Of a stretch of DNA of 64,000 nucleotides, positions 1 through 64,000 are shown one piece after another (position 1 is the first letter of the stretch; every line of letters starts with the position of its first letter). Source of the stretch: a virus. Location: positions 3,140 through 67,139 of the IMG/VR virus record IMGVR_UViG_3300031964_000019. One strand, written 5' to 3'. The position numbers were made by a program, and so were the translations under genes. Under the pieces are notes generated by a model. The model was not told the origin of the DNA. It ran no database searches and worked only from the letters and a program-made list of their open reading frames with translations.

Positions 1-175
1 GCTTGCGGAGGGTTTCGGCAGTCTTCCGAAACAGCTCCTGCATCTCGTGTGTACGGTCGCGGTAATTCTGAATCGACGTGCACATATCGGTCTGCTCCGT
101 TGAGCATCCCATCGTTTCTTCGTTTTGGCGGACGAGTCGATAGCCCTGCCAATCGAGCTTGGTTCGAAGGATCAT

Positions 176-1350
176 TCATTTCTCCTGTTGATTACATGTT
201 GCGCTGACGGCGAAGTCTCCGTCCGAGAGACCGTGCTCCGCCAACATTCTCTGGTCTCGGCGTTCCTCGAAATGTCCGTCGAGATATGCTTCGAGCAGTA
301 TCGAGGTCACGCGCATTGCTGTACGCTCCCGCCAGCACCGGAATAGGGCGCGGGTTCCAGAGCCGGCCCTAACAGCCCATCTCAGGCCGTCGCGTTCCCA
401 ACGATATCGTTCTTTCTGAATCACGGTGCGTACCTCATCGCGTGGGACATGGCGCTGATACCGCAGCGTGTGCAAACGGTCGTGCCGCCGCGCCCGTCTT
501 CGAACTCCTGCCAACCCTGAAAGTCGTGGGAGCGCGGATCGTCGAAAGGCTCACATGTGCCTTTCGTCTGCTCTGGAGGGCAGCGAAATATCGTTACGTC
601 ATCCATTGACCTGTCGCCTTTCATTGAGATAGCGCTGAGCCGCTTCGAGTCGATACCATTCCTGGCAGTTGAATGTGCAGAACGGACGATACCGCTCGAA
701 GTTGCCTCGCGCCATCTTTCCTCGGGGGCGCTTCCCGCAGCGCTTGCAGCGCGTGAGATCGATTGAAACTTGCCTCATGTGAAAGCGCTCCAGCCTTCAG
801 CAGGGTTGTAGTCCTCGGGCTTTTCAAACCCACATTCAGGCTGAAACCAGCCGAGACCCACGAGCGCTAGAACCTCGTGCGGCTCCAAAGGCGTCTCGGT
901 CGCATAAACGTAGAACTGATCATGCTCCGAACCTATGTGGTATCCCTCGCCGCCGTCTTTGAAGTGAGTCTTCAGGATCTCCAGCCCGGCGATGAAATCG
1001 TTGAGTTTCATTTCGTTACACTCGTAGGTGATGACGCACTACACGGTGAGCTTTTCGAATTTCTCGACGGCAGCCAGAGCTTCCTCGGGCGTACCGAAGA
1101 GAATGACTTGGTCTGCCAGCTTTCGGGCTTCTCGCACCTTCGTGCGAATTTTGTCTGCCTTGGTATGCTGAGCGGTGTGCCACGCGCCGATGCGCTTCTC
1201 CAGTGCCTTCAGTTCCGCGGGCATGCGCTCGGTATCAACGTCACGCTTGTCGCGTGCGGCCTGCTCGAGGCGCCCCTGGAGATAGCGGCGCTGGATCTGG
1301 TTGACCTTGGGGCGCGATGGTGGAAGTTGTTCTTTAATTCTTGCGTTCAT
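176..1350 (-). other. Cluster of small hypothetical early genes (approx. 176-424, 421-606, 599-778, 775-1011, 1039-1350)
   Basis: Tightly packed minus-strand ORFs, several with ATGA/GTGA stop-start overlaps; no recognisable family. Confidence 0.7.
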
Positions 1351-2177
1351 TTTGCATACCTGTCAGTTGTAGGTTCGGAGGATGTATCAGCAGTGCTTGT
1401 AGGCTTCGATGAACGCCGCCGCTTGCTGGGCAACGAGGCCATTGCCGTAACCCCGCAGGCGTCCCACACGGGCGGGAGCCCCATGAGCCAGCGGGAATGA
1501 GCCGGGTTCAACTGGCCGGTATTTGTCGTCTCGGCAGTAGAGCCAGTCGCAGTCGCTCCAGAAGCTAGCGCCACTGTCTTGCGGGAGCTGTCGTTGTTGC
1601 CAGCCTCGTTGTAACCCTTCTGCGCAGGCGTTCCCGCCATCGGCGTTGGCCAGCCGGCGAGCTTCGCTACTCCCCCCAGCTTCAAGCACGGCTTCGAGTG
1701 GTCGCCCCTCGAGTACGCATAATCGCTGCCCTTCGAGTCGTTGACTACTGGACTCGGCCACCCAGTAGAGTCGTTGGCGGATGTGCGGCGCACCGAACCC
1801 CGCAGCGCATAGATCGAACGGCGCGAAGGCGTGATCCGTTGCTTCCAGGTCAGTTTGAACAAGGTCGAGCCACTTGAGGCCGTCCGGGCTCGCAACCTGT
1901 TCACCAAAGACCACTGCAGGACGTCGCTCCTCGATGAGATGGAACCAGGCTGGCCATAGGTGCCGCTCATCATCGAACCCGCCGCCTTTGCCTGCCGCGC
2001 TGAAAGGTTGGCATGGGCACGAGCCCGTCCAGACAGGCTCGGTATCGCTCCAGCCGGCAAGTCGGAGCGCGTAACTCCAGACGCCGATGCCGGCGAAGAA
2101 GTGGCACTGCGTGAATCCGTCGAGCTCGGCAGGTCGAACATCTCTAATGTCGCGTTCATCCACATCCCCGGGCGCAA
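1347..2177 (-). CDS. Overlapping alternative-frame methyltransferase beta-like polypeptide (true start uncertain)
   Basis: 276-codon ORF almost wholly overlapping the MTase gene in another frame, with WPSP/WPTP repeats and QLNPAHSRWLMGLPPVW (motif IX-like). Confidence 0.75.
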   Translation of the reverse strand: MRPGMWMNATLEMFDLPSSTDSRSATSSPASASGVTRSDLPAGAIPSLSGRARAHANLSARQAKAAGSMMSGTYGQPGSISSRSDVLQWSLVNRLRARTASSGSTLFKLTWKQRITPSRRSIYALRGSVRRTSANDSTGWPSPVVNDSKGSDYAYSRGDHSKPCLKLGGVAKLAGWPTPMAGTPAQKGYNEAGNNDSSRKTVALASGATATGSTAETTNTGQLNPAHSRWLMGLPPVWDACGVTAMASLPSKRRRSSKPTSTADTSSEPTTDRYAK

Positions 2178-2250
2178 TGGCCCCGACTTTGATCAGCTCG
2201 CGCAACCACGCCGCGGCTTTCGGATCGATCTCGTTGTAATAAGCGGTCAT
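1387..2250 (-). CDS. C5 cytosine DNA methyltransferase, alpha-like polypeptide
   Basis: Motif I FFAGIG, IV GSCPCQPFS, VI EQV, VIII PHIRQRLYW and X LRGYGNGL are present; motif IX is not seen in this frame. Likely start MTAYYNEIDP at 2250. Confidence 0.9.
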   Translation of the reverse strand: MTAYYNEIDPKAAAWLRELIKVGAIAPGDVDERDIRDVRPAELDGFTQCHFFAGIGVWSYALRLAGWSDTEPVWTGSCPCQPFSAAGKGGGFDDERHLWPAWFHLIEERRPAVVFGEQVASPDGLKWLDLVQTDLEATDHAFAPFDLCAAGFGAPHIRQRLYWVAESSSQRLEGQRLCVLEGRPLEAVLEAGGSSEARRLANADGGNACAEGLQRGWQQRQLPQDSGASFWSDCDWLYCRDDKYRPVEPGSFPLAHGAPARVGRLRGYGNGLVAQQAAAFIEAYKHC

Positions 2251-2266
2251 ATGGAAGAATGTTGCA

Positions 2267-5200
2267 TTACGTCGGGCTCTCTTTGTCGGATGAGCCTTTC
2301 GCGGCATTCGTTCGTCGCGCCCAGTTGATGAAGGTCTGAACCCTGCAGCAGAAGTGCTCGTTGCCGCCCTTGCTGTAGCGAATGATGCCGTCGATCTCCC
2401 CTAGTACCCAGCGCGGCAGCCTGCGAAAGCGAGCGTTCGGGATCTGCTCAGGGATATACCAACCTTCTGGGATCGTGGTGCTCATGGTTCGCCGCTCCGA
2501 GATATCTCGTGCTCCAGGTTGCGGACCTCGTCCTCAAGGAACGCGATCCGTTCTTCCTGCTTTTTCAGGTAGTGCAGGGCTACCGCAGCGCTCTTCCTGC
2601 CCTTCCACAAGCCGCCGTCCTGCTGCATTGGCAGGAACTCGACTGATAGATAGGTGGCGAGGCGCTCCATGTCGGGATCGATGTCTGTCATGGTTTACTC
2701 ACGGGAGTGCTGTAGAGCGCGTAATGTCGCCGCTGCGACCATCTCTTTGAGCTGCCGCTTGCGCGCCTCCTGCCGCATCTCCCAGCCGATCAACCATTCG
2801 TAATACGTCATGGTTTGCCCTCGGGTAAGCCGAGTAGCGTTTTAATCGATGCTCCGCTGCGAGTGTGTATCTGCATGAGGGTCTCCATGTCGCAGCCCTT
2901 GCCGTTCTCGATGCGGTGGAGGGTTGCTTGGTTGAGTCCGAGTTCCCGTGCGTGCTCGCGCAGGCCCATGCCACGCAACTCGCGCATGAGCTTCATGACG
3001 GTTGCGAGATGCATCGCCCAAGGTTTACCGGCTGCACTCATAGCTCCGACTCGCTCACTGGTGACTCTTCGTAGTGTTCAAAGCATGCAACTGAGCAGAA
3101 GCCGACCGGCAGAACGAAGCCCTGACACCCACAGTCGATGCCATTGCAGCAGACGTAGGGCTGTCCCCTGAAAGTCGGGATGGGCAACTCGCCGTCGCAT
3201 CCTTTGCATTTTTGATCGCGCCAGTGCGTCATACGTCACGTGTCCCGTTCTCGGATGAGCGTGCATCCCGCACGGCGGCGCGGTAACCCGCTCGCCACCC
3301 TTCCATGTATGCCTTAGCCCGGTCATCGCCTTGGATATAGCCGGTTAGTCCGAAGTTGTTCATCCAACGGGCAGCAGCGTGCCACGCGCGCGCCTGAATC
3401 GATCGTTTAGATTTCATTCCGGTTCCACCGGTGAGCGTAGGATTTCCTTCGCGCGGTCGTATACCGATTGAAACAGCGGGTCAACTGCACCGCATGACAC
3501 TGACGCGTTCATCTCATTACGGATGAAGCGCAACTGCTCAGGAGTGAATTGAGGTGGCGTCGTCTCGTGAGCGGAGCTTTCGTGTTCGAGATGTTCGATT
3601 GTGTCCACGGCCTCGCGCAACGCATTCCAGAGGGCAGCGGTCGCGCGACCATTCGTGTCACTGGCATACATCGCCAGCACTTTCAGTAAGCTTGCCGTCT
3701 TTGAGGTCGGCATTTATTTGGGCTCCAACTGGTGCGTGAGCGGGCCGATGTCCTGCAGGATGTCGAGAGAGCGTCGGGAGCCGCCGATGTCTTCGGCTTC
3801 GAGATCCACCGCGACGCAAAGCTCCGTCGCCAGAACCCGTAACCGCTCCAACTGCGCATTGCGGTCCCGTAGGTAGATGATTTCGGCCGCTGTGGCGTAT
3901 GGATCATCGCCGATAGAATCCTCGAGACTGCACGCGCGAGCCCGTTGCTCGAAGTCGAGTTTGTGTTCCTTGGTCATAGAAGCCCCTTGTCGCGGCAGTA
4001 GTCAGTCCAGGCGCTGAGAACAGTGTGGGCAACGTCAACGTCTGAGCCATCGGCATCCTTTTCGCTATAGCCTTCCACCCGGGCTATCTCGTCGCGACAC
4101 CAGTCGCGTTCGGCCTGCGTCATCTGCCGGTATTCGCCCGCGATGATTGCTCGGAGCGCGCGCTCCTCTCTCGCGCAGGCGCATCCTTCAGCTTCTGGCC
4201 CCTGACAGCACGGAGCCGAGTCCCGAAATAACTGTTGTTCCGATGTGACCGGAGCTTTCAACATGGCTTCCTCCCTTCGATCTGGCATCTAACCCAGTAG
4301 TGGATGCATCCCCAATGGCCATACGCGTGGCAGCCGTACAGTTTCCAAGCCACCGCGTGCCAATGGAAGAACGCGAAGCCTTCGCCGCGCCGATCTGCAG
4401 TCGGGTTACTCATTTCGCCAACTCCTTCAGCAGATAATCCGCAGCCTGCACGGCGTACTTCGCGGCTTCATCGCCCTCGTTGGGCATCGTGTAGCCATGA
4501 GCGAAGATGCCTTGCATCGCCGCCATGGCGAATCGCTCGCGCTTGGTGAGACCCTTAGAAATTAGGCGCGAGTCGCCGCTTACTCCTGTTTCCCCGGCGC
4601 CAGCGGGAAGATGGCCATTTTTCCGGGCACGCTCTGCGACATCCTCTTCGGTCCGGTGAGTGTCAGTCATTCGTCGATCTCCTCGAATTCGATTCGACCC
4701 TTGTTGGAGCGCGCATACTCGTATTCCTGCTCAGTCAGATCCCACGTCCAATATTTCTTCTCACGTTCGGACCTGAGAATTGCTACCCGCGCTTGCTCTC
4801 GGGCCGTCTTCGACGGGAAGCGCTTCGTGTGCGTCCACTCCTGCGCAGACCATTGGCGAATCCGGAGCACGTAGGCACGCGGCTTTTTGTGAGGCGGCAC
4901 CTTGGGCGGCTCCGGTACTACCTTGCGTGCATCACGCGGCCGTGTTGCACCGAAACGCTTAGCCTCTTTGCCTACGTCGACGCGCCTCATATGCTCCGGT
5001 CCTCAGTGGTCGGCATATCAAAACCCCTCGAAGTCGCGTAGAGCCTCGAATTGCGCCAGCGTCATCCATGTATCGGACGCCGTCAGGTCTGGATCGTCCT
5101 TCTGCATCTCGGCCGCCTCGTGTGGCTCAACTACGCACTTCGGGCCCTCGCCATTCAGTTGGAGCGCCACATATCGGCGCTTCGCGCGCGCCTGGTGCTT

Positions 5201-5979
5201 CTGTTCGGCGAGCTGTTCCGATGACGGATGACTAGAAGTCACGACGATCCTCCTCCCAAAACTCGAAATGGGTTTGCGCACACGCTGAGCAGGTGCAGGG
5301 CTCGAAAAGCGCTCGCAACACGCGCCACCTGAAGTACGCGAAGCCTTCGCCAATTGTCTTTGCAGGCGCGTTACTCATGATCGATCCCAGAAGAGTTGCA
5401 GAGCGTTCACCTGGGCCTCGGTAAGCGGCAGAGCCACAGTATCCTGCTCGCCGTTCTCGAATACCTTGCTGACGTTGACTTCGAACTTTCGGCCGCAGCG
5501 GGTTATCTGAATAGCCACGTCTTGCCACCCCGTCGCAAAGGTCCGCCGGTCTGCAGTCACGTTGCATCCTTAGGGATGGGCGGCCACTGGCGGCTGCCGT
5601 CATCCAACCGACGATACTTGTCGCCCCAGACCACGAACGCCGGCACACCCAGGTGTATCGCGTCCCATGTGACATGAGCACCATCGCGGAAGGGGGTGTC
5701 GAGCTTGCCCCAACGATCCGGAGTTCCATCGCGGTCTGTGCGCGTACCGCCAAGGCTCGCCGCGAGAAAGCCCCACTTGTTGCCGTTCCGAATATCGTGG
5801 GTCGGCAGCGGGATCAGCAGCTCGTACTTGATGAGCCACGTGTAGCCGTCGTCATCCCGCTCGGGCAGTTTCTCCCACGTCAGTTGCAAGCGCGGGAGGG
5901 GTAGGCCGAGTTCAGCCCATCTAGGTTTCTCGGGCAACTTTTCAACGTCATCATCTTCGGTCGGGTGATCATTTGCCAC
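2267..5979 (-). other. Cluster of ~14 small hypothetical early genes
   Basis: Chain of 40-140 aa minus-strand ORFs with 1-4 nt overlaps (e.g. 2482/2485, 3038/3041, 3229/3232, 3414/3417, 3974/3977, 4667/4670, 5557/5560). Confidence 0.7.
2808..3041 (-). CDS. XRE-family helix-turn-helix protein
   Basis: LREHARELGLNQATLHRIENG is a Cro/C1-type HTH. Confidence 0.75.
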   Translation of the reverse strand: MSAAGKPWAMHLATVMKLMRELRGMGLREHARELGLNQATLHRIENGKGCDMETLMQIHTRSGASIKTLLGLPEGKP

Positions 5980-6664
5980 GGAACAGCCTCCACGTCTCAG
6001 GGAATGCGCGTTGGATGCACTGGCCCACTGCCTCGGCGTACTGCCTGATTTCCCACTGCGCGTTCGGCGCCATGCGCAAGGTGAGAAAGGCCAGCCAGTT
6101 ACGCAGGTTGGCCGATGCACGCATGCGGCTGTAGTGACCCACCGGCATCGTGATACGAGCCAGCTCCTTCGGTACGCCGGCCGCCAGCGCCTGCTTGTAC
6201 AAAAGCTCGGCTTCTGCGTAAAAGTCTGAGACCTCCGCATACCATTCAGACGCGGCAGTCTCATCGAAAGGTGCTACGCCGGATGCTTGCTTGTTCTGCG
6301 CGGCCGCCACACCGCGCTCCGCCAGGTTTTGGAATGACGGCAGGTAGTGCAGATCGGGCAGTGGCGTATAGCGAGCCGACATTTCGTTATACGACTGTGT
6401 CCGGTGACGGTGCCACTCGCGGAAGACAAAGATTGGCGCCTGAACTTCAACCACCAGGCCGGCGAACTCGAACGGCGTCGCATGCCCGTTGTCGTGTAGG
6501 AACTTGAGCAGCTTGTGATCGTCGCCCCAGCCCCGAAAGCTGCCCTGAGTGGATTGGCGGGCGGCCTCAATGATGCCAACCTCGAAGTCGGTCGTGCCGT
6601 CACGGCCCATCCCCCACGCCTCGATATACTCGACGTAGCCGTGGTCAAGAACGTCAATCTTCAA
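5969..6664 (-). CDS. thyX: FAD-dependent thymidylate synthase
   Basis: ThyX motif WHRHRTQSYNEMSARY, plus HATPFEFA and AQWEIRQYA. Confidence 0.95.
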   Translation of the reverse strand: MKIDVLDHGYVEYIEAWGMGRDGTTDFEVGIIEAARQSTQGSFRGWGDDHKLLKFLHDNGHATPFEFAGLVVEVQAPIFVFREWHRHRTQSYNEMSARYTPLPDLHYLPSFQNLAERGVAAAQNKQASGVAPFDETAASEWYAEVSDFYAEAELLYKQALAAGVPKELARITMPVGHYSRMRASANLRNWLAFLTLRMAPNAQWEIRQYAEAVGQCIQRAFPETWRLFRGK

Positions 6665-6926
6665 GCGCTTTCTCCAGATTGGTGATTTCGCGGTCCAGAT
6701 ACCAGCGAGCCTTTTTCAGATCCTGAATTCGGGTTCCGAATGTCGGAGGGCCTTTCTTGCCGGCTCGCGAGATGTACTTAACGCTGTTGCCCAGACAGAA
6801 CCCGAGTTCCCACGCCTCGATCACCTTGATCGCTTCGTATGGGTTGTCCGCTCCGCCGTAATGGGCGGGGTGGTTCACCTGTTCAGTGGTCGGGTGACTG
6901 GGGGCGTTGGAATGCTCACCGTTCAT
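6654..6926 (-). CDS. DUF3310-family phage protein
   Basis: VNHPAHY...FCLGNSVKYISRAGKKG...QDLKKARWYL signature. Confidence 0.85.
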   Translation of the reverse strand: MNGEHSNAPSHPTTEQVNHPAHYGGADNPYEAIKVIEAWELGFCLGNSVKYISRAGKKGPPTFGTRIQDLKKARWYLDREITNLEKALED

Positions 6927-7561
6927 CGGTAGAAACTCCCGTCTATGGACATGCGGTTCGGCGTCATGTATTCACGCTGGTATCGCGCGTAAATGTCTTG
7001 AGGCGAGTAAATCCCGCGCTGGCGGCAGTACTCGACGAACTGCGGATCGACGTTGCGGAGCATTTGTTGCTCCTCATATTGCTGGCGATCCTGCTGGCCC
7101 TTATTCGCCTCAGCGAGGATCTGAGCCATCTCGCGAGCCTCTTTCAGGCGCTCGTTGCGTTCCTTGTCCTTTTCCTTCTTCGCGGCATCACGCTCGGCCT
7201 GACGGGCCACGATGTCATCGCACGTCAACTGTCGGGGCTTAGGCGCCTCACGCTGGATACGATCGCGGAGCCAGCCCTGCAGCCGTCTCGTGCTGCTCAT
7301 GCCGATATCAGCCGGCGGCGGTGGCGATTCATCCGGGGGCGACGCAAAGGCCGCCACGCCGCCCTTATGCATCTTCCGGGCAACGCCGTTGAGTTCCTTG
7401 AGTTCATCCTTGCTCAGTCCATCCAGCGGCTTCTGGAGGAGATCCAGGGCCATCTTGCGAAGCCCGCTCACCACCTCGTCGCCGCCTTTCCATTCAAAGC
7501 AAAGCGGGCAGGGCGGGCGGCCGCAGAAATCGAGGGGCTGAGGGCAGACTGCGATCCACAT
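6923..7561 (-). CDS. Hypothetical charged helical protein
   Basis: ORF packed between 7564-7791 and DUF3310; start chosen at the ATG right after the upstream stop. Confidence 0.55.
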   Translation of the reverse strand: MWIAVCPQPLDFCGRPPCPLCFEWKGGDEVVSGLRKMALDLLQKPLDGLSKDELKELNGVARKMHKGGVAAFASPPDESPPPPADIGMSSTRRLQGWLRDRIQREAPKPRQLTCDDIVARQAERDAAKKEKDKERNERLKEAREMAQILAEANKGQQDRQQYEEQQMLRNVDPQFVEYCRQRGIYSPQDIYARYQREYMTPNRMSIDGSFYR

Positions 7562-7828
7562 GGCTAGATCTTTGTGGCGGCGTGCGCCAGTCCAGAGCTG
7601 ATGATGTGAACCACGCGCTCCACCAAGGCCGGATCGATCGGGGCGTCGGCAACCAGCTCGCGCTCCATCTTTTTCCAATCCCCCGAGTGGACGAAATACT
7701 GCTCAAGCAGAAGCGCGCTGGCCGCGAACTTGCCGGTAAGAACTCGCTCAACGTTCGTCCATCGCTCAATCAGGTCATTCGACTCAATCACGGCTATTCC
7801 CTCGGAAAATGGATGAATGGCTAAAGGG

Positions 7829-8329
7829 TCAAATTTTTATTCTGCGGACGGCACGAGCCCGGAGCCCGTAGCCCTTGCTCCAGTAGTACTGGCAGCCGTA
7901 GAAGAAGCGCTGGCTCCAGGCATAGTCGCTGTCGGACGCGTGCTGCTCACACGACCAATAGCTCTCCGGCTTAAATAACTCCGGCACGTTCGCGAAACAC
8001 AGAGCTTGTTCTTTCCGGTAGGGAAGGCCGTAATCGGTGAAGCCGTGCTCCCTGAGTCCGGCTGCCCACATGAGCGATGTGTTCCAATCAGCCGTGCCGT
8101 CGTACTCAGGACCAACAATCAGATAAGTGTCCCGATCGCCATCCCGCCCGCGAGCGATTCCGGCATAAACGCCGCCCTGACTGGCCCAGACTTCCCCAAT
8201 GCGGGGCGGGAGCGAAGTAGCGAAATAGAGCGGAGATCTATCGACTTTCTCCGACAGGCGCTCCACGAGCAAGCGCCGGATCTCATCGTCCGCTACCGAG
8301 ACGGTGATGCCGTTTTTTTCGAATTCCAT
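7829..8329 (-). CDS. DUF1566 (Lcl C-terminal, C-type-lectin-fold) protein
   Basis: PRIGEVW..QGGVYAG, LPYRKEQALCFAN, YWS...YAW...F..G.Q...K...LRARAVRR. Confidence 0.8.
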   Translation of the reverse strand: MEFEKNGITVSVADDEIRRLLVERLSEKVDRSPLYFATSLPPRIGEVWASQGGVYAGIARGRDGDRDTYLIVGPEYDGTADWNTSLMWAAGLREHGFTDYGLPYRKEQALCFANVPELFKPESYWSCEQHASDSDYAWSQRFFYGCQYYWSKGYGLRARAVRRIKI

Positions 8330-8578
8330 TGGTGCCTCTAGATGTAGGGTGCGTTCAGAAGTTGAAATGCGAGATAGCGGGCGTGTTCGGCGGAGACCTC
8401 CGCGCCAGCCTTCTCGAAGTGTTTGGCGCTCGCTTGGAGTACGCCGTAAATTTCCGCGAGGACGTCAGCGGGCAATAGATACCCGCTGATCTCGTCTTCA
8501 AGCTGACATCCTTGTCGCATTGCCACTCCGTGGTTGTGTTAGAGCGCTTGGACGCGCTCAGAGAATCGGATTGAGCTT

Positions 8579-9415
8579 TCATCGCTGCAGCCTTAGCGTC
8601 GGCCTACGGACTGGCTGAATGCGATCGGTCAGTAAGGCTGGCTGCGCGAGTTGCTCGGCAATCGTGCGAGGCGCGCGCTTCCTCACCGGTGGCACGTCCA
8701 CGTGCTTCCATGTCCTGCCCGATCTCGCAGCCGACACCGTGGCAAACGCGCATCCCAACTTCGACGCCCACTGCTCTAACGTGACGTCCGGCTTCGACCT
8801 GATCTCGCGCACTTGGTCTGCAGTAAGCCGAACGAGTTCGACAAACTTCGTCCCATGGAGGATGCGGTCAGCCTGATTCCCTTGTCGGGTATCCCAGCGA
8901 AGGTTGTCTTCGCGACAATTTTCCGGATTGCCATCGTTGTGGCAGCCCTCGTGATCCGGGCTAGGGGCAGGTCCAACGAACGCCTCGAGTACCATTCGAT
9001 GTAGAACGCCGTGGGCGCGGCGCTCTCCGTCGCGGAGCTTTAGAACGCGATATCCGCCTTGAACGCGCATGCCGATGGCGAGGCGTCCAGTCTGATGGAG
9101 TGAGTAGAGACGACCCAGATTCGATACCCGATAGAACCGCTCCCAGCGGACTACGGGCCGCCATTCCTCGCCGGGGAGCGAGATCGCTTGCAGGTCGACG
9201 ACGGCCGGCTGCCCGTCGCGCTTACTACCGGTATCGAATCGCGGCCGGCGGTCGGGACTATGAGGAGGAGTCGCCAGGTCTTTGTGGGTGCGCCCGATCC
9301 TGGCGCGCATCACCGTGCTTCGATTCACGCCGAAAGCTTCGGCCCAATGCTCGTCCGATAGGTTCGACAGGCGAACGCTGGTAGCCTGCTCGGCGGTGAG
9401 GGCGCGGCCGTTCAC
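8579..9415 (-). CDS. NUMOD4-HNH homing endonuclease flanked by two HTH-like domains
   Basis: EEWRPVV...YRVSNLGR (NUMOD4); HRMVLEAF...CHNDGNPENCREDNLRW (HNH). SD GGAG upstream of GTG 9415. Confidence 0.85.
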   Translation of the reverse strand: MNGRALTAEQATSVRLSNLSDEHWAEAFGVNRSTVMRARIGRTHKDLATPPHSPDRRPRFDTGSKRDGQPAVVDLQAISLPGEEWRPVVRWERFYRVSNLGRLYSLHQTGRLAIGMRVQGGYRVLKLRDGERRAHGVLHRMVLEAFVGPAPSPDHEGCHNDGNPENCREDNLRWDTRQGNQADRILHGTKFVELVRLTADQVREIRSKPDVTLEQWASKLGCAFATVSAARSGRTWKHVDVPPVRKRAPRTIAEQLAQPALLTDRIQPVRRPTLRLQR

Positions 9416-9431
9416 GGCTTGCGCTCCAGAT

Positions 9432-9688
9432 GTGCAATCTCGTGTGTGGCTCCCCGTTCGGCAGCCGCGCCGCGCGTAGCAGAATTCCCCACTTTTGCTG
9501 GCGGGGAGAGGGAAAATAGGCCGGGTGTGGCTCCCACCCTCTCCGCCATTACGCTTACTGTACTGCGCGTCCTACGCGCAAACAAGCGCAATGTGCCAAT
9601 TTCTGCGCGAATGTGAGTTCCCGTGGTGCAATCTCGCGCAGCCGCGCGTAACGTCCTGTCCCCGCACATCCGGGGGAAATTACGCGCA
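9432..9688. repeat. attP arm-type repeats
   Basis: GTGCAATCTCG at 9432 and 9626; GTGTGGCTCCC at 9444 and 9525; YGCGCGTA at 9471 and 9643 (direct) and at 9573 and 9681 (inverted). Confidence 0.6.
9532..9548 (+). other. attP core, identical in form to a tRNA-Ser 3' end (TCCCACCCTCTCCGCCA)
   Basis: Acceptor-stem 3' strand CTCTCC, discriminator G and CCA, 140 nt upstream of a P4-like integrase; no 5' half of a tRNA is present. Confidence 0.75.
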
Positions 9689-10761
9689 TGGGAAGTATCG
9701 TCCGCGATCGCAACGGCTGGCGTGCGCAACTGCACGTCAACGGAGTTCGGGAATCGAAGGCATTCCGCACCCGAGTCGGGGCCAAGGCATGGGCCGATCG
9801 ACGCGAGGACGAACTCAAAGCCGGTCCCGCTGGGGTGACTTTCGAGCAGATGACCGAGGAGTGGTTGAAGCTCCATCTGCCGACCCTCGACAACGCCGCC
9901 AACCAGCGTACCGTCGAGCAGAGTCTCCGCGATCACGTCCTGCCGGACATCGGCCAGAAGAAACTGTCGGAGATCGTGCGCACCGACTTGGTGGCCGTCG
10001 TCAAGAAATTGGCCAATACCGGGAAGATCGAGACCGCGCAGCGTATCGGCCAGCGGATCTGCAAGATATTCGACCTGGCCGTGGATAGCGGGATCCTCGA
10101 GAAGGGCCATCCGGCCGCCGACCTCGCGCGGGTGCTCCCAAAGGGCCAGCGCAAACGCCATATGCCGGCCGTGGGCCAGGGCGACCTGCCAGCGTTGCTC
10201 TATGCCATCGATAGCTACTCGGAGCCCACCACGCGCGCCGGGCTGTGGCTGCTGGCGCGCACGTTCACGCGTACGGCCGAACTGATCGGGGCCACGTGGG
10301 ATGAGATTCGCGACCCCGAGACCTGGGTGATTCCTGGCCCCCGCGTCAAACGGCGCCTGCCACACGTCGTGCCGCTGTCCAGGCAGGCACTGGCGATCCT
10401 GGAAGACCTGAAGGCCGCGCACCCTGACAGTCGCTACTTCCTGCCCTCGGAAGTGAACCCGATGTGCGGGCTGTCCAATAACACGCTTCTCTCCGCCCTC
10501 TACCGTCTGGGGTACAAGGGGAGGATGAGCGGCCATGGGTTCAGGTCGGTGGCCTCGACGGCGCTGAACGAGTCGAAGCTCTGGCGTCCGGACGCCATCG
10601 AGCGCCAGCTTTCCCACGGCGAGACGGATCGAGTCCGCGAGGCCTACAACCAAGCTGAGTACCTGGATGAGCGCCGCCCTATGGTCCAGTGGTGGAGTGA
10701 CCACCTCGATAAGCTGCTGGCCGATCACTGCGCGTCCCTCGCGGCTAACACGGCCTCGTAA
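9688..10761 (+). CDS. int: Tyrosine integrase, P4/IntA-like
   Basis: Catalytic R (TRTAEL), HGFR, LSH and AYN; C-terminal YLDERRPMVQWWSDHLD. Confidence 0.95.
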   Translation: MGSIVRDRNGWRAQLHVNGVRESKAFRTRVGAKAWADRREDELKAGPAGVTFEQMTEEWLKLHLPTLDNAANQRTVEQSLRDHVLPDIGQKKLSEIVRTDLVAVVKKLANTGKIETAQRIGQRICKIFDLAVDSGILEKGHPAADLARVLPKGQRKRHMPAVGQGDLPALLYAIDSYSEPTTRAGLWLLARTFTRTAELIGATWDEIRDPETWVIPGPRVKRRLPHVVPLSRQALAILEDLKAAHPDSRYFLPSEVNPMCGLSNNTLLSALYRLGYKGRMSGHGFRSVASTALNESKLWRPDAIERQLSHGETDRVREAYNQAEYLDERRPMVQWWSDHLDKLLADHCASLAANTAS

Positions 10762-10934
10762 GGAATCAAGCCCGCCGAGTTCCGCGGTAGTTTGAGTTTG
10801 CGCGCCGTATTTGGCGAGATGTCGAGCATCTCTGCGGCCTGCTTCAATGTCACAGCGCTGGGCACAGGTCGGCGGGCCAAAAGCTCCTCCACGGTCGCGG
10901 CGACCACTTGGCGGACTTCGTTGGCGCTCAGCAT
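10725..10934 (-). CDS. Putative excisionase / recombination directionality factor
   Basis: 69 aa with HTH-like TLKQAAEMLDISPNTARKL, convergent with and overlapping the int 3' end. Confidence 0.65.
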   Translation of the reverse strand: MLSANEVRQVVAATVEELLARRPVPSAVTLKQAAEMLDISPNTARKLKLPRNSAGLIPYEAVLAARDAQ

Positions 10935-11639
10935 CCCATTTCCTCCGGAGCTTCGCCCAGCGGTGCCCGCATTACGGGATACACCGCTGGGGTCGGCCCT
11001 TTCTCGCTATGACGGGTCTCGGCACCGCAGGCAACTCCGGTGATCTGGCGCGTCCGCCTCGAGCCGGCTACAGAGATCGCTCCAGGCCTGCGGACCTTGC
11101 GATCGGTATGACTTTGCCAGGGGCAGCTACTCCCCCAAGAGACCCTATGGTATGGGTTCATTTCAAACATGGAGACCGTAGGCTCGCTCACGCCACGCTC
11201 CTCTCATCCACAGTCAGCGAGCGGATGAGCCGCTCCGCGTTCCTTCGATCGACCAACTCACGCAGCGCCTCGATCATGTCGCGCTCATCCTGTGGGCCGA
11301 CTGCGTAGTGCTCGTTCGTGATGATGTCAGCGAGCTCGGCCAAGCGAGCGTTGGTGAGCGGCGGCGGTTTTGATGCCTTCCCTTTCATGCGAGTCGTTCC
11401 ACGAATCGCACGTCCGCCCGCACGTATCGACTCGAGATGCTTTCAGCGGTCAATCCCAGATCCGCGACCCTCCGCAACGCCACCGTCTTGCGGGTCACCT
11501 CATCGACCTCGACGCAGCAGCAGGCGACGCCTTGCGGGAGCACGACGAACCAGGTGTCACCGGCGTGTAAGCGCGGTTTCTTGACTCCAGCTGAGCGCGG
11601 CGTGGGCACTTCCGCGAGACGGGTCGCGAGTTGGTTCAC
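10928..11639 (-). other. Three small hypothetical early genes (10928-11191, 11188-11388, 11385-11639)
   Basis: Coupled minus-strand ORFs. Confidence 0.55.
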
Positions 11640-13405
11640 GCCATCTCCCCCTCACACTGCGCCAACGCTTCCAGGTCCATGTCGCGTAACCACTCCACCA
11701 TGGTGTCCCAGTCGACCGACAGCGCGTGCGCGAAAAGCTTCACCAGCGCGACATCGCTCGGGCGCACGGGCTTACGGTGCTGCACGATCACAGTCACGAT
11801 GCTCGAAGGCCGCGCATCCTCTGTCGCTGCGGACTCAGCGGGGCTGTCGGTCGCCTCGCTCGAATGACTTGCCGGCGCCACCATCTCGCGCGACACCAAA
11901 GCCGCTTCCCGCGCTGCAATCTCACGCTCGCGCGCTTCCTGCTGACGCGCGAGTTCCGCAGACTCGTCTGCCAATCGCTGGGATTCGGCTTCCTGCTGCC
12001 TGCGCTGCTCGGCCAACTCCTGCTCACTGGCCAACCGCTTCGCGAGCGCGATTTGCCGCTGACGTAGTGTCGTTAGCGTGTTGGTCTGCGCGGTCTCGGC
12101 AGCCTCCACCAGGTCGCCGAAGCGCTCTTCGGTGATGACCTCGCCCTGGGTGACGCTGATGGCGAGATCGTACGCCTCCAGGCTGTCTCCCTCGGCGGCG
12201 GTGTGTACGCGGTCCTGGATGGCGCGAATGGCGTCCATGGCTCGTTCGCGAGCTTCGGCCTTGGCTTTCGCATTGGCTTCGGCGGCGAATTTCCTGGTCA
12301 GGATCTCGCGGCGTTCCAGCAGCAACGCACGAGCATCATTGAGTGCGTCGGCGATGGGTACCGAGTGCAATCCGAACAGCGCGTCGTCGATTACCCATGC
12401 CGCCGCAACGCGGATAGCCTCGTCGTACTTCTCTAAGGTGCCGTGCCGATCAGCGGTCACTGGGATCTGTTGAATCGTGCGAATTTCGTCATCGGCTTGT
12501 TCGCGTAGCTGACGCGCTTCCTCGGCCTGGCGGTTTTCTTCGGCAATGCGCGCGCGCTCCTTCGCGGCAGCGGCGTCTTGCTCGGCCTTCTCCCGGGCGA
12601 GGCGCTCTCTGACTTCCTCCAGCCTCTTCTGTTCAGCCTCAAGGGTGAGAGTGGCGGCGTGCAGCCCTTTCAAACGCCCGAGAGTCGCTGCCTTTGCAGC
12701 CTCGGCACGCTGCTGGAACTCGGCGAAGGTCTGGTCGACGACGACAGACTCGATATCGCCGATGGCGACTGCGATATCCGCAGCCGATTTGCCTGCCACG
12801 AGCGCGACTGCCTCGCGCATGTCGTTGATGCGCTCCTCGATCACGGCTTTGCGCTTCTCCTCGGCTTCTTCCTTCGCCTTTTTCTCGGCCGCCTTCCGAT
12901 TGTTCTCGTTCACGATCTGTTCGTGAATCGGAGCCTCTATCGCGGTAATGCGCGCGATGTAGCTCTCGGCCTGCTGGTCAACCTCATTCTTCAGGTTGTT
13001 GAGCGTTCCCTTCGCTTCCTTGGCCAGATTCTGGATCGCGTACCGAGGCTCGCGGATCACCTCGCGCGCCTTGCACGCCTCCTTCATGCCCACCGTCGTC
13101 TCGACGGGGAAGACGATACCGACGTACTGCCGCTCAAGCTCTGCAACGCCTGCCGAGAATGCCTGGATAGCGCTGACGTGCTGAGTGACCAGCGCGAGCG
13201 CCGTCGTCGTTTGCGACTCGATCGCGAGAATGACTTCGGGCTCGGCAGCGCTCGCAGGCGCCTCGGCTGGGGCGACCTCCCTTGGCGGATCGGGCGTGAG
13301 CGGAGCATCCGACTGAGGTTCGGGAGCGGAGGCGGCCTCGTTCAGTTCCGCTTGCTGCGGCTCGTGTGCGGGTGCTCGGCGCCGTGATTTCGGTGACGCG
13401 TTCAT
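11636..13405 (-). CDS. 589-aa coiled-coil protein (DUF1351-like N-terminal part) with three internal helical repeats
   Basis: A/E/K/R-rich, located just after the recombination genes. Confidence 0.65.
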   Translation of the reverse strand: MNASPKSRRRAPAHEPQQAELNEAASAPEPQSDAPLTPDPPREVAPAEAPASAAEPEVILAIESQTTTALALVTQHVSAIQAFSAGVAELERQYVGIVFPVETTVGMKEACKAREVIREPRYAIQNLAKEAKGTLNNLKNEVDQQAESYIARITAIEAPIHEQIVNENNRKAAEKKAKEEAEEKRKAVIEERINDMREAVALVAGKSAADIAVAIGDIESVVVDQTFAEFQQRAEAAKAATLGRLKGLHAATLTLEAEQKRLEEVRERLAREKAEQDAAAAKERARIAEENRQAEEARQLREQADDEIRTIQQIPVTADRHGTLEKYDEAIRVAAAWVIDDALFGLHSVPIADALNDARALLLERREILTRKFAAEANAKAKAEARERAMDAIRAIQDRVHTAAEGDSLEAYDLAISVTQGEVITEERFGDLVEAAETAQTNTLTTLRQRQIALAKRLASEQELAEQRRQQEAESQRLADESAELARQQEAREREIAAREAALVSREMVAPASHSSEATDSPAESAATEDARPSSIVTVIVQHRKPVRPSDVALVKLFAHALSVDWDTMVEWLRDMDLEALAQCEGEMA

Positions 13406-13408
13406 GGG

Positions 13409-14071
13409 TTACTCCTGCGCCCGCTGTTCAAGGGCCTCGCGATGCTCATTCGCCGCCGCATCGACATCCAACGGCACGTCCGCATTGGCAGCGGCATACA
13501 AGCCCCACACCGACTTGCGCGCCTTCGCGAGAGCGTCGAGCGTCTGCGCGGCACGAATCGTTTCGATGGACTGCGCCGACGGAGGGAGCGTTTTGCCGCC
13601 GCCGGCAGCACCGTTGGCCGCCGGCGCAACTCCATTGGCCGAGCCGGCAGCGGGGGGCGCGGCGCGGGTGGAATGCATGGTCATCGCAAACGGTCGCTTG
13701 CGCGGCAGCGAGATCGTGATCTCTTTGTCGGCTTCGATCTCGGGCGAACCATAGATGCGGATTGCATCCTCGCCGTTCCAGACGGTCGGGAAGAGCGTGA
13801 CGCGTTTGCCGACCCACTCCTGCACCTTCTTGCCGAACATCTCTTTCAGACAGATGCCGTTGGTCTTATTTAACGCCAATTGCTTCTCGGTCTTGTCGAA
13901 CGAGATGATGCCCTTGATCTGCGCGCCCTTGTCGCCGATCAACTCCTCGAGCCGGATACCGGATATCTTGAGTGTGACCTGCTTGCCCTTGAAGTCCGAA
14001 GCTTTAAGGAAGCGTCCCGGATAAAGTTCATCCCAATCGACCGGGGTCGGAAATATTTTTTCTTGTGCCAC
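13409..14071 (-). CDS. Recombination-associated ssDNA-binding/annealing-like protein
   Basis: Directly follows the exonuclease; YPGRFLKASDF...LALNKTN...WVGKRVTLF is a motif I recognise from exonuclease-adjacent phage genes. Function is inferred from position. Confidence 0.55.
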   Translation of the reverse strand: MAQEKIFPTPVDWDELYPGRFLKASDFKGKQVTLKISGIRLEELIGDKGAQIKGIISFDKTEKQLALNKTNGICLKEMFGKKVQEWVGKRVTLFPTVWNGEDAIRIYGSPEIEADKEITISLPRKRPFAMTMHSTRAAPPAAGSANGVAPAANGAAGGGKTLPPSAQSIETIRAAQTLDALAKARKSVWGLYAAANADVPLDVDAAANEHREALEQRAQE

Positions 14072-14072
14072 G

Positions 14073-14939
14073 TTATTGCTCCAGGCCAAGCTCGGCCAGG
14101 TCATCGTTTGAGGGGTAGGCCCAGGTCGGGAAGGTCAGCTGCTCCTGCATCGGAACCGGACCGGGCCACGTGTTAGTCTTTTCGCAGCGGTCGAGGAGCA
14201 CCAACAGCTTGTCGTACTCATCGCGGCCCTGGTCGATAATCTCGGTAGGGATCTCGAACGGCGCGACTGCGTGCGGCGGCTTGGATTCGACCACGATCTC
14301 GATCATTTTGGGCTCGACGCCCGTGATGATTTTGTAACCGTCGAGATACCACGCCCACTGCAGGTGGTATCCGAATCTCGCGGCGGCGTTACCGAAAATC
14401 ATGGGACGACAGTCGACTGAGGTTTTCAGTCCAACGAGATACGGCACGCCATCGATATGCGTGATCCAGTCCGCGCGCCCGCGACACGGACGACCGTTCA
14501 GCTGCCACGTCATGACCACTTCGGGATCGCCGGTCGTGAGGTAGCGCGCGGCGTCCGGGGCAGCGTGCACCGCGTCCTGCATGGACATCGCGAAGTTGTA
14601 GTCGTCCTCGGTGATGATCTCGAAGCCGGCGTGCTCCGCCGCGAATGCATCCCACCACTGGCCGTTGCGGGGCGCCATTTCGCCGGCTTTGGTGAGGCGA
14701 CGCCATATCGCGAAGTCGGCGCCGAACCGCTCGGGCTCCAACACGGCGCAGTGAGCGGCACGGCCGAGCGTCAGGGGCGCCGATTCTTTGGGCGTGCCGA
14801 GCCGGTATTTGTAGTGCTGCGGTGAGCGACCCAACTCCTTCAGACGCGTGATGGAGGTGCCGGGCATGGCGAAATACTCTTCGGCCGGCATGCGCGAGAT
14901 GATTTCGCCGCGCACGAGGGTGTTGAGTTGGGCGTTCAT
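14073..14939 (-). CDS. RecE/exonuclease VIII-like PD-(D/E)XK nuclease (DUF3799-like)
   Basis: GRAAHCAVLEP, CRGRADW, GLKTS, YHLQWAWYLDG, VESKPPH. Confidence 0.85.
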   Translation of the reverse strand: MNAQLNTLVRGEIISRMPAEEYFAMPGTSITRLKELGRSPQHYKYRLGTPKESAPLTLGRAAHCAVLEPERFGADFAIWRRLTKAGEMAPRNGQWWDAFAAEHAGFEIITEDDYNFAMSMQDAVHAAPDAARYLTTGDPEVVMTWQLNGRPCRGRADWITHIDGVPYLVGLKTSVDCRPMIFGNAAARFGYHLQWAWYLDGYKIITGVEPKMIEIVVESKPPHAVAPFEIPTEIIDQGRDEYDKLLVLLDRCEKTNTWPGPVPMQEQLTFPTWAYPSNDDLAELGLEQ

Positions 14940-17153
14940 GGAATGCTCCGCGTAGGCCGGTCAAGTCGATGTTCGTTGTTGGCCCGCTCGCACAGATGCG
15001 ATGGAGGTGGCAGAACGCCTCGACGCCGGCGGTTGCGTGCGCGCCGGAAAAAGCGAGGCCAGCGCAGGTCGTCCAGAATGGCCAGCACGATCACGGCCAA
15101 CACGACAACGGCGATCCAGGTCAGATCAGTCGGAGTCAGATTCACGGCAATACCTCCTCTTGTACCTTGTGCCACCGCGCCAACTCTTGCGGTGAGGGCG
15201 GTCTCAGCCAGTAAGGCGGGTCACACTTGCAGCCGAGCATATGAAGGCAGCCTGGTTGGATGCGGCGCGCGAACTGATAGGCATCGACAATGCGCGGCTC
15301 GACGGGTGCTTTGGCCATGACGCTGCCTCACCCGACCAACAGGAGCGCTGCTGCGACGGTCAACAGGCTCCAGCCGATGCGCGTCCAGTTCCGGCCCGGG
15401 TCGCGAGGTTGACGAGGCGCGACCCCAGCGGCCCGGCTTTGCATCCAGCGCTCAAACACGAACTGCGCCCGGATGACCGGGGCGGCTTCCTCGCCGTCGA
15501 GTTCGGCCAGGTCGCCTATCGCGTTGACGCGGTCCAGGTTGCAGTCGATCCAGGCGCGGAACGGGTCCCACTCGATGCGCAAATAGGCGCGCAGGCGCTC
15601 CATTTCGGGCGTGTGGTTGGTGACGATCACGGCTGCTTCTCCTGCTTGCCTTCGGCCAGTCCCAACTCGTGCGCGTCTATCATCTTCAGCAGCAACGTAT
15701 CGGAGAGCTGGTCCCCCATGGCGTGGACGCTGTCGGGAAGGCGCGGCAACTGCATGCGCCCCGCCAACTCGCACTCGTCGAGAATCTGCTGGCGACGGGC
15801 CGGGTTCATTTGTCCGCAGGCGTAGCGCACGTTAAAAGTTCTCGTTAGCGATAAGGGCCTGCGCAGCCGGGTCGACTCTGAGCGTCTCGTTGTTGCTCGC
15901 GTACCAGCGTTTCTGCCTGTCTCGCCTGCACGTCTTGCACACTCGGCCCGTGCCATTACGACGGAAATAGACGTTGCTGCCTGAAAATGGGTGGCCCTTC
16001 GAGCAATGTGTCGCTGCCGCCGCTTTAGCCGAGGGGGAGTTCCCGCGGAGATTGTTCTCATATGCAGTCACCGCCTCCAAGTGATCAGGATTGCAGCAGC
16101 CTCTCACACGACAAAGATGGTCTAAGACGAACCCGGAAGGAATCGGGCCTCTGAATGCTGCGTATGCAACTCGGTGGGCCAACTTCACTCGATAACGACC
16201 TTCGATCTTTACCGTAATGACGCCGTAGCCATTCTGATTCTTGCGGTTTGTCCATATCCAACACCCGTTGGTGTCGACATAGACGGAAATTGGAAATCTG
16301 TCTCGGATCGGCATGGGAATTCTTCTAGGCACGAGTGTTCTCCGATTCACCGGCGCTGACTAACTCAGGCACCGGTGATATCCCGCGCGCATCGTCAGGG
16401 GGTTGGTACGATGGCGCGGCCTGCGTGTCTGCGGGAAGGGAGGGAACCGCAGATGAGGGGAACTCAGATATGACCTGCAGGCCCAGCGGCTCGAAGCATT
16501 CGCGGATCTGCTGGGCTTCGTCAGGCAACAGGTCGAATTCGGTGCGGCCGATCCACAGGACCGACGTTCGCAGGTTGAGTTCGATTCTCTCTGATCGGTT
16601 CAACACCGTGTTGGCATGGAACGCGTGGGCCAGCGCGAAGCGGCGTGCCAGCGGATCCTCCGGATACACTGCAGCGGCTATGCTCAGTGCGGTCCACGAC
16701 ATCCACAGGCGGCGCGGAAAGTTGGGAGACGGGCCCACGGTCAGGACGGTGGTTGCGGGGATGACGTTCACAGCGCACTCCTCGCCGGCAGGCCCAGCTC
16801 GCCGCGCATCGCCGCGCAGTCAAACGCCAATGTGCCGTTCTCGCTGCGCAGGGTGGCGCACTCGAGGTGGAGGCCGTAGTTGATGCAAGGTGCGAGTTGG
16901 AAGCGCAGGTAGCGCACGCCGGTCGCGATGAGCTCATCGCAGCGGTCGCAGTCGTGTGGCTTGCGCGCCGTCACGATCTTGCTGGCGAGGTAGGCGCTCA
17001 CGCCGCCACCGCGCCGTTTAACTTATCGAGGCACGCGGTGCAGTGGTCGCAGCCGTCTTCGGGAGTGGCAGTGCCGCACTGGAGGCAGAGGATCTTGGTC
17101 TGCTGGGTGAGCAGGCCGGATTCGGCGATGAACTCTTCGTAGGTCTGGTACAC
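14936..17153 (-). other. PL-proximal small early genes, including a 51-aa Cys-rich first gene (16998-17153)
   Basis: Coupled ORFs. 16998-17153 has CLQC...CDHCTAC; 16768-17001 has CDRC...HLEC. Confidence 0.6.
15832..16332 (-). CDS. HNH homing endonuclease with C-terminal Zn-finger
   Basis: CWIW...AHRVAY...LDHLCRVRGCCNPDHLE; THCSKGHPF...CKTC. SD GGAG before GTG 16332. Confidence 0.9.
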   Translation of the reverse strand: MPRRIPMPIRDRFPISVYVDTNGCWIWTNRKNQNGYGVITVKIEGRYRVKLAHRVAYAAFRGPIPSGFVLDHLCRVRGCCNPDHLEAVTAYENNLRGNSPSAKAAAATHCSKGHPFSGSNVYFRRNGTGRVCKTCRRDRQKRWYASNNETLRVDPAAQALIANENF

Positions 17154-17179
17154 GCTTGTTCCCCCGTTCGATGGGAGGA

Positions 17180-17222
17180 ACTCTACGGTATTCCGATATC
17201 GTAGTCAACGGTATTCCGATAT
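17180..17222 (-). promoter_or_regulatory. PL promoter with two operators (OL)
   Basis: Minus strand TTGACT-17 nt-TAGAGT (17208 to 17180); direct repeat ACGGTATTCCGATAT at 17185 and 17208. Confidence 0.85.
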
Positions 17223-17246
17223 ATGAGGCCAAAAATATCTGGGTGA

Positions 17247-17594
17247 CTATTGGGAGGCGATCACCCGGCCGTCGATAGAGATCTCTATACGGCCGCCCAG
17301 GTCGTGGAACTCGTACTCGTACCGGTTGTGGTCACAAACGAAGACGAGTGAGTTATGGAAGGGAAGCATGCGGACGCTGCTGATGCTCTTGCAGGAATAT
17401 CCGGCAGATTGAATGATCTGTGCGGCGATTCGTGCGATGTTGATAACCGCCTCTCGCTTGTAAAGTGACGCGTCTGGAAAAGTTGCGCCCGGCTCGAATA
17501 AAGGGTCCTCGTTGGCGCTGGCAGTCGATGCAATCCCCGCGAGAAGGGCCGAGCAGCACACAATCGCTAGCCGCTCCATTTTCAAGTCGATCAC
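17247..17594 (-). CDS. Secreted hypothetical protein co-transcribed with cI
   Basis: Signal-like LAIVCCSALLAGIASTASA; GTG start overlaps the cI stop (GTGA). Confidence 0.65.
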   Translation of the reverse strand: MIDLKMERLAIVCCSALLAGIASTASANEDPLFEPGATFPDASLYKREAVINIARIAAQIIQSAGYSCKSISSVRMLPFHNSLVFVCDHNRYEYEFHDLGGRIEISIDGRVIASQ

Positions 17595-18004
17595 CCGCTG
17601 CCTTTGTTGCGGCGTGAATTGATGATGTCTTGGAGCGCTTCCTGCAGCCTGCTTTCGGCGTAGTGCAACTCCACCTTGCTGAGCCGCGTTAGCTGAGCCT
17701 TGCCGATGTTCTCAAACGGCCACCAAGGCGGCAATTCGCCGCTCGTGCGGCTGGCGGGAGGCCCGTTAGGTTCCGGGTCGCCCTCGTCGGTCTCCAGGTA
17801 ATGCGGGTCTACGCGAAGTGCCGCAGCGAGACGATTCAGCTTTGTGGAGGATATCTGCTTCTGATTTTCCAGCCCGGAAAGGGTCGACTGGCCGATACCA
17901 GCGCTCTTGGCGAGCTCCGGCTGGGTAAGTCCGCGATAGGCGCGCCACCACTGAACCCGTGGGCCAATCGCGTCGAAAGTAGGGAGGCCGAGTGGACGTG
18001 GCAT
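17591..18004 (-). CDS. cI: CI-like repressor (XRE HTH, no S24 peptidase domain)
   Basis: RAYRGLTQPELAKSAGIGQSTLSGLEN; divergent from cro across the operators; start placed at MPRPLG. Confidence 0.85.
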   Translation of the reverse strand: MPRPLGLPTFDAIGPRVQWWRAYRGLTQPELAKSAGIGQSTLSGLENQKQISSTKLNRLAAALRVDPHYLETDEGDPEPNGPPASRTSGELPPWWPFENIGKAQLTRLSKVELHYAESRLQEALQDIINSRRNKGSG

Positions 18005-18018
18005 ACGGCGGGAAGTAT

Positions 18019-18073
18019 TACGGAGTTCCGTAGCGGAATGCCGATTGCACAATATATCGGTATTCCGTATGCT
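18019..18073 (+). promoter_or_regulatory. OR operators and PR promoter
   Basis: CGG-N4-CCG sites TACGGAGTTCCGTA (18019), GCGGAATGCCGA (18033), ATCGGTATTCCGTA (18056); TTGCAC-17 nt-TATGCT (18045-18073). Confidence 0.85.
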
Positions 18074-18080
18074 CGGTTCC

Positions 18081-18281
18081 ATGAGCAACTGGTCTTCACG
18101 CATTTCGGATCTGCGCCGAAAAGGGATGACGGTCGCCGAAATCGGCGACGCCATCGGACTTGCACAGTCTTCGGTTAGTGACATCGAGAGCGGGCGCTCG
18201 AAAGAGCCCCGCGGAGATGCAGCAGTCGCGTTGCATGAGTTACACAAATCCAAGGTGGATGAATCGCTCGGAGAGGGCTGA
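18081..18281 (+). CDS. cro: Cro-like repressor
   Basis: 66 aa, MTVAEIGDAIGLAQSSVSDIESGRSKEP HTH, immediately after PR. Confidence 0.85.
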   Translation: MSNWSSRISDLRRKGMTVAEIGDAIGLAQSSVSDIESGRSKEPRGDAAVALHELHKSKVDESLGEG

Positions 18282-18344
18282 GGCCCGGGTTCGTTCTTTT
18301 CAGTCATGTTCGCTGACGTTCCTATTTTTGCCTAGAAAAACGAT

Positions 18345-18788
18345 ATGCACCGAGACTCAACAAAGTTGCGGACCGTTGAGAGTGAGCAGCTTTCGCTCAT
18401 CCCCAACGACGCGATAGCGGGGCGCCCGGCAAGTCTCGATCGGATCTACACACTGTCGGACACTCACGAGGCGCTGATGTACGGATGCGAACTCGCGCGT
18501 CGGCCTGCGAAGCAGCTCTATGGCGAGATGGAGGTCGACAAGACGACGTGGTCGCGGATCGTGAACGGCGAGTGGGATCTCAGCGGACGCAACATCCTGA
18601 GATTCAGCCGGGCTGTCCGCAACGACGCGTACCTGCTCTATCTGAACCACGTGCACGGCTACGACCTTACGAGCCTGCAGAAGGTCCAGGACGACAACGA
18701 GCGACGGATCGCTGAGCTTGAGAAGGCGGTCGCGGAGCGAGATCGGACCATTCAACTGCTGGTTGGGTACCAGAAGGGAAAGGCCTGA
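18345..18788 (+). CDS. CII-like transcriptional regulator
   Basis: Follows cro; HTH-like KQLYGEMEVDKTTWSRI and a C-terminal coiled coil. Confidence 0.6.
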   Translation: MHRDSTKLRTVESEQLSLIPNDAIAGRPASLDRIYTLSDTHEALMYGCELARRPAKQLYGEMEVDKTTWSRIVNGEWDLSGRNILRFSRAVRNDAYLLYLNHVHGYDLTSLQKVQDDNERRIAELEKAVAERDRTIQLLVGYQKGKA

Positions 18789-19065
18789 AATGACTGGTCA
18801 GTTCCATTGCGCCCCCTCGCTTCCCGCTGTCAGGCGGGTCATCGACAGCGATGTTCTGCGACATCGTTTTCATCGGTTGTACGCCGTTAAGGCCAAGGTC
18901 GCAATGCAACGGAACGTAAAGAATTCTGAAGCAGACCCATTAGGAGCGCCAATCAACGTGAGTTAACGGAAATAAACCCCGGGTTGCCCCCAGGGACAAT
19001 TGACTTTTTAAGAATCAGGACCTGGCGAGCGGGGAGTCTGACAGCGTGCCGCACGCAATTGCATT

Positions 19066-19434
19066 GTGTTTGAAACAAGGTGGTGCGTGTTGAATCTTCA
19101 ACAGCGCATTCTCGACGTGTTGGATCAGCAAGTTGCGTGCCCCGCAGAGCTTGTCTACAGCCTGTTGAGCGGCGTGGGCTCGGAGGCGATCGACTGTGCG
19201 CTCGGTGGCTTGATTCGCGGGAAGAAGGTCATTCGGACCGAGCAGGGCTACTCGCTGCTGCGTCTGCACCCCACTATTTCACCGAGCGTCTTCGTGCACA
19301 TGGCGAGCAAACGCTCGGCTGCGGAGGCGCGAATCGTTCGACTCGAGAAGGAGCTCGCTGAGCAGCAGGCCGTCGTCGAGCAGTGCGACGACTTCGAGGT
19401 TCGGTATGCGGGGAAGAAGGAGGGGGGGGCTTGA
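19066..19434 (+). CDS. Hypothetical protein (winged-helix-like plus coiled coil)
   Basis: ORF coupled to the replication gene (TTGA overlap). Confidence 0.5.
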   Translation: MFETRWCVLNLQQRILDVLDQQVACPAELVYSLLSGVGSEAIDCALGGLIRGKKVIRTEQGYSLLRLHPTISPSVFVHMASKRSAAEARIVRLEKELAEQQAVVEQCDDFEVRYAGKKEGGA

Positions 19435-20393
19435 ATTACTACCCGCGGTACATGGGTGACTATCAGTCCGACACGATGCACCTCTCGATGACCGAGGACG
19501 GCGCCTACACCCGGCTCCTGGATCATTACTACGGCAAGGGCAAGCCGCTTCCGGGTGATCTCAAGCAGCTGTGCCGCATCGCCCGCGCGTTAGACAAGAT
19601 TGAGCAGGACGCGGTTGCGGCCGTGGCCGATGAGTTCTTCCCGGTCGGTCCGGACGGACTACGCCACAACGCTAGAGCTGATACTGAGATCGCGAAATGG
19701 CAGGTCATGGCCGAGCGTAATCGTGAAGTCGGCAAGACCGGCGGGAGGCCTAAGAAGAAACCCGCAGATAACCCAAGTGGTTCTCCAGAAGAAACCCAGG
19801 TGGTTTCCGCAGTAAACCCAACTGGAAACCCTGACGGTAACCACGATGGTTCCAAAAAGGCCCATTCTGGAAACCCAGATGTAACCCAAGTGGGTACCCA
19901 GACCATAACCCACAAGAAACCCTCTCCAACTCCAACTCCAACTCCAACTCTAGATCCATCCCCAGACGAGCATTCAGAGCGCGCGAAAGAGGTGGCGCTG
20001 GAGCCTCAAAGGGTAAGGGAAGGGAAAGATTTACAGGCGGATCCGGCAGAGGGGGGCATCGCTCGGATCCGAGCGGCCTATCCCCAGAGAGCCGGTCGGA
20101 CCGACTGGGACCGTGCCGAGCATTTCTGCCACGTCCTCATCGAGCGCCACAGCCAGACGTGGGACGGCTTGGAGGAGGCGGTCAAGCGCTACGCGGCCTT
20201 CAGCGAGGCGACCGGCGCCACCCGGACGCAGCACGTGATGATGCCGGGGAACTTCTTCGGTGCTCCCGACAAGCCGTGGTCTCAGCCCTGGGGGCTGCCT
20301 GACCCTCAATCGGGCAAAGCCGCCGCCCCCGTGCTCACCTGGCGCCCCGACCCCGCCGACGACGTGGAGGAACCCAGCCGTGCAATCCGCTGA
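19431..20393 (+). CDS. Replication initiator, DUF1376/YdaU family
   Basis: MNYYPRYMGDYQSDTMHLS..EDGAYTRLLDHYY; low-complexity middle region. Confidence 0.85.
   Translation: MNYYPRYMGDYQSDTMHLSMTEDGAYTRLLDHYYGKGKPLPGDLKQLCRIARALDKIEQDAVAAVADEFFPVGPDGLRHNARADTEIAKWQVMAERNREVGKTGGRPKKKPADNPSGSPEETQVVSAVNPTGNPDGNHDGSKKAHSGNPDVTQVGTQTITHKKPSPTPTPTPTLDPSPDEHSERAKEVALEPQRVREGKDLQADPAEGGIARIRAAYPQRAGRTDWDRAEHFCHVLIERHSQTWDGLEEAVKRYAAFSEATGATRTQHVMMPGNFFGAPDKPWSQPWGLPDPQSGKAAAPVLTWRPDPADDVEEPSRAIR
19757..19950. repeat. Putative replication origin inside the initiator gene
   Basis: About ten A/TAACCC(A)-type hexamers in an A-rich stretch, then (TCCAAC)x4. Confidence 0.55.
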
Positions 20394-20826
20394 CTTCCCC
20401 GAATTCAAAACGACGCTCCAACGGCTGAAAAAGCAATGGCCGAAGAAGGAACTCGACGACGAGATCGTGCAGTTGTACTGGCGTGCGCTGCGGGACCAAC
20501 CGCTCGCCATCTTCCGCAAGTTCGTGGAGCGCCACGAGAAGCACGGCCGCACTTACCCGCAGCCGTCCGACCTGCGACCGAAGGAGGACAAACTCCCGAG
20601 CGTCAGTGGCACCGGCGACAGCGCGTTTGACGAGGGCGTTGCCCGCTCCGTCCGCAACCTCGAGGAGCTCCGCAAGCGCGATCCCGAGGCGTGGAGGGTT
20701 GAGGTGGCCATTCGCCGGATGAGCCGCATTCTCGCCACTGAATCGCCGGGGTCGAGTATGTACGAGGCCGCCTCGAACGAGCTGCGCGTCTTGGGGGCCG
20801 ATAACGGCCGGTGGGTGGTGGGATGA
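20380..20826 (+). CDS. Putative helicase loader/replisome organiser
   Basis: Follows the initiator; YWRALRD...H...RTYPQPSDLR resembles phage loader-type proteins. Confidence 0.5.
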   Translation: MQSADFPEFKTTLQRLKKQWPKKELDDEIVQLYWRALRDQPLAIFRKFVERHEKHGRTYPQPSDLRPKEDKLPSVSGTGDSAFDEGVARSVRNLEELRKRDPEAWRVEVAIRRMSRILATESPGSSMYEAASNELRVLGADNGRWVVG

Positions 20827-21095
20827 CCCAACAGTCCGCCGAGGAATGGCTGAAGGATCGCCTGCAGGCCCATGGGATCGACATCTACGCGAGCGGGGAC
20901 CAGTTCGCGTCGTTCCGCGAAAGACTTGCGCACGCTGTCGCGATGAACCGCTACGGATCGGTGATTGCCGGCCGTCACAACGGCAAGCCTGAAACTTACG
21001 AACAATTCGTGGAGCGCGCGCTGGGAATCAAACTCAAGGATGTTCCACGTGGAGCATCCGCCTCACAGACGAAACAATCTAACATGGGAGCCTGA
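20823..21095 (+). CDS. Hypothetical protein
   Basis: Coupled ORF (ATGA overlap). Confidence 0.55.
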   Translation: MTQQSAEEWLKDRLQAHGIDIYASGDQFASFRERLAHAVAMNRYGSVIAGRHNGKPETYEQFVERALGIKLKDVPRGASASQTKQSNMGA

Positions 21096-21096
21096 C

Positions 21097-21660
21097 ATGA
21101 AAATCTACTCCAAGGCCAGTTCCGACGTCCTGATCCACATCGAGAACATGCAGTCGGAGCACCATCCGGATCTGGACGCGGTGACGGTCGACGCGCTGTT
21201 CGCCTTCGACGAAGAGCACTCAGGCCCAGTCCTGAAGCACCAGGGGTATGGCGCCGCGGCTGTCGTGCGCATCACACCTCTTCGTGACCGAGCACTCGGC
21301 ACGGCCGATGCCGTGATTACCATCGACCGTTCGACATGGATCGATCTGACGGCACCGCAGCGCGATGCGCTCGTCGACCACGAGCTCCAACACCTGGTTT
21401 GGGTTGTAGACGACGAGGGCAAGCCGAAGTCCGACGGATTAGGTCGGCCCAAGCTCGCGACGCGACGCCACGACCATCAGCTCGGATGGTTCGATGAGAT
21501 CGCGCAGCGTCACGGGGAGGCCTCGTTCGAAGTGCGCCAGGCCCGTGTGCTGCTCGAGACTGGTCGGCAGCTGTACTTCGCCTTCGGACCGATCCGGGCT
21601 CCGGGGATAGAGCCAGGCGTTAGGACGCAAGACTCCGAGTCACAGCAGGCAACGATGTGA
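21097..21660 (+). CDS. Putative phage metallopeptidase-like protein
   Basis: LVDHELQH (HExxH), followed by RRHDHQLGWFDEIAQRHG. Confidence 0.7.
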   Translation: MKIYSKASSDVLIHIENMQSEHHPDLDAVTVDALFAFDEEHSGPVLKHQGYGAAAVVRITPLRDRALGTADAVITIDRSTWIDLTAPQRDALVDHELQHLVWVVDDEGKPKSDGLGRPKLATRRHDHQLGWFDEIAQRHGEASFEVRQARVLLETGRQLYFAFGPIRAPGIEPGVRTQDSESQQATM

Positions 21661-22064
21661 TCCGAGGCCTCCCCAAAGGCGCCCGCGTCGTCGGCCGCAT
21701 GGCTCGCGTGAAACACAACACGCGCTTCGAGGAACTGCTGGCGTTCCAGATCAAGTCGCTGGGACTGCCCACGCCCGAGCGCCAATACCGCTTCGCCAAG
21801 GGCATGAAGCGGCAGTTCGAATCCGACTTCGCGTGGCCCGAGCTCAAACTGCTGGTTGAAGTCGAGGGTGGAATCTGGAAGCGAGGTGGCGGAGCACATT
21901 CGCATCCGTTGGACGTCGAGCGAGATATCGAGCGCCGACAATACGCCGTGCTGCTGGGATTCTTCGTGCTGCCCGTCATCACCGATGAGGTGACGAGCGG
22001 CAAAGCAATTGCCGTGATTCAACGAGCGCTGGCCGTGCGCGGCTGGCAGCGAGGTTTATCATGA
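21657..22064 (+). CDS. PD-(D/E)XK endonuclease (DUF559/Vsr-like, possible resolvase)
   Basis: PERQYRFA...FESDFAWPELKLLVEVEGG...H. Confidence 0.75.
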   Translation: MIRGLPKGARVVGRMARVKHNTRFEELLAFQIKSLGLPTPERQYRFAKGMKRQFESDFAWPELKLLVEVEGGIWKRGGGAHSHPLDVERDIERRQYAVLLGFFVLPVITDEVTSGKAIAVIQRALAVRGWQRGLS

Positions 22065-22716
22065 CCACGTTAGAGCCATTGACCGAAGCAGAACTGAACC
22101 AACTGCAAGCTAACTGGATGGCTGGGAACCGAAGGGAGCAATGCGACCCGCATGAGCCGTGCCCTCGGCAGCCCGAATGCGACAGCGACAAAGTCTGCAT
22201 TTACCGGTGCCAGTTTTTCCCGCTTGGCGCAAGAGGCATTGGTACTCCATCTTGGTTTGTTCGCGAGAGTGCTCGAATACCCGACTTCGACCATATCGGA
22301 CCAAGTCCGCTGGGTTCCGACCCACTCGCCGAAGACTGGACGCGCCACACCGTTGACATCACTCGCCAACCGGTGTCGGTGGAGGATGAGCCGATCGCAT
22401 ACGTCAGGCCGTGGAAGTGGCTCGCGGCGCTGGCGGTCGTGGGACTGTTCTACGCGGCATGTTGGTTCTTCATAAAGTGGGTGGCGCACCGATGACAATG
22501 AAACCCTGTACGATTGTCGTCACCAACAAGGGCCGCAAGCGCATCACAACGAAGTTCCGGGGACGACATACTGTCACAATGCTAGAAACTGTTATTACCG
22601 ACGGCCAAACGGGTAGAGTTTTAAACGGCAGCGTGACGCACAGTGCTGAGCGAGACACACTGACGTTCAAGGCGTTCTACCTTCATGACCGAAAGGCGAC
22701 TGGAAAAAATCGATGA
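22061..22716 (+). other. Two hypothetical nin-region genes (22061-22495, 22492-22716)
   Basis: Coupled ORFs; the first is Cys-rich with a C-terminal TM segment. Confidence 0.55.
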
Positions 22717-23381
22717 ACGCTGCAGAACTCGTAGCCCTCTGTGACGCCCACGGAATAGATTTCGTCCATGTTGCCGGGAGCAGTAGCAACACCAAAGGCG
22801 TCGCCCGCAAGCGTGTGCGCACCGAGGTGGAGATCGAAGCCGGCATCGGTGAAGTCGTCGAAACCTCACGCGGCAAGGAGTCGCGCACCTCAAAGCCAAA
22901 AGCCTGGAGCAGCGCCGAACTGGCCATCGCAGCCGTCGGGGTCACAGCACTCCACTGGGCCGCCGCCCAACACACCATCGCGAATGACCGCCGTCCCGAC
23001 ACCCTGCGCATCCTGATGTGTGGCCTGCGTTACTACGCCAACAAGCTCGCGACCCAAAGCAACTGGGAGACGGTGCTGCCGAAGCGCGTCGAGCGTGACG
23101 TGAAGGGTCGCCGCATCCCCGGACAGCGCCGCCAGTCAGCGTTCTACGTGGACCCGCTGTGCATGCTCGTGTTGGATGAGATCTCGTTCAAGCCGGCGTT
23201 TCTGGCGGCCCCGCACCTGCCGGCGATCTACATGGGGGTCGAGCCGCAGACCTGGGAGGACATCCTGGCGCCGCGGTTCGTGATGCTGCAGCAACGGTAC
23301 GCGAGCTGGTATGGGACGGGGTTGCGGACCATTCAGCGGCGCATCAATGGGGAGGAGGAGCGGGAGGAGGTGGCGGCGTGA
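22713..23381 (+). CDS. Hypothetical protein at the late-antiterminator (Q) position
   Basis: Position only; no Q motif confirmed. Confidence 0.4.
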   Translation: MNAAELVALCDAHGIDFVHVAGSSSNTKGVARKRVRTEVEIEAGIGEVVETSRGKESRTSKPKAWSSAELAIAAVGVTALHWAAAQHTIANDRRPDTLRILMCGLRYYANKLATQSNWETVLPKRVERDVKGRRIPGQRRQSAFYVDPLCMLVLDEISFKPAFLAAPHLPAIYMGVEPQTWEDILAPRFVMLQQRYASWYGTGLRTIQRRINGEEEREEVAA

Positions 23382-23960
23382 AACACATCGAGACGGTTGC
23401 AGTACCAGCAACGACCCGCGAGAAGGTGGGTCGCGTTACGTGTGACATTTGCGGAGTAGAGATCAAGCGCAAGGATGCATTCGATGGCAACCGGGTAGAG
23501 ATGCGGTGCGAGAAGGTAACCAACTATCCCGAAGGCGCGTTTGGCACCGTATATGACTACGACGTTTGTGTTCCATGCTTCGAGTCGAAGGTGATGTCGT
23601 TCATGGAATCACTATCGGCTATGCCGCGCGAGACGGAGTTATGAACATCACCCAACCCACCACCGACCAGATCGCCGTGTTGACCCGCATGGCCGCCGAC
23701 CTGCCACCGGATGATATCGCGCGGCAGTTGTTTGTCATTCAGGACCAGGGGCCGACCACGGCAGGCGCGGCTGTCCTGAGACGTGCGATTGCGGAGATAC
23801 TGGGGCTGCGGATGTTGGCGCGGAAGATGCAGAAGGGGGAGACGGTATGAATTGCGCACCGAGTTACGTGCTCCATGCCGTCGCAGCCCTTGAGTTGGTT
23901 GCATGCCTCGTCGCTTACTGGCTCGGACGGAAGCATGGATGCGAGGATGCCGAGAAATGA
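23378..23960 (+). other. Small hypothetical genes (23378-23644, 23641-23850, 23847-23960)
   Basis: Coupled by GTGA/ATGA overlaps. Confidence 0.55.
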
Positions 23961-24134
23961 CCTGCGAGATACTTCGGACGCGGATGACTTGCAAAGCTGA
24001 TCGGCTCCGCTGTAGTCTCTGAGAACAATCTGACGCCGGTTCTCAAAAAGGCCCGCTGAGACTCTAACGTTCTCAGCGCTCGCCCCCACTCCGCAAAATG
24101 CTTCTAACCCTTTGATTCCAAAGGACGATTTCCC

Positions 24135-24539
24135 ATGCCCGTTGAACTGATGCCTTGGATTTCCTTGAGGTGCACCGAGGCACTTTTCTATCAACTTCAG
24201 GTGATCGACCGGAATGGCAGAAACCCTATCCGGGCATACCTGGGACATAAGAGCAACGCTAAACATCGCGGCATCGCCTTCGATCTGACGCTGGCCGAGT
24301 GGTGGAATATCTGGAAAACCTCCGGCCATTATCACGAGCGCGGTCGCGGTGCCCGCCGATACGTCATGGCACGAAAAAATGACCTTGGCCCCTATGCCGT
24401 CGGCAACGTTTCGATTCAAACCGGTGCGGAAAATCAGCGGACCAAAGTCCGGATGCACCGAGAGAACGAGTTATTGCGAGGCTGGGTACGCCAGCACCCT
24501 CAGCATCACTCCCGAAGTCGGATCGCTGAAGCGATCTGA
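24135..24539 (+). CDS. HNH-like (His-Me finger) endonuclease; start may be GTG 24201
   Basis: RGIAFDLTLAEWWNIW...RG...YVMARKNDLGPYAVGNVSIQT..EN. Confidence 0.7.
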   Translation: MPVELMPWISLRCTEALFYQLQVIDRNGRNPIRAYLGHKSNAKHRGIAFDLTLAEWWNIWKTSGHYHERGRGARRYVMARKNDLGPYAVGNVSIQTGAENQRTKVRMHRENELLRGWVRQHPQHHSRSRIAEAI

Positions 24540-24559
24540 ACTTCAGCTAATTCCCTCAC

Positions 24560-25123
24560 TTGACGAATCCCATGCCTTCCGAGCAGCCCGCTCAGGAAAC
24601 CCTGGCCACATTGCAAGCCGAGCGCCGCCGCGAGCGTGCGCTAGCCCTGCGTGCCTGTCGCCCCCACGAGCGTGCCTTTCTGCGCCAGCTGCCGAAGTCG
24701 CGGTATTCCCCCTACACCGCCGGCGAAACGTTAGGCATCTCCAGCCGCACGGTCTGGAACATGGTCAATCGGCCGCGCGTGAAGCGGGCGATGGAGGTGT
24801 TTCTGCAGGCGGCACTCGACGATATCGGTGTGAGTCACACGTCGCTGGTGGCTGACCTGGTCGAGATCAAGAATCGCTGCATGCAAGTCGCCGCGGTGCT
24901 CGACAAGGAGGGCAAGCCGACGGGCGAGTTTCAGTTTGATTCCCGCGGCGGGATCGCGGCGATCAAGGAGCTCGCCGAGCTGCTGAAGATTGCGCCGGCG
25001 AAGCGGGTGGAGTTCACGGGCGCCAACGGCGGACCCATCGAGACCCTGCATACGCACATCACAGATGACATGGACGCCGAGGAAGCCGCGCGGGTGTATC
25101 AAGAAATAATGCGCACGCACTGA
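24560..25123 (+). CDS. terS: Terminase small subunit
   Basis: N-terminal HTH, helical oligomerisation core, C-terminal VEFTGANGGPIET; upstream of terL. Confidence 0.8.
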   Translation: MTNPMPSEQPAQETLATLQAERRRERALALRACRPHERAFLRQLPKSRYSPYTAGETLGISSRTVWNMVNRPRVKRAMEVFLQAALDDIGVSHTSLVADLVEIKNRCMQVAAVLDKEGKPTGEFQFDSRGGIAAIKELAELLKIAPAKRVEFTGANGGPIETLHTHITDDMDAEEAARVYQEIMRTH

Positions 25124-25129
25124 TACTCC

Positions 25130-25612
25130 ATGAAACCCGATATCGCATATCTCAAAACACAGGTTTCTTACGACCCACTGACAGGAGTATTCACGTGGGT
25201 CGTCAGTAAGCGCGGACATCGACGAGCCGGCGATATCGCGGGATCGATCTGGAAATCTCGCCGCGGAGGTCCATATTGGCGAGTCAAGATTGATCAACGC
25301 GCTCATCGCGCCGGAATTTTGGCGTGGGTACTGCACTACGGGACTTGGCCCGTCGGTGAAATAGACCACCGCGATGGTAACGGACTGAACAATCGCATCG
25401 CGAACCTGCGCGACGCAACCCATCCGCAAAACTGTCAGAACGTTCCAGGCGCTGGTATACGCTACGAACAGGACCGAAATCGATGGTTGGCGAGAATTCG
25501 CGTTAATGGTCACGAGATGAATCTGGGCCGGTATGTCAACAGAGATGATGCAGCCGCAGCTTACAAACAAGCCTGCGTCACATATCGGGGAGAATTCGCG
25601 CGCGGGATCTGA
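25130..25612 (+). CDS. HNH-AP2 homing endonuclease
   Basis: YDPLTGVFTW...AHR..W...EIDHRDGNGLNNRIANLR; AP2-like WLARIRVNG..NLGRY...AAAAY. Confidence 0.9.
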   Translation: MKPDIAYLKTQVSYDPLTGVFTWVVSKRGHRRAGDIAGSIWKSRRGGPYWRVKIDQRAHRAGILAWVLHYGTWPVGEIDHRDGNGLNNRIANLRDATHPQNCQNVPGAGIRYEQDRNRWLARIRVNGHEMNLGRYVNRDDAAAAYKQACVTYRGEFARGI

Positions 25613-27197
25613 CTTTGATTTCAAGAATCCCCCCTATTCATTAATTTTTGGCGAGCGGCTAGAGCGACTTCAGAGAATAAATTCTCTTCAACCACCGAAG
25701 CTGCGCTCGCTTAGAGCCTATTACCGCGCGAACCCCGCTGACTTCATCAGCGATTACGGGCTGACGTTCGACCCGCGCAATGTTTCGAGCGGATTGCCTT
25801 CAGCCGTTCCTTTCGTCCTCTGGCCGAAGCAGCGCGAGGCGATCCAATGGACACTCGATCGCTGGCGCAATAACGAGCCCGGGATCTGGGAGAAAAGCCG
25901 CGAAACCGGCGCGACCTGGCTGGCTGTTGCCCTGAGCTGCACGTTGTGCCTGTTCAATCAACAGTTGGTCGTGGGCTTCGGTTCCCGCAAAGAGGTCTAC
26001 GTCGACAACGGCGGGGACCCGAAATCGATTTTCTTCAAGGCGCGATTCTTCATCGAGAATCTGCCGCCGATTTTCCGCGGTGGCTGGAACCGGCAGAAGC
26101 ACAGCGCGCACATGCGCATCTCGTTTCCGGAGACGGGCTCGTACCTGAGCGGCGAGTCAGGCGACGGTATTGGCCGCGGCGACCGCACGGCGATCTACTT
26201 CGTGGACGAGGCCGCGTTCCTTGAGCGCCCGCTGTTGACCGACGCGTCGTTGTCACAGACCACGCGCTGCCGTATCGATATATCCACGCCCAACGGCATG
26301 GCCAACTCGTTCGCGCAGAAACGCCACTCGGGCAAGATCAAGATATTCACGTTCCACTGGCTGTTCGACCCGCGCAAGGATCAGGCGTGGTACGACAAGC
26401 AGGTCCGCGACATCGCGAACGATGTGATCGTCAACCAGGAGTTGAATATCAACTATCTGGCGTCCACGGAAGGACAGGTCATTCCCGCCGAGTGGGCGCA
26501 AGCCGCCGTGGGGGCTGCTGAGAAGCTCGGTATCGTTCCGTCCGGTCAGAGGTTAGGCGGCCTCGACGTTGCCGATGAAGGCAGCGCTATGAATGCGTTT
26601 GCCGGTCGTCAGGGGATCGAGCTCGACTACCTCAAACAGTGGTCTGGCAAAGGCTCCGACATTTACCACACTGTCGAAAAGGCCTTCGCAATCTGCGACG
26701 AGCGCGAATACGATGGATTCGAGTACGACGCCGACGGCATTGGCGCGGGCGTGCGCGGCGATGCGATGGTCATCAACACGGCACGACGGGATGCCGGAGC
26801 ACGTTGGATTAATGACGCGCCCTTTCGCGGGTCGAGCGCCCCGCACGATCCCGAGGGCGAGATGGTGCCTGAGCGCAAGAACAAAGATTTCTTCGCCAAC
26901 CTCAAGGCTGCGTCATGGTGGAGTTTGCGACAGCGTTTCCAGAACACGCATCGCGCAATCTCCGAAGGGATGGAAGTCGATCCAGACAGCATCATTTCGA
27001 TCAATCCAAACATAGAAGACCTGGCCGCGCTGCTGATGGAGTTGGCGCAGCCGGTCTACACGATCAACACCGTCGGCAAGGTGATTATCGAGAAGACGCC
27101 CAGCGGGGCGAAGTCGCCGAACCTCGCCGACGCGGTCATGATCGCATTTAACCCCACAGCCGGCGCCATGGATATCTGGCGCAAGCTGGCTGAGTAA
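25533..27197 (+). CDS. terL: Terminase large subunit
   Basis: Walker A EKSRETGATW, Walker B YFVDEAA, nuclease GLDVADEG and SPNLADA. Exact start uncertain. Confidence 0.95.
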   Translation: MSTEMMQPQLTNKPASHIGENSRAGSDFDFKNPPYSLIFGERLERLQRINSLQPPKLRSLRAYYRANPADFISDYGLTFDPRNVSSGLPSAVPFVLWPKQREAIQWTLDRWRNNEPGIWEKSRETGATWLAVALSCTLCLFNQQLVVGFGSRKEVYVDNGGDPKSIFFKARFFIENLPPIFRGGWNRQKHSAHMRISFPETGSYLSGESGDGIGRGDRTAIYFVDEAAFLERPLLTDASLSQTTRCRIDISTPNGMANSFAQKRHSGKIKIFTFHWLFDPRKDQAWYDKQVRDIANDVIVNQELNINYLASTEGQVIPAEWAQAAVGAAEKLGIVPSGQRLGGLDVADEGSAMNAFAGRQGIELDYLKQWSGKGSDIYHTVEKAFAICDEREYDGFEYDADGIGAGVRGDAMVINTARRDAGARWINDAPFRGSSAPHDPEGEMVPERKNKDFFANLKAASWWSLRQRFQNTHRAISEGMEVDPDSIISINPNIEDLAALLMELAQPVYTINTVGKVIIEKTPSGAKSPNLADAVMIAFNPTAGAMDIWRKLAE

Positions 27198-27216
27198 ACC
27201 CTACAGGAAAACGTCA

Positions 27217-27516
27217 ATGGCCATTGAGATCGCACGCGGTCCGCTGCCCGCAACGCTCGATGGCGAGGGCCTGGATCATAACTGCTTGCACTGCCAGTTG
27301 AGTCTGCCGGTGCAGCACTTTATCGAACGCCATCCCGACAAGCCCCGCGAGGACCTGATTCGCGAGGCGTGTGAGCTCGTGGCTGAGCTCGTGGCCTCCT
27401 GCGGACACAACTGGAGTGGAGTCCGCCCCTACGCGCAGTTAGCCAAGGACGTCCTGCAGGGGGAGATCAAGAGCAAGTTCGATGCCCACGAGCGCGCACG
27501 GCGCGAGCGCCACTAG
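27217..27516 (+). CDS. Hypothetical protein
   Basis: ORF filling the terL-portal gap. Confidence 0.55.
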   Translation: MAIEIARGPLPATLDGEGLDHNCLHCQLSLPVQHFIERHPDKPREDLIREACELVAELVASCGHNWSGVRPYAQLAKDVLQGEIKSKFDAHERARRERH

Positions 27517-27522
27517 CGCGCC

Positions 27523-29049
27523 ATGGCCGCGAGCCCTGCCGCACCCCTGACGCGTCCCGGCCGCGCGGGGCCGAAGCCTCGCGTGCGCGAGAAAGACGGG
27601 AAGTTCTACACTGTCGATTCTTTCGAGAACTTCCTAACTAGGACAGGCGTCAATGCTGGCAACCTGTCAAGCGGCGGTACGTACGGATTCAATCCGGTAA
27701 GCCGCTTACGTTTGAAGATGGAGTGGGCGTATCGTGGGTCGTGGGTTGTCGGCACGATTGTTGATTGTGTAGCCGAGGACGCCACGCGCGAAGGCGTCCA
27801 ACTCATCTGCGATGCGTCGCCGGACGAGATCGCCAAGGTCGAGAATCACGCCGACGAGTTGCAGGTGTGGCCAGAGTTGTGCGACACCGAGAAGTGGAGT
27901 CGACTCTACGGCGGCTCGGTTGGCCTGATCATGATCGACGGCCAGGATGTCGCGACGCCGTTTGACGTGACCACCGTCTCAAGAGACCAGTTCCGCGGTG
28001 TACTTCCGCTCGACCGCTGGGCGTTGTTCCCGTCGATGAACGACCTGATCAGCGAGCAGGGTCCGGACATCGGCAACCCACGCTACTACGAAGTGCGGCC
28101 CGACACCGGCACCGGGCTGCCGTATATGAAGCTGCATTACAGCCGGGTCATTCGGTTAGACGGTGTGCGGCTTCCCTATTGGCAGAAGATCACGGAAAAC
28201 TACTGGGGGCAGTCGGTCGTCGAGCGCCTGTGGGATCGACTGATAGCTTTCGATTCGGCCACGCAAGGCACGGCGCAGTTGGTTTACAAGGCCCACCTGC
28301 GCAACTACAAGGTCAAGGATCTGCGCAAGATCATCGGGCAGGGCGGTAAAGCCTTGGATGGGCTTTTGGCGCAGATGAATATGATCCGCCAATTCCAGTC
28401 CAGCGAGGGCATGACCCTCATGGATACGGAAGACGAGTTTGAGGTCCATCCCTACAGCTTCACGGGATTAGACGAGGTGCTTCTCCAATTCGGGCAGCAA
28501 CTCTCTGGCGCCTCACAGATTCCGCTCGTGCGCCTGTTTGGTCAGTCACCGGCCGGACTGAACTCGACGGGCGAGTCTGACCTGCGAATGTATTACGACG
28601 GTATCAAGCGCCAGCAGACGGCGCGCCTAGGTCGGGGCGTCCGCAAAATCTACGAGGCTGCCTGGAGAAGCAAACACGGCGCCGATCCGCCGGAAGGGTG
28701 GTCGACTCAGTTCAAGCCGCTGTGGCAAATGGACGATGAGCAGCGAGCTACCGTTGCTGAGACGCTCACGCGTGCCGTGTTGGAACCGTACGAGAAAGGC
28801 GTCACCGCACGCTCGACGACACTGAAGGAGCTCCGCCAGGTCTCCAAGGTCACGGGAATTTGGACCAACATAAGCGACGAGATCATTCAAGAAGCCGTCG
28901 CGGAAGACAACGAGCAGCCCCCCACCCCCGAGGAACTCGCCATTGCAAACGGCAAAGTGGGACCGGACGGCAAGCCGCTCGGCGCAAATGGCGCGACAGA
29001 CCCAGGACGACCGTCCAAAGAATCCGGTTCGGGGAGCCAGCCGAACTAG
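27523..29049 (+). CDS. Portal protein (DUF1073 family)
   Basis: YRGSW...VAEDATREG, RLYGG, SGASQIPLVRLFGQSPAGLNSTGESDLRMYYD. Confidence 0.93.
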   Translation: MAASPAAPLTRPGRAGPKPRVREKDGKFYTVDSFENFLTRTGVNAGNLSSGGTYGFNPVSRLRLKMEWAYRGSWVVGTIVDCVAEDATREGVQLICDASPDEIAKVENHADELQVWPELCDTEKWSRLYGGSVGLIMIDGQDVATPFDVTTVSRDQFRGVLPLDRWALFPSMNDLISEQGPDIGNPRYYEVRPDTGTGLPYMKLHYSRVIRLDGVRLPYWQKITENYWGQSVVERLWDRLIAFDSATQGTAQLVYKAHLRNYKVKDLRKIIGQGGKALDGLLAQMNMIRQFQSSEGMTLMDTEDEFEVHPYSFTGLDEVLLQFGQQLSGASQIPLVRLFGQSPAGLNSTGESDLRMYYDGIKRQQTARLGRGVRKIYEAAWRSKHGADPPEGWSTQFKPLWQMDDEQRATVAETLTRAVLEPYEKGVTARSTTLKELRQVSKVTGIWTNISDEIIQEAVAEDNEQPPTPEELAIANGKVGPDGKPLGANGATDPGRPSKESGSGSQPN

Positions 29050-29764
29050 CCGGGCCGAGCGCGACTACGCGAAGCAACTTAAGCTTCTGTCGCGCCAAGT
29101 CGGCGGACTGATCGAATCGTATGCGTCTGGTTTGCACGGACTGCCGACGTTGACGCAGTTGTTGACAGCCTACGCGGAAGGACTGGTCCCGTGGGCCAAG
29201 CGCGTCGCCAGTCGGATGCTGGGCGAGGTGGACTTACGCGACCGTGACGCCTGGCGCTCGCTCGGCAACGCCATCTCAGCCCAGTTGCACCAGGACATCC
29301 GCAACGCCCCGGTGGGCGTGCGCATGAGCGAATTGCTCGGCCTGCAGGTCACGCTCATCACCTCCATTCCGCTCGAGGCGGCGCAGCGCGTACAGGAGCT
29401 CGCCGTCAAGGCGCGCATCGAGGGCGGTCGGGCGCGAGAGATTGCGCAGGAGATTGCGCGGTCGGGTGAGGTCGCGGAGTCGCGGGCGGTGCTCATTGCA
29501 CGCACCGAAACCTCGCGGGCCGCCAGTGTATTGCTTCAGGCACGGGCCGAGTCCATCGGCAGCGTGGCCTACCTATGGCGAACTTCCATGGACGGCTCGG
29601 TCCGTGACTCGCACCGAAAGATGGAAGGCAAGCTGGTTCATTGGGACGCGCCGCCCACGCTCGATAATCTGACGGGTCACGCGGGCGCATTGCCTAACTG
29701 CAGATGTTGGCCCGAGCCCGTCATCTCCGACCCCTACAAACCAGAAAGGCGCAGCCGCTCATGA
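28988..29764 (+). CDS. Head morphogenesis protein (SPP1 gp7/Mu F-like)
   Basis: IARTETSRA...YLWRTSMDGSVRDSH...GALPNCRC. Confidence 0.9.
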   Translation: MARQTQDDRPKNPVRGASRTSRAERDYAKQLKLLSRQVGGLIESYASGLHGLPTLTQLLTAYAEGLVPWAKRVASRMLGEVDLRDRDAWRSLGNAISAQLHQDIRNAPVGVRMSELLGLQVTLITSIPLEAAQRVQELAVKARIEGGRAREIAQEIARSGEVAESRAVLIARTETSRAASVLLQARAESIGSVAYLWRTSMDGSVRDSHRKMEGKLVHWDAPPTLDNLTGHAGALPNCRCWPEPVISDPYKPERRSRS

Positions 29765-30102
29765 CATCTCGACTTATCGTAGTGGGCGCAGCGGTGGCCA
29801 TGCTCTACGGCTGCGCGTCTGTGCCCGACACCGAAGTCATCGTAAAGCCGGAGTCATCGCGCCCGCTGTCGGCTGTGGCCGTCACCCAATGCGGACTGGC
29901 CGTGGCGCTGTTCGTCCAACTGGATGAGTCGCACATGTTGCGCGCCGACCCGCGGCAGTCCGATCTCTTCACGGCCGTCGACGGCCAACAGCGACAGAGC
30001 ACCGCGCCACCGATGGCGTGGGACAAGGCGTATCAGCTCGCCGGCTCCGCAGTTCTGTCCTCTCACGTCATTCTTCCCTGTACCGACAAACCTTCGATTT
30101 GA
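29761..30102 (+). CDS. Predicted lipoprotein
   Basis: MTSRLIVVGAAVAMLYG-C, lipobox-like (Tyr atypical); coupled to the gp7 stop. Confidence 0.55.
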   Translation: MTSRLIVVGAAVAMLYGCASVPDTEVIVKPESSRPLSAVAVTQCGLAVALFVQLDESHMLRADPRQSDLFTAVDGQQRQSTAPPMAWDKAYQLAGSAVLSSHVILPCTDKPSI

Positions 30103-30177
30103 TTGCTGAGCGGGATACCCGCCGGCAGCGTTAAAAATAACGCGACCTCTTTCCTCTCCACTTCCGGAGAAACCAAT

Positions 30178-30585
30178 ATGTTCTGGAGGAAGAAAAAGTC
30201 CTCCAAGGCGAAGGCGGCTAAAGCTGTCGCGTCGTCTTTGGAGACACGCTCCGATTTCTTGCCGATCGCGCCGCTCGCCGCCATCAATGACGTTGTGTTG
30301 TCCCGCCCCGTCTCGCGCGAACGCGCTGGCGGCATCGGCATGCAGGGCTATGCACCGAAGCTGGCCATCAGCAAGAACCGCCGCTACTGCGAGTACTGTG
30401 CCGAGCGCGTCGTTTCGGACAAGCGCCATGTGTGTTGGGGCAATGCCGAACACCATATGCACACGCTGACCGCCGAGGAGCGTGTCCGCATCATGGCTCA
30501 GCTTGCCGCAAAGCCGAAGAAGGCGACGAGAGCGCAGTTGAGGAAGCTCTACGCGTCCGACAGCGGTCCGCCGGCGGAGTATTAG
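30178..30585 (+). CDS. Hypothetical basic protein with a CxxC-x9-HxC motif
   Basis: SD GGAG; CEYCAERVVSDKRHVC. Confidence 0.65.
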   Translation: MFWRKKKSSKAKAAKAVASSLETRSDFLPIAPLAAINDVVLSRPVSRERAGGIGMQGYAPKLAISKNRRYCEYCAERVVSDKRHVCWGNAEHHMHTLTAEERVRIMAQLAAKPKKATRAQLRKLYASDSGPPAEY

Positions 30586-30588
30586 CAT

Positions 30589-30906
30589 ATGAACGACGCT
30601 GTGCCGGTATCGATCCCGATTATCTCGACCGCCGTCGGTCAGTGCACCGGCTGCGGCAGTCTGCTGTTTGCGAACGTCTTCCACATCTGTGCCGCCAACA
30701 TGCACCTGCACGAGGGCGCGATTGCACAGGAGGTGTTGAAGCAACTCCTGGTGACGAGCTACGTCGCCGCGCCTCCAGCCCCTACGACGACGGGGATCGT
30801 GACGGAGCCGCCCGCGCTGAAACAAACAGTCTCGCGAACTCACTGTGAGGTGTGTGAGCAGAGACTGGACCCGACGGCCATGCACCTCTGTGCAGGCAAT
30901 AAATAA
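30589..30906 (+). CDS. Small protein with two CxxC-x9-HxC motifs
   Basis: CTGCGSLLFANVFHIC and CEVCEQRLDPTAMHLC. Confidence 0.65.
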   Translation: MNDAVPVSIPIISTAVGQCTGCGSLLFANVFHICAANMHLHEGAIAQEVLKQLLVTSYVAAPPAPTTTGIVTEPPALKQTVSRTHCEVCEQRLDPTAMHLCAGNK

Positions 30907-30942
30907 AACGACGATTTAACTCCTCTTCCGGAGACAACAGAC

Positions 30943-32607
30943 ATGACCCATAACGTCGACACGGCGTTTGATCGAACGTTCTCAGATCCCCCTTCGGTCA
31001 CGGTGGCCGAGAATCGGACGCACTGTGAAGCCTGCGGCGCAACGCTCGACGCCTCCGTGATGCACAAATGCGCGGGGAATGCGGAGTGGAAGGTCGACAC
31101 TAATTGCGACATGTGCAACGGCACAAACCCGAATTGCGAGGCGTGCGGCGGCACGGGCGACCTACTACAAGAGGCCGCCGATGATGACAGCCCGATACTG
31201 ACCGAGCAGCAGAAATACGAAGCGATGTGGTCTCACGACCAGTACCGCGGCGTCGCCCCCGGCGAGCAGATCGCCCCCGAATTCCTCAGCGTCGCCCGCC
31301 CGCGCAACGGCGCAACGATCATCGACTTCGGCGCCGGCACCGGTCGTGGCTCGCGTGCGATTGCCATTCTCGCCAACCTCCATGGCCTCGATGTCACCAT
31401 CGAGATGCTCGACTTCGCGACCAACGCGCTCGACGACGATGTGGCCGAGCTGTGCAAGCAGGACGGCACGACCAAGCTTCGATTCACGCAGCACGACCTG
31501 ACGAAGGCCGCGCCCGTGACCGCGCCGTATGGCTTCTGTACAGACGTGCTCGAGCACATTCCCCCTGAACAGGTCGACACGGTGCTCCGGAACATTCTGC
31601 AGGCCGCACAGCACGTCTTCTTCCAGATCAGTTGCGTCGACGACTCGTGCGGGGTGTTGATCGGTCATCCGCTCCACCTGTCCGTGCACGACGGCGCCTG
31701 GTGGAAGAAGAAGTTAGAGGACCTTGGCTGCACGATTCATTTCTGGCGCGACGATGAACACTCGTGCGTGGCCTACGTCACGGCCTGGTCTGACGGTCAG
31801 GATGTCGTTGATGTCGGCGTCCTCAACATCGAGGAAGAGGCGATTCGCGCCAACGTGCGCACGAATGTCAAAGGCGGTTGGCATCAGGTCAAGCCACACG
31901 CGCCGCAGTCGACCGAGGTCATGATTGTCGGCGGTGGGCCGTCACTGGCCGGTCAGCTCGACACGATCCGCCGCATGCGGTTCGAAGGCGTCAAGCTCGT
32001 GACACTGAACGGCGCCTACAACTGGGCCATCGAGAATGGCCTCGAGGTTTCGGCGACCGTCGTCGTCGACGCGCGGCCGCACAATGCTCGTTTCACAAAG
32101 CCGGTGCAGCCGCAGACGATCTACCTGATGGGCTCGCAGGTTGATCCGTCGGTGCTCGAGGGATTGCCGAAGGAACGGACGCTGCTGTGGCACACGACGG
32201 CGGAAGCGATCCGCGACATCCTGGAAGAGGAATGCCCTGGCGAATGGTTCGGCGTGCCGGGCGGTTCAACGGTGTTGCTGCGGGCGATTCCGTTGCTGCG
32301 GATGCTGGGGTTCTCTAAGTTTCATTTGTTTGGGTGTGATTCGTGTGTGGTCGCGGATGCGCATCACGCCTACGCGCAGCCAGAGAACGACGGAACGCCG
32401 CTGTTCCCCGCAACGGTGGGCGGTAGGCTATTCCATTGCACCGCATGGCAAGTGGCGCAGGCGCAGGAGTTCATGAACTTGATCCGCATCATGGGCGACA
32501 TGTTCGAACTTGAGATGCACGGCGACGGACTGCTGTCATGGATCATCCAACACGGCGCCCAAGTCGATATCGATTTGGAAGAGGCGCGCGAGGTGTCGGA
32601 GAAATGA
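30943..32607 (+). CDS. Zn-finger / class I SAM methyltransferase / DUF115 (Maf/MptE-like) fusion
   Basis: IIDFGAGTG...MLDFA...FCTDVLEHIP (MTase); IVGGGPSL...TLNGA...VVVDAR...GGSTV...GFSKFHLFGCDS (DUF115-like Rossmann fold). Confidence 0.75.
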   Translation: MTHNVDTAFDRTFSDPPSVTVAENRTHCEACGATLDASVMHKCAGNAEWKVDTNCDMCNGTNPNCEACGGTGDLLQEAADDDSPILTEQQKYEAMWSHDQYRGVAPGEQIAPEFLSVARPRNGATIIDFGAGTGRGSRAIAILANLHGLDVTIEMLDFATNALDDDVAELCKQDGTTKLRFTQHDLTKAAPVTAPYGFCTDVLEHIPPEQVDTVLRNILQAAQHVFFQISCVDDSCGVLIGHPLHLSVHDGAWWKKKLEDLGCTIHFWRDDEHSCVAYVTAWSDGQDVVDVGVLNIEEEAIRANVRTNVKGGWHQVKPHAPQSTEVMIVGGGPSLAGQLDTIRRMRFEGVKLVTLNGAYNWAIENGLEVSATVVVDARPHNARFTKPVQPQTIYLMGSQVDPSVLEGLPKERTLLWHTTAEAIRDILEEECPGEWFGVPGGSTVLLRAIPLLRMLGFSKFHLFGCDSCVVADAHHAYAQPENDGTPLFPATVGGRLFHCTAWQVAQAQEFMNLIRIMGDMFELEMHGDGLLSWIIQHGAQVDIDLEEAREVSEK

Positions 32608-32816
32608 GCGAGGCTCAATACCGTTGTCTCGTCGCTTATATGATGTATTGGAGCGAGTGGGAGGGATGCTCACTCGACCGCGCAATCAAAGAAATTGGCA
32701 TAGTGATTTCGCGAGAGGACGTCATCCATGAACTCTTCCGCGCCGGCTATGACTACGACCCCCAACTGGACAGAATCCGCAACACGCAAGACGGTCCAGA
32801 AGACCCTAGTCGCTGA
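32604..32816 (+). CDS. Hypothetical protein
   Basis: ATGA-coupled 70-aa ORF. Confidence 0.5.
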   Translation: MSEAQYRCLVAYMMYWSEWEGCSLDRAIKEIGIVISREDVIHELFRAGYDYDPQLDRIRNTQDGPEDPSR

Positions 32817-32839
32817 CTGATCCCACAGGAGCCTGACCG

Positions 32840-33457
32840 ATGGCCGATACCCCGATCCAACCTGCTAGCGGCTCTCTCGCCGCCAACGGTATCGCGCTCG
32901 CGCTCGCCTTGAGTTTGGTGATCACGCCCGTCGCCGGGAGTCTGTCAGCGACCGCCACGGCGGGCGTGGTCTCCCAGGCGACCTCGACAGCCATCACGCC
33001 GACCGTCGGGTCAGTAACCCTGGCAGGGGTCGCGCCGGGGTTCTCGAAACCAACTGTCACTGCGATGGTGCCGACCGTCGGTGCCGTCGCGTTGAGTGGG
33101 GTGGCGTCTACGCTCGCCCAAGCCATCGGTGCAGTATCGAACTTCGACAGTGTCGATCAAGGCATTGTCACCTGGTCGGGCATCGCCAACGGGCAGGTTG
33201 GCACCCGCGTTCCGCCGGCTCCAGCCTATGGAAAGGTCAGCCTACAGGTCACCGGAACCTTTGGAAGCGGCGGCTCCATCAAGCTCGAAGGCAGTAACGA
33301 CGGCATCAACTGGGCCGCATTGAGCCCCGCCGCTCTCACCGGCGCGGGCTTCTTTGCTGCCCTTGGCGCGAACGAGAAGCCGCGGTATCTGCGGCCTAAC
33401 TGCACGGCGGGGGATTCGACCACGGCGCTGACGGTAGTCGCGTGGTTTTCGAGCTGA
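32840..33457 (+). CDS. Repeat-fibre protein 1: P-x-x-G-x-x-x-L-x-G-x-A-P repeats plus a C-terminal small beta-sandwich
   Basis: About five repeats, then VSLQVTGTFGSGGSIKLEGSNDGINW...PRYLRP. Confidence 0.65.
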   Translation: MADTPIQPASGSLAANGIALALALSLVITPVAGSLSATATAGVVSQATSTAITPTVGSVTLAGVAPGFSKPTVTAMVPTVGAVALSGVASTLAQAIGAVSNFDSVDQGIVTWSGIANGQVGTRVPPAPAYGKVSLQVTGTFGSGGSIKLEGSNDGINWAALSPAALTGAGFFAALGANEKPRYLRPNCTAGDSTTALTVVAWFSS

Positions 33458-33462
33458 GTCGA

Positions 33463-33520
33463 TGTTAGAATAAGCGGGCGCCCAGGGTGTTATCAGCACT
33501 CCGAGCGCCCTGACCACCGT
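33463..33520 (+). promoter_or_regulatory. Extended -10 promoter plus hairpin upstream of a nuclease gene
   Basis: TG-T-TAGAAT, then GGGCG-CCCA-GGGTG-TTATCAG-CACTC-CGAG-CGCCC-TGACCAC. Confidence 0.6.
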
Positions 33521-33542
33521 CTACCTTTCACAGAGGTTTCAG

Positions 33543-34154
33543 ATGGCTATCGACGAGTCTAGCAAGCCGGGCCAGCTTGCGCTATTTGACCGGTCCGCCC
33601 CTTCTAAAGCGCCGCGGAAGCATTCCGACGAGACGCGCGCCAAAATGTCTGCGTCGCACACGGGCCGCCGCAATACGCCCGAACACAACGCCAATATCGC
33701 GAAAGCCCGAACGGGGACCACGCGTCTACCTTCGACCGTGGAGAAGATGCGCAAAGCCTCGACGGGCAAGAAGATGTCTCCGTGGTTCAAGGAGGAACTC
33801 CGCCGCAGATTCAGCGGACCAGAAAATCCGTCTTTCGGGAAGACGCCCGTCCATGCGGGTCCGCGCGGTCGATGGATTGAATATCGCGGAATCAACTTCA
33901 GGTCCAGTTATGAAGTGCGCTTCGCCAAGGCGTTAGATGCGCGCGGCTGGCCTTGGGAGTATGAGCCCGAGCGATTCAACTTAGGGCCGTGTACCTACCT
34001 ACCAGACTTCTTCGTGCCTAAGCTGGCGGCATATGTTGAGGTCAAGGGTTGGATGGATCCGCAAAGTAAGAGAAGAATTAATTTATTTCGGGAAGTGCAT
34101 CCGAAGTTGCCATTGATTGTGGCGACTGATCAGATCATCCGAATGTTCGAATAA
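33543..34154 (+). CDS. NUMOD3-containing PD-(D/E)XK endonuclease
   Basis: HSDETRAKMSASHTG repeats; FRSSYE...WEYEP...YLPDF...YVEVKG. Confidence 0.8.
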   Translation: MAIDESSKPGQLALFDRSAPSKAPRKHSDETRAKMSASHTGRRNTPEHNANIAKARTGTTRLPSTVEKMRKASTGKKMSPWFKEELRRRFSGPENPSFGKTPVHAGPRGRWIEYRGINFRSSYEVRFAKALDARGWPWEYEPERFNLGPCTYLPDFFVPKLAAYVEVKGWMDPQSKRRINLFREVHPKLPLIVATDQIIRMFE

Positions 34155-34177
34155 CTCGAACGCTCGGAATGTCGATA

Positions 34178-34206
34178 GAAGGGCCGCCTTAGAGCGGCCC
34201 TTTTTT
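34178..34206 (+). terminator. Intrinsic terminator
   Basis: GGGCCGC-CTTAGA-GCGGCCC-TTTTTT. Confidence 0.85.
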
Positions 34207-34261
34207 ATTCCCCCGGCGCTCAAGCGCAATTCCACATCATCCACTAGTTGGAGAGTTCGTC

Positions 34262-34867
34262 ATGTCTGAAATGAAGTCGGCGTCACGCCGTATCTATTCG
34301 AAGGGCGTCTGGCAGATGACGCCGACCGGCTACGAGTTCCTGCCCGAAGAGTCGGAGTATTTCGACTATTCTGGCCCCGTAGCTGAGGCCGCCGCGGGCG
34401 CGTGGAAGATATACACCAGGGCCAAAAGAACCATCGGGAGTGGCTCGGGGACGATCACGTTAGGTGCGGGCGTTTTCAAACTCGCACTCTGCCGCACGAG
34501 CGCCTCCGCAACGATCCTGAAGATCAGCAACGGTGGCATCTCCACCTGGGCCTCTGTTGGAAGCGAGATTTCGGCCACGGGCGGCTACGCGGCGAACGGT
34601 CGCAACCTCCCGCCTGCCACCGGCAAGTGGACGGTGGGGGCATCCACAAAACAAATGAAGTTCAGTTATACCACCGCCGGTCTCGTGTTCACGGCCAACG
34701 GTGCGAACCTGAACAACATCCGCTACGCGGTGATTCGCAACTCGACGGGCGCTGGCGCGGGCAAGGTGATTTGCTACTGCACGCTGTCGACGGCGGCGTT
34801 CACGATCACATCCCCCAACACCTTGACGATCAGCCCAGCCGCAACTGGGGTCTTCACGATGGCCTAG
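34262..34867 (+). CDS. Virion-associated beta-rich protein (possible fibre base) with an N-terminal leader-like extension
   Basis: AAGAWKIY...FKLAL...EISATGGY.ANG...RYAVI...ICY..L pattern, as I recall from uncharacterised phage fibre-module proteins. Confidence 0.55.
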   Translation: MSEMKSASRRIYSKGVWQMTPTGYEFLPEESEYFDYSGPVAEAAAGAWKIYTRAKRTIGSGSGTITLGAGVFKLALCRTSASATILKISNGGISTWASVGSEISATGGYAANGRNLPPATGKWTVGASTKQMKFSYTTAGLVFTANGANLNNIRYAVIRNSTGAGAGKVICYCTLSTAAFTITSPNTLTISPAATGVFTMA

Positions 34868-34906
34868 ACCGTAAGGGTATTAGTTCGAGTGATAGTGAAT
34901 CGGGAG

Positions 34907-34928
34907 CCGGCCTTGTGCCGGTTTTTTT
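34907..34928 (+). terminator. Intrinsic terminator-like hairpin
   Basis: CCGGC-CTTGT-GCCGG-T7; near-identical to the one at 43057. Confidence 0.7.
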
Positions 34929-34953
34929 ATGTCTGCGCGTCGGGCTGGGAGAG

Positions 34954-37900
34954 ATGACAAACATCATTTTCAGCCCGACGCTGCAGGCACCGATAGTCTT
35001 ATCGAATCCCACAGGCTCGCTAGCCCTAGCCAGCGATCCCAGCGCCAGCATCCACCAGGCGAACCCCATCCCTAACCAGGGCGCGGTGGCGTTGGTCGGC
35101 GCCGCAGTGCGTCTCTCGCTCGCCATCGCCACCGTGAGTGGTGCTGCGTCGGTTTCAGGCGTGACCCCCGGCGTCATCCGGGGCACCGTCACGCATCCGG
35201 CAGTCGTCACCGGTGCACTGGCCGCCAGCGGTGGTGCGCCCATTGTCGCGACCTCGATCAGCGCGCCACAACTGACCTACCCGCGCGTCATGCTCATTGG
35301 CGACGGCGGTGATCAGAGCTACGGCTGTAATGCCGCCAACAGTTTCACACCCTGGCTGACGGCAGCCGCGGGCAACACCTCGCAGACCTTTATCCAACAG
35401 GTCGGCGCCTGGGATGTGTGGATCGGGTCCGGGGTCAATGAGACCGGCCCTACGACCGACTGGACCGACAGCGCCGCGCGCGACCGCGACAACCTCGCAC
35501 GGGCGTTGCTGAAGCAGTCCACGACCTACACGGTCAAACTGAACAACTCGCGACCGACGCTGTACTTCCCCTACCACATCATGGGTCAGGGCGAGACGGC
35601 GAGCGGCGGGGGCGGCTACCAGCAGTACATCACCCAGGTCGTCGACATGGACGGCTGGCTGTTCTCGTTGGCGGGCGGCGCCGGCACGATCACCCCGGCT
35701 TCCGACACCGGCAACCTGATCAATTACTCGGCGGCGTACCAGGCTGTCATCGGTAACGCACAGCCGGGCCAGAGCATCGTCGGCTCGAACTACGGCACGA
35801 CTAGCACCGGCAGTCCCACGGGGGCCCAGGGCATCGCGCGTACGAGCGGCAACTATGCCGCCATCAAACTCCTGATGCGCGGCTACACCGGGGACTCGCG
35901 CTTCAGCTTCACGCTCCAGATGGGCTCGGTGAACTGCGCGGGCGTGTTCCTCGACGACGCCTTCTGCGCACTCGACGGCAACGGCGCGGTCGCCAACTCC
36001 TCACTGGACGGCGTGACGATTGCGCCGGGCAGCCAGCAGGGCGGCGGCTATCCGGGTCTCGACACCGTGCAGGTCGTGATGGCGCATGGCAACCACAACT
36101 TCTTCGACCAGATGCAGATCATGGTCACGACGTTGGGGACCGGCAACTTCTACAACTTCGCAAACTTCGGTCAGTACGCCAACAACTATCAGTTCGGCAC
36201 CGCGCCGCTGACGGCCGGCTGGTCCAATCTGAATGGCGGCTTGATCGAAGCAGCCATCGGGGATGGCGCAGCCTCCTGGGAGTATTTCCAGACGGCGGGC
36301 GTGAATCCGTCGGGCTGGCCTGCGGTCCGCACGAACTACTACCAGGGCATGGCGTTTTGCGTGGCTCCCGCCTGGTGGAATGCCGCGACTATGGGGACGT
36401 ACGAGCCGCTGGTGGGCTTAGGGACCATGTTGCCCGCCACCGATGGCAGTTCGACAGCGTCCTTCGCGGTTAACGGCACGCTCACCTCAGTGACAGCCGG
36501 CACGGCGCTCGAGTATCAACTCATGCGCTACGGCCTGTGCACTGCGCTACTCCACAACGGTTTGGCTGCTTTCGGCGTCAGTGGCTACAACTACGCGCTG
36601 ACCCGCTGGTACGACGAATTCGGTGACGACTCGCTCACGCAGGTCAACGTCAAGCGCGGCTACCTCGGCGTCCCGACGTCCAACCCGCCCACGGCCGCCA
36701 CCTGGGCTCAGGGCCCGCTAGGCGTGTGGTCACGTACGTGGACCAACGGACTGTCGATCGTCAATCCGCGCGGCAACGGTTCGCAGACCGTGGCGCTCAG
36801 CGGAACGTATCAGAAACTGCAGGGTACTCAGCAGTCCTCGATCAACAATGGCGCCTACGTCACCAGCGTTACGCTCGGTGACGGGGACGGGATCATTGTG
36901 TTGGGTCCGAAGACGGCCGCGACGCTTGCGATCACGACCACCAGTTTGCCTGCGGCGACAGTAGGAGCCGCCTACAGCGCCACGATGGCCGCGACAGGCG
37001 GATTCCCTCCGTATGCATGGTCGGCCACCATCACGCCTAACGCCGGCTCGCAGTTCTCGATGTCGACCGGAGGGGTACTGAGCGGCACGCCTGGCACGGC
37101 GGAGAATGAATCCTGCGTCGCCAAAGTCACGGATGCCGCGAACAACTCCGCCACGGTCACCCTGGGTTTTTCGGTAGCTACCGCGAGTTCGTTCGCGCCG
37201 AATCGGCCGGCAGGGCTCACCACTCTGTTCGATCGCACGTTCGCGCCCGCGGACCTATTGTCCGGTGGCGCCCAGGATCAGTATGGGCTGCTGTGGTTTG
37301 TCTCCTCGTCCGGCAACCAAGCTAAGACGCCTATCATTGCGACCCCTGCGAGTTTGAGTTCCACCATCGGGGAAACGATCAACGCCCCGCCTGACGGAAA
37401 CCCAACGGCCCTAGCCGTCGTATACCCGGCGAGTTACCCCATCGGTAATACGCCTTTCCAGCTCAACTGGAAGAACAATAACAGCCTGACCTACAAACAG
37501 ATGTATGTCTGCATGTGGGTATGTATGCCGAAGGGCTTCAGCTCCAACAGCAACAACATAAAACTGATGGGCATTTCGCAGAACGGTGGTGCGAATCACA
37601 TTGCGATGCTGTCGTCCAACGGCTCCGGCACCGTATCCTCATCCGGCAGCGGCAAAGACTATCGCGGTCCATGGCTCAGCCTTCAGGGAACCGGCTCCGG
37701 GGACAATTACGGCGGCGAAGGCAGCGTCGGGGGAGCCGTCACTCAGCTATCGTCGACCGCATTCAACCCCACCGGGAGCAACGCAGTCGGTTGGTGGACG
37801 GCGATGTACAACGGCTCGACCGCCTATGCACTCGCCAACAAGTACAACGGCTGGCACCTGTGCGAGTGGCTGTTCACGCTTGAAACCGCAGGGGGCGCCG

Positions 37901-38088
37901 GCAACGGCGTCTTCCAAAGCTGGGTGGACGGTGTGCTGATCAACGAGTGGACCAACGTGAATTACGGGGTCTCCTCCGGGGTGAACTTCGACATCTGGTC
38001 CTTCATCCCGTATTACGGCGGCGGTGGCAGCCCGTCTCCTGCGATCGAATATCTCCTTTTCAGCCGCATGCAGGTCGCAGGAGCCTGA
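34954..38088 (+). CDS. Repeat-fibre protein 2 (1044 aa): repeats, putative glycoside-hydrolase barrel, Ig (He_PIG-like) domain, polysaccharide-lyase/ConA-like domain
   Basis: LMRYGL...WYDEF...GVWSRTWTNGLSIVNP (GHL15-like); LAITTTSLPAATVGAAYS...TGG.PPYAW...GVLSGTP (He_PIG-like); GWHLCEW...WVDG...YYGGG. SD GGGAGAG before ATG 34954. Confidence 0.65.
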   Translation: MTNIIFSPTLQAPIVLSNPTGSLALASDPSASIHQANPIPNQGAVALVGAAVRLSLAIATVSGAASVSGVTPGVIRGTVTHPAVVTGALAASGGAPIVATSISAPQLTYPRVMLIGDGGDQSYGCNAANSFTPWLTAAAGNTSQTFIQQVGAWDVWIGSGVNETGPTTDWTDSAARDRDNLARALLKQSTTYTVKLNNSRPTLYFPYHIMGQGETASGGGGYQQYITQVVDMDGWLFSLAGGAGTITPASDTGNLINYSAAYQAVIGNAQPGQSIVGSNYGTTSTGSPTGAQGIARTSGNYAAIKLLMRGYTGDSRFSFTLQMGSVNCAGVFLDDAFCALDGNGAVANSSLDGVTIAPGSQQGGGYPGLDTVQVVMAHGNHNFFDQMQIMVTTLGTGNFYNFANFGQYANNYQFGTAPLTAGWSNLNGGLIEAAIGDGAASWEYFQTAGVNPSGWPAVRTNYYQGMAFCVAPAWWNAATMGTYEPLVGLGTMLPATDGSSTASFAVNGTLTSVTAGTALEYQLMRYGLCTALLHNGLAAFGVSGYNYALTRWYDEFGDDSLTQVNVKRGYLGVPTSNPPTAATWAQGPLGVWSRTWTNGLSIVNPRGNGSQTVALSGTYQKLQGTQQSSINNGAYVTSVTLGDGDGIIVLGPKTAATLAITTTSLPAATVGAAYSATMAATGGFPPYAWSATITPNAGSQFSMSTGGVLSGTPGTAENESCVAKVTDAANNSATVTLGFSVATASSFAPNRPAGLTTLFDRTFAPADLLSGGAQDQYGLLWFVSSSGNQAKTPIIATPASLSSTIGETINAPPDGNPTALAVVYPASYPIGNTPFQLNWKNNNSLTYKQMYVCMWVCMPKGFSSNSNNIKLMGISQNGGANHIAMLSSNGSGTVSSSGSGKDYRGPWLSLQGTGSGDNYGGEGSVGGAVTQLSSTAFNPTGSNAVGWWTAMYNGSTAYALANKYNGWHLCEWLFTLETAGGAGNGVFQSWVDGVLINEWTNVNYGVSSGVNFDIWSFIPYYGGGGSPSPAIEYLLFSRMQVAGA

Positions 38089-38089
38089 A

Positions 38090-38851
38090 GTGACAACGAA
38101 GACAGACAGTTTCCCGACGGTGCAGAATCCATTGTCGGGGCACTGGGCAACGACCTACGGCGGCTTGCAATGTACCGCCTCCGGCATCGTGAAAGGCACC
38201 AGCCCGACGCCTCAGGACAACCTGTCGTCGTGGTCAACTTCTGACTATACGTTCCTGAACGATCAGACGTCGCAGATTACTTTCAGCAACATCGGAGATG
38301 ACGACTGGCCGGGCGCGACTGTCCGAATCGCTGGGACTACGACGTCGTCAACCGGTTACGTGGCCTATGCCAGGCTGGAGTCTACCGGGATCTTTCTTTA
38401 CAAGATCGCAACCAGTGGCACGATTGGCGCTGGCTCCGCGAATGAAATCGGCAGCGCAACGGGACTCACCCTGACCGGCTCCCACACGATGCAGTTGGCC
38501 GTTGCCGGGACGAATCTGATCGTATATCTAGACGGCTCATCGATTATCACGGTCTCAGACTCGGCTTTCACAGCCGGACAGCCCGGTATCGCGTACGAGT
38601 TCGGCAACAACAATTCGACCCAGATCAACAGCTTCACTGCTACGGATGCCGGCGGTGGATCCAACACAGGCATCACGCCGGCCGTGGGCGCGGTAACGAC
38701 CGCGGGTAATACGCCGACGGTAACGCCCGCTAGCAGCACCGTGATTTCCCCGCTCGTGGCGCGCAAGTCCGGGTTGCTCATGCCGAGCCGCCGTTTGCTT
38801 ATTCCGACGACGAAAAAGATTTTCCTGCCGCCGGTTCGCAAGGCTGCGTAA
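38090..38851 (+). CDS. Repeat-fibre protein 3: ConA/LamG-like jelly roll plus short repeat tail
   Basis: HTMQLAVAGTNLIVYLDG...VSDSAFTAGQPGI, then ITPAVGAVTTAGNTP. Confidence 0.6.
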   Translation: MTTKTDSFPTVQNPLSGHWATTYGGLQCTASGIVKGTSPTPQDNLSSWSTSDYTFLNDQTSQITFSNIGDDDWPGATVRIAGTTTSSTGYVAYARLESTGIFLYKIATSGTIGAGSANEIGSATGLTLTGSHTMQLAVAGTNLIVYLDGSSIITVSDSAFTAGQPGIAYEFGNNNSTQINSFTATDAGGGSNTGITPAVGAVTTAGNTPTVTPASSTVISPLVARKSGLLMPSRRLLIPTTKKIFLPPVRKAA

Positions 38852-38857
38852 ATCGCG

Positions 38858-40768
38858 ATGGCCAATACGACCATTACTCCCGGCGTCGGCAATCTAAGGC
38901 TGACCACCTCGACGGTGGTGATCGCGCCTTTGATCGCCGCACTCGCACTGTTGGGCACGGCACCGACGCTAAGCCAGAACATTGTACCGGGTGTCGCCTC
39001 TGTCGCAGTCGTCTCGCCGGGCGCTGCAGTGATGGCGCTGGGGTTCCCCGGGAGCGCGGGCGCTGTTTCTATCGCCGGCGTCACCGTCGCGCTTTCATTT
39101 GGAAGCGCCGCGAGCCCTTCGACGGGCGCTGTCAGCGTCGCCGGCACCTCCGCGGCCCTCGCGGTCGGAATCGTGACTCCGGCGGCCGGTGCGGCAACAT
39201 TCGCGGGCCAAGCGCCGCTGGTTAACATCCCGAATCAGACGGCAACTCCCGCTGCCGGGCTTCTCGGCCTTCGTGGGTTCGAAAGCCAGATCAACACCGG
39301 CAGTTCGGCGCCGGCAGCGTCTGCGGTCCTGACGTTGGCGGGCGCCGCGCCGCTGCTCGGATTGCAGATTGCGTTGAGTCCGGCCGGGACTGCGGCACTG
39401 GGATTGGCGGGCGCTGGTTCGACGCTCAACTATGGCGTCGCGCCGATTGTGGGCAACCTGCTGATGACGACGCGGGCTTCCCCCCTCGCGCCCTCGACGG
39501 GTGTGATCACGCTGACGGGCTACGCGCCGACCTTGGCAGGCTCGCTCGGCCTCGTGCCGGGCACGGCGGTCCTGACGTTGGGCGGTACCGTGGTCAGCCT
39601 GGCGCTTGCAGTGCCGTCGCCCCCGTGCGCCGCGCTCGTTCTCGGCGGCACGGTTTCCGGTCTGGTGCTCACGCACATTCAGGTTCCGACCGTGGGCGCG
39701 CTGGCGCTCGCTGGCAGTGCGCCAGTGGTTACACAGAGCGTATCGGCGACGGTTCCGAATGGCATCCTCGTCGTGGGGGGTCTGGGCCCCGGCCTAGGCG
39801 TCAACCTGCTCACGCAAGCGGCCGGCTTGCAACTCAACGGCGTCGCAGCGCTGGCGCTCAGCGGAACGGTCTCCGTCCCCGTCGCAGGCAGTCTCGCCGC
39901 GGCCGGTACCGTCCCCACCCTGACGCCTGGCGGCTCAGTCGCCCCGTCAGCTGGCGCTATCACCTTGGTGGGCATCGCGCCGAATGTCGCGGAAGGCCTC
40001 GTGCCTTCGGTGGGCACGATCTCACTCAGTGGCAACGCGCCGGTTCAGGGTCTGCGGATTGCGCCGCCTGCTGCGGCGCTCGCGGTTCAAGGCTCGGTCC
40101 CCACTGTCAACGGCCAGGTGGTCGAAACAGTTCCGGCTGGCGCACTGACATTGATGACGGGCGCCCCGACGATGGCGCTGGGAATCACCCCGGCCGTGGC
40201 AACACTCACGTATGGCGCGACCGCGCCGACGTTTGGACTCGCGATCGTGCCGCCGGCCGCCGCCGTGAATCTCGGTGGCAACGCGCCGGTCCTGGCAGTC
40301 TCGGGCGTCCCGCTGACCCAGACGGGCAATGTGGCGCTGTCCGGTGCCGCGCCGGTCCTGGGGCTTCAGATTGCGCCCAGCGCGGGCGTACTCGCGATAC
40401 CGGGAATCCAACCGATCGCGAGCTCGCGCTTCTCGATCGCGCCGCTCACGGGCGCCGTCGGGTTGGCAAGCGATCCGGCCGTCATCACCAACGCCGGTGT
40501 TCCGGTGCCGGTGACGGGTGTGATCGCCTTCAACTCGGATGCGCCGGAAATCATCCGCTCTGGTTTCGCCGCACCGCAGACCGGCGCCATCACAACGGGC
40601 GGCAACGTCCCACTGGTCTACCAGACCACCAACGGGTTCGTCGTTCCGGACACGGCGACCATCACGCTCGACGGTCAGCCGGCGGTCGTGCCGCTCTATC
40701 AGCCCGACCCGTATCACACCGTCGACTCGCCGGGCCCGGATCGCTACACCGTCAATTCGCCAGGGTAG
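38858..40768 (+). CDS. Repeat-fibre protein 4 (636 aa, roughly 30 repeats)
   Basis: Almost entirely (I/V)xPxxGxLxLxGxAP units, with very few charged residues. Confidence 0.75.
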   Translation: MANTTITPGVGNLRLTTSTVVIAPLIAALALLGTAPTLSQNIVPGVASVAVVSPGAAVMALGFPGSAGAVSIAGVTVALSFGSAASPSTGAVSVAGTSAALAVGIVTPAAGAATFAGQAPLVNIPNQTATPAAGLLGLRGFESQINTGSSAPAASAVLTLAGAAPLLGLQIALSPAGTAALGLAGAGSTLNYGVAPIVGNLLMTTRASPLAPSTGVITLTGYAPTLAGSLGLVPGTAVLTLGGTVVSLALAVPSPPCAALVLGGTVSGLVLTHIQVPTVGALALAGSAPVVTQSVSATVPNGILVVGGLGPGLGVNLLTQAAGLQLNGVAALALSGTVSVPVAGSLAAAGTVPTLTPGGSVAPSAGAITLVGIAPNVAEGLVPSVGTISLSGNAPVQGLRIAPPAAALAVQGSVPTVNGQVVETVPAGALTLMTGAPTMALGITPAVATLTYGATAPTFGLAIVPPAAAVNLGGNAPVLAVSGVPLTQTGNVALSGAAPVLGLQIAPSAGVLAIPGIQPIASSRFSIAPLTGAVGLASDPAVITNAGVPVPVTGVIAFNSDAPEIIRSGFAAPQTGAITTGGNVPLVYQTTNGFVVPDTATITLDGQPAVVPLYQPDPYHTVDSPGPDRYTVNSPG

Positions 40769-40772
40769 GTTA

Positions 40773-41093
40773 ATGCTCACGTTCCCCACCATCGACCCCG
40801 ACGCGCAGCGGGTGCTGACCTTCAATTGTTCCAAGGATCTGGATGGCAACGAGGTGTTGGCCGGCGGCGCGGTGCTGAAAAGCATCGTGTGCACGGCCGG
40901 TACCGATGCGACGCCGCTGGGCATGCTGTTGGGCCTGGTGTCGTACGACAACACGGGGACGCAGATTCTGGTGCCGGTGGGCAATCTGAGCTCGCGCAAC
41001 GGCAATGACTACGTGTTGGAAGTGACCTCGCTCACGTCGATCCCGCCGAAGGAAATCGTCGTTCGCGCGCTGCTGCAAGTAAGGCCCGACTGA
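40773..41093 (+). CDS. Putative fibre adaptor/anchor protein
   Basis: FPTIDPDAQRVLTFN...L..NE.L...GTDATP..ML.G...Y.LEV pattern resembling phage fibre-adaptor proteins; follows fibre 4. Confidence 0.45.
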   Translation: MLTFPTIDPDAQRVLTFNCSKDLDGNEVLAGGAVLKSIVCTAGTDATPLGMLLGLVSYDNTGTQILVPVGNLSSRNGNDYVLEVTSLTSIPPKEIVVRALLQVRPD

Positions 41094-41094
41094 C

Positions 41095-42462
41095 ATGAGC
41101 AAGACGCGCGATTTCGCCGGGTACTACGCATCCGAAAAGATCGGCAAAACCCGTCGGATTACGCCCGAGGGTTTTTTGGTGCTCGAGGGCACCCCCATCG
41201 CTCGGACGGGTGAGCAGATTTACGCCGCGCACGAGTTGGAAGGCATTGAGCCTAACGGCGCGGGTCAAATCATTGTCACCCGTCTCCCGGAGGAAGTCTT
41301 CCGGCCCGAGACGTTGCAATCCCTGGAAGGGAAAGACTTCGTCATCGAGCATCCGCCGGATGGCGTCGATGTCGACAATTGGAAAAATCATTCCGTGGGT
41401 CACGTTCAAAACGTGCGCCGTGGTGAGGGCATCGAAGACGATCTGGTTCTCGGGGATATCATCGTCAAAGATCCGCTGGCGATTGACTACGTCAACAAAC
41501 ATCTTCCCGAGATTTCCGCTGGGTACAACTGTGACTACGAACAGATCGAACCCGGCAAAGCGATTCAACGCAACATTATTCACAACCACGCGGCTGGTGT
41601 TAAAGCAGGGCGCGCTGGCGCTCGGGTCGCGGTGCGGGACCATCAAACAGCAGTAGGAGAGATTGACATGTCGAAAATGAATGTGCCCGTATTGCGCGCC
41701 GTCTTGGCGGCTATCGGGATCAAAACCGAAGATGCAACCAAGGTCGAGAGCGCGCTGCAGGCCGTTCAGACCGCCGACGAGGGCGGTGGCTACAGCAAGG
41801 AGATCGGCGAGCAGATCTCCAGCATGTCGAATGACATGAAGGCCATCAAGGACTGGGTCAAGGCCCGCGACAGCGAGCGTGAGGAAGAGAAGAAGCAGAA
41901 GGATGCCAAGATCGCGCACGACGCCGAGGAAGCCAAGAAAAAGGAGGAGGAAGGCAAGAAGGGCGAGGGCGAGTCCGAGGAAGCCGAGAAAACCGGCGAC
42001 ACCGTGTTGGAAGCGGAATCCCCTGGCCACGTCGTCAACCTCGGGAAGACCTGGAAAGGCAGCATGACCGGTGACGCGTCCGCGACCGAGCCGGTTCTCC
42101 AGGCGGTCGTCGCGCGCGCCGAGATTCTGGCCCCCGGCATTGCGAAGCCGACCGCGGATTCGCTCAAGGGCAACAAGGGCACTGCGCTCGCGGGCTTCAT
42201 GCGCACGGCGCTGGAGAAGCATGCCGCATCCGCTGGCGGCCTCGCCAACGTCGGACCATTCCTGATGGGCGACTCAATCGGAAACCTCAAGGGGCAGAAG
42301 CTGGTCGGGGTGTTCAACGGGACCGCGCAGTTGGCCCGCGCGCGCAACAACAAACAGGCCAGCGGGATTCAGAACCGCAAGACGGGCGATTTCTCCGCCC
42401 CCACCACGATCGCCGACGTCAACGAGATCAACCGCAAGTTCTGGGCGGAGCGCAAAGGCTAA
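41095..42462 (+). CDS. Prohead protease/scaffold (DUF2213)
   Basis: TPEGFL....PIARTG.Q.Y...FRPETLQSLEGK...HP...EISAGY...NHAAGV..GRAG, followed by an E/K-rich scaffold segment. Confidence 0.9.
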   Translation: MSKTRDFAGYYASEKIGKTRRITPEGFLVLEGTPIARTGEQIYAAHELEGIEPNGAGQIIVTRLPEEVFRPETLQSLEGKDFVIEHPPDGVDVDNWKNHSVGHVQNVRRGEGIEDDLVLGDIIVKDPLAIDYVNKHLPEISAGYNCDYEQIEPGKAIQRNIIHNHAAGVKAGRAGARVAVRDHQTAVGEIDMSKMNVPVLRAVLAAIGIKTEDATKVESALQAVQTADEGGGYSKEIGEQISSMSNDMKAIKDWVKARDSEREEEKKQKDAKIAHDAEEAKKKEEEGKKGEGESEEAEKTGDTVLEAESPGHVVNLGKTWKGSMTGDASATEPVLQAVVARAEILAPGIAKPTADSLKGNKGTALAGFMRTALEKHAASAGGLANVGPFLMGDSIGNLKGQKLVGVFNGTAQLARARNNKQASGIQNRKTGDFSAPTTIADVNEINRKFWAERKG

Positions 42463-42524
42463 AACGGCTCGCCCCCGCGTAGTAACTTCGATACCGCATT
42501 CCTCTCATTCCATAAGGAACTTCC

Positions 42525-43028
42525 ATGTCTGTGATCACTTACCGGATGCCGTTCGGCGTCCAGGGCGATATCTCCCGGCCTTCGGTAGCGACTGTCGAGG
42601 CGCAGGCGTTCGGCGCGACCGCTTTCACACAATACGGATTGCCGGCCAAGGTGTCTGGCGGCAAGGTCATCCCGATCGCCGCGCAGAACGACTTCGTGTA
42701 CGGCTTCCTCGTGCGGCCGTTCCCCATCACCGGCGCGAACGCGGGCGATCCGCTGGGCACTTCCGTTCCCGCCACGACGGGCATCGCCGGCATCCTGCGG
42801 CGCGGCTACATCAACGTGCTCGTGCAGTTGGGCGGCGCTACTGCTGCGCTCGGCTCCAGCGTTTATGTGCGTTATCAGAACGCTGTCACGGGTCAGATTG
42901 TCGGCGGCGTTGAAGGCGCGACCAGCGGTAACAACTACCAGTTGACCACGACCTACGCGGCAGGGCAGGTGTACTTCACCGGTCCGGTGGACGCCAACAA
43001 TATCGCTGAGGTGGGATTCAACATCTAA
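42525..43028 (+). CDS. Capsid decoration/cement protein
   Basis: Between protease and MCP; YRMPFG..GDISRP...GFLVRPFP...ILRRGYINV. Confidence 0.8.
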   Translation: MSVITYRMPFGVQGDISRPSVATVEAQAFGATAFTQYGLPAKVSGGKVIPIAAQNDFVYGFLVRPFPITGANAGDPLGTSVPATTGIAGILRRGYINVLVQLGGATAALGSSVYVRYQNAVTGQIVGGVEGATSGNNYQLTTTYAAGQVYFTGPVDANNIAEVGFNI

Positions 43029-43056
43029 CGCGAAGGTTCCTCTTTCGATTCTCCTC

Positions 43057-43078
43057 ACCGGCCTCGTGCCGGTTTTTT
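43057..43078 (+). terminator. Terminator-like hairpin before MCP
   Basis: ACCGGC-CTCGT-GCCGGT-TTTTT. Confidence 0.65.
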
Positions 43079-43106
43079 ATTGCCAAAATTTGGCGAGGTA
43101 AACCCT

Positions 43107-44228
43107 ATGATCGGCTCCCACGTTGCCCAGCGGTACTCCCGGGGCACTACTCTCCCCGTGACCATCGTCAAGGATACGAGCACACCGCTGAATCAGCGTC
43201 GGTCGCTCAGCGCCAAAGATGCGGTCCACCGGCTGGCGCGCCGCGACGTCCGCACCCACGACAGTCTGTTTACGTTCGATGCGGCCACCGCGGACGCCGC
43301 CGGCGTCTTCCTGGTCGGCGAGCTCGAGCGGTTGGACCAGCGGTTGCACATGCCGTTGGCATCCGTGACCTGGTCGCGGGATATCGATCTGCGCGAAGAC
43401 GTCTCCATGGCCGACGAGCGCAGTTCGTACACGAACTCGAGCTTCGGTCAGGCGCAGGGTATCGCAGGGTCCAACAAAGCGTGGATCAACAAGGAGTCGA
43501 GCGCCATCGTTGGCGTGTCGCTGGACATCGGCAAGACGATCCAGAACCTCGAGCTCTGGGCAATGCAGTTGTCATGGACGATCCCGGAACTCGCTTCGGC
43601 CCAGGCGTTGGGACGTCCGGTCGATGAGCAGAAGTTCATGGGCATGAATCTCAAACACCAGATGGACTGCGACGAGCAGGTCTATGTGGGTGATGCGATT
43701 CTGAGCATGAACGGTCTGCTCAATCACTCACTGCTCGCCAACACCGGCAACGCGGTGACCGGTCAGTGGGGTACGGCGACCCCCGCGCAGATCCTCGCGG
43801 ATGTGAATTCGCTGCTCAACAGCGTATGGGCGGCTGCGGGTTGGGCGGTGATTCCGGATCGCTTGCTGGTGACACCGACGGCGATGTCCATTCTCGCCTC
43901 CACGCTGATCAGCTCGGCGGGCAACATCTCGATCCTCGACTTCATCATGAAGAACAACCTGGCCTCGTCCAACGGCCAGAAGTTCGAGATTCAGCCGTCC
44001 AAGTGGCTCCTGGGCACGAACAACGCCAATACGCTGGGCGTCGTTGCGACGGACTCCATGTTCGCATACGTGAAGGACCCGGTCCGCGTTCGCTGGCCGT
44101 ACGTGCCTTTGCAGCGCACTCCGGTAGAATGGCGCGACATCCGCCAGCTCGTGACCTATTACGGGCGCCTGGGCGCGGTGGAGATGGTCTACCCCGAGGT
44201 GTGCGGTCGGCGTTCCAATATCGGCTGA
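43107..44228 (+). CDS. Major capsid protein (DUF2184)
   Basis: TFD...AGVFLVGELERLD...TWSRDIDLREDVS...DEQVYVGD...YYGRLGAVEMVYPE; SD GAGGT. Confidence 0.92.
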   Translation: MIGSHVAQRYSRGTTLPVTIVKDTSTPLNQRRSLSAKDAVHRLARRDVRTHDSLFTFDAATADAAGVFLVGELERLDQRLHMPLASVTWSRDIDLREDVSMADERSSYTNSSFGQAQGIAGSNKAWINKESSAIVGVSLDIGKTIQNLELWAMQLSWTIPELASAQALGRPVDEQKFMGMNLKHQMDCDEQVYVGDAILSMNGLLNHSLLANTGNAVTGQWGTATPAQILADVNSLLNSVWAAAGWAVIPDRLLVTPTAMSILASTLISSAGNISILDFIMKNNLASSNGQKFEIQPSKWLLGTNNANTLGVVATDSMFAYVKDPVRVRWPYVPLQRTPVEWRDIRQLVTYYGRLGAVEMVYPEVCGRRSNIG

Positions 44229-44284
44229 ACGGTCCCCGGTTCCGGGCCGGGGATTTCTCACTCACATAAAGAGGCTACAAGCCC

Positions 44285-44776
44285 ATGAGCAAGACCGTCA
44301 TTCTACTGCGACCTTTTACGTTCTCGTACCCCTCGACGGGCGGCGAAAACCACCGTCTCCCGCGTGAGCAGAAGTTCGCACCGCTGCGGGACAAGGAAAC
44401 CGGCGGCTGGCTTCCGACCGAGCAGGAGCTGCCCGACGAGGTCGCGGAGCATTCGTTCATCAGTGAGCACTTCGCGGACGGCTGCATCGAGCGGCCGGAA
44501 GTGACCAAGGCTCGCATCGAGGCGGCGCAGGCCAAAGTGACCAAGGAGAAGGAGGACAACGCGCGCGAGCTCAAGAAGGCGGAGGATGCCTTGAAGCGGG
44601 CCAGCGGCTCACATGCGGTCCACAAGATCACGGAGGCCAAGGTGGAGCAGCAACTCAACACGCCGGTCAACGAGATTGGCGCGAAGCAAGGCGCGGATAT
44701 CGACAAGCCGGTCGACGACAAGGATTTGCAAGCGGCGCTGAATACGCCGGTCAATAAGCTGGCCGGTAAGAAGTAA
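44285..44776 (+). CDS. Head-associated hypothetical protein
   Basis: Follows MCP; LLRPFTF...ELPDEVAEH.FI. Confidence 0.6.
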   Translation: MSKTVILLRPFTFSYPSTGGENHRLPREQKFAPLRDKETGGWLPTEQELPDEVAEHSFISEHFADGCIERPEVTKARIEAAQAKVTKEKEDNARELKKAEDALKRASGSHAVHKITEAKVEQQLNTPVNEIGAKQGADIDKPVDDKDLQAALNTPVNKLAGKK

Positions 44777-44779
44777 CCC

Positions 44780-45253
44780 GTGACGCCCACACTGTTTCGT
44801 CAGGTCTTTCGCGAATTCGCTGAACCTGACACGTCGCCCGATGACGCCATCAACTTCTTCATCGGGCTGGCGCAGAATTTTCTGAATGGCTCGACCTCCA
44901 GTGTGGGTCAGCGCTGGGACCCGACTTCGCTCGACTACGGCATCGGGCTGTTCACTGCGCACCATCTGGCGTTGAGTCAGCGGGCTGTGGCCACCGCGTC
45001 GGCTGGTGGCATTCCGGGCGATGTCAGAGGGCCTGCGACCGCGAAGTCGGTTGATAAAGTATCCCAGTCGTTCGATACGAAAAGCGTTACCTGGGAGAAC
45101 GAAGCGTTTTGGTCAATGACGACCTACGGAGTTAGGTTGATAGATTTGGCCAGAATGTTTGGCGCTGGCGGCGTCCAGTTGGGTGTCTGCGCCGGTGGCG
45201 AGCTGATCGGCGGCATCGGTCCTTATGGCTGGGGCCTGAATCTGGGCGGATGA
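44780..45253 (+). CDS. Head-tail adaptor (DUF4054)
   Basis: FRQVFREFA...LFTAHHLAL...KSVDKVSQSFD...TTYG. Confidence 0.88.
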   Translation: MTPTLFRQVFREFAEPDTSPDDAINFFIGLAQNFLNGSTSSVGQRWDPTSLDYGIGLFTAHHLALSQRAVATASAGGIPGDVRGPATAKSVDKVSQSFDTKSVTWENEAFWSMTTYGVRLIDLARMFGAGGVQLGVCAGGELIGGIGPYGWGLNLGG

Positions 45254-45256
45254 GTC

Positions 45257-45853
45257 ATGGCCTCCCGCGTCGTTATCACCGCCGATAAAGTCAACGCGGT
45301 GATCGGCTCCATTACTAAGTTGGTCGGCAAGGAGGTGCTGGTCGGCATCCCCGAAGCCAACGCCAGCCGACAAAACGATGACAGCAGCGGTCCGGTGAAT
45401 AATGCGATGATCGGCTATCTCATGGAGAACGGCAGCCCCGCGCGCAACGTTCCGGCGCGTCCGTGGCTGGTCCCGGGAGTACGAGACTCGACGAGCCAGT
45501 GGTCGCCCCATCTCAAAGGCGCTGCCAATGCGGCGTTGGATGGGAACACTCAGCGGAGTGATCAGGAGCTCGCGGCGTCCGGAGTGATCGCGGCGTCCGG
45601 CGTCAAACGCAAGATCAACAGCAACATTCCGCCGCCATTGAGCGCTGCGACGATCCGGGGGCGCAAGTACGGCCGTGACACGAAATCGCGTAGAGAGAAC
45701 GAGGACCGGTATTTGAACATGATCCGCAGCCCTGCTAAAGGCGGCGCTGGGATGTCGCCGGGAGATGCGCAGAGCGCGGCAGGGATTGTGGCCCTCGTGA
45801 ACACCGGAGAATTTCGCAACGCGGTGGACTCCGTCGTCCGCAAGAAGACGTGA
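45257..45853 (+). CDS. Neck/tail completion protein
   Basis: VLVGIPE...NNAMIGYLMENGS...NVPARPWL...PPLS.ATI...LVNTG. Confidence 0.8.
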   Translation: MASRVVITADKVNAVIGSITKLVGKEVLVGIPEANASRQNDDSSGPVNNAMIGYLMENGSPARNVPARPWLVPGVRDSTSQWSPHLKGAANAALDGNTQRSDQELAASGVIAASGVKRKINSNIPPPLSAATIRGRKYGRDTKSRRENEDRYLNMIRSPAKGGAGMSPGDAQSAAGIVALVNTGEFRNAVDSVVRKKT

Positions 45854-45856
45854 CCC

Positions 45857-46231
45857 GTGCCATTTCTTGACTGCTCAGACGTCCTGTTGGATCCGGACTT
45901 CTGTGACCCCACGCTCATCTGTCAACGTAACCCAGTCAGTGCAAATAACAACGGTCGTGGCGTATTCACAGGGACACAAACCCTTCCTTTCACCGGCGTC
46001 GTCACCTCCGACAAAGGTGAACTGCTCGCGCGCGGCATGGTCGGCGAGCACGCTACAGGTGCGATCTCCATCATCACACGCTTCACGCTGATCGATGCCG
46101 GCACCGGCATGACGGCTGACATCGTGCAGTGGAATGGCAAGCAGTACACGGTGACCAAGGTCAACGACTACTCGACCTACGGCATCGGCTTCATTGAGGC
46201 GATTGCCGAACTCATTCCCTTAGCCGGCTAG
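45857..46231 (+). CDS. Head-closure protein
   Basis: MPFLD.SDVLLDPDF...GVVTS...DIVQWNG..YTV...DYS.YG.GF. Confidence 0.75.
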   Translation: MPFLDCSDVLLDPDFCDPTLICQRNPVSANNNGRGVFTGTQTLPFTGVVTSDKGELLARGMVGEHATGAISIITRFTLIDAGTGMTADIVQWNGKQYTVTKVNDYSTYGIGFIEAIAELIPLAG

Positions 46232-46235
46232 GCCC

Positions 46236-47498
46236 GTGTCCAACACCACGATCACCCCTTCAGCCGGATTGGTTCGGCTGACGACGGACCTTGCGCCGTT
46301 GATCGTGGTTGGCAGCGTGACGCTATCCGGCGTGGCGCCCGCCATCATCCGCGGGACCGTGATCACCCCCAGTGTGGTCGCGGCGACATTGGCCGGTGTG
46401 GCGCCATCGGTTACGAAGCCGACCGTCACGGCCATCGCGCCGACGGCTGGATCCGTCTCGCTGAGTGGCGTCTCGCCCGCACTCCTGCTGACCAGCCTGA
46501 TCACGCCGTCAGTCGGCACCGTCACGCTGAGTTCGGCGGCCGGGGTGATGAGCCTGGGCGTGTCGCCGCTGGCAGGCGCGCTGACTGTTGCTGGTGTGGC
46601 CCCGACCGAGGCCCGCGGAACCGTTATCGCGCCGTCGGTGGGAGCGCTGGCGCTCGCTGCAGCCGCGCCGACTCTGATCATCGGCACTGTCATTGCTCCC
46701 GCCGTCGGGGCGGCGACGCTCACCGGCGCAGCGCCTGCCGAGGCGCGCGGCACGGTCATCGCGCCTGCTGTCGGGACCGTTTCGTTGGCGGGTATCGCCC
46801 CGACGATGGCGCTCGCCATGGCGCCGGGTGTCGGGACACTGGCATTGACGGGCTCGACGCCGTCGCTGTCGATGGGTGCTGGCAGTTACACCATCACGCC
46901 CAACACGGGCGCGCTTGCGCTGACTGGGTCTGCGGCAGCGATGGGACTCGGCATTGCGCCCCTCATCGGCACGGTTGCCTTTGCGGGCGTGGCGCCGACC
47001 CGGATTCAGGCGGCCGTCCTGTCGCCGACGGTGGGCTCTATATCGTTCGCGGGCGCTGCGCCGACAACTGGCCTAGCCATCGCCCCCGGTGTCGCGCAGA
47101 TCGCCCTCAGTGGCGTGTCTCCGGGGCTCGGGCGCGGGACCGTCATTGCTCCCAACGTCGGAGGAGTCAGCCTCTCGGGGACTGCCCCCGGCGTTGTTCA
47201 GGCCGATTTGATCGCTCCGTCGACCGGCTCGGTCGCCATTACCGGCGCGCCACCCACGCTGGCCGGTGCGATCACGTTGATCACGCCCGCGAGCGCAGCC
47301 TTAACGCTGGTGGGAACTGTCCCGAATGCGGCGGCGGTGGCGACAATACCGGCTGGCGCCGTTGCGTTGGGCTCGCTGGCGCCTGTGGTGCGAATCACCT
47401 ATGCCGCCGGGCCGCTCTATCTCTTGCCGGCACCGGCCTCGATCCCGATGCCATCGCCCGGTTACTACTACCTGCTGCCCGCAAAGGATGCCGCGTGA
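46236..47498 (+). CDS. Repeat-fibre protein 5 (420 aa, about 20 repeats) in the neck region
   Basis: GTVIAPxVGxxxLxGxAP units; N-terminus MSNTTITP.AG..RLTT matches fibre 4. Confidence 0.75.
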   Translation: MSNTTITPSAGLVRLTTDLAPLIVVGSVTLSGVAPAIIRGTVITPSVVAATLAGVAPSVTKPTVTAIAPTAGSVSLSGVSPALLLTSLITPSVGTVTLSSAAGVMSLGVSPLAGALTVAGVAPTEARGTVIAPSVGALALAAAAPTLIIGTVIAPAVGAATLTGAAPAEARGTVIAPAVGTVSLAGIAPTMALAMAPGVGTLALTGSTPSLSMGAGSYTITPNTGALALTGSAAAMGLGIAPLIGTVAFAGVAPTRIQAAVLSPTVGSISFAGAAPTTGLAIAPGVAQIALSGVSPGLGRGTVIAPNVGGVSLSGTAPGVVQADLIAPSTGSVAITGAPPTLAGAITLITPASAALTLVGTVPNAAAVATIPAGAVALGSLAPVVRITYAAGPLYLLPAPASIPMPSPGYYYLLPAKDAA

Positions 47499-48082
47499 CC
47501 GCGTTCGTGGTTCCAACAGCGCCGGTCGAGGATGACGCCCTTGACGATGTCCTGCAGGCCATGGTCGTGGGCATCACCGGTCTCGAGGCGGACCTCGTGC
47601 GACCGCGCTGGCAGGTCGTGACGCCGAAGCAGCCGGAGCCGGGGACCAACTGGTGCTCCATCGGCGTCATCTCATCTACCGCTGACACGTTCGCAGTCAT
47701 GCAGCACATCGCGGGAGTCTCGATCACCGAGCCGGCTGGGGATTTGTCGCAGCGCCACGAGGCGCTCGAGGTGCTGGTGAGCTTCTACGGCCCCAACGCG
47801 AAAGGGAACCTCGGCGTTCTGCGCGACGGCCTCGGCGTCTCTCAGAACCTCGAAGCGGCCAAGGCCTCCGGACTGTACTTCACCGGCACGATGGAGCCTG
47901 GCCGCGCCGCACCGGAGTTCATAAACCAACAGTGGGTGCGGCGGTGGGACTCGTCCCTGACGTTCCGCCGCATGGTCGCGCGCGCGTACCTCATCAACAA
48001 CATCCTCTCGGCCGAAGTCGACCTGTTTGATGGCGATGGCCATATCTACGACGTGATCGAAGCGCCGCCCGCCGGGCGCTGA
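47495..48082 (+). CDS. Tail terminator/neck protein
   Basis: ITGL...VRPRWQ...P.P...WCSIG...SFYGPNA...PEFINQQWVRR.D. Confidence 0.75.
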   Translation: MTAFVVPTAPVEDDALDDVLQAMVVGITGLEADLVRPRWQVVTPKQPEPGTNWCSIGVISSTADTFAVMQHIAGVSITEPAGDLSQRHEALEVLVSFYGPNAKGNLGVLRDGLGVSQNLEAAKASGLYFTGTMEPGRAAPEFINQQWVRRWDSSLTFRRMVARAYLINNILSAEVDLFDGDGHIYDVIEAPPAGR

Positions 48083-48109
48083 CACAGCCTCTCCTCGCCC
48101 GAACTCACG

Positions 48110-48134
48110 AACCCCGCCCAGTGCGGGGTTTTTT
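48110..48134 (+). terminator. Terminator-like hairpin before sheath
   Basis: AACCCCGC-CCAGT-GCGGGGTT-TTTT. Confidence 0.7.
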
Positions 48135-48161
48135 ATTGCCCGAAATTTGAGGTACCCCGAC

Positions 48162-49643
48162 ATGACAGGCCTGTCCGTCAACGACGTCGTCACTGTTCAG
48201 ATCCAGATGTCGCCTGTCGCGGCGGCGACTCGCAACTTCGGCAGCCTGCTCATCGTCGGTGATTCGGATGTGATCGACACGAATCAGCGCTATCGGCTCT
48301 ACACCTCGATTCAGGGCATTTCGACGGACTTCGGCACGTCGGCGCCGGAATACCAGGCGGCACTGCTGTTCTTCAGCCAGTCTCCGCAACCCTCGCAGTG
48401 TTACGTCGGACGTTGGGCCGCATCCGCCACTCGAGGGCGCGTCACCGGCTCGCCGCTGAGCGCCTCGCAGCAAGGCATCGGCAACTTCACCGGCATCCTA
48501 AACGGCGGTGTCAACTTCACCGTCGACGGCAACGCCAAGAATCTGACGGGCCTCAACTTCTCTGCGCAGACCAATCTGAATGGGGTTGCCTCTGTTATCC
48601 AGTCCGCCTTCGCCGGTTCGGCGACGGTCGTCTGGAATGCGACCTACGGTTACTTCCAGATCAAGAGCGCGACGACCGGCTCGTCTTCGGCAGTGTCGTT
48701 TGCCACGACCGGAACCGGCACGGATGTCTCCGCGCTCCTAGGCCTGCAGTCCACCCAGGGCGGCACCAGTGTCAACGGAATCTTCGCCGAGACCATCGAA
48801 ACCTGCGTCAGCACCTTCCTCAGCCTGACGAATGCGTGGTACGGCCTGCAGATCGCGGCCGCTACGGGAATCGCCGACTCCGACTACGTGCAGACAGCGA
48901 GTCTCATCGAGGCCGCGTCCCCGTCACATATCTTCGGCGTTACGACGCAGGAGACTGCGGCGCTTCTGTCGACCAGCACGACAGACCTCGCGGCGCTTCT
49001 TCAGGCTGGCGGGTACACGCGTACGTTCTGCCAATATTCCAGCAGCAATCCGTACGCCTCGACCTCCATCTTCGGGCGCGCCTTCTCGGTCAACTTCAAT
49101 GCGTCCAACACGACCATCACGCTGAAGTTCAAGCAGGAGCCGACCATCGCGGGAGAGGTGCTCAGCGAGACCGCCGCGGCCGTCCTGACCGCGAAGAATT
49201 GCAACGTCTTCGTCGCATACAACAACAACACGTTCATCATCCAGCAGGGAACGATGGCGAACGGCTTCTTCTTCGACGAGATCCACGGCACCGACTGGCT
49301 GCAGAATCAGATGCAGACGGACGTCTATAACCTTCTCTATACCTCGACGACCAAGATTCCCCAGACCGACGCGGGCATCAATCAGATCGCGACCCAGGTC
49401 ACGCAAGACTGCCAGCTTGGAGTCAACAACGGACTCATCGCGCCGGGGCCGTGGAACGGTCCAGCCGTGGGGGCCATCGTACCCGGTCAGTACCTGACGA
49501 CAGGGTACTACGTCTACCAACCGCCTATCGCGAGTCAGAATCAGACCGCGCGCGTCGCTCGCATTGCGCCTCCCATTCAGTGTGCCATCAACCTCGCGGG
49601 AGCAGTCCACTTCGCGGGCGTCATCGTAAACGTCAACCGCTAG
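48162..49643 (+). CDS. Tail sheath protein (DUF3383)
   Basis: RNFGSLLI.G...FG..APEY.AA...FSQSP...KFKQEP...DEIHGTDWLQN...KIPQTDAG...GAVH. Confidence 0.92.
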   Translation: MTGLSVNDVVTVQIQMSPVAAATRNFGSLLIVGDSDVIDTNQRYRLYTSIQGISTDFGTSAPEYQAALLFFSQSPQPSQCYVGRWAASATRGRVTGSPLSASQQGIGNFTGILNGGVNFTVDGNAKNLTGLNFSAQTNLNGVASVIQSAFAGSATVVWNATYGYFQIKSATTGSSSAVSFATTGTGTDVSALLGLQSTQGGTSVNGIFAETIETCVSTFLSLTNAWYGLQIAAATGIADSDYVQTASLIEAASPSHIFGVTTQETAALLSTSTTDLAALLQAGGYTRTFCQYSSSNPYASTSIFGRAFSVNFNASNTTITLKFKQEPTIAGEVLSETAAAVLTAKNCNVFVAYNNNTFIIQQGTMANGFFFDEIHGTDWLQNQMQTDVYNLLYTSTTKIPQTDAGINQIATQVTQDCQLGVNNGLIAPGPWNGPAVGAIVPGQYLTTGYYVYQPPIASQNQTARVARIAPPIQCAINLAGAVHFAGVIVNVNR

Positions 49644-49656
49644 AGGAGCGACTCCC

Positions 49657-50106
49657 ATTAGCACGTATTCCTTTCTCGATGTTGTAGCAACCATTTCCGG
49701 CCCCACCGGCTCGTGCAACCTCGCAAAAGATGCTGGCGCAGCTCCCGAGGGCATTACCTTCGAGCCAGCCGGCGATAAAAACACCATGACCATTGGCGCG
49801 GGTGGCGCGGTTCAACACTCTTTGCACGCGGACAAGTCCGGTCACTGCACGGTGCGATTGCTCAAAACATCGCCCATCAATGCGGTGCTCCAAGCTATGT
49901 ACGACGTGCAGACCAGCTCCGCGGCACTTCACGGTCAGAACACCATCATGTGCCAGCAGAAGGCCTCCGGGGATGTGATCACCGCCCGGCAGGTCGCCTT
50001 CAAACGCAATTCGGCCGCCAACTACCAGGTCGAGGCCGGGGTGATGGAGTGGCAGTTTGATGTGGGGCAGTTCGATAAGGTCTTGGGGACCTATCCGACA
50101 AGTTAG
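49657..50106 (+). CDS. Tail tube protein (DUF3277), ATT start
   Basis: AGAGGAG SD, then ATT AGC ACG TAT TCC TTT CTC GAT = (M)STYSFLDV, in frame with MTIGAGG...HSLHADKSG..TVRLLKTSP.N. Confidence 0.85.
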   Translation: MSTYSFLDVVATISGPTGSCNLAKDAGAAPEGITFEPAGDKNTMTIGAGGAVQHSLHADKSGHCTVRLLKTSPINAVLQAMYDVQTSSAALHGQNTIMCQQKASGDVITARQVAFKRNSAANYQVEAGVMEWQFDVGQFDKVLGTYPTS

Positions 50107-50147
50107 AAGAAACATAAACCAAATGAATCAAACCGGGAAATACCACT

Positions 50148-50666
50148 ATGGAATTCGAGCTTCATGATCGAAAGTTTCGCGTAAAGAAACTGTCGGCGTT
50201 CGGACAACTGCATCTATCGCGCCGGGTGGCGCCGTTACTGCCACCACTCGCTCCGCTGATCGTCAAGATCACCCAGAAGGCGCGGGAGGAACGTGAGAAA
50301 GGAGAGGACGGCCCAGCCGGTTCTTTACTGTCCACGGACGTGCTGGCCTTGGCCGAGCTCGCGCTGCCCTTTGCAGAGGCGCTCGCCTCAATGAGTGACG
50401 AGGACGCGGAGCGGGTGTTCACCATGACACTGACCTGCGTCGAGGTGCTCACCGATCCAGGTCACAACGTCTGGATGCCACTGTGGCTGGCTGGGGGCAA
50501 GGCGCCAATGGTGATGGAGCTTGATGACGCCGCGGCACTTCTGCCCATCGTCGTGCGCGTGATTGTCCACAACCTCGGAAATTTTATGGACACACTTCTT
50601 ACACGCCGCGAGGAAGTGGGGCCTGCATCGATTGGCGGCATCTCCCCGGCGAGGAAGACTGGCTGA
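50148..50666 (+). CDS. Tail assembly chaperone (G-like)
   Basis: FRVKKLSAFGQLHLSRRVAPLLP; between tube and tape measure. Confidence 0.8.
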   Translation: MEFELHDRKFRVKKLSAFGQLHLSRRVAPLLPPLAPLIVKITQKAREEREKGEDGPAGSLLSTDVLALAELALPFAEALASMSDEDAERVFTMTLTCVEVLTDPGHNVWMPLWLAGGKAPMVMELDDAAALLPIVVRVIVHNLGNFMDTLLTRREEVGPASIGGISPARKTG

Positions 50667-50827
50667 TGATCCCGGTGCTTTCAACGCCACCGCTGTGTCG
50701 TCTGAAGGAACTCCAGGACGGCACCTATGATCTCGCGGATGTGGCGCTGATGATCGACGCGCTGATGGTCAAGGCCGATAACGAGGCCATCATGGAGAAC
50801 ATTCGCGCGGGGCAGCGTGGCAACTGA
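50579..50827 (+). CDS. -1 frameshift extension of the chaperone (GT-like)
   Basis: Slippery A AAT TTT at 50579-50585; the -1 frame is open to TGA 50827 and encodes LPGEEDWL.IPV...LKELQDGTYDLADVALM.DAL. Confidence 0.75.
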   Translation, partial: KFYGHTSYTPRGSGACIDWRHLPGEEDWLMIPVLSTPPLCRLKELQDGTYDLADVALMIDALMVKADNEAIMENIRAGQRGN

Positions 50828-52511
50828 GACCATCCGAGAATTTCTCGTGTCGCTGGGCTTCGTCAGCGACGAACCGGCACTGAAGAAGTTCGAGCAGGGA
50901 ATCAGTAACGCGACCAAGGCCGTGTTTGCCTTGGCGACTGCGATCGAAACCACGGCGGTAGCGGTCGCGGCAGGCGTCGCCAGATTAGCCAGCAATCTGG
51001 AGACCCTGTATTTCGCAGCTCAGCGCACCGGCTCGTCGGCCACGCAGCTCAAGGCGCTTGACGTGGCTGCGCGTAGCTTGGGAGCGCAGGCTGGCGAAGC
51101 ACAGGCGGCTGTCGAGGGATTGGCGACCGCGCTGCGGACCAACCCGGGCAACGTCGGAGTTCTGACGGGCCTTCTCGGGCGCTTCGGGATGACGGCGCAG
51201 AAGAATGCCAACGGCACGATCAATGCGGCGGATGCGCTGATCAAGTTGTCTCAAGCTTTCAAAAGCATGGGGCCTCAAGCGTATTTTCAGGCGGCCCAGT
51301 TCGCGCAACAGCTGGGAATTTCAGAGCAGACGCTGTATCAGCTGACGAGCGGTGATCTGGTTGGAAAGTATAGAACGGAACTTGAGAGGCTCGGCACTGA
51401 CGGATTCGATAAGGCGGCCGAAAACTCGCACAACTTCATGGATCAGTTGCGAGACTTCGGTGCGCAACTGGAACTGTTTGGGGCACGCGTCGAGAGTGTT
51501 CTCACCAGTAAACTCATCGGCAACCTGCAAAAAGCATCCGATTGGTTAGTCACCAACGGGCCGGCCCTGGCGAAAACCGTGTCCGATGCGGCGGCCCAGA
51601 TCATTCAGGCCGCCCAATGGATCGGTGACAAGGTCGCGTGGCTCGTCGGAAAGCTCAAAGAATGGAACGAGGAGACCGGTGGCCTCTCCACCAAGCTCCT
51701 CGCGCTGGCTGTATTGCTGAAGGTCAGCGGTGCCGGATCGATCATCGGTGGCGTCTTGTCACTCGCCGGCGCATTTGTGAGGCTCGCCGCCGCTATGGCT
51801 GGCGTCAATGCTGCTGGCTCAGCCGGAGTGCTGGCAAGACTTCTGGGGCCGGTTGGCGCCGGTGTCGCAGCAGGGTGGGCGCTGGACAAGTATTTTCCTA
51901 ACAACTGGCTGGCTCAAGCCGGCAGAAAGTTAGGCGGTGACTGGTACGACGCTCTGCATCCTTACGGTGACAGCCTCGGCTTGCGTCTGAATAACCCCGG
52001 CAACCTCGAATTCCGCAATCAAGCTTATGCCATCCCTGGCGGTCCCGGAGGACGCTGGGCGAATTTTGCCAGTCCGGGCGAAGGACTTTTTGCACTCGGC
52101 AGGCAGTTGGAAATGTACGGCATGCGCGGCATCAACAGCGTGCAATCTATCGTAAGCAAGTGGGCACCTCCTGGCGAAAACAACACCGCCGGCTATATCC
52201 GCGATGTCATGAAGCGCACGGGCTACTCTGCCGATCAAGCGCTTAACTTGCAGGACCCCGCAGTGTTGTCCAACCTTATGAATGCTGTGATCTGGCACGA
52301 GCAGGGCAAGAATCCTTATCAGGCTGGCCTTGTTTCAGGAAAAGCCGGCGAGGCTATCGACTACGTTCGCGGCACCACTGTGGTTTCTCCGCAGACGACG
52401 ATTCACGTGAACGGCGCGGGCGATCCGAGCGCGGTCGCCAAGCGAGTGGCCGACCAGCAGCGTCAGGTGAACGCCGACCTCACGCGCAACTTCGTCACGC
52501 CGGTGCAGTGA
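50817..52511 (+). CDS. Tape measure protein with C-terminal lysozyme-like domain
   Basis: TIREFLVSLGF N-terminus, helical A/L-rich body; NNPGNL...FASP.EG...WAP..ENNT..YI..V. Confidence 0.88.
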   Translation: MATETIREFLVSLGFVSDEPALKKFEQGISNATKAVFALATAIETTAVAVAAGVARLASNLETLYFAAQRTGSSATQLKALDVAARSLGAQAGEAQAAVEGLATALRTNPGNVGVLTGLLGRFGMTAQKNANGTINAADALIKLSQAFKSMGPQAYFQAAQFAQQLGISEQTLYQLTSGDLVGKYRTELERLGTDGFDKAAENSHNFMDQLRDFGAQLELFGARVESVLTSKLIGNLQKASDWLVTNGPALAKTVSDAAAQIIQAAQWIGDKVAWLVGKLKEWNEETGGLSTKLLALAVLLKVSGAGSIIGGVLSLAGAFVRLAAAMAGVNAAGSAGVLARLLGPVGAGVAAGWALDKYFPNNWLAQAGRKLGGDWYDALHPYGDSLGLRLNNPGNLEFRNQAYAIPGGPGGRWANFASPGEGLFALGRQLEMYGMRGINSVQSIVSKWAPPGENNTAGYIRDVMKRTGYSADQALNLQDPAVLSNLMNAVIWHEQGKNPYQAGLVSGKAGEAIDYVRGTTVVSPQTTIHVNGAGDPSAVAKRVADQQRQVNADLTRNFVTPVQ

Positions 52512-52512
52512 G

Positions 52513-53256
52513 ATGGCCGCGAATTTCGCTCTAGGCAGCCTCGGCGGTGTCGGCAACCTGGGCGAAGTCACCATCCTCGGCGCGCTGAACGTCGTTTTGC
52601 AGCAGTCCAACATGATCGGCGGCATCCAGGTCGACACGACGATCGACGAGTCCTATGAGGATTCGCTCGAGATTACCGAGCATCCGGTTGAAGCTGGGGC
52701 TGCGATCACCGACCACTGCTTCAAGCGACCGATGGAACTCGTGCTCTCGTGCGGGTGGTCGGACTCCAGCGCGTCAGGATTGTTCGGCGTCGCCTCCAGT
52801 GTGTTGCAGGCAGTATCCCCGGTCGCCGCTGGCATTGTCGGCATTGCGACGGCAGCCTCATCCTTCCTGTCGAATCCTGGCGCTGGCAACAGCGGGTCGT
52901 TCGCCGGCGGTTCCATGGCCGCATCTGACTACGTTGCCGGCATCTATTCGCAGCTTCTCCAGCTCCAGCAGTCGCGCAAGCCGTTCGAAGTCATCTCCGG
53001 CCTGCGCGTCTACGACAACATGCTGCTGCAGTCGATCCGGGTGCGCCGCGATCAGCGCTCGCAGTACACCCTGAACGTCCAGGCGGTGATGCGCGAAGTC
53101 ATCATCGTCTCGACGCAGACGGCCACGTTGGCGCCGCAGGCGAATCAGGCCAATCCCGCCTCGACCGCGGACACCACGAATGTCGGTCAGCAGCAGTTGC
53201 AGTCGAGCTCGAACGTGTCGCCGCTGACGGCCGTCCTGCCGCCGCAATCGCAATGA
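52513..53256 (+). CDS. Baseplate/tube-initiator protein
   Basis: E.Y.DSLEITEHPVEAGAAITDH...Y.QLLQLQ...PFEV.SG.RVYDNML. Confidence 0.8.
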   Translation: MAANFALGSLGGVGNLGEVTILGALNVVLQQSNMIGGIQVDTTIDESYEDSLEITEHPVEAGAAITDHCFKRPMELVLSCGWSDSSASGLFGVASSVLQAVSPVAAGIVGIATAASSFLSNPGAGNSGSFAGGSMAASDYVAGIYSQLLQLQQSRKPFEVISGLRVYDNMLLQSIRVRRDQRSQYTLNVQAVMREVIIVSTQTATLAPQANQANPASTADTTNVGQQQLQSSSNVSPLTAVLPPQSQ

Positions 53257-53585
53257 GCGCGGTATTTGAAATCCCGTTGCAGGTGGGCATGCCGCAGACC
53301 ATTACGGGCATTCAGCTCGGCGCGACGACCTACCAGATGACGTTTCTGTACCGGAACGACACGTCTGGGCTGGGTGGCTGGACGGTAGACATCTTCGACG
53401 CGAGCGGGAACCCAATCCTGCAAGGCGTACCGCTCGTGACCGGCGCGGATCTGCTCGCGCAATACCCTCATTTGGGCTTTACCGGGTCGCTGATTGTGCA
53501 GACCACATCCAACCCGGATGCGGTGCCCACCTTCGCGAATCTCGGTAGTGACGGGGTCGTTTACTGGGTAACGCCGCCCGTATGA
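53253..53585 (+). CDS. Small baseplate protein
   Basis: EIPL...Y......W.VDI.D..G.PIL.G.PLVTGADLL.QY. Confidence 0.75.
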   Translation: MSAVFEIPLQVGMPQTITGIQLGATTYQMTFLYRNDTSGLGGWTVDIFDASGNPILQGVPLVTGADLLAQYPHLGFTGSLIVQTTSNPDAVPTFANLGSDGVVYWVTPPV

Positions 53586-54604
53586 GCCAACAGTATCTTC
53601 GGCAAATCTCGCTGGTGGTCGCCAACGCAGCGGGTCAGGGCCTGGAGTTGGGGGCGCTGCGCGTCGTGTTCGAGGTGCGCCGAGGCGATACCCAGACTCC
53701 CAACACCTGCACAGTCCGGGTGTACAACGTCTCGCCGAACACTTCAAACGCGCTACGGTATCGGGGAGCCTCCGAGTTCACCCAACTCGTGCTGAAGGTT
53801 GCCTACCAAGACCAGCCGCTGGCGCAGATTTTCTACGGGTCTATCAAGCAGGTTCGGCAGGGTCGCGAGGACCAGAAGAATTCGTATATCGCCATCACCG
53901 CTGCGGACGGCGATAGCGTTTATAACTTCGTGCCGCTGAGTTTCACGTTGGCTGCGGGCAACACGCCTCAAAACGCCGTGACGAACTTGATAGGCGTTGC
54001 AGCCGCCGCCGCAGCAACCTATGGCAGTCCCACAGGCGGTCCCGGCGGTCAGCCGCTCACGCAAGGATACATGCCCACCCTGAATCCGAACCGCTCGATT
54101 CGGGGCAAGGTGTTCTATGGAGACTGGAAAGATGAGATGCGGTCGCTCGCTGATACCCAGGACTGCACGTGGAGCATTCAGGACGGCAAGCTCCAGTTCG
54201 TGTTGAAAACCGGGTACATACCCGCGCCGCCCGTGCTCATCACGCCATCGACCGGCCTCATCGGCGTACCGGAACAAACACAGAACGGCTTGTCTCTGCG
54301 CGTGCTACTCAATCCGAACATCAAGATCGGGCAGACGATCAAGCTCGATTCGACCGACATCAACGAGTTGCAGTACGGGCTGGATACGCAATCCGTCGCC
54401 AACAACCTGAATCTCCAACAGGGCGCGACCGCAAAGAGTGCGGACGGGACTTACTACGTCATGCGCGCTGAACATTTCGGCGACACACGCGCAACAGCTT
54501 GGTACACCGACCTGATCTGTCTGTCGGTCAACGCGACCGTGACGCCTCCTTCCAGCGTTGCGCAGGCGGCCATCGCTGACGCAGACGCCATTCCGAGGTA
54601 CTGA
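53582..54604 (+). CDS. Baseplate hub protein
   Basis: QYLRQISLVV...LRVVFEV...PN...VYN...I.AADGD...WSIQDG...TGLIG.PEQT..G....LLNP. Confidence 0.85.
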   Translation: MSQQYLRQISLVVANAAGQGLELGALRVVFEVRRGDTQTPNTCTVRVYNVSPNTSNALRYRGASEFTQLVLKVAYQDQPLAQIFYGSIKQVRQGREDQKNSYIAITAADGDSVYNFVPLSFTLAAGNTPQNAVTNLIGVAAAAAATYGSPTGGPGGQPLTQGYMPTLNPNRSIRGKVFYGDWKDEMRSLADTQDCTWSIQDGKLQFVLKTGYIPAPPVLITPSTGLIGVPEQTQNGLSLRVLLNPNIKIGQTIKLDSTDINELQYGLDTQSVANNLNLQQGATAKSADGTYYVMRAEHFGDTRATAWYTDLICLSVNATVTPPSSVAQAAIADADAIPRY

Positions 54605-54607
54605 GCA

Positions 54608-55351
54608 ATGGACCGTCGCGAGCGAGTCCTCGACGAAGAGGAAACGCTGCGCATGGCATTCGGCTCAATGATCGCGAGAGCCTGGACCGCGCTGCCCGGT
54701 CAGATCCAAGCCGTCACCAACAACGGCAACACCGTCGAGGTCCAACCGGCCATCAACGGTCGCGTGCTCCAATTGAACGGCACCTACAAGCCCATGCAGA
54801 TGCCGAAGCTTGTTGACGTACCAATCTGTTGGCAGGGCGGCGGTGGCGCCACGTGGACGTTTCCTATCGCTAAGGGCGACGAGTGCCTGGTCGTCTTCTC
54901 ATCTCGCTGTATCGATGCGTGGTGGCAGAACGGCTTTGTGACGCCAGCCGGCGGAAGCGGAGCGGATGGCAAGCCGATGAACGTGCAGAACAATCCGCCA
55001 GAGTTCCGGATGCATAGCTTGTCGGACGGCTTCGCAATTGTCGGTGTGCGCTCCAAGGCCCGGGCTTTCAGCCAATTCGATGCCAACACGGCACGACTTC
55101 GAACGGACGATGACTCCTGCTATCTGGAGTTCGATCCGACCAACAAGAAACTCAACGGCGTCTTCCCGGGAGGAATCACTTTGAACGGCGTCACAATAGA
55201 CACCAACGGCAACGTCGTGACCGCCGGCAACATTACCGGCGCGACCGTGACGGGCACGACGCAGGTCGTGGCAGGCAGTGGTGGCAGCGCGGTCCATCTC
55301 GCCACGCATACCCATCCCTCCAACGGCGCGCCGCCAACACCTGGCACATGA
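54608..55351 (+). CDS. Baseplate spike (gp138/gpV-like)
   Basis: WTALPG...DVPI..QGGG...TFPI.KGDECLVVFS.RCID.WW...MHSLSDGFA; terminal HTHP metal motif. Confidence 0.88.
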   Translation: MDRRERVLDEEETLRMAFGSMIARAWTALPGQIQAVTNNGNTVEVQPAINGRVLQLNGTYKPMQMPKLVDVPICWQGGGGATWTFPIAKGDECLVVFSSRCIDAWWQNGFVTPAGGSGADGKPMNVQNNPPEFRMHSLSDGFAIVGVRSKARAFSQFDANTARLRTDDDSCYLEFDPTNKKLNGVFPGGITLNGVTIDTNGNVVTAGNITGATVTGTTQVVAGSGGSAVHLATHTHPSNGAPPTPGT

Positions 55352-55716
55352 GAACCCGTCCACTCTCACCCACCGGGGATATGACCATTGGTCAACCCTG
55401 GTACATCAATAGTCCGCAGGCCGTCGAGCAGACGATCAGCACGCGCCTGAAGTTGTGGCTCGGCGAGTGGTTCTTGGATGTCAGCGATGGCACGCCCTAT
55501 CTCACGGAAGTGCTCGGTGAGCGCTACGGCAAGACTCCTGACGCCGCGATCAAGGCCCGCATTCTCGGTACCCCCGGCGTCACACAGCTCATCTCCTACT
55601 CGAGCACGTTCAGTGGCAGCTCGACCCGGCAGTTCACTGTCAACGCCACCGTCCAAACACAGTACAGCGTGACACCGATTGCGGTATCCATTCCGTTGGG
55701 AAGCTCCACGACATGA
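55348..55716 (+). CDS. Baseplate wedge gp25/W-like protein
   Basis: AVEQ.I.TRL.LWLGEWFLD..DGTPY...RILGTPGV. Confidence 0.85.
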   Translation: MRTRPLSPTGDMTIGQPWYINSPQAVEQTISTRLKLWLGEWFLDVSDGTPYLTEVLGERYGKTPDAAIKARILGTPGVTQLISYSSTFSGSSTRQFTVNATVQTQYSVTPIAVSIPLGSSTT

Positions 55717-56918
55717 CATCCCCCGTTGCCGCCACTATCAGCGCCACCGGCATCAGTGCGCCGAATTTCGCGGCGGTGCAAGCCTATCTCGTCGCTCAGT
55801 TTCAGGCGATCTATGGCGCTGACTCTTTTTTGGGCAACGATTCCGTCGATGGTCAGTGGATCGGCACGATTGCCTCCGCCATCAACGACTGCAACAGCGC
55901 AGCGGTCGCGGTCTACAACTCCTTCTCCCCGACCACTGGCCAGGGCAACGGCCTGTCGTCGAACGTCAAACTCAACGGCCTGACGCGCAACGTCGGCTCG
56001 TTCTCGACCGCGCCCATCTTATTGGTCGGCACCGAGAACACGGTCATCACCAACGGTCAGGTGCAGGACTCGAACGGCTTTCTCTGGGCGCTACCGGCAT
56101 CAGTCACGATTCCATTCAGCGGCACGATCACGGTCTCGGCCACCTGCACGACCATCGGCGCCATCAATGCCGCCGAAGGCGCGATTGCGGATATCGCCAC
56201 ACCGATACTGAACTGGCAGTCAGCCAGCAACTCCACGGCGGCGGCCACGGCCGGCAATCCGGTCGAGACCGATGCGCAACTGCGTATTCGACAGGCGAAT
56301 TCGGTCGCGCTACCCTCGGTCGGCATCTTCGACGGTATCGCCGCCTCGATCGCCCAGGTCGCCGGTGTCACGCGCGTCACACCGTACGAGAACAACACCA
56401 ACAGCTCGAACAGCAACGGCATCCCCGCCAATACGCTCGCCTTCGTTGTGGAAGGCGGTATCGCGCTGGCCATCGCTCAGGCGATTGCGGTCAAGATGCC
56501 CCCTGGGACGCCCAGCTACGCCACCGGCGCGGGCGCGCAGAACTTCACCATCACGAGCCCGAACGGCTACGCCAAGGTCGTTAACTTCATGCAGGCCGGG
56601 GTCGGCGCGCCCTCGGGCACCTCGAACTCCATCGGCGTCGACATCAGCATTCACGCGCTCAATGGCTATGCGACGTCGACCTCGGCGCTGATCACTTCAG
56701 CCCTGCAATCGGTCATCAACAACACGGCTATTGGTGGGGTGGTGAACGTGCCACTCCTCCTGCAAGCGGCGCTCCTGCCGGGGACGGCACAAGCCGGCAC
56801 ATACCTCATCAAGGCGCTGACCATCAACAGCAATGGTGGGGGCTTCCAGTCGACTGACATCACACTCGCCTTCAACGTCGCCGCCGTCGCCGGAACGGTC
56901 ACCGTCAGTAGCGTATGA
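55713..56918 (+). CDS. Baseplate J-like protein
   Basis: IYG.D..L..DS.DGQ...G.GLS..VK.NGL.R...ETDAQLR.RQ..SV...YEN.T. Confidence 0.9.
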   Translation: MTSPVAATISATGISAPNFAAVQAYLVAQFQAIYGADSFLGNDSVDGQWIGTIASAINDCNSAAVAVYNSFSPTTGQGNGLSSNVKLNGLTRNVGSFSTAPILLVGTENTVITNGQVQDSNGFLWALPASVTIPFSGTITVSATCTTIGAINAAEGAIADIATPILNWQSASNSTAAATAGNPVETDAQLRIRQANSVALPSVGIFDGIAASIAQVAGVTRVTPYENNTNSSNSNGIPANTLAFVVEGGIALAIAQAIAVKMPPGTPSYATGAGAQNFTITSPNGYAKVVNFMQAGVGAPSGTSNSIGVDISIHALNGYATSTSALITSALQSVINNTAIGGVVNVPLLLQAALLPGTAQAGTYLIKALTINSNGGGFQSTDITLAFNVAAVAGTVTVSSV

Positions 56919-57964
56919 GCGTGGACTACTCGCAACTGCTCACCTCGGAGTATTCGGGGCAGCCGAACTTCGTCGCGACCGTACAGCTCACCGCGAACGC
57001 CATCGGCGACATCACTTCCCTTATCCAGTCACTGCCGGCCGCATTCGACCTCGACAACGCAATCGCCGCGCAGCTCGACGTGGATGGCCAATGGATCGGC
57101 TTCGCGCGAACCATCGGCGGCGTGCTGATCGTCCAGTTCTTTGGATTCGCGGACGACTCCACCGCCCTCGGCTTTAGCGAACTCACCAACCCTTCCACCG
57201 GTGGGCGCTTCATTGAGCTCGGCGAGGACACCTCCCAGACCGCGACCCTGGCGGACCCTGAGTATCTCCAGCTACTGCGCGCCAAGATCCTCCAGAACAA
57301 CTGGGACGGCAGTCCCGGCGAGTTCATGACGGCGATTGCGGAAGTGATCGGCGTCCCGACGTCAGTCATCGACCCGGGCACCAATGTCGTGCTGATCATG
57401 CCATCCCAGACCATCGACCCGGTGTTGTCGCAGTTGCTGACCGGCTACGACCTGCTGCCTCGGCCGGCCGGGACCCGCTACCAGTTTGTATTCATGGCCA
57501 GCGGGTATGTCTGGACGACGGCCGGGACCGCGATCTCGCCCAACCTCGCGACCGTTGAGAAGCTGACGGGCACCACGGCGTGGGACTCATCCGCGTTTGT
57601 GGCCAGCCCCTCGACGCACATCTACCTGTCGTGGACCGTTCTCGACATCACTCACTACCTGATGGGCGGTCTGTCGACCAACCCGTCCGGCTCACCGAAC
57701 TACCCGACGCTCAACAATGCGATCTACAACTCAGGCGGCGTCATCGAGGTTTACGAGTCGGGCAATAATCAGGGGTCCTTCGGCACCTACGCCGCCGGCG
57801 ATACCTTCGCGGTCTACTGGGACGGCAAATCAGCGGTGTATCTGCACAACGGCGCGCCCTTCAAAGTGACCACGCCGGCATCGTCTCCCGGCTCGCTGTC
57901 TCCCATGTTCTGCCTGTACTCCGTTGGCGGACAGGCCGACAACATTCTCATCTCGACGGGTTAA
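56915..57964 (+). CDS. DUF2612 baseplate wedge protein with extra C-terminal beta-sandwich
   Basis: L.TSEY..QP.F...FDLD.A...QLD..G.WIG...Y..LLRAKI..N.WDG...LPRPAG, then about 150 further aa. Confidence 0.8.
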   Translation: MSVDYSQLLTSEYSGQPNFVATVQLTANAIGDITSLIQSLPAAFDLDNAIAAQLDVDGQWIGFARTIGGVLIVQFFGFADDSTALGFSELTNPSTGGRFIELGEDTSQTATLADPEYLQLLRAKILQNNWDGSPGEFMTAIAEVIGVPTSVIDPGTNVVLIMPSQTIDPVLSQLLTGYDLLPRPAGTRYQFVFMASGYVWTTAGTAISPNLATVEKLTGTTAWDSSAFVASPSTHIYLSWTVLDITHYLMGGLSTNPSGSPNYPTLNNAIYNSGGVIEVYESGNNQGSFGTYAAGDTFAVYWDGKSAVYLHNGAPFKVTTPASSPGSLSPMFCLYSVGGQADNILISTG

Positions 57965-57967
57965 TAC

Positions 57968-59128
57968 GTGACGCAGTATACAAAGCCAGCGGTCCGCAGC
58001 GCTTGGGGACAGACCGCGACCTCCGCTGACCTGCAGGACCCGGGCAACAGTTACGCGTCGGCTGGCTGGCAGATTGGAATCAAGCCGCCGCGCCAGTATG
58101 AGAACTGGGTCATCAATTATATGTTCTCTGGCATACGGTATCTGTGCCAGCAAGGCATCCCTAATTGGGATCCCTCAGAAACATACGCCTCAGCGGCTTG
58201 TGTCGTCTCTCCTGAAGGGTATGTCTATCGAGCAGTAACCAACAACACCGGCCAGAATCCGGACACGACTTTTGGAACTCAATGGGACGTGCCGTATATC
58301 CGCACGGCTGCCCCGGGGGATTCTGGAGGGCGGGTCGCCAACACGCAGTATGTATCTAACAATTTCCTCCCGGTAGGCACGCCGTTCGACAATATCGCCG
58401 GCCAGATCGGCAATAATCAAGTCCCCGTCGGCGCCGTGACGCAGTGGCAGGGCTCACTGTCGATCTCCGGTACTCAGGTCGGCAGCCCGGTTCCCTACGC
58501 CAACACCATATTGATTAATGGCGGCTATCGCACCATACAGTGGTCTGGCCAGTCCGGGCAGCCCAGCTACGTTATCGGCAGCAGCGACGGCGTCAACTTC
58601 CTCGTCTGGAATCCGGCCAACTTCGGCGTCGCCAACTCCCAACAACTGACCGGTTTGTCACCGAGCATCGCCGCAGCCGGAAGTTCCGTGATGGTGCGAG
58701 ATTCGAGCGGCTACGCGTACACCGTCTACTTCAACCAGTCCAGCCCGAACAACGAGAACCCTTCGATCAGCCAGTTCATGGTGACGAACGGAAGCGATAA
58801 CTTTCTGCGCAAGGCCAGCAACGCCGCCGTCGCGAACCTGCTCTCGCAGTTGGGTTTCCTCTCGGTAAATGGATTCCCCGGATCCGCTGCAGTCAACGGC
58901 TATCAGAAGTTCGACAACGGCATCATTCTCCAGTGGGGACAGACTTCTGTAAGCGGGACGGCCACTACGTTCTTCCCGATAGCTTTCACCAGCCGGGTGT
59001 TCTCCGTCGTCTTCACCAACGCGAGCAATACCAATCAGATTTTCCTCAACGGCCTGCCGAGTTCGAACACGAGTTTCAGTACGACGAACGGGACGGCCAA
59101 CCTCAGTTGGTTCGCGGTGGGGTTCTAA
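57968..59128 (+). CDS. Tail fibre protein
   Basis: GW..G.KPPRQYENW...YL.QQGIP.WD..ETY N-terminus; GYQKF.NGIILQWG...FPIAF C-terminus. Confidence 0.82.
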   Translation: MTQYTKPAVRSAWGQTATSADLQDPGNSYASAGWQIGIKPPRQYENWVINYMFSGIRYLCQQGIPNWDPSETYASAACVVSPEGYVYRAVTNNTGQNPDTTFGTQWDVPYIRTAAPGDSGGRVANTQYVSNNFLPVGTPFDNIAGQIGNNQVPVGAVTQWQGSLSISGTQVGSPVPYANTILINGGYRTIQWSGQSGQPSYVIGSSDGVNFLVWNPANFGVANSQQLTGLSPSIAAAGSSVMVRDSSGYAYTVYFNQSSPNNENPSISQFMVTNGSDNFLRKASNAAVANLLSQLGFLSVNGFPGSAAVNGYQKFDNGIILQWGQTSVSGTATTFFPIAFTSRVFSVVFTNASNTNQIFLNGLPSSNTSFSTTNGTANLSWFAVGF

Positions 59129-59131
59129 TAT

Positions 59132-59554
59132 ATGGCCGCTAAAAAAGGTTCGAGCAAATTCTTCAGCGCATCCACCGGCGGATTCTATTCGACCGATGTT
59201 CACGATGAGAAAACCCAGATTCCCGCCGATGTCGTCGAGATCAGCAATGAGCGTTGGCAGGAGCTGCTTCAGGAGCAGACCAATGGCAAGCAGATCGTCG
59301 CGGGGGTGAACGGGCAACCCACCGCAATCGAGCGGCCAGTCACCGCTGAGACCGTGCTGTTGCGCCGTGATCAGGCATTGCGCGAGAGCGACTGGCTCGT
59401 CGCACGGCACCGCGACGAGGTCGATTTTACCGCGTCGAGCACTACCCTCAGGGCGGACCAGTACATGGCGTTGCAGGCGTATCGTCATCAGCTGCGCAAC
59501 ATCGCCTCTCATCCTGATTTTCCTAACGTGACATTGCCGGCGAGTCCGGTATGA
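59132..59554 (+). CDS. Tail fibre assembly chaperone
   Basis: FFS.STGGFY...IP.D.VEIS...RD..L.ESDW...YR..LR.I..HP.FP. Confidence 0.85.
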   Translation: MAAKKGSSKFFSASTGGFYSTDVHDEKTQIPADVVEISNERWQELLQEQTNGKQIVAGVNGQPTAIERPVTAETVLLRRDQALRESDWLVARHRDEVDFTASSTTLRADQYMALQAYRHQLRNIASHPDFPNVTLPASPV

Positions 59555-59744
59555 ACCTTACGGTCGATGGCCTGGTGACCGCGATTCAATCGGCTCGCAG
59601 CCTGGAGAAACTGCAGACCGAATTGCGCGACGCCATGATCGCATCCCTCATGCAGCCGGCGAATCCTGAACTTACCGGGACGCCCAACCCAATAGAGTTA
59701 TCGAGTAGCGCAGTGCGCGCTCAGGGCGTTTTTCCCGGAAGTTG

Positions 59745-59786
59745 ACGGAGTGTCGCCAGTTGAGCTGGCGCGCTCCGTCCTTTTTT
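59745..59786 (+). terminator. Terminator-like hairpin between tail and lysis genes
   Basis: GACGGAG..CGCCAG-TTGAG-CTGGCG..CTCCGTC-CTTTTTT. Confidence 0.7.
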
Positions 59787-59848
59787 ACACACAAAAAGGA
59801 GGGATCGACGATGGAGACCGTGCAACGAGTGACGATGGGTCGAGGGCG

Positions 59849-60133
59849 ATGAGTGATTTTTTCAGCGACCCAAAGTCCGCCCTCATAGCCTTACTGGGGA
59901 TTCTCGGAGGCATCGTGACCTGGCTCTTCAAACGCGAAGTTCGGCGTATCGATAAAGCACTGGCCGAGAGTGTACGTCGGGAAGAGTTCAATCAATGGCG
60001 CGGAGATATGGACCGTCGGCACGAGGAGAACATCGACCGACTGGACCGCATCGAAGCGGCGACCACTGGAACACACAAGAGAATCGACGAGTTGTATCGC
60101 GACCTGGTCAAAAACAGGCAGTCGGGGAAATAA
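59849..60133 (+). CDS. Single-TM coiled-coil protein (holin/antiholin-like)
   Basis: ALIALLGILGGIVTWLF followed by KREVRR; directly upstream of the endolysin. Confidence 0.55.
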   Translation: MSDFFSDPKSALIALLGILGGIVTWLFKREVRRIDKALAESVRREEFNQWRGDMDRRHEENIDRLDRIEAATTGTHKRIDELYRDLVKNRQSGK

Positions 60134-60136
60134 GCC

Positions 60137-60616
60137 ATGGTAGATGAGGCGCGCCTCGAACAGTCGGTCGAAGGTAACGAGGGATTCAAAGCCGCGCCAT
60201 ATCTGGACACAAAGAATCTGTGGACTTGGGGTGAAGGCTGGTGCCTCGAAACGTCGCCTCCCACGGGCGCTCAGTGGAAGTATCTGCTCGACAACAAACT
60301 GGCGACGTTGTCGATCACGCGGGCCGGTGCTGACTGGTTCGTGCAGCAAAGACTAGTGGTAATCGAGGCGCAACTTGCGCACGACTACGCCGAGTTCTGG
60401 GCGTTCCTTGGAGGCGCCCGTCAAAATGCATTGGTCGAAATTGCTTACCAGATGGGCGTCACGAAGGAAGAGGCATTCCACGTCGCCATTCAGGCCATGC
60501 GTGAGGCGCGTTGGCATGACGCTGAAGTGGCCTTCCTAGATTCACTATGGGCTAAGCAGACGCCCGGCCGTGCGACCAAACTGGCTGCGCAGATCGGGAC
60601 TGGCGAGTTCCAGTGA
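60137..60616 (+). CDS. Endolysin, T4-lysozyme-like (GH24)
   Basis: E-x8-D-x5-T triad (EGFKAAPYLDTKNLWT); RQNALVEIAYQMG; WAKQTPGRA. Confidence 0.9.
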   Translation: MVDEARLEQSVEGNEGFKAAPYLDTKNLWTWGEGWCLETSPPTGAQWKYLLDNKLATLSITRAGADWFVQQRLVVIEAQLAHDYAEFWAFLGGARQNALVEIAYQMGVTKEEAFHVAIQAMREARWHDAEVAFLDSLWAKQTPGRATKLAAQIGTGEFQ

Positions 60617-60827
60617 GCAACGCAGGCCGACGCACAACGCCCCGGCGCGCCATCGAACTGGTGGCGATGTGCCCGGACCAGCGCGGCGTCGAAGGGTTCG
60701 CCGTAGCCGTCACGGTCGCGGTGCGCGGCCGAGGCATGAAGCGCCAGGTCTTCCCGCACAACGAAACGATTGAAAGTCTGGCAGGTGCGCTCTACGCGGC
60801 ATCCGAATGGGTGAGAGCGGGCGCTCC

Positions 60828-60908
60828 GTGAGGCGCACCCGGATCGTGATGATCCTGTCGCTGGTCTGCGGCGTTATCGGCGTCCTGCTGATGTACTTCA
60901 TTCCCTAG
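60828..60908 (+). CDS. 26-aa single-TM peptide (not in ORF track)
   Basis: GTGA-coupled to 60613-60831: MRRTRIVMILSLVCGVIGVLLMYFIP. Confidence 0.5.
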   Translation: MRRTRIVMILSLVCGVIGVLLMYFIP

Positions 60909-60916
60909 AGGCAAAC

Positions 60917-61150
60917 ATGCCAATTTCGTCGATGACCCATCGCAAGGCCGGAAACGCCCAGGTGGGCTTGTCCTATTTCTTTCTGGCAGGTTTTTTCGCC
61001 TGTCTGATCTTACAGGGTCTCGGCTACATCAAGACGGACCTGACAGGTCAGCTCGCTCCAATGGCCATGCTGGTGTTGTCGTTTTGGTTCCAGCGCCAAC
61101 GCATAACCGGCGGCGAGCCTGCGGAGCAACCCAACAGCCCAAAAGTCTGA
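60917..61150 (+). CDS. Putative two-TM holin
   Basis: GLSYFFLAGFFACLILQGLG and LAPMAMLVLSFWF, followed by QRQR. Confidence 0.6.
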   Translation: MPISSMTHRKAGNAQVGLSYFFLAGFFACLILQGLGYIKTDLTGQLAPMAMLVLSFWFQRQRITGGEPAEQPNSPKV

Positions 61151-61176
61151 TCGATTCCCTATATGAGGTATATCCC

Positions 61177-61608
61177 ATGAGTTTGACTATCGTTCCCATC
61201 GAAGAGTTTTCGGCCCAGCTGCTCGCGGGCCTGATTATCCCCGAAGGTCAAGGCGGCGTGGCAGCCAAGATCACCGCTCGCGCGGAAACCGCGCTGGCCG
61301 TCGCTACCGTCCTCAACGACATCGTCAGTGGCAATGCGGAAGGCGGCCTGGCTGCGTTCACGGCGCTGCTCAACGACCCCAACATGGACCCCGCTGTAGC
61401 GGGCGCGTTGCAGAACCTAGTGCAGTTGGGTTTCTCGCAAGCACAGATTGCGTCGAACGTGCAGAAGCTGATTCCGCTATTCGGCGCCAATGCGATAGCG
61501 GTCCTGACCAACATCGCGAAGGGCGTCACGACCGCTGCCAATCTCGAGATTGCGAAGTACGGCGCTCCTGCCACGACCCCTCCGGTCGAGACCACCGCAA
61601 CCACCTGA
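61177..61608 (+). CDS. Hypothetical amphipathic helical protein
   Basis: SD GAGGT before ATG 61177; A/L/G-rich helices. Confidence 0.6.
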   Translation: MSLTIVPIEEFSAQLLAGLIIPEGQGGVAAKITARAETALAVATVLNDIVSGNAEGGLAAFTALLNDPNMDPAVAGALQNLVQLGFSQAQIASNVQKLIPLFGANAIAVLTNIAKGVTTAANLEIAKYGAPATTPPVETTATT

Positions 61609-61617
61609 GAGGTTCAC

Positions 61618-62046
61618 ATGAAGCGACTCTTAATCGGCGCCCTCGCGGCGCTGGCGTTTGGCGTGGCAGAGGCTCAATCTGCCACACCGGCTCCCGTTAC
61701 TGGCACAGTGACATGGACCGCTCCTGCAAAGGATGTGAACGGCAACGCGGCCGTTGTGACCAGCTACAACATCTATGCCGGGACGACGACCACGACGTGC
61801 TCATCGAGTACGCCGCTCACCAAGGTTGGATCGACGGCTACCGGCGTCACGACCTACACGGCTACGGGCATCGTGCCGGGGACTACCGTCTGCGTCGCGG
61901 TGACCGCTGTGAATTCGGCGGCGTCACCGCCCGAGAGCGGCATGAGTAACGTGGCGTCGTACACGCCGGTCATTGCGCCACCGGCTCCAGGAACGCCCAA
62001 CGCGCCGACGAATGTGACGATCACGATCGTTATCACGCCGTCGTGA
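61618..62046 (+). CDS. Secreted fibronectin-type-III-like protein
   Basis: Signal MKRLLIGALAALAFGVAEA; VTWTAP, SYNIY, TYTATGIVPG, VAVTAVN...ES..SN. Confidence 0.7.
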   Translation: MKRLLIGALAALAFGVAEAQSATPAPVTGTVTWTAPAKDVNGNAAVVTSYNIYAGTTTTTCSSSTPLTKVGSTATGVTTYTATGIVPGTTVCVAVTAVNSAASPPESGMSNVASYTPVIAPPAPGTPNAPTNVTITIVITPS

Positions 62047-62885
62047 GTCGCGCGGAGGATGCGCGACTAGCGCTCCTCGTGCTTGCCGCGGAGGACATCT
62101 ACTCCGCGCAAGGACCGACTGCCATTGAGCCCGTCGTGAATGCCCGGATCACGGCGGACTGGATTTTGCGCGGCTACATCGTCGGCACGGATGCACTGTT
62201 TCGCCCGCTGGGCTCGCTGGCGGTCGGTTCGCAGCGGGTCTACTACGGATTGCTACTCGAATCGAACTCGGTTCCCGGGACATTCTGCGCGGTCGTACGG
62301 GGTACCGCGGGCATCATCGAATGGCTGGAAGACGCCGAATTTTGCCGCACGCCCAACAAGCGGATCGGCGAAGTCGAAGCGGGCTTCTTCGGTATCTACG
62401 AGTCCTTCACCTTTCATCACCCCAGCGGCTCCGAAATGCCAGTTGCGGCGTCAGTTGCATCCGTTGTCGGGGTCGGCACGCTGACCGTCATCGGCCACAG
62501 CCTTGGCGCGGCGCTGGCGACCTATTTGGCGTATGACGTGGCGGCCATGATTCCCGGCCGCGTCGCTCTACGCGTGTTCGCCAGTCCCCACCCGGGAGAC
62601 TCAGCGTTTTCCCAGGCGGTGGCGGCTGCGGTTCCGGATCACGCTCACTATGCCGGGGTGGCAGATATTGTGACAAAAGCTCCACTTGGATTCGGATACG
62701 CCCACCTCCCGAACACCGTGGAGCTCGCGCCGTTCAATCTGTCCATCCGCATTCGGATGAATGTGGGGTGTTTGCACCACGCCCTTTCCTATTCGTGTTT
62801 GCTCGATCCCACGGTGCTAGATGCCGCTCCAGAGGATCGCCCGTATACGGCTTGCATTCTGAGTCATTCCGGTCGAGTCGCCTGA
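62043..62885 (+). CDS. Class 3 lipase / phospholipase A1-like
   Basis: VVRGT lid motif, VEAGF, IGHSLGAALA (GxSxG), FASPHPGD, DIVTKAP, HH. Confidence 0.88.
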   Translation: MSRAEDARLALLVLAAEDIYSAQGPTAIEPVVNARITADWILRGYIVGTDALFRPLGSLAVGSQRVYYGLLLESNSVPGTFCAVVRGTAGIIEWLEDAEFCRTPNKRIGEVEAGFFGIYESFTFHHPSGSEMPVAASVASVVGVGTLTVIGHSLGAALATYLAYDVAAMIPGRVALRVFASPHPGDSAFSQAVAAAVPDHAHYAGVADIVTKAPLGFGYAHLPNTVELAPFNLSIRIRMNVGCLHHALSYSCLLDPTVLDAAPEDRPYTACILSHSGRVA

Positions 62886-62935
62886 TATAATCGACGGGCA
62901 GCACGGTGTTTCAGCACCGCGCCACCCTAAACACA
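62883..62935 (+). promoter_or_regulatory. Extended -10 promoter plus hairpin upstream of an HNH gene
   Basis: TG-A-TATAAT, then GGG..CGGTG-TTTCAG-CACCG..CCC-TAAACAC. Confidence 0.6.
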
Positions 62936-62957
62936 ACGATCTGGATTGGAGACCGTC

Positions 62958-63791
62958 ATGCCTGCGAAGAAGATTATCACGCCAGGAGAGCGGTTCGGGC
63001 TCTGGAAAGTGCTGGCAGAAGATCGAGATCGAGTTACGCCCGGCGGTCGGCCAATCCGGCACGTTCTTTGTGTTTGCGACTGCGGAGTGCAGAAAACCGT
63101 TTCGTTGCAGAATTTGACCAGCGGTCTCAGCAAGTCGTGCGGGTGTGAAGTTCCAATAACTCCCGGCAAGCGCTTTGGTCGTTTGACCGTCGTCAAAGAA
63201 TTGCCGCGTCACACCACCAGCGGCGGAAATGTCCAACGCCAATTCTTCTGCCGGTGTGACTGCGGCGAAGAAAGATCCGTTGTGGCCGGCGCTCTACGGA
63301 ACGGGCGGCAATCGTGCGGATGCTTGGCCTTCGAGTCAACTCGGAAACGATCGACTAAGCATGGTTATGCTGGCACTAAGCTCTATCTAGTCTGGAATAA
63401 CATGTGGCGGCGGTGTACAGAACCGACTAACGATCGATATGCGCAATACGGCGGTCGAGGTATTCGAGTCTGCGACCGGTGGGAAAAGTTCGAGAATTTC
63501 CTTGCCGATATGGGAGAGCCGCCCGCTGGCATGTCCATTGACCGGTACCCGAACAATGACGGCAATTACGAACCAGACAATTGTCGGTGGGCCAGTGCAA
63601 AGGAGCAGGCGAATAATAAGCGATGCTCTAGGCCCGTCACAATCGACGGAGTGACGAGGCCCATCACAGATTGGATTAAGGTGGTGGGGATCAGCAAGAC
63701 CGTGCTTTACCGCCGAATGAGGATCGGACTCGATCCGGCGGAGGCCATCGTCTCCCTTTCGGCCGCGCGAACCAAGCCTCCGACCGAATAA
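62958..63791 (+). CDS. HNH homing endonuclease with duplicated N-terminal CxC...SCGC domains
   Basis: G.RFG...V...C.CDCG...SCGC twice; YGGRGIRVCDRW..FENFLADMG...SIDR..NNDGNYEPDNCRWA. Confidence 0.9.
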   Translation: MPAKKIITPGERFGLWKVLAEDRDRVTPGGRPIRHVLCVCDCGVQKTVSLQNLTSGLSKSCGCEVPITPGKRFGRLTVVKELPRHTTSGGNVQRQFFCRCDCGEERSVVAGALRNGRQSCGCLAFESTRKRSTKHGYAGTKLYLVWNNMWRRCTEPTNDRYAQYGGRGIRVCDRWEKFENFLADMGEPPAGMSIDRYPNNDGNYEPDNCRWASAKEQANNKRCSRPVTIDGVTRPITDWIKVVGISKTVLYRRMRIGLDPAEAIVSLSAARTKPPTE

Positions 63792-64000
63792 TAAAAGAAC
63801 GCCCTCAGCGTCATCTCTTGCCTCGTGCCCATTCGGCGCATTCTACGGGGTCAATTAACCCTCTCTTTCAAATCTTCGATAATGGAACCTGCGCGAAATT
63901 CTCAGTCCGGAGCTTGCCCGTCGACCCGCTGGGGGTGTTTGTCTTTGAGACAATCGTATGCCGTAAGCTTCCCGTAGGCTGCTGGGTTCTTCTGGCAGGG

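Follow-up and report, generated by a model that had tools for sequence, protein, structure and literature searches.

Gene context of the repeat proteins

What might a phage that already encodes a normal tail fibre build from five further proteins sharing a short, almost charge-free and hydrophobic repeat? The five genes (P0001 to P0005) lie in the window, that is, the whole 64,000-nt stretch of viral DNA analysed here, and are late genes read in one direction; their source is an uncultivated myovirus, complete at 69 kb, with an E217/XM1/Magia-type backbone (all genes described below are on the + strand). P0001 to P0004 are the four genes between a Mu-F-like gene and the DUF2213, cement and capsid genes, and P0005 is flanked by a neck gene and, downstream, by the gene for the neck terminator (PF23961; 47495..48082), whose start overlaps the P0005 stop by 4 nt. 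These positions agree with the first-pass annotation of the locus, which had placed four repeat genes in the head operon, the fifth among neck genes and a separate tail fibre gene at 57968. The nearest cultured backbone, that of Burkholderia phage Magia, is without both insertions. We consider it most likely that the inserted genes build additional fibres that bind sugars where head and tail meet, resembling the "beads on a rope" assemblies known from a few recent phage structures.

A homing endonuclease gene (NUMOD3 plus endonuclease I-like; 33543..34154) is inserted within the cassette and is no functional part of it. A related endonuclease is found in another locus (L040), between the genes for the enzyme and the candidate bead described below. 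We also noted a terminator-like hairpin at 34182-34205.

A 22-residue repeat in five paralogous proteins

The near-charge-free repeat reported earlier is real, is shared by all five genes as their open reading frames were given, and both of the paralogous strings quoted for it are present. Its dominant period is 22 residues (20 in places), the family consensus is x-V-I-T-P-S-V-G-A-L-T-L-A-G-I-A-P-T-V-V-x-G with P5, G8, G14 and P17 near-invariant, and Asp, Glu, Lys and Arg together make up 2.8% of P0004 and 3.3% of P0005. An HMM built from 23 units, taken from P0004 and P0005 only, finds 16 clear units and up to about 25 envelopes in P0004, 16-18 units in P0005, 3-4 in P0001, two weak ones in P0002 (residues 57-99) and one in P0003 (residues 193-212); the earlier figures of about 30 and 20 units for the two near-pure repeat proteins were thus a slight overcount. 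When 500 composition-preserving shuffles were scored against the real sequence, none equalled the real repeat score, the best shuffle reaching 3.9 bits versus 33.7 for the N-terminus of P0001, 7.9 versus 15.1 for the N-terminus of P0002 and 15.2 versus 19.6 for the C-terminus of P0003. P0002 is the weakest repeat case of the five.

Two of the proteins, P0004 (38858..40768; 636 aa) and P0005 (46236..47498; 420 aa), are almost pure repeat (nt 38918-40624 and 46293-47393, respectively), P0004 ending in a duplicated Y-x-T-V-x-S-P-G motif. Orthologues of P0004 occur in two related loci (L014 and L015), an orthologue of P0005 holds the equivalent place in a third (L007), and a complete relative (G002) has a 461-aa repeat ORF ~8 kb beyond its P0004-like gene. 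The remaining three combine few units with other domains. P0001 (32840..33457; 205 aa), which has homologues in L015 and L016, has its units at nt 32915-33106 and, in residues 93-205, a discoidin/CBM-like beta-sandwich that makes up its C-terminal part. In P0002 (34954..38088; 1044 aa, or 1057 aa in the public gene call, which starts at 34915) the repeats (nt 35122-35250) come first; then follow a conserved domain of ~550 aa without annotation, an Ig domain of He_PIG type and, at the C-terminus, a jelly-roll-like domain. P0003 (38090..38851; 253 aa) begins with a ConA/CBM66-like domain, continues with its single unit (nt 38666-38725) and ends in a basic tail; the same architecture with more units is seen in P0012 (Laminin_G_3) and P0032 (discoidin).

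The payloads proposed in the first-pass annotation fared unevenly. The sandwich of P0001 holds and the Ig domain of P0002 is supported via a homologue, but the CBM66 likeness of the P0003 N-terminus is weak (E 0.07), and the GHL15 and polysaccharide-lyase signals for P0002 are sub-threshold and come only from its homologue. That payloads are swappable is well illustrated by relatives, which carry LamG, discoidin, PhoD, a lipase-like protein or a GHL15-like domain. The payloads of P0001 and P0002 are C-terminal to the repeats, whereas most relatives show the opposite polarity.

A widespread cassette with a constant enzyme

The first gene of the conserved cassette (30943..32607) encodes a fusion enzyme that joins a Cys-rich extension at the N-terminus to a class I SAM methyltransferase domain (Methyltransf_25, E 1.4e-6) and an MptE/Maf-like domain (PF01973, E 7e-16); the profile of the C-terminal domain matches the solved Maf 5mu5 (E 1.4e-4). 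About 400 relatives of this enzyme were found in viral contigs. Among the 80 best of these loci, a homologue of the protein encoded at 34262 lies directly downstream of the enzyme in 76, and a repeat protein follows that homologue in 68, with gaps of ~10 nt; the misses fall at contig ends. The predicted co-occurrence of repeat, 34262-like and MTase-DUF115 genes is therefore strongly borne out. The cassette occurs within blocks of structural genes in phages whose backbones are unrelated (Phage_capsid_4 with SU10_adaptor, Head-tail_con with Terminase_2, and E217-like), and both the repeat consensus and the sequence of the 34262-like protein are conserved across backbones with unrelated capsid genes. 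The cassette was not found in 50,697 GenBank phage records and is almost absent from 185,579 prokaryote genomes. Overall, the enzyme, a small fibre-type protein and repeat proteins form a widespread, unannotated cassette.

A candidate fibre subunit and a possible adaptor

The small protein encoded at 34262..34867, a single-copy gene in this genome, had been proposed as a base; its matches suggest a fibre subunit ("bead") instead. Its first 43 residues form a lineage-specific extension, with the conserved core beginning near residue 44 (nt 34391). Identity to the proteins of 152-159 aa encoded behind the enzyme in related loci is 59-91%, and the family comprises at least 3,102 metagenomic clusters. 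The length of these proteins is comparable to that of known beads, 140-171 aa (PMC13730344), which we count in favour of the bead reading. The AF2 model (pLDDT 64.8) consists of an N-terminal helix and a sandwich, and its best small-protein VIA match is chain 8jou_a of GP4 (136 aa; Z 7.3, 116 residues aligned, rmsd 3.3), although Z values of 7-8 are also reached by unrelated models. Further VIA matches are a Bxb1 tail-tip chain (Z 6.1) and, fourth-best, an Sf14 neck chain (Z 5.8). Foldseek against the PDB gave no match, and the matches in BFVD (E 2e-4 to 1e-3) are structural, minor-tail and tail-collar fibre proteins of phages. All of the fold matches are thus to phage virion proteins, which fits the role in a virion appendage proposed at the outset. 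Comparisons of the bead-family profile with GP4 gp80 and with Gp77-like proteins were not significant.

The gene directly after P0004 (40773..41093; 106 aa) occupies the place of the Gp77-type fibre-tail adaptors of related loci and may encode a ring adaptor. The earlier assignment is not supported in the form given: it comes down to this position and one weak profile match to Gp77-like proteins (hhalign, E 0.027). In L014 and L015 the protein recurs directly behind the P0004 orthologue; its homology to adaptors is putative. The protein has no Pfam Gp77 match, and the Pfam Gp80 and Gp77 models match nothing in the source genome, even at E 10. In relatives the linkage is plain: L012 and L013 have a Pfam Gp77 gene (E 2.1e-10, above cut-off) immediately behind the repeat protein, L025 and L030 have phmmer relatives of that gene in this place, and the repeat protein P0025 has a Gp77-like domain fused at its C-terminus. 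A profile of these Gp77-like proteins matches GP4 chain 8jou_D (E 2.3e-5). Separate rope and collar proteins are the layout of GP4, and a rope fused N-terminal to the collar is that of Bas63 (PMC12609058).

Models for the assembly

We tentatively favour, at somewhat below an even chance, a rope-and-bead fibre system that is anchored at the neck and uses the repeats as docking sites. The insertions would form an accessory virion fibre module in an E217/XM1/Magia-type myovirus. Each 22-residue unit of a rope would present a hydrophobic strand (G-x-L-x-L-x-G-x-A-P) that completes the beta-sandwich of one docked copy of the 34262 protein, so that P0004 and P0005 would be long strings of up to about 25 and about 17 beads. 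P0005 would probably be anchored at the neck beside the terminator ring, a possible anchor for it; P0001, P0002 and P0003, with few units, would tie carbohydrate-binding or -cleaving domains into the assembly; the 40773 protein could be the ring adaptor; and the fusion enzyme, as an obligate partner, may modify rope or beads. We base this reading on the conservation of the cassette (76/80 and 68/80 loci) and its location in structural blocks of unrelated backbones, on the resemblance of the 34262 model to fibre, neck and tail-tip chains, on the Gp77 genes and domain that adjoin or are fused to repeat proteins in relatives, on a gene order of bead, repeat protein and adaptor that matches gp80, gp79/gp78 and gp77 of GP4, and on a near charge-free, hydrophobic repeat present in five proteins for one bead gene. 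Against it we count the Pfam and bead-family profile results, the VIA scores within the range of unrelated models, the null Foldseek search, the payload polarity of P0001 and P0002, the fact that the GP4 rope gene is itself only a candidate (gp78/gp79), and the AF2 model of P0005 alone, a right-handed beta-helix that needs no beads.

This last model points to the main alternative, less probable and frankly doubtful, in which the repeats fold by themselves into a single-chain right-handed parallel beta-helix, each coil taking up 22 residues. As rigid rods of ~8-13 nm, P0004 and P0005 would then resemble tailspike or adhesin stalks, in a virion appendage with neither rope nor beads; the 34262 and 40773 proteins would be small adaptors to the virion, and the short-repeat proteins lectins or enzymes on a short stalk. 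The AF2 prediction for P0005 has regular strands (pLDDT 74.5, pTM 0.73) and VIA matches to Vag8 (Z 25.1, 360 residues aligned), HMW1 (22.6), EtpA (21.9) and a phage tailspike depolymerase (21.8), the ESM Atlas model of P0005 resembles Fil_haemagg beta-helices (TM 0.73/0.88), and Gly and Pro residues that are near-invariant at their positions fit the turns of a solenoid. However, predictors often yield solenoids from any short strand repeat, ESMFold2 is unsure of a typical family member (pLDDT 48) as is the Atlas of P0005 (pLDDT 0.57), and none of the Pfam beta-helix families gives a match. With polar and charged residues so scarce, such a helix would be of unusual hydrophobicity, and the one unit of P0003 or two of P0002 cannot make a helix alone. 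Such a fold also leaves unexplained why the repeat consensus and a 34262-like protein are conserved together across unrelated phages, and why the order of Gp80-like, repeat and Gp77-like genes recurs.

A third reading, which we hold to be just as doubtful and which could be combined with either structural model, takes the repeat proteins to be chiefly substrates: the Maf-like domain would O-glycosylate Ser/Thr of the repeat and the methyltransferase would modify the sugar or the protein, and the resulting coat of glycan on the fibre would shield the virion, or else mimic or bind surfaces of the host. Maf proteins attach pseudaminic or legionaminic acid to Ser/Thr residues of flagellin, and both the PF01973 assignment and the likeness to 5mu5 are in line with such an activity. 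The enzyme is moreover the most constant neighbour of the repeat proteins, and across the family the Thr at position 4 of the unit shows 81% conservation, with Thr/Ser prevailing at positions 11 and 18. Of the units in the window, however, 57% have Ala at position 4; the PF01973 family also includes pterin kinases (weak match to 8sd5, E 0.02); and no NeuB-type synthase or CMP-sugar synthetase was found in the phage, so that any donor must be host-derived.

It is very improbable that the cassette is instead a non-virion late module altering the host surface for superinfection exclusion or release (for example by flagellin or pilin modification or polysaccharide degradation) with repeat proteins secreted or cell-associated: Maf-family enzymes normally act on host flagellin, P0002 homologues have enzyme-like domains and the placement in the virion is deduced, but the cassette always lies within structural operons, tightly coupled to structural genes, is nearly missing from prokaryote genomes, has Gp77 adaptor domains adjacent or fused in relatives and a 34262 fold seen in virion proteins, and by eye the N-termini of P0001 to P0005 show no obvious signal peptide.

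Comparison with known systems

Beta-helix stalks (Vag8, HMW1, EtpA, tailspikes) resemble the P0005 AF2 model (Z 21-25 over 260-360 residues) and have similar coil lengths of 20-22 residues; here, however, no sequence family matches, charged residues are much scarcer, neither a secretion domain nor a catalytic groove is recognised, and the fold of P0005 is a predicted one. The enzyme shares the PF01973 domain and its resemblance to 5mu5 with Maf flagellin glycosyltransferases, but is fused to a SAM methyltransferase and, in the source lineage, a Cys-rich N-terminus, and its length and the aligned range (232-425 of 5mu5) suggest that it is without the Maf flagellin-binding flanks. A glycosyltransferase gene in a structural operon also marks the glycosylated capsid and tail-tube proteins of some mycobacteriophages, although the enzymes there belong to other families.

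Long ropes with many sites exist: the chain-like fibres of the Pseudomonas podophage A1002 and the Vibrio phage VP1 have eleven dimers of 147-171-aa subunits, docked in tandem on an extended rope by beta-sheet augmentation (PMC13730344). Compared by description, the rope of A1002 belongs to the nozzle protein as one of its domains and winds around the tail, and two bead types are present versus one bead gene here. In the collar-whiskers of Bas63 and Sf14, whisker dimers are threaded as beads on an N-terminal rope extension of an Ig-like neck collar (PMC12609058, PMC11821841). The Sf14 neck-chain match of the 34262 model, the topology of P0025 (rope N-terminal to a collar-type domain) and the encoding of P0005 among neck genes recall this arrangement. 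By contrast, the Bas63 rope is part of the collar protein and holds only two dimers, neither lectin or enzyme payloads nor an associated enzyme gene are described there, and no collar homologue is recognisable by sequence here.

Fiber I of the Ralstonia podophage GP4 (PDB 8jou; PF23140, PF23148) is built from dimers of gp80 carried by a rope with a gene of its own, and docks on the fibre-tail adaptor gp77. Shared features are a small subunit of ~150 aa with an N-terminal helix and sandwich, the order of small subunit, Gly/Ala-rich periodic protein and adaptor, true Gp77-family genes or domains beside repeat proteins in related loci, and a role accessory to ordinary tail fibres. GP4 gp79 shows a 20-residue periodicity (z 6.4); by sequence, the PDB contains neither of the two candidate ropes, gp78 and gp79. 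The first-pass annotation did not recognise a characterised structure in this locus; GP4 Fiber I and the Bas63/Sf14 whiskers are analogues that qualify this view. The window holds no sequence member of PF23140 or PF23148. Compared with GP4, the locus belongs to a myovirus, its repeat motif is distinct and keeps a much more regular period (22 aa), its units number up to about 25 versus five dimers, and several ropes are encoded per genome, some with lectin or enzyme domains, together with a constant MTase+Maf-like partner that goes unmentioned in the available parts of the GP4 structure literature.

Five proteins share a 22-residue repeat

The five repeat-bearing reading frames claimed by the first-pass annotation, P0001 (32840-33457), P0002 (34954-38088), P0003 (38090-38851), P0004 (38858-40768) and P0005 (46236-47498), were translated again and agree with its description. 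A repeat HMM trained on 23 units, all from P0004 and P0005 and with P0001, P0002 and P0003 left out, recovered 16-18 units in P0005, 16 clear units (up to ~25 envelopes) in P0004, three to four in P0001, two weak ones in P0002 and one close to the C-terminus of P0003. The real scores of the repeat-bearing parts of P0001, P0002 and P0003 were matched by none of 500 shuffles. The period is 22 residues, Pro5, Gly8, Gly14 and Pro17 hardly vary among 293 units drawn from many loci, and charged residues make up ~3% of P0004 and P0005. No family in Pfam or PHROGs corresponds to the repeat, and P0004 and P0005 have no match in either collection, including the Fil_haemagg, Beta_helix and pectate-lyase-type repeats. 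PDB sequence searches with the family of the small protein encoded at 34262, with P0002 and with P0005 gave nothing useful (P0005 had no match at all), and of the 100 ESM Atlas clusters nearest to the repeat, 97 are viral.

Some details of the gene models are worth recording. In the public annotation P0002 has 1057 aa and starts 13 codons 5' of the start in the first-pass annotation (34915-34953). P0003 and P0004 lie in the same frame, with one stop and two codons between them (38849-38860); a single readthrough gene was considered and rejected, and we treat P0004 as a separate gene because its N-terminal motif is shared with P0005 and with the repeat protein of another locus (L016). The C-terminal tail of P0003 is basic, as is that of a similarly built protein in L020. 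Short motifs recur at the termini: Y-x-T-V-x-S-P-G twice at the end of P0004 (40630-40768), L-Y-L-L-P-A followed by Y-Y-Y-L-L-P-A at the end of P0005 (47400-47498) and, in a common freshwater clade (L035-L093), a conserved N-terminal G-W-G-R-G-T-W-S-S-G-P-W-G and one to three copies of a C-terminal N-P-N-W-x-x-I-N-T-x-Q-T-P-x-W. These motifs may be anchoring peptides.

The repeat is combined with diverse payload domains. Residues 93-205 of P0001 resemble small viral sandwiches and discoidin/CBM domains, and P0003 shows a weak likeness to CBM66 and matches a PHROG "tail protein" family. Residues ~100-650 of P0002 share 54-63% identity with many phage-contig proteins that have other termini. In the P0002 homologue P0064, He_PIG scores above threshold and GHL15 and Polysacc_lyase below it, and the Ig region of P0002 is 44% identical to this He_PIG region. 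In relatives of P0005, a Laminin_G_3, discoidin or PhoD domain precedes 8-13 units.

A three-gene cassette in uncultivated phages

Among the 47 metagenomic relatives of P0005, two unrelated contigs have the same gene order: an MTase+MptE-like fusion, a 155-aa protein with 74% identity to the 34262 protein, and then the P0005 relative. The corresponding fusion enzyme of the window (30943-32607) has ~400 relatives in IMG/VR. Absence of co-occurrence had been named beforehand as refuting the proposed system; among the best 80 of these ~400 loci, a 34262-like gene lies immediately 3' of the enzyme in 76 and is followed by a protein detected by the repeat HMM in 68, and the loci lacking the full cassette are contig ends. 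In its minimal form the cassette consists of an enzyme of ~475 aa, a small protein of 152 aa and a repeat protein of ~240-270 aa with 4-12 units, separated by gaps of ~10 nt. When clustered at 90% identity, the small-protein family forms no fewer than 3,102 clusters.

The cassette occurs in differing genomic surroundings. The portal and Mu-F backbone of the window is common to only five of the 80 loci, and in the long loci examined the cassette has Phage_capsid_4 and SU10_adaptor genes as neighbours or precedes a Terminase_2/Head-tail_con block. It was not found in 50,697 GenBank phage records: the region gave no megablast match, tblastn gave none for P0005, for the 34262 protein, for the 106-aa protein encoded at 40773-41093 (a candidate adaptor) or for a Gp77-like protein from L012, and the sole match to the enzyme was one partial methyltransferase. 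It is also almost absent from 185,579 prokaryote genomes, in which one full-length enzyme relative was found on a 7-kb MAG contig, and is thus not a prophage trait. A complete relative (G002) has a P0001-like gene, another payload gene that contains some units, a P0004-like gene followed by a 40773-like gene and, ~8 kb beyond this pair, a P0005-like gene; L007 has a P0005 orthologue in exactly the same neck slot.

The weakest P0005 relative, P0046, was dropped as a true relative, as a weak actinophage match whose minor-tail context looks compositional. On its contigs (L008/L009) it lies among Sipho_Gp37, Phage_gene29 and Gly_rich_2 genes, the last carrying a beta-lactamase domain, and neither the enzyme nor the bead gene is found around it. 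P0046 is probably a compositional match or a member of a distinct family.

Taken together, we consider these genes probable components of a mobile accessory virion-appendage cassette, expanded in the window to five repeat proteins.

Placement among the head and neck genes

The parent IMG/VR virus record is 69,383 bp long with a completeness rating of 100%, and the window, which covers its bases 3140-67139, has a GC content of ~61%. A large terminase (25533), a Phage_portal_3 portal (27523) and a Mu-F-like protein (28943) precede the cassette. A DUF2213 protein (41095), a cement protein of the XM1-gp53/E217-gp24 type (42525), the major capsid protein (43080), a DUF4054 protein (44780) and a Neck1-type connector (45257) come after it, followed beyond P0005 by the neck terminator (47495), a DUF3383 sheath (48147; then chaperone, tape measure and baseplate genes) and a tail fibre (57968). 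By capsid, the nearest cultured phages are Bordetella phage vB_BaM-IFTN9 (63%) and Burkholderia phage Magia (60%). The Mu-F-like gene of Magia adjoins a gene in the position of the DUF2213 gene, and its neck genes adjoin the sheath; therefore, the window has two insertions relative to Magia, one of ~11.3 kb that separates the Mu-F-like gene from the DUF2213 gene and the other the 1.26-kb P0005 gene within the neck block.

The enzyme partner

The enzyme combines a class I methyltransferase domain with an MptE/Maf-like domain (PF01973; residues 303-469, E 7e-16, with 58.9 bits where the curated threshold is 34.6). Among solved structures, a profile of its C-terminal part hits the Maf protein 5mu5 (E 1.4e-4) and, less strongly, a kinase of the MptE type. 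Genes for NeuB (PF03102) or for a CMP-sugar synthetase (CTP_transf_3, PF02348) were not found in the phage genome, and a CMP-nonulosonic acid donor could possibly come from the host. The enzyme begins with an extension of ~85 residues containing several CxxC pairs (30943-31200) that most homologues lack, and small Cys-motif proteins encoded at 30103 and 30589 have relatives in the L014-L018 lineage only.

We infer a role for the enzyme in the appendage solely from its constancy as a partner. A reading that we estimate to be unlikely is that the fusion is a dedicated maturation enzyme of a beaded neck fibre, adding both sugars and methyl groups to its rope or bead proteins, with the 22-residue repeat as both docking and modification site. 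As far as the literature we found extends, virion protein glycosylation would then be described for the first time outside actinobacteriophages, as a mobile cassette of three genes that hundreds of uncultivated phages from water and soil carry.

The 34262 protein as a candidate bead

The gene for the small protein (34262-34867) has its own ribosome-binding site and encodes a 43-residue N-terminal extension not present in relatives. A homing endonuclease of the NUMOD3/endonuclease-I-like type (33543-34154) is inserted between P0001 and this gene. In the stretch behind it (34155-34390), up to the 34262 core, come a terminator-like hairpin (34182-34205) and the new ribosome-binding site. In an unrelated locus, a related endonuclease (L040:6275-6922; E 4.9e-37) separates the enzyme gene from the bead gene, which suggests homing into this cassette.

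An AF2 model of the 34262 protein from a 50-sequence alignment (pLDDT 64.8) predicts a helix (residues 52-58) and a beta-sandwich (residues 64-200). Foldseek against the PDB found nothing significant for this model or for that of P0005. In an exhaustive VIA search, phage virion chains ranked first for the 34262 model, namely a KP1 baseplate chain (Z 8.2), chain 8jou_a of Fiber I of the Ralstonia podophage GP4 (Z 7.3, with 116 of its 136 residues aligned), a tail-tip chain of Bxb1 (Z 6.1) and a neck chain of Sf14 (Z 5.8). The Z values of the GP4 and Sf14 matches are within the background range. BFVD matches were phage structural, minor-tail and tail-collar fibre proteins with modest scores (E 2e-4 to 1e-3). 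Searches with the Gp80 family of GP4 (PF23140) found no match in the 34262 protein (E up to 5) or anywhere in the genome (E up to 10), and the hhalign comparison of the 34262 family profile with GP4 gp80 was not significant (E 0.36). The likeness of the 34262 protein to gp80 would thus be a resemblance of predicted fold only.

A rope with beads or a beta-helical rod

In GP4, five gp80 dimers sit on a separately encoded rope that is docked on an adaptor. In the myophage Bas63, the collar is extended at its N-terminus by a rope on which whisker dimers sit as "beads on a string", each with an incomplete sandwich that the rope completes; in A1002, a 300-Å rope carries eleven dimers of subunits of 147-171 aa (PMC12609058, PMC13730344, PMC11821841). 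If the appendage works in this way, the bead would combine a helix at its N-terminus with an incomplete beta-sandwich of ~140-170 aa, and the repeat units would be periodic docking sites, one per bead, on an extended chain. We tentatively favour this mechanism, at slightly less than an even chance, because the repeat region is found where the two known layouts have their rope (apart from the collar, or fused to it on the N-terminal side), because one conserved small protein goes with many different repeat proteins, and because the repeat consensus and the small protein are conserved together across unrelated backbones. Moreover, a repeat of one or two units fits a docking tag and not a helix, and the units would be too hydrophobic for a free surface. 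A complex prediction for the bead and repeat protein of one typical cassette (L038) scored 0.03, which counts neither for nor against binding.

Alternatively, the repeat could form an autonomous right-handed parallel beta-helix rod, which we regard as somewhat unlikely. Such a helix is what AF2 predicts for P0005 (40-sequence alignment, pLDDT 74.5), and this model superposes on Vag8, HMW1, EtpA and tailspikes with Z values of 21-25, as a prediction only. Proteins of this class are built of stacked three-strand coils with ~18-25 residues per turn, a likeness that P0005 has in prediction only. By sequence, P0004 and P0005 match no described beta-helix family in Pfam or PHROGs, and the PDB search with P0005 gave no match. 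A triple beta-spiral or trimeric shaft was also considered; no evidence was found for either, and the predictions favour a single chain.

Rope-and-bead fibres have been described since 2023 from only a handful of phage structures, with ropes that lack a sequence family. Under the rope-and-bead mechanism, the cassette would supply a large, regular and readily recognised rope repeat (detected at 68 of the 80 loci), a sequence family for the bead and a conserved enzyme partner that is unreported for the solved examples. It would let thousands of "hypothetical" late phage genes be annotated, would explain how virions carry lectin and glycan-cleaving domains away from the tail fibres, and would raise the question of post-translational modification of such fibres. 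If the beta-helix prediction is right, the result would be more ordinary, namely a new sequence family of accessory-spike stalk proteins.

Comparison with GP4 Fiber I

In two loci (L012 and L013), a gene of the Pfam family of the GP4 fibre-tail adaptor (Gp77, PF23148) directly follows the repeat protein (E 2.1e-10), and in L025 and L030 that place is taken by phmmer relatives of this gene. P0025, a protein of at least nine units, carries a Gp77-like domain as a C-terminal fusion, and a profile of the Gp77-like proteins matches GP4 chain 8jou_D. PF23148 has no match in the window; the 40773 family is weakly similar to the Gp77-like proteins (hhalign E 0.027), and the bead family profile has no significant similarity to them. 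The Gp77 link and the slot of P0005, whose stop overlaps the start of the terminator gene, suggest attachment to the neck, while attachment to the head may be an alternative.

In GP4, the genes are ordered gp80 (PF23140, 140 aa), gp79 (325 aa), gp78 (568 aa) and gp77 (PF23148, 93 aa). Neither gp79 nor gp78 could be assigned to a PDB chain by sequence, and the rope gene is not named in the GP4 literature we found. The gp79 protein (L110 27948-28925, minus strand) is Gly/Ala-rich, has about ten 20-residue periods (z 6.4) and matches no Pfam family; lying between the Fiber I gp80 and the adaptor gp77, it is a candidate for the GP4 rope.

Since the proteins of the window fall outside PF23140 and PF23148 by sequence, we do not file them as members of these families, and their relation to a GP4-type fibre is one of "works like" and not of "is". 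They share their gene arrangement with Fiber I: the window has the 34262 gene, repeat proteins and the 40773 gene, L012, L025 and L030 have a bead, a repeat protein and a Gp77-like gene, and the order of a bead-like protein, a repeat protein and an adaptor (in the window a candidate one) within the late structural genes is common to the window and GP4.
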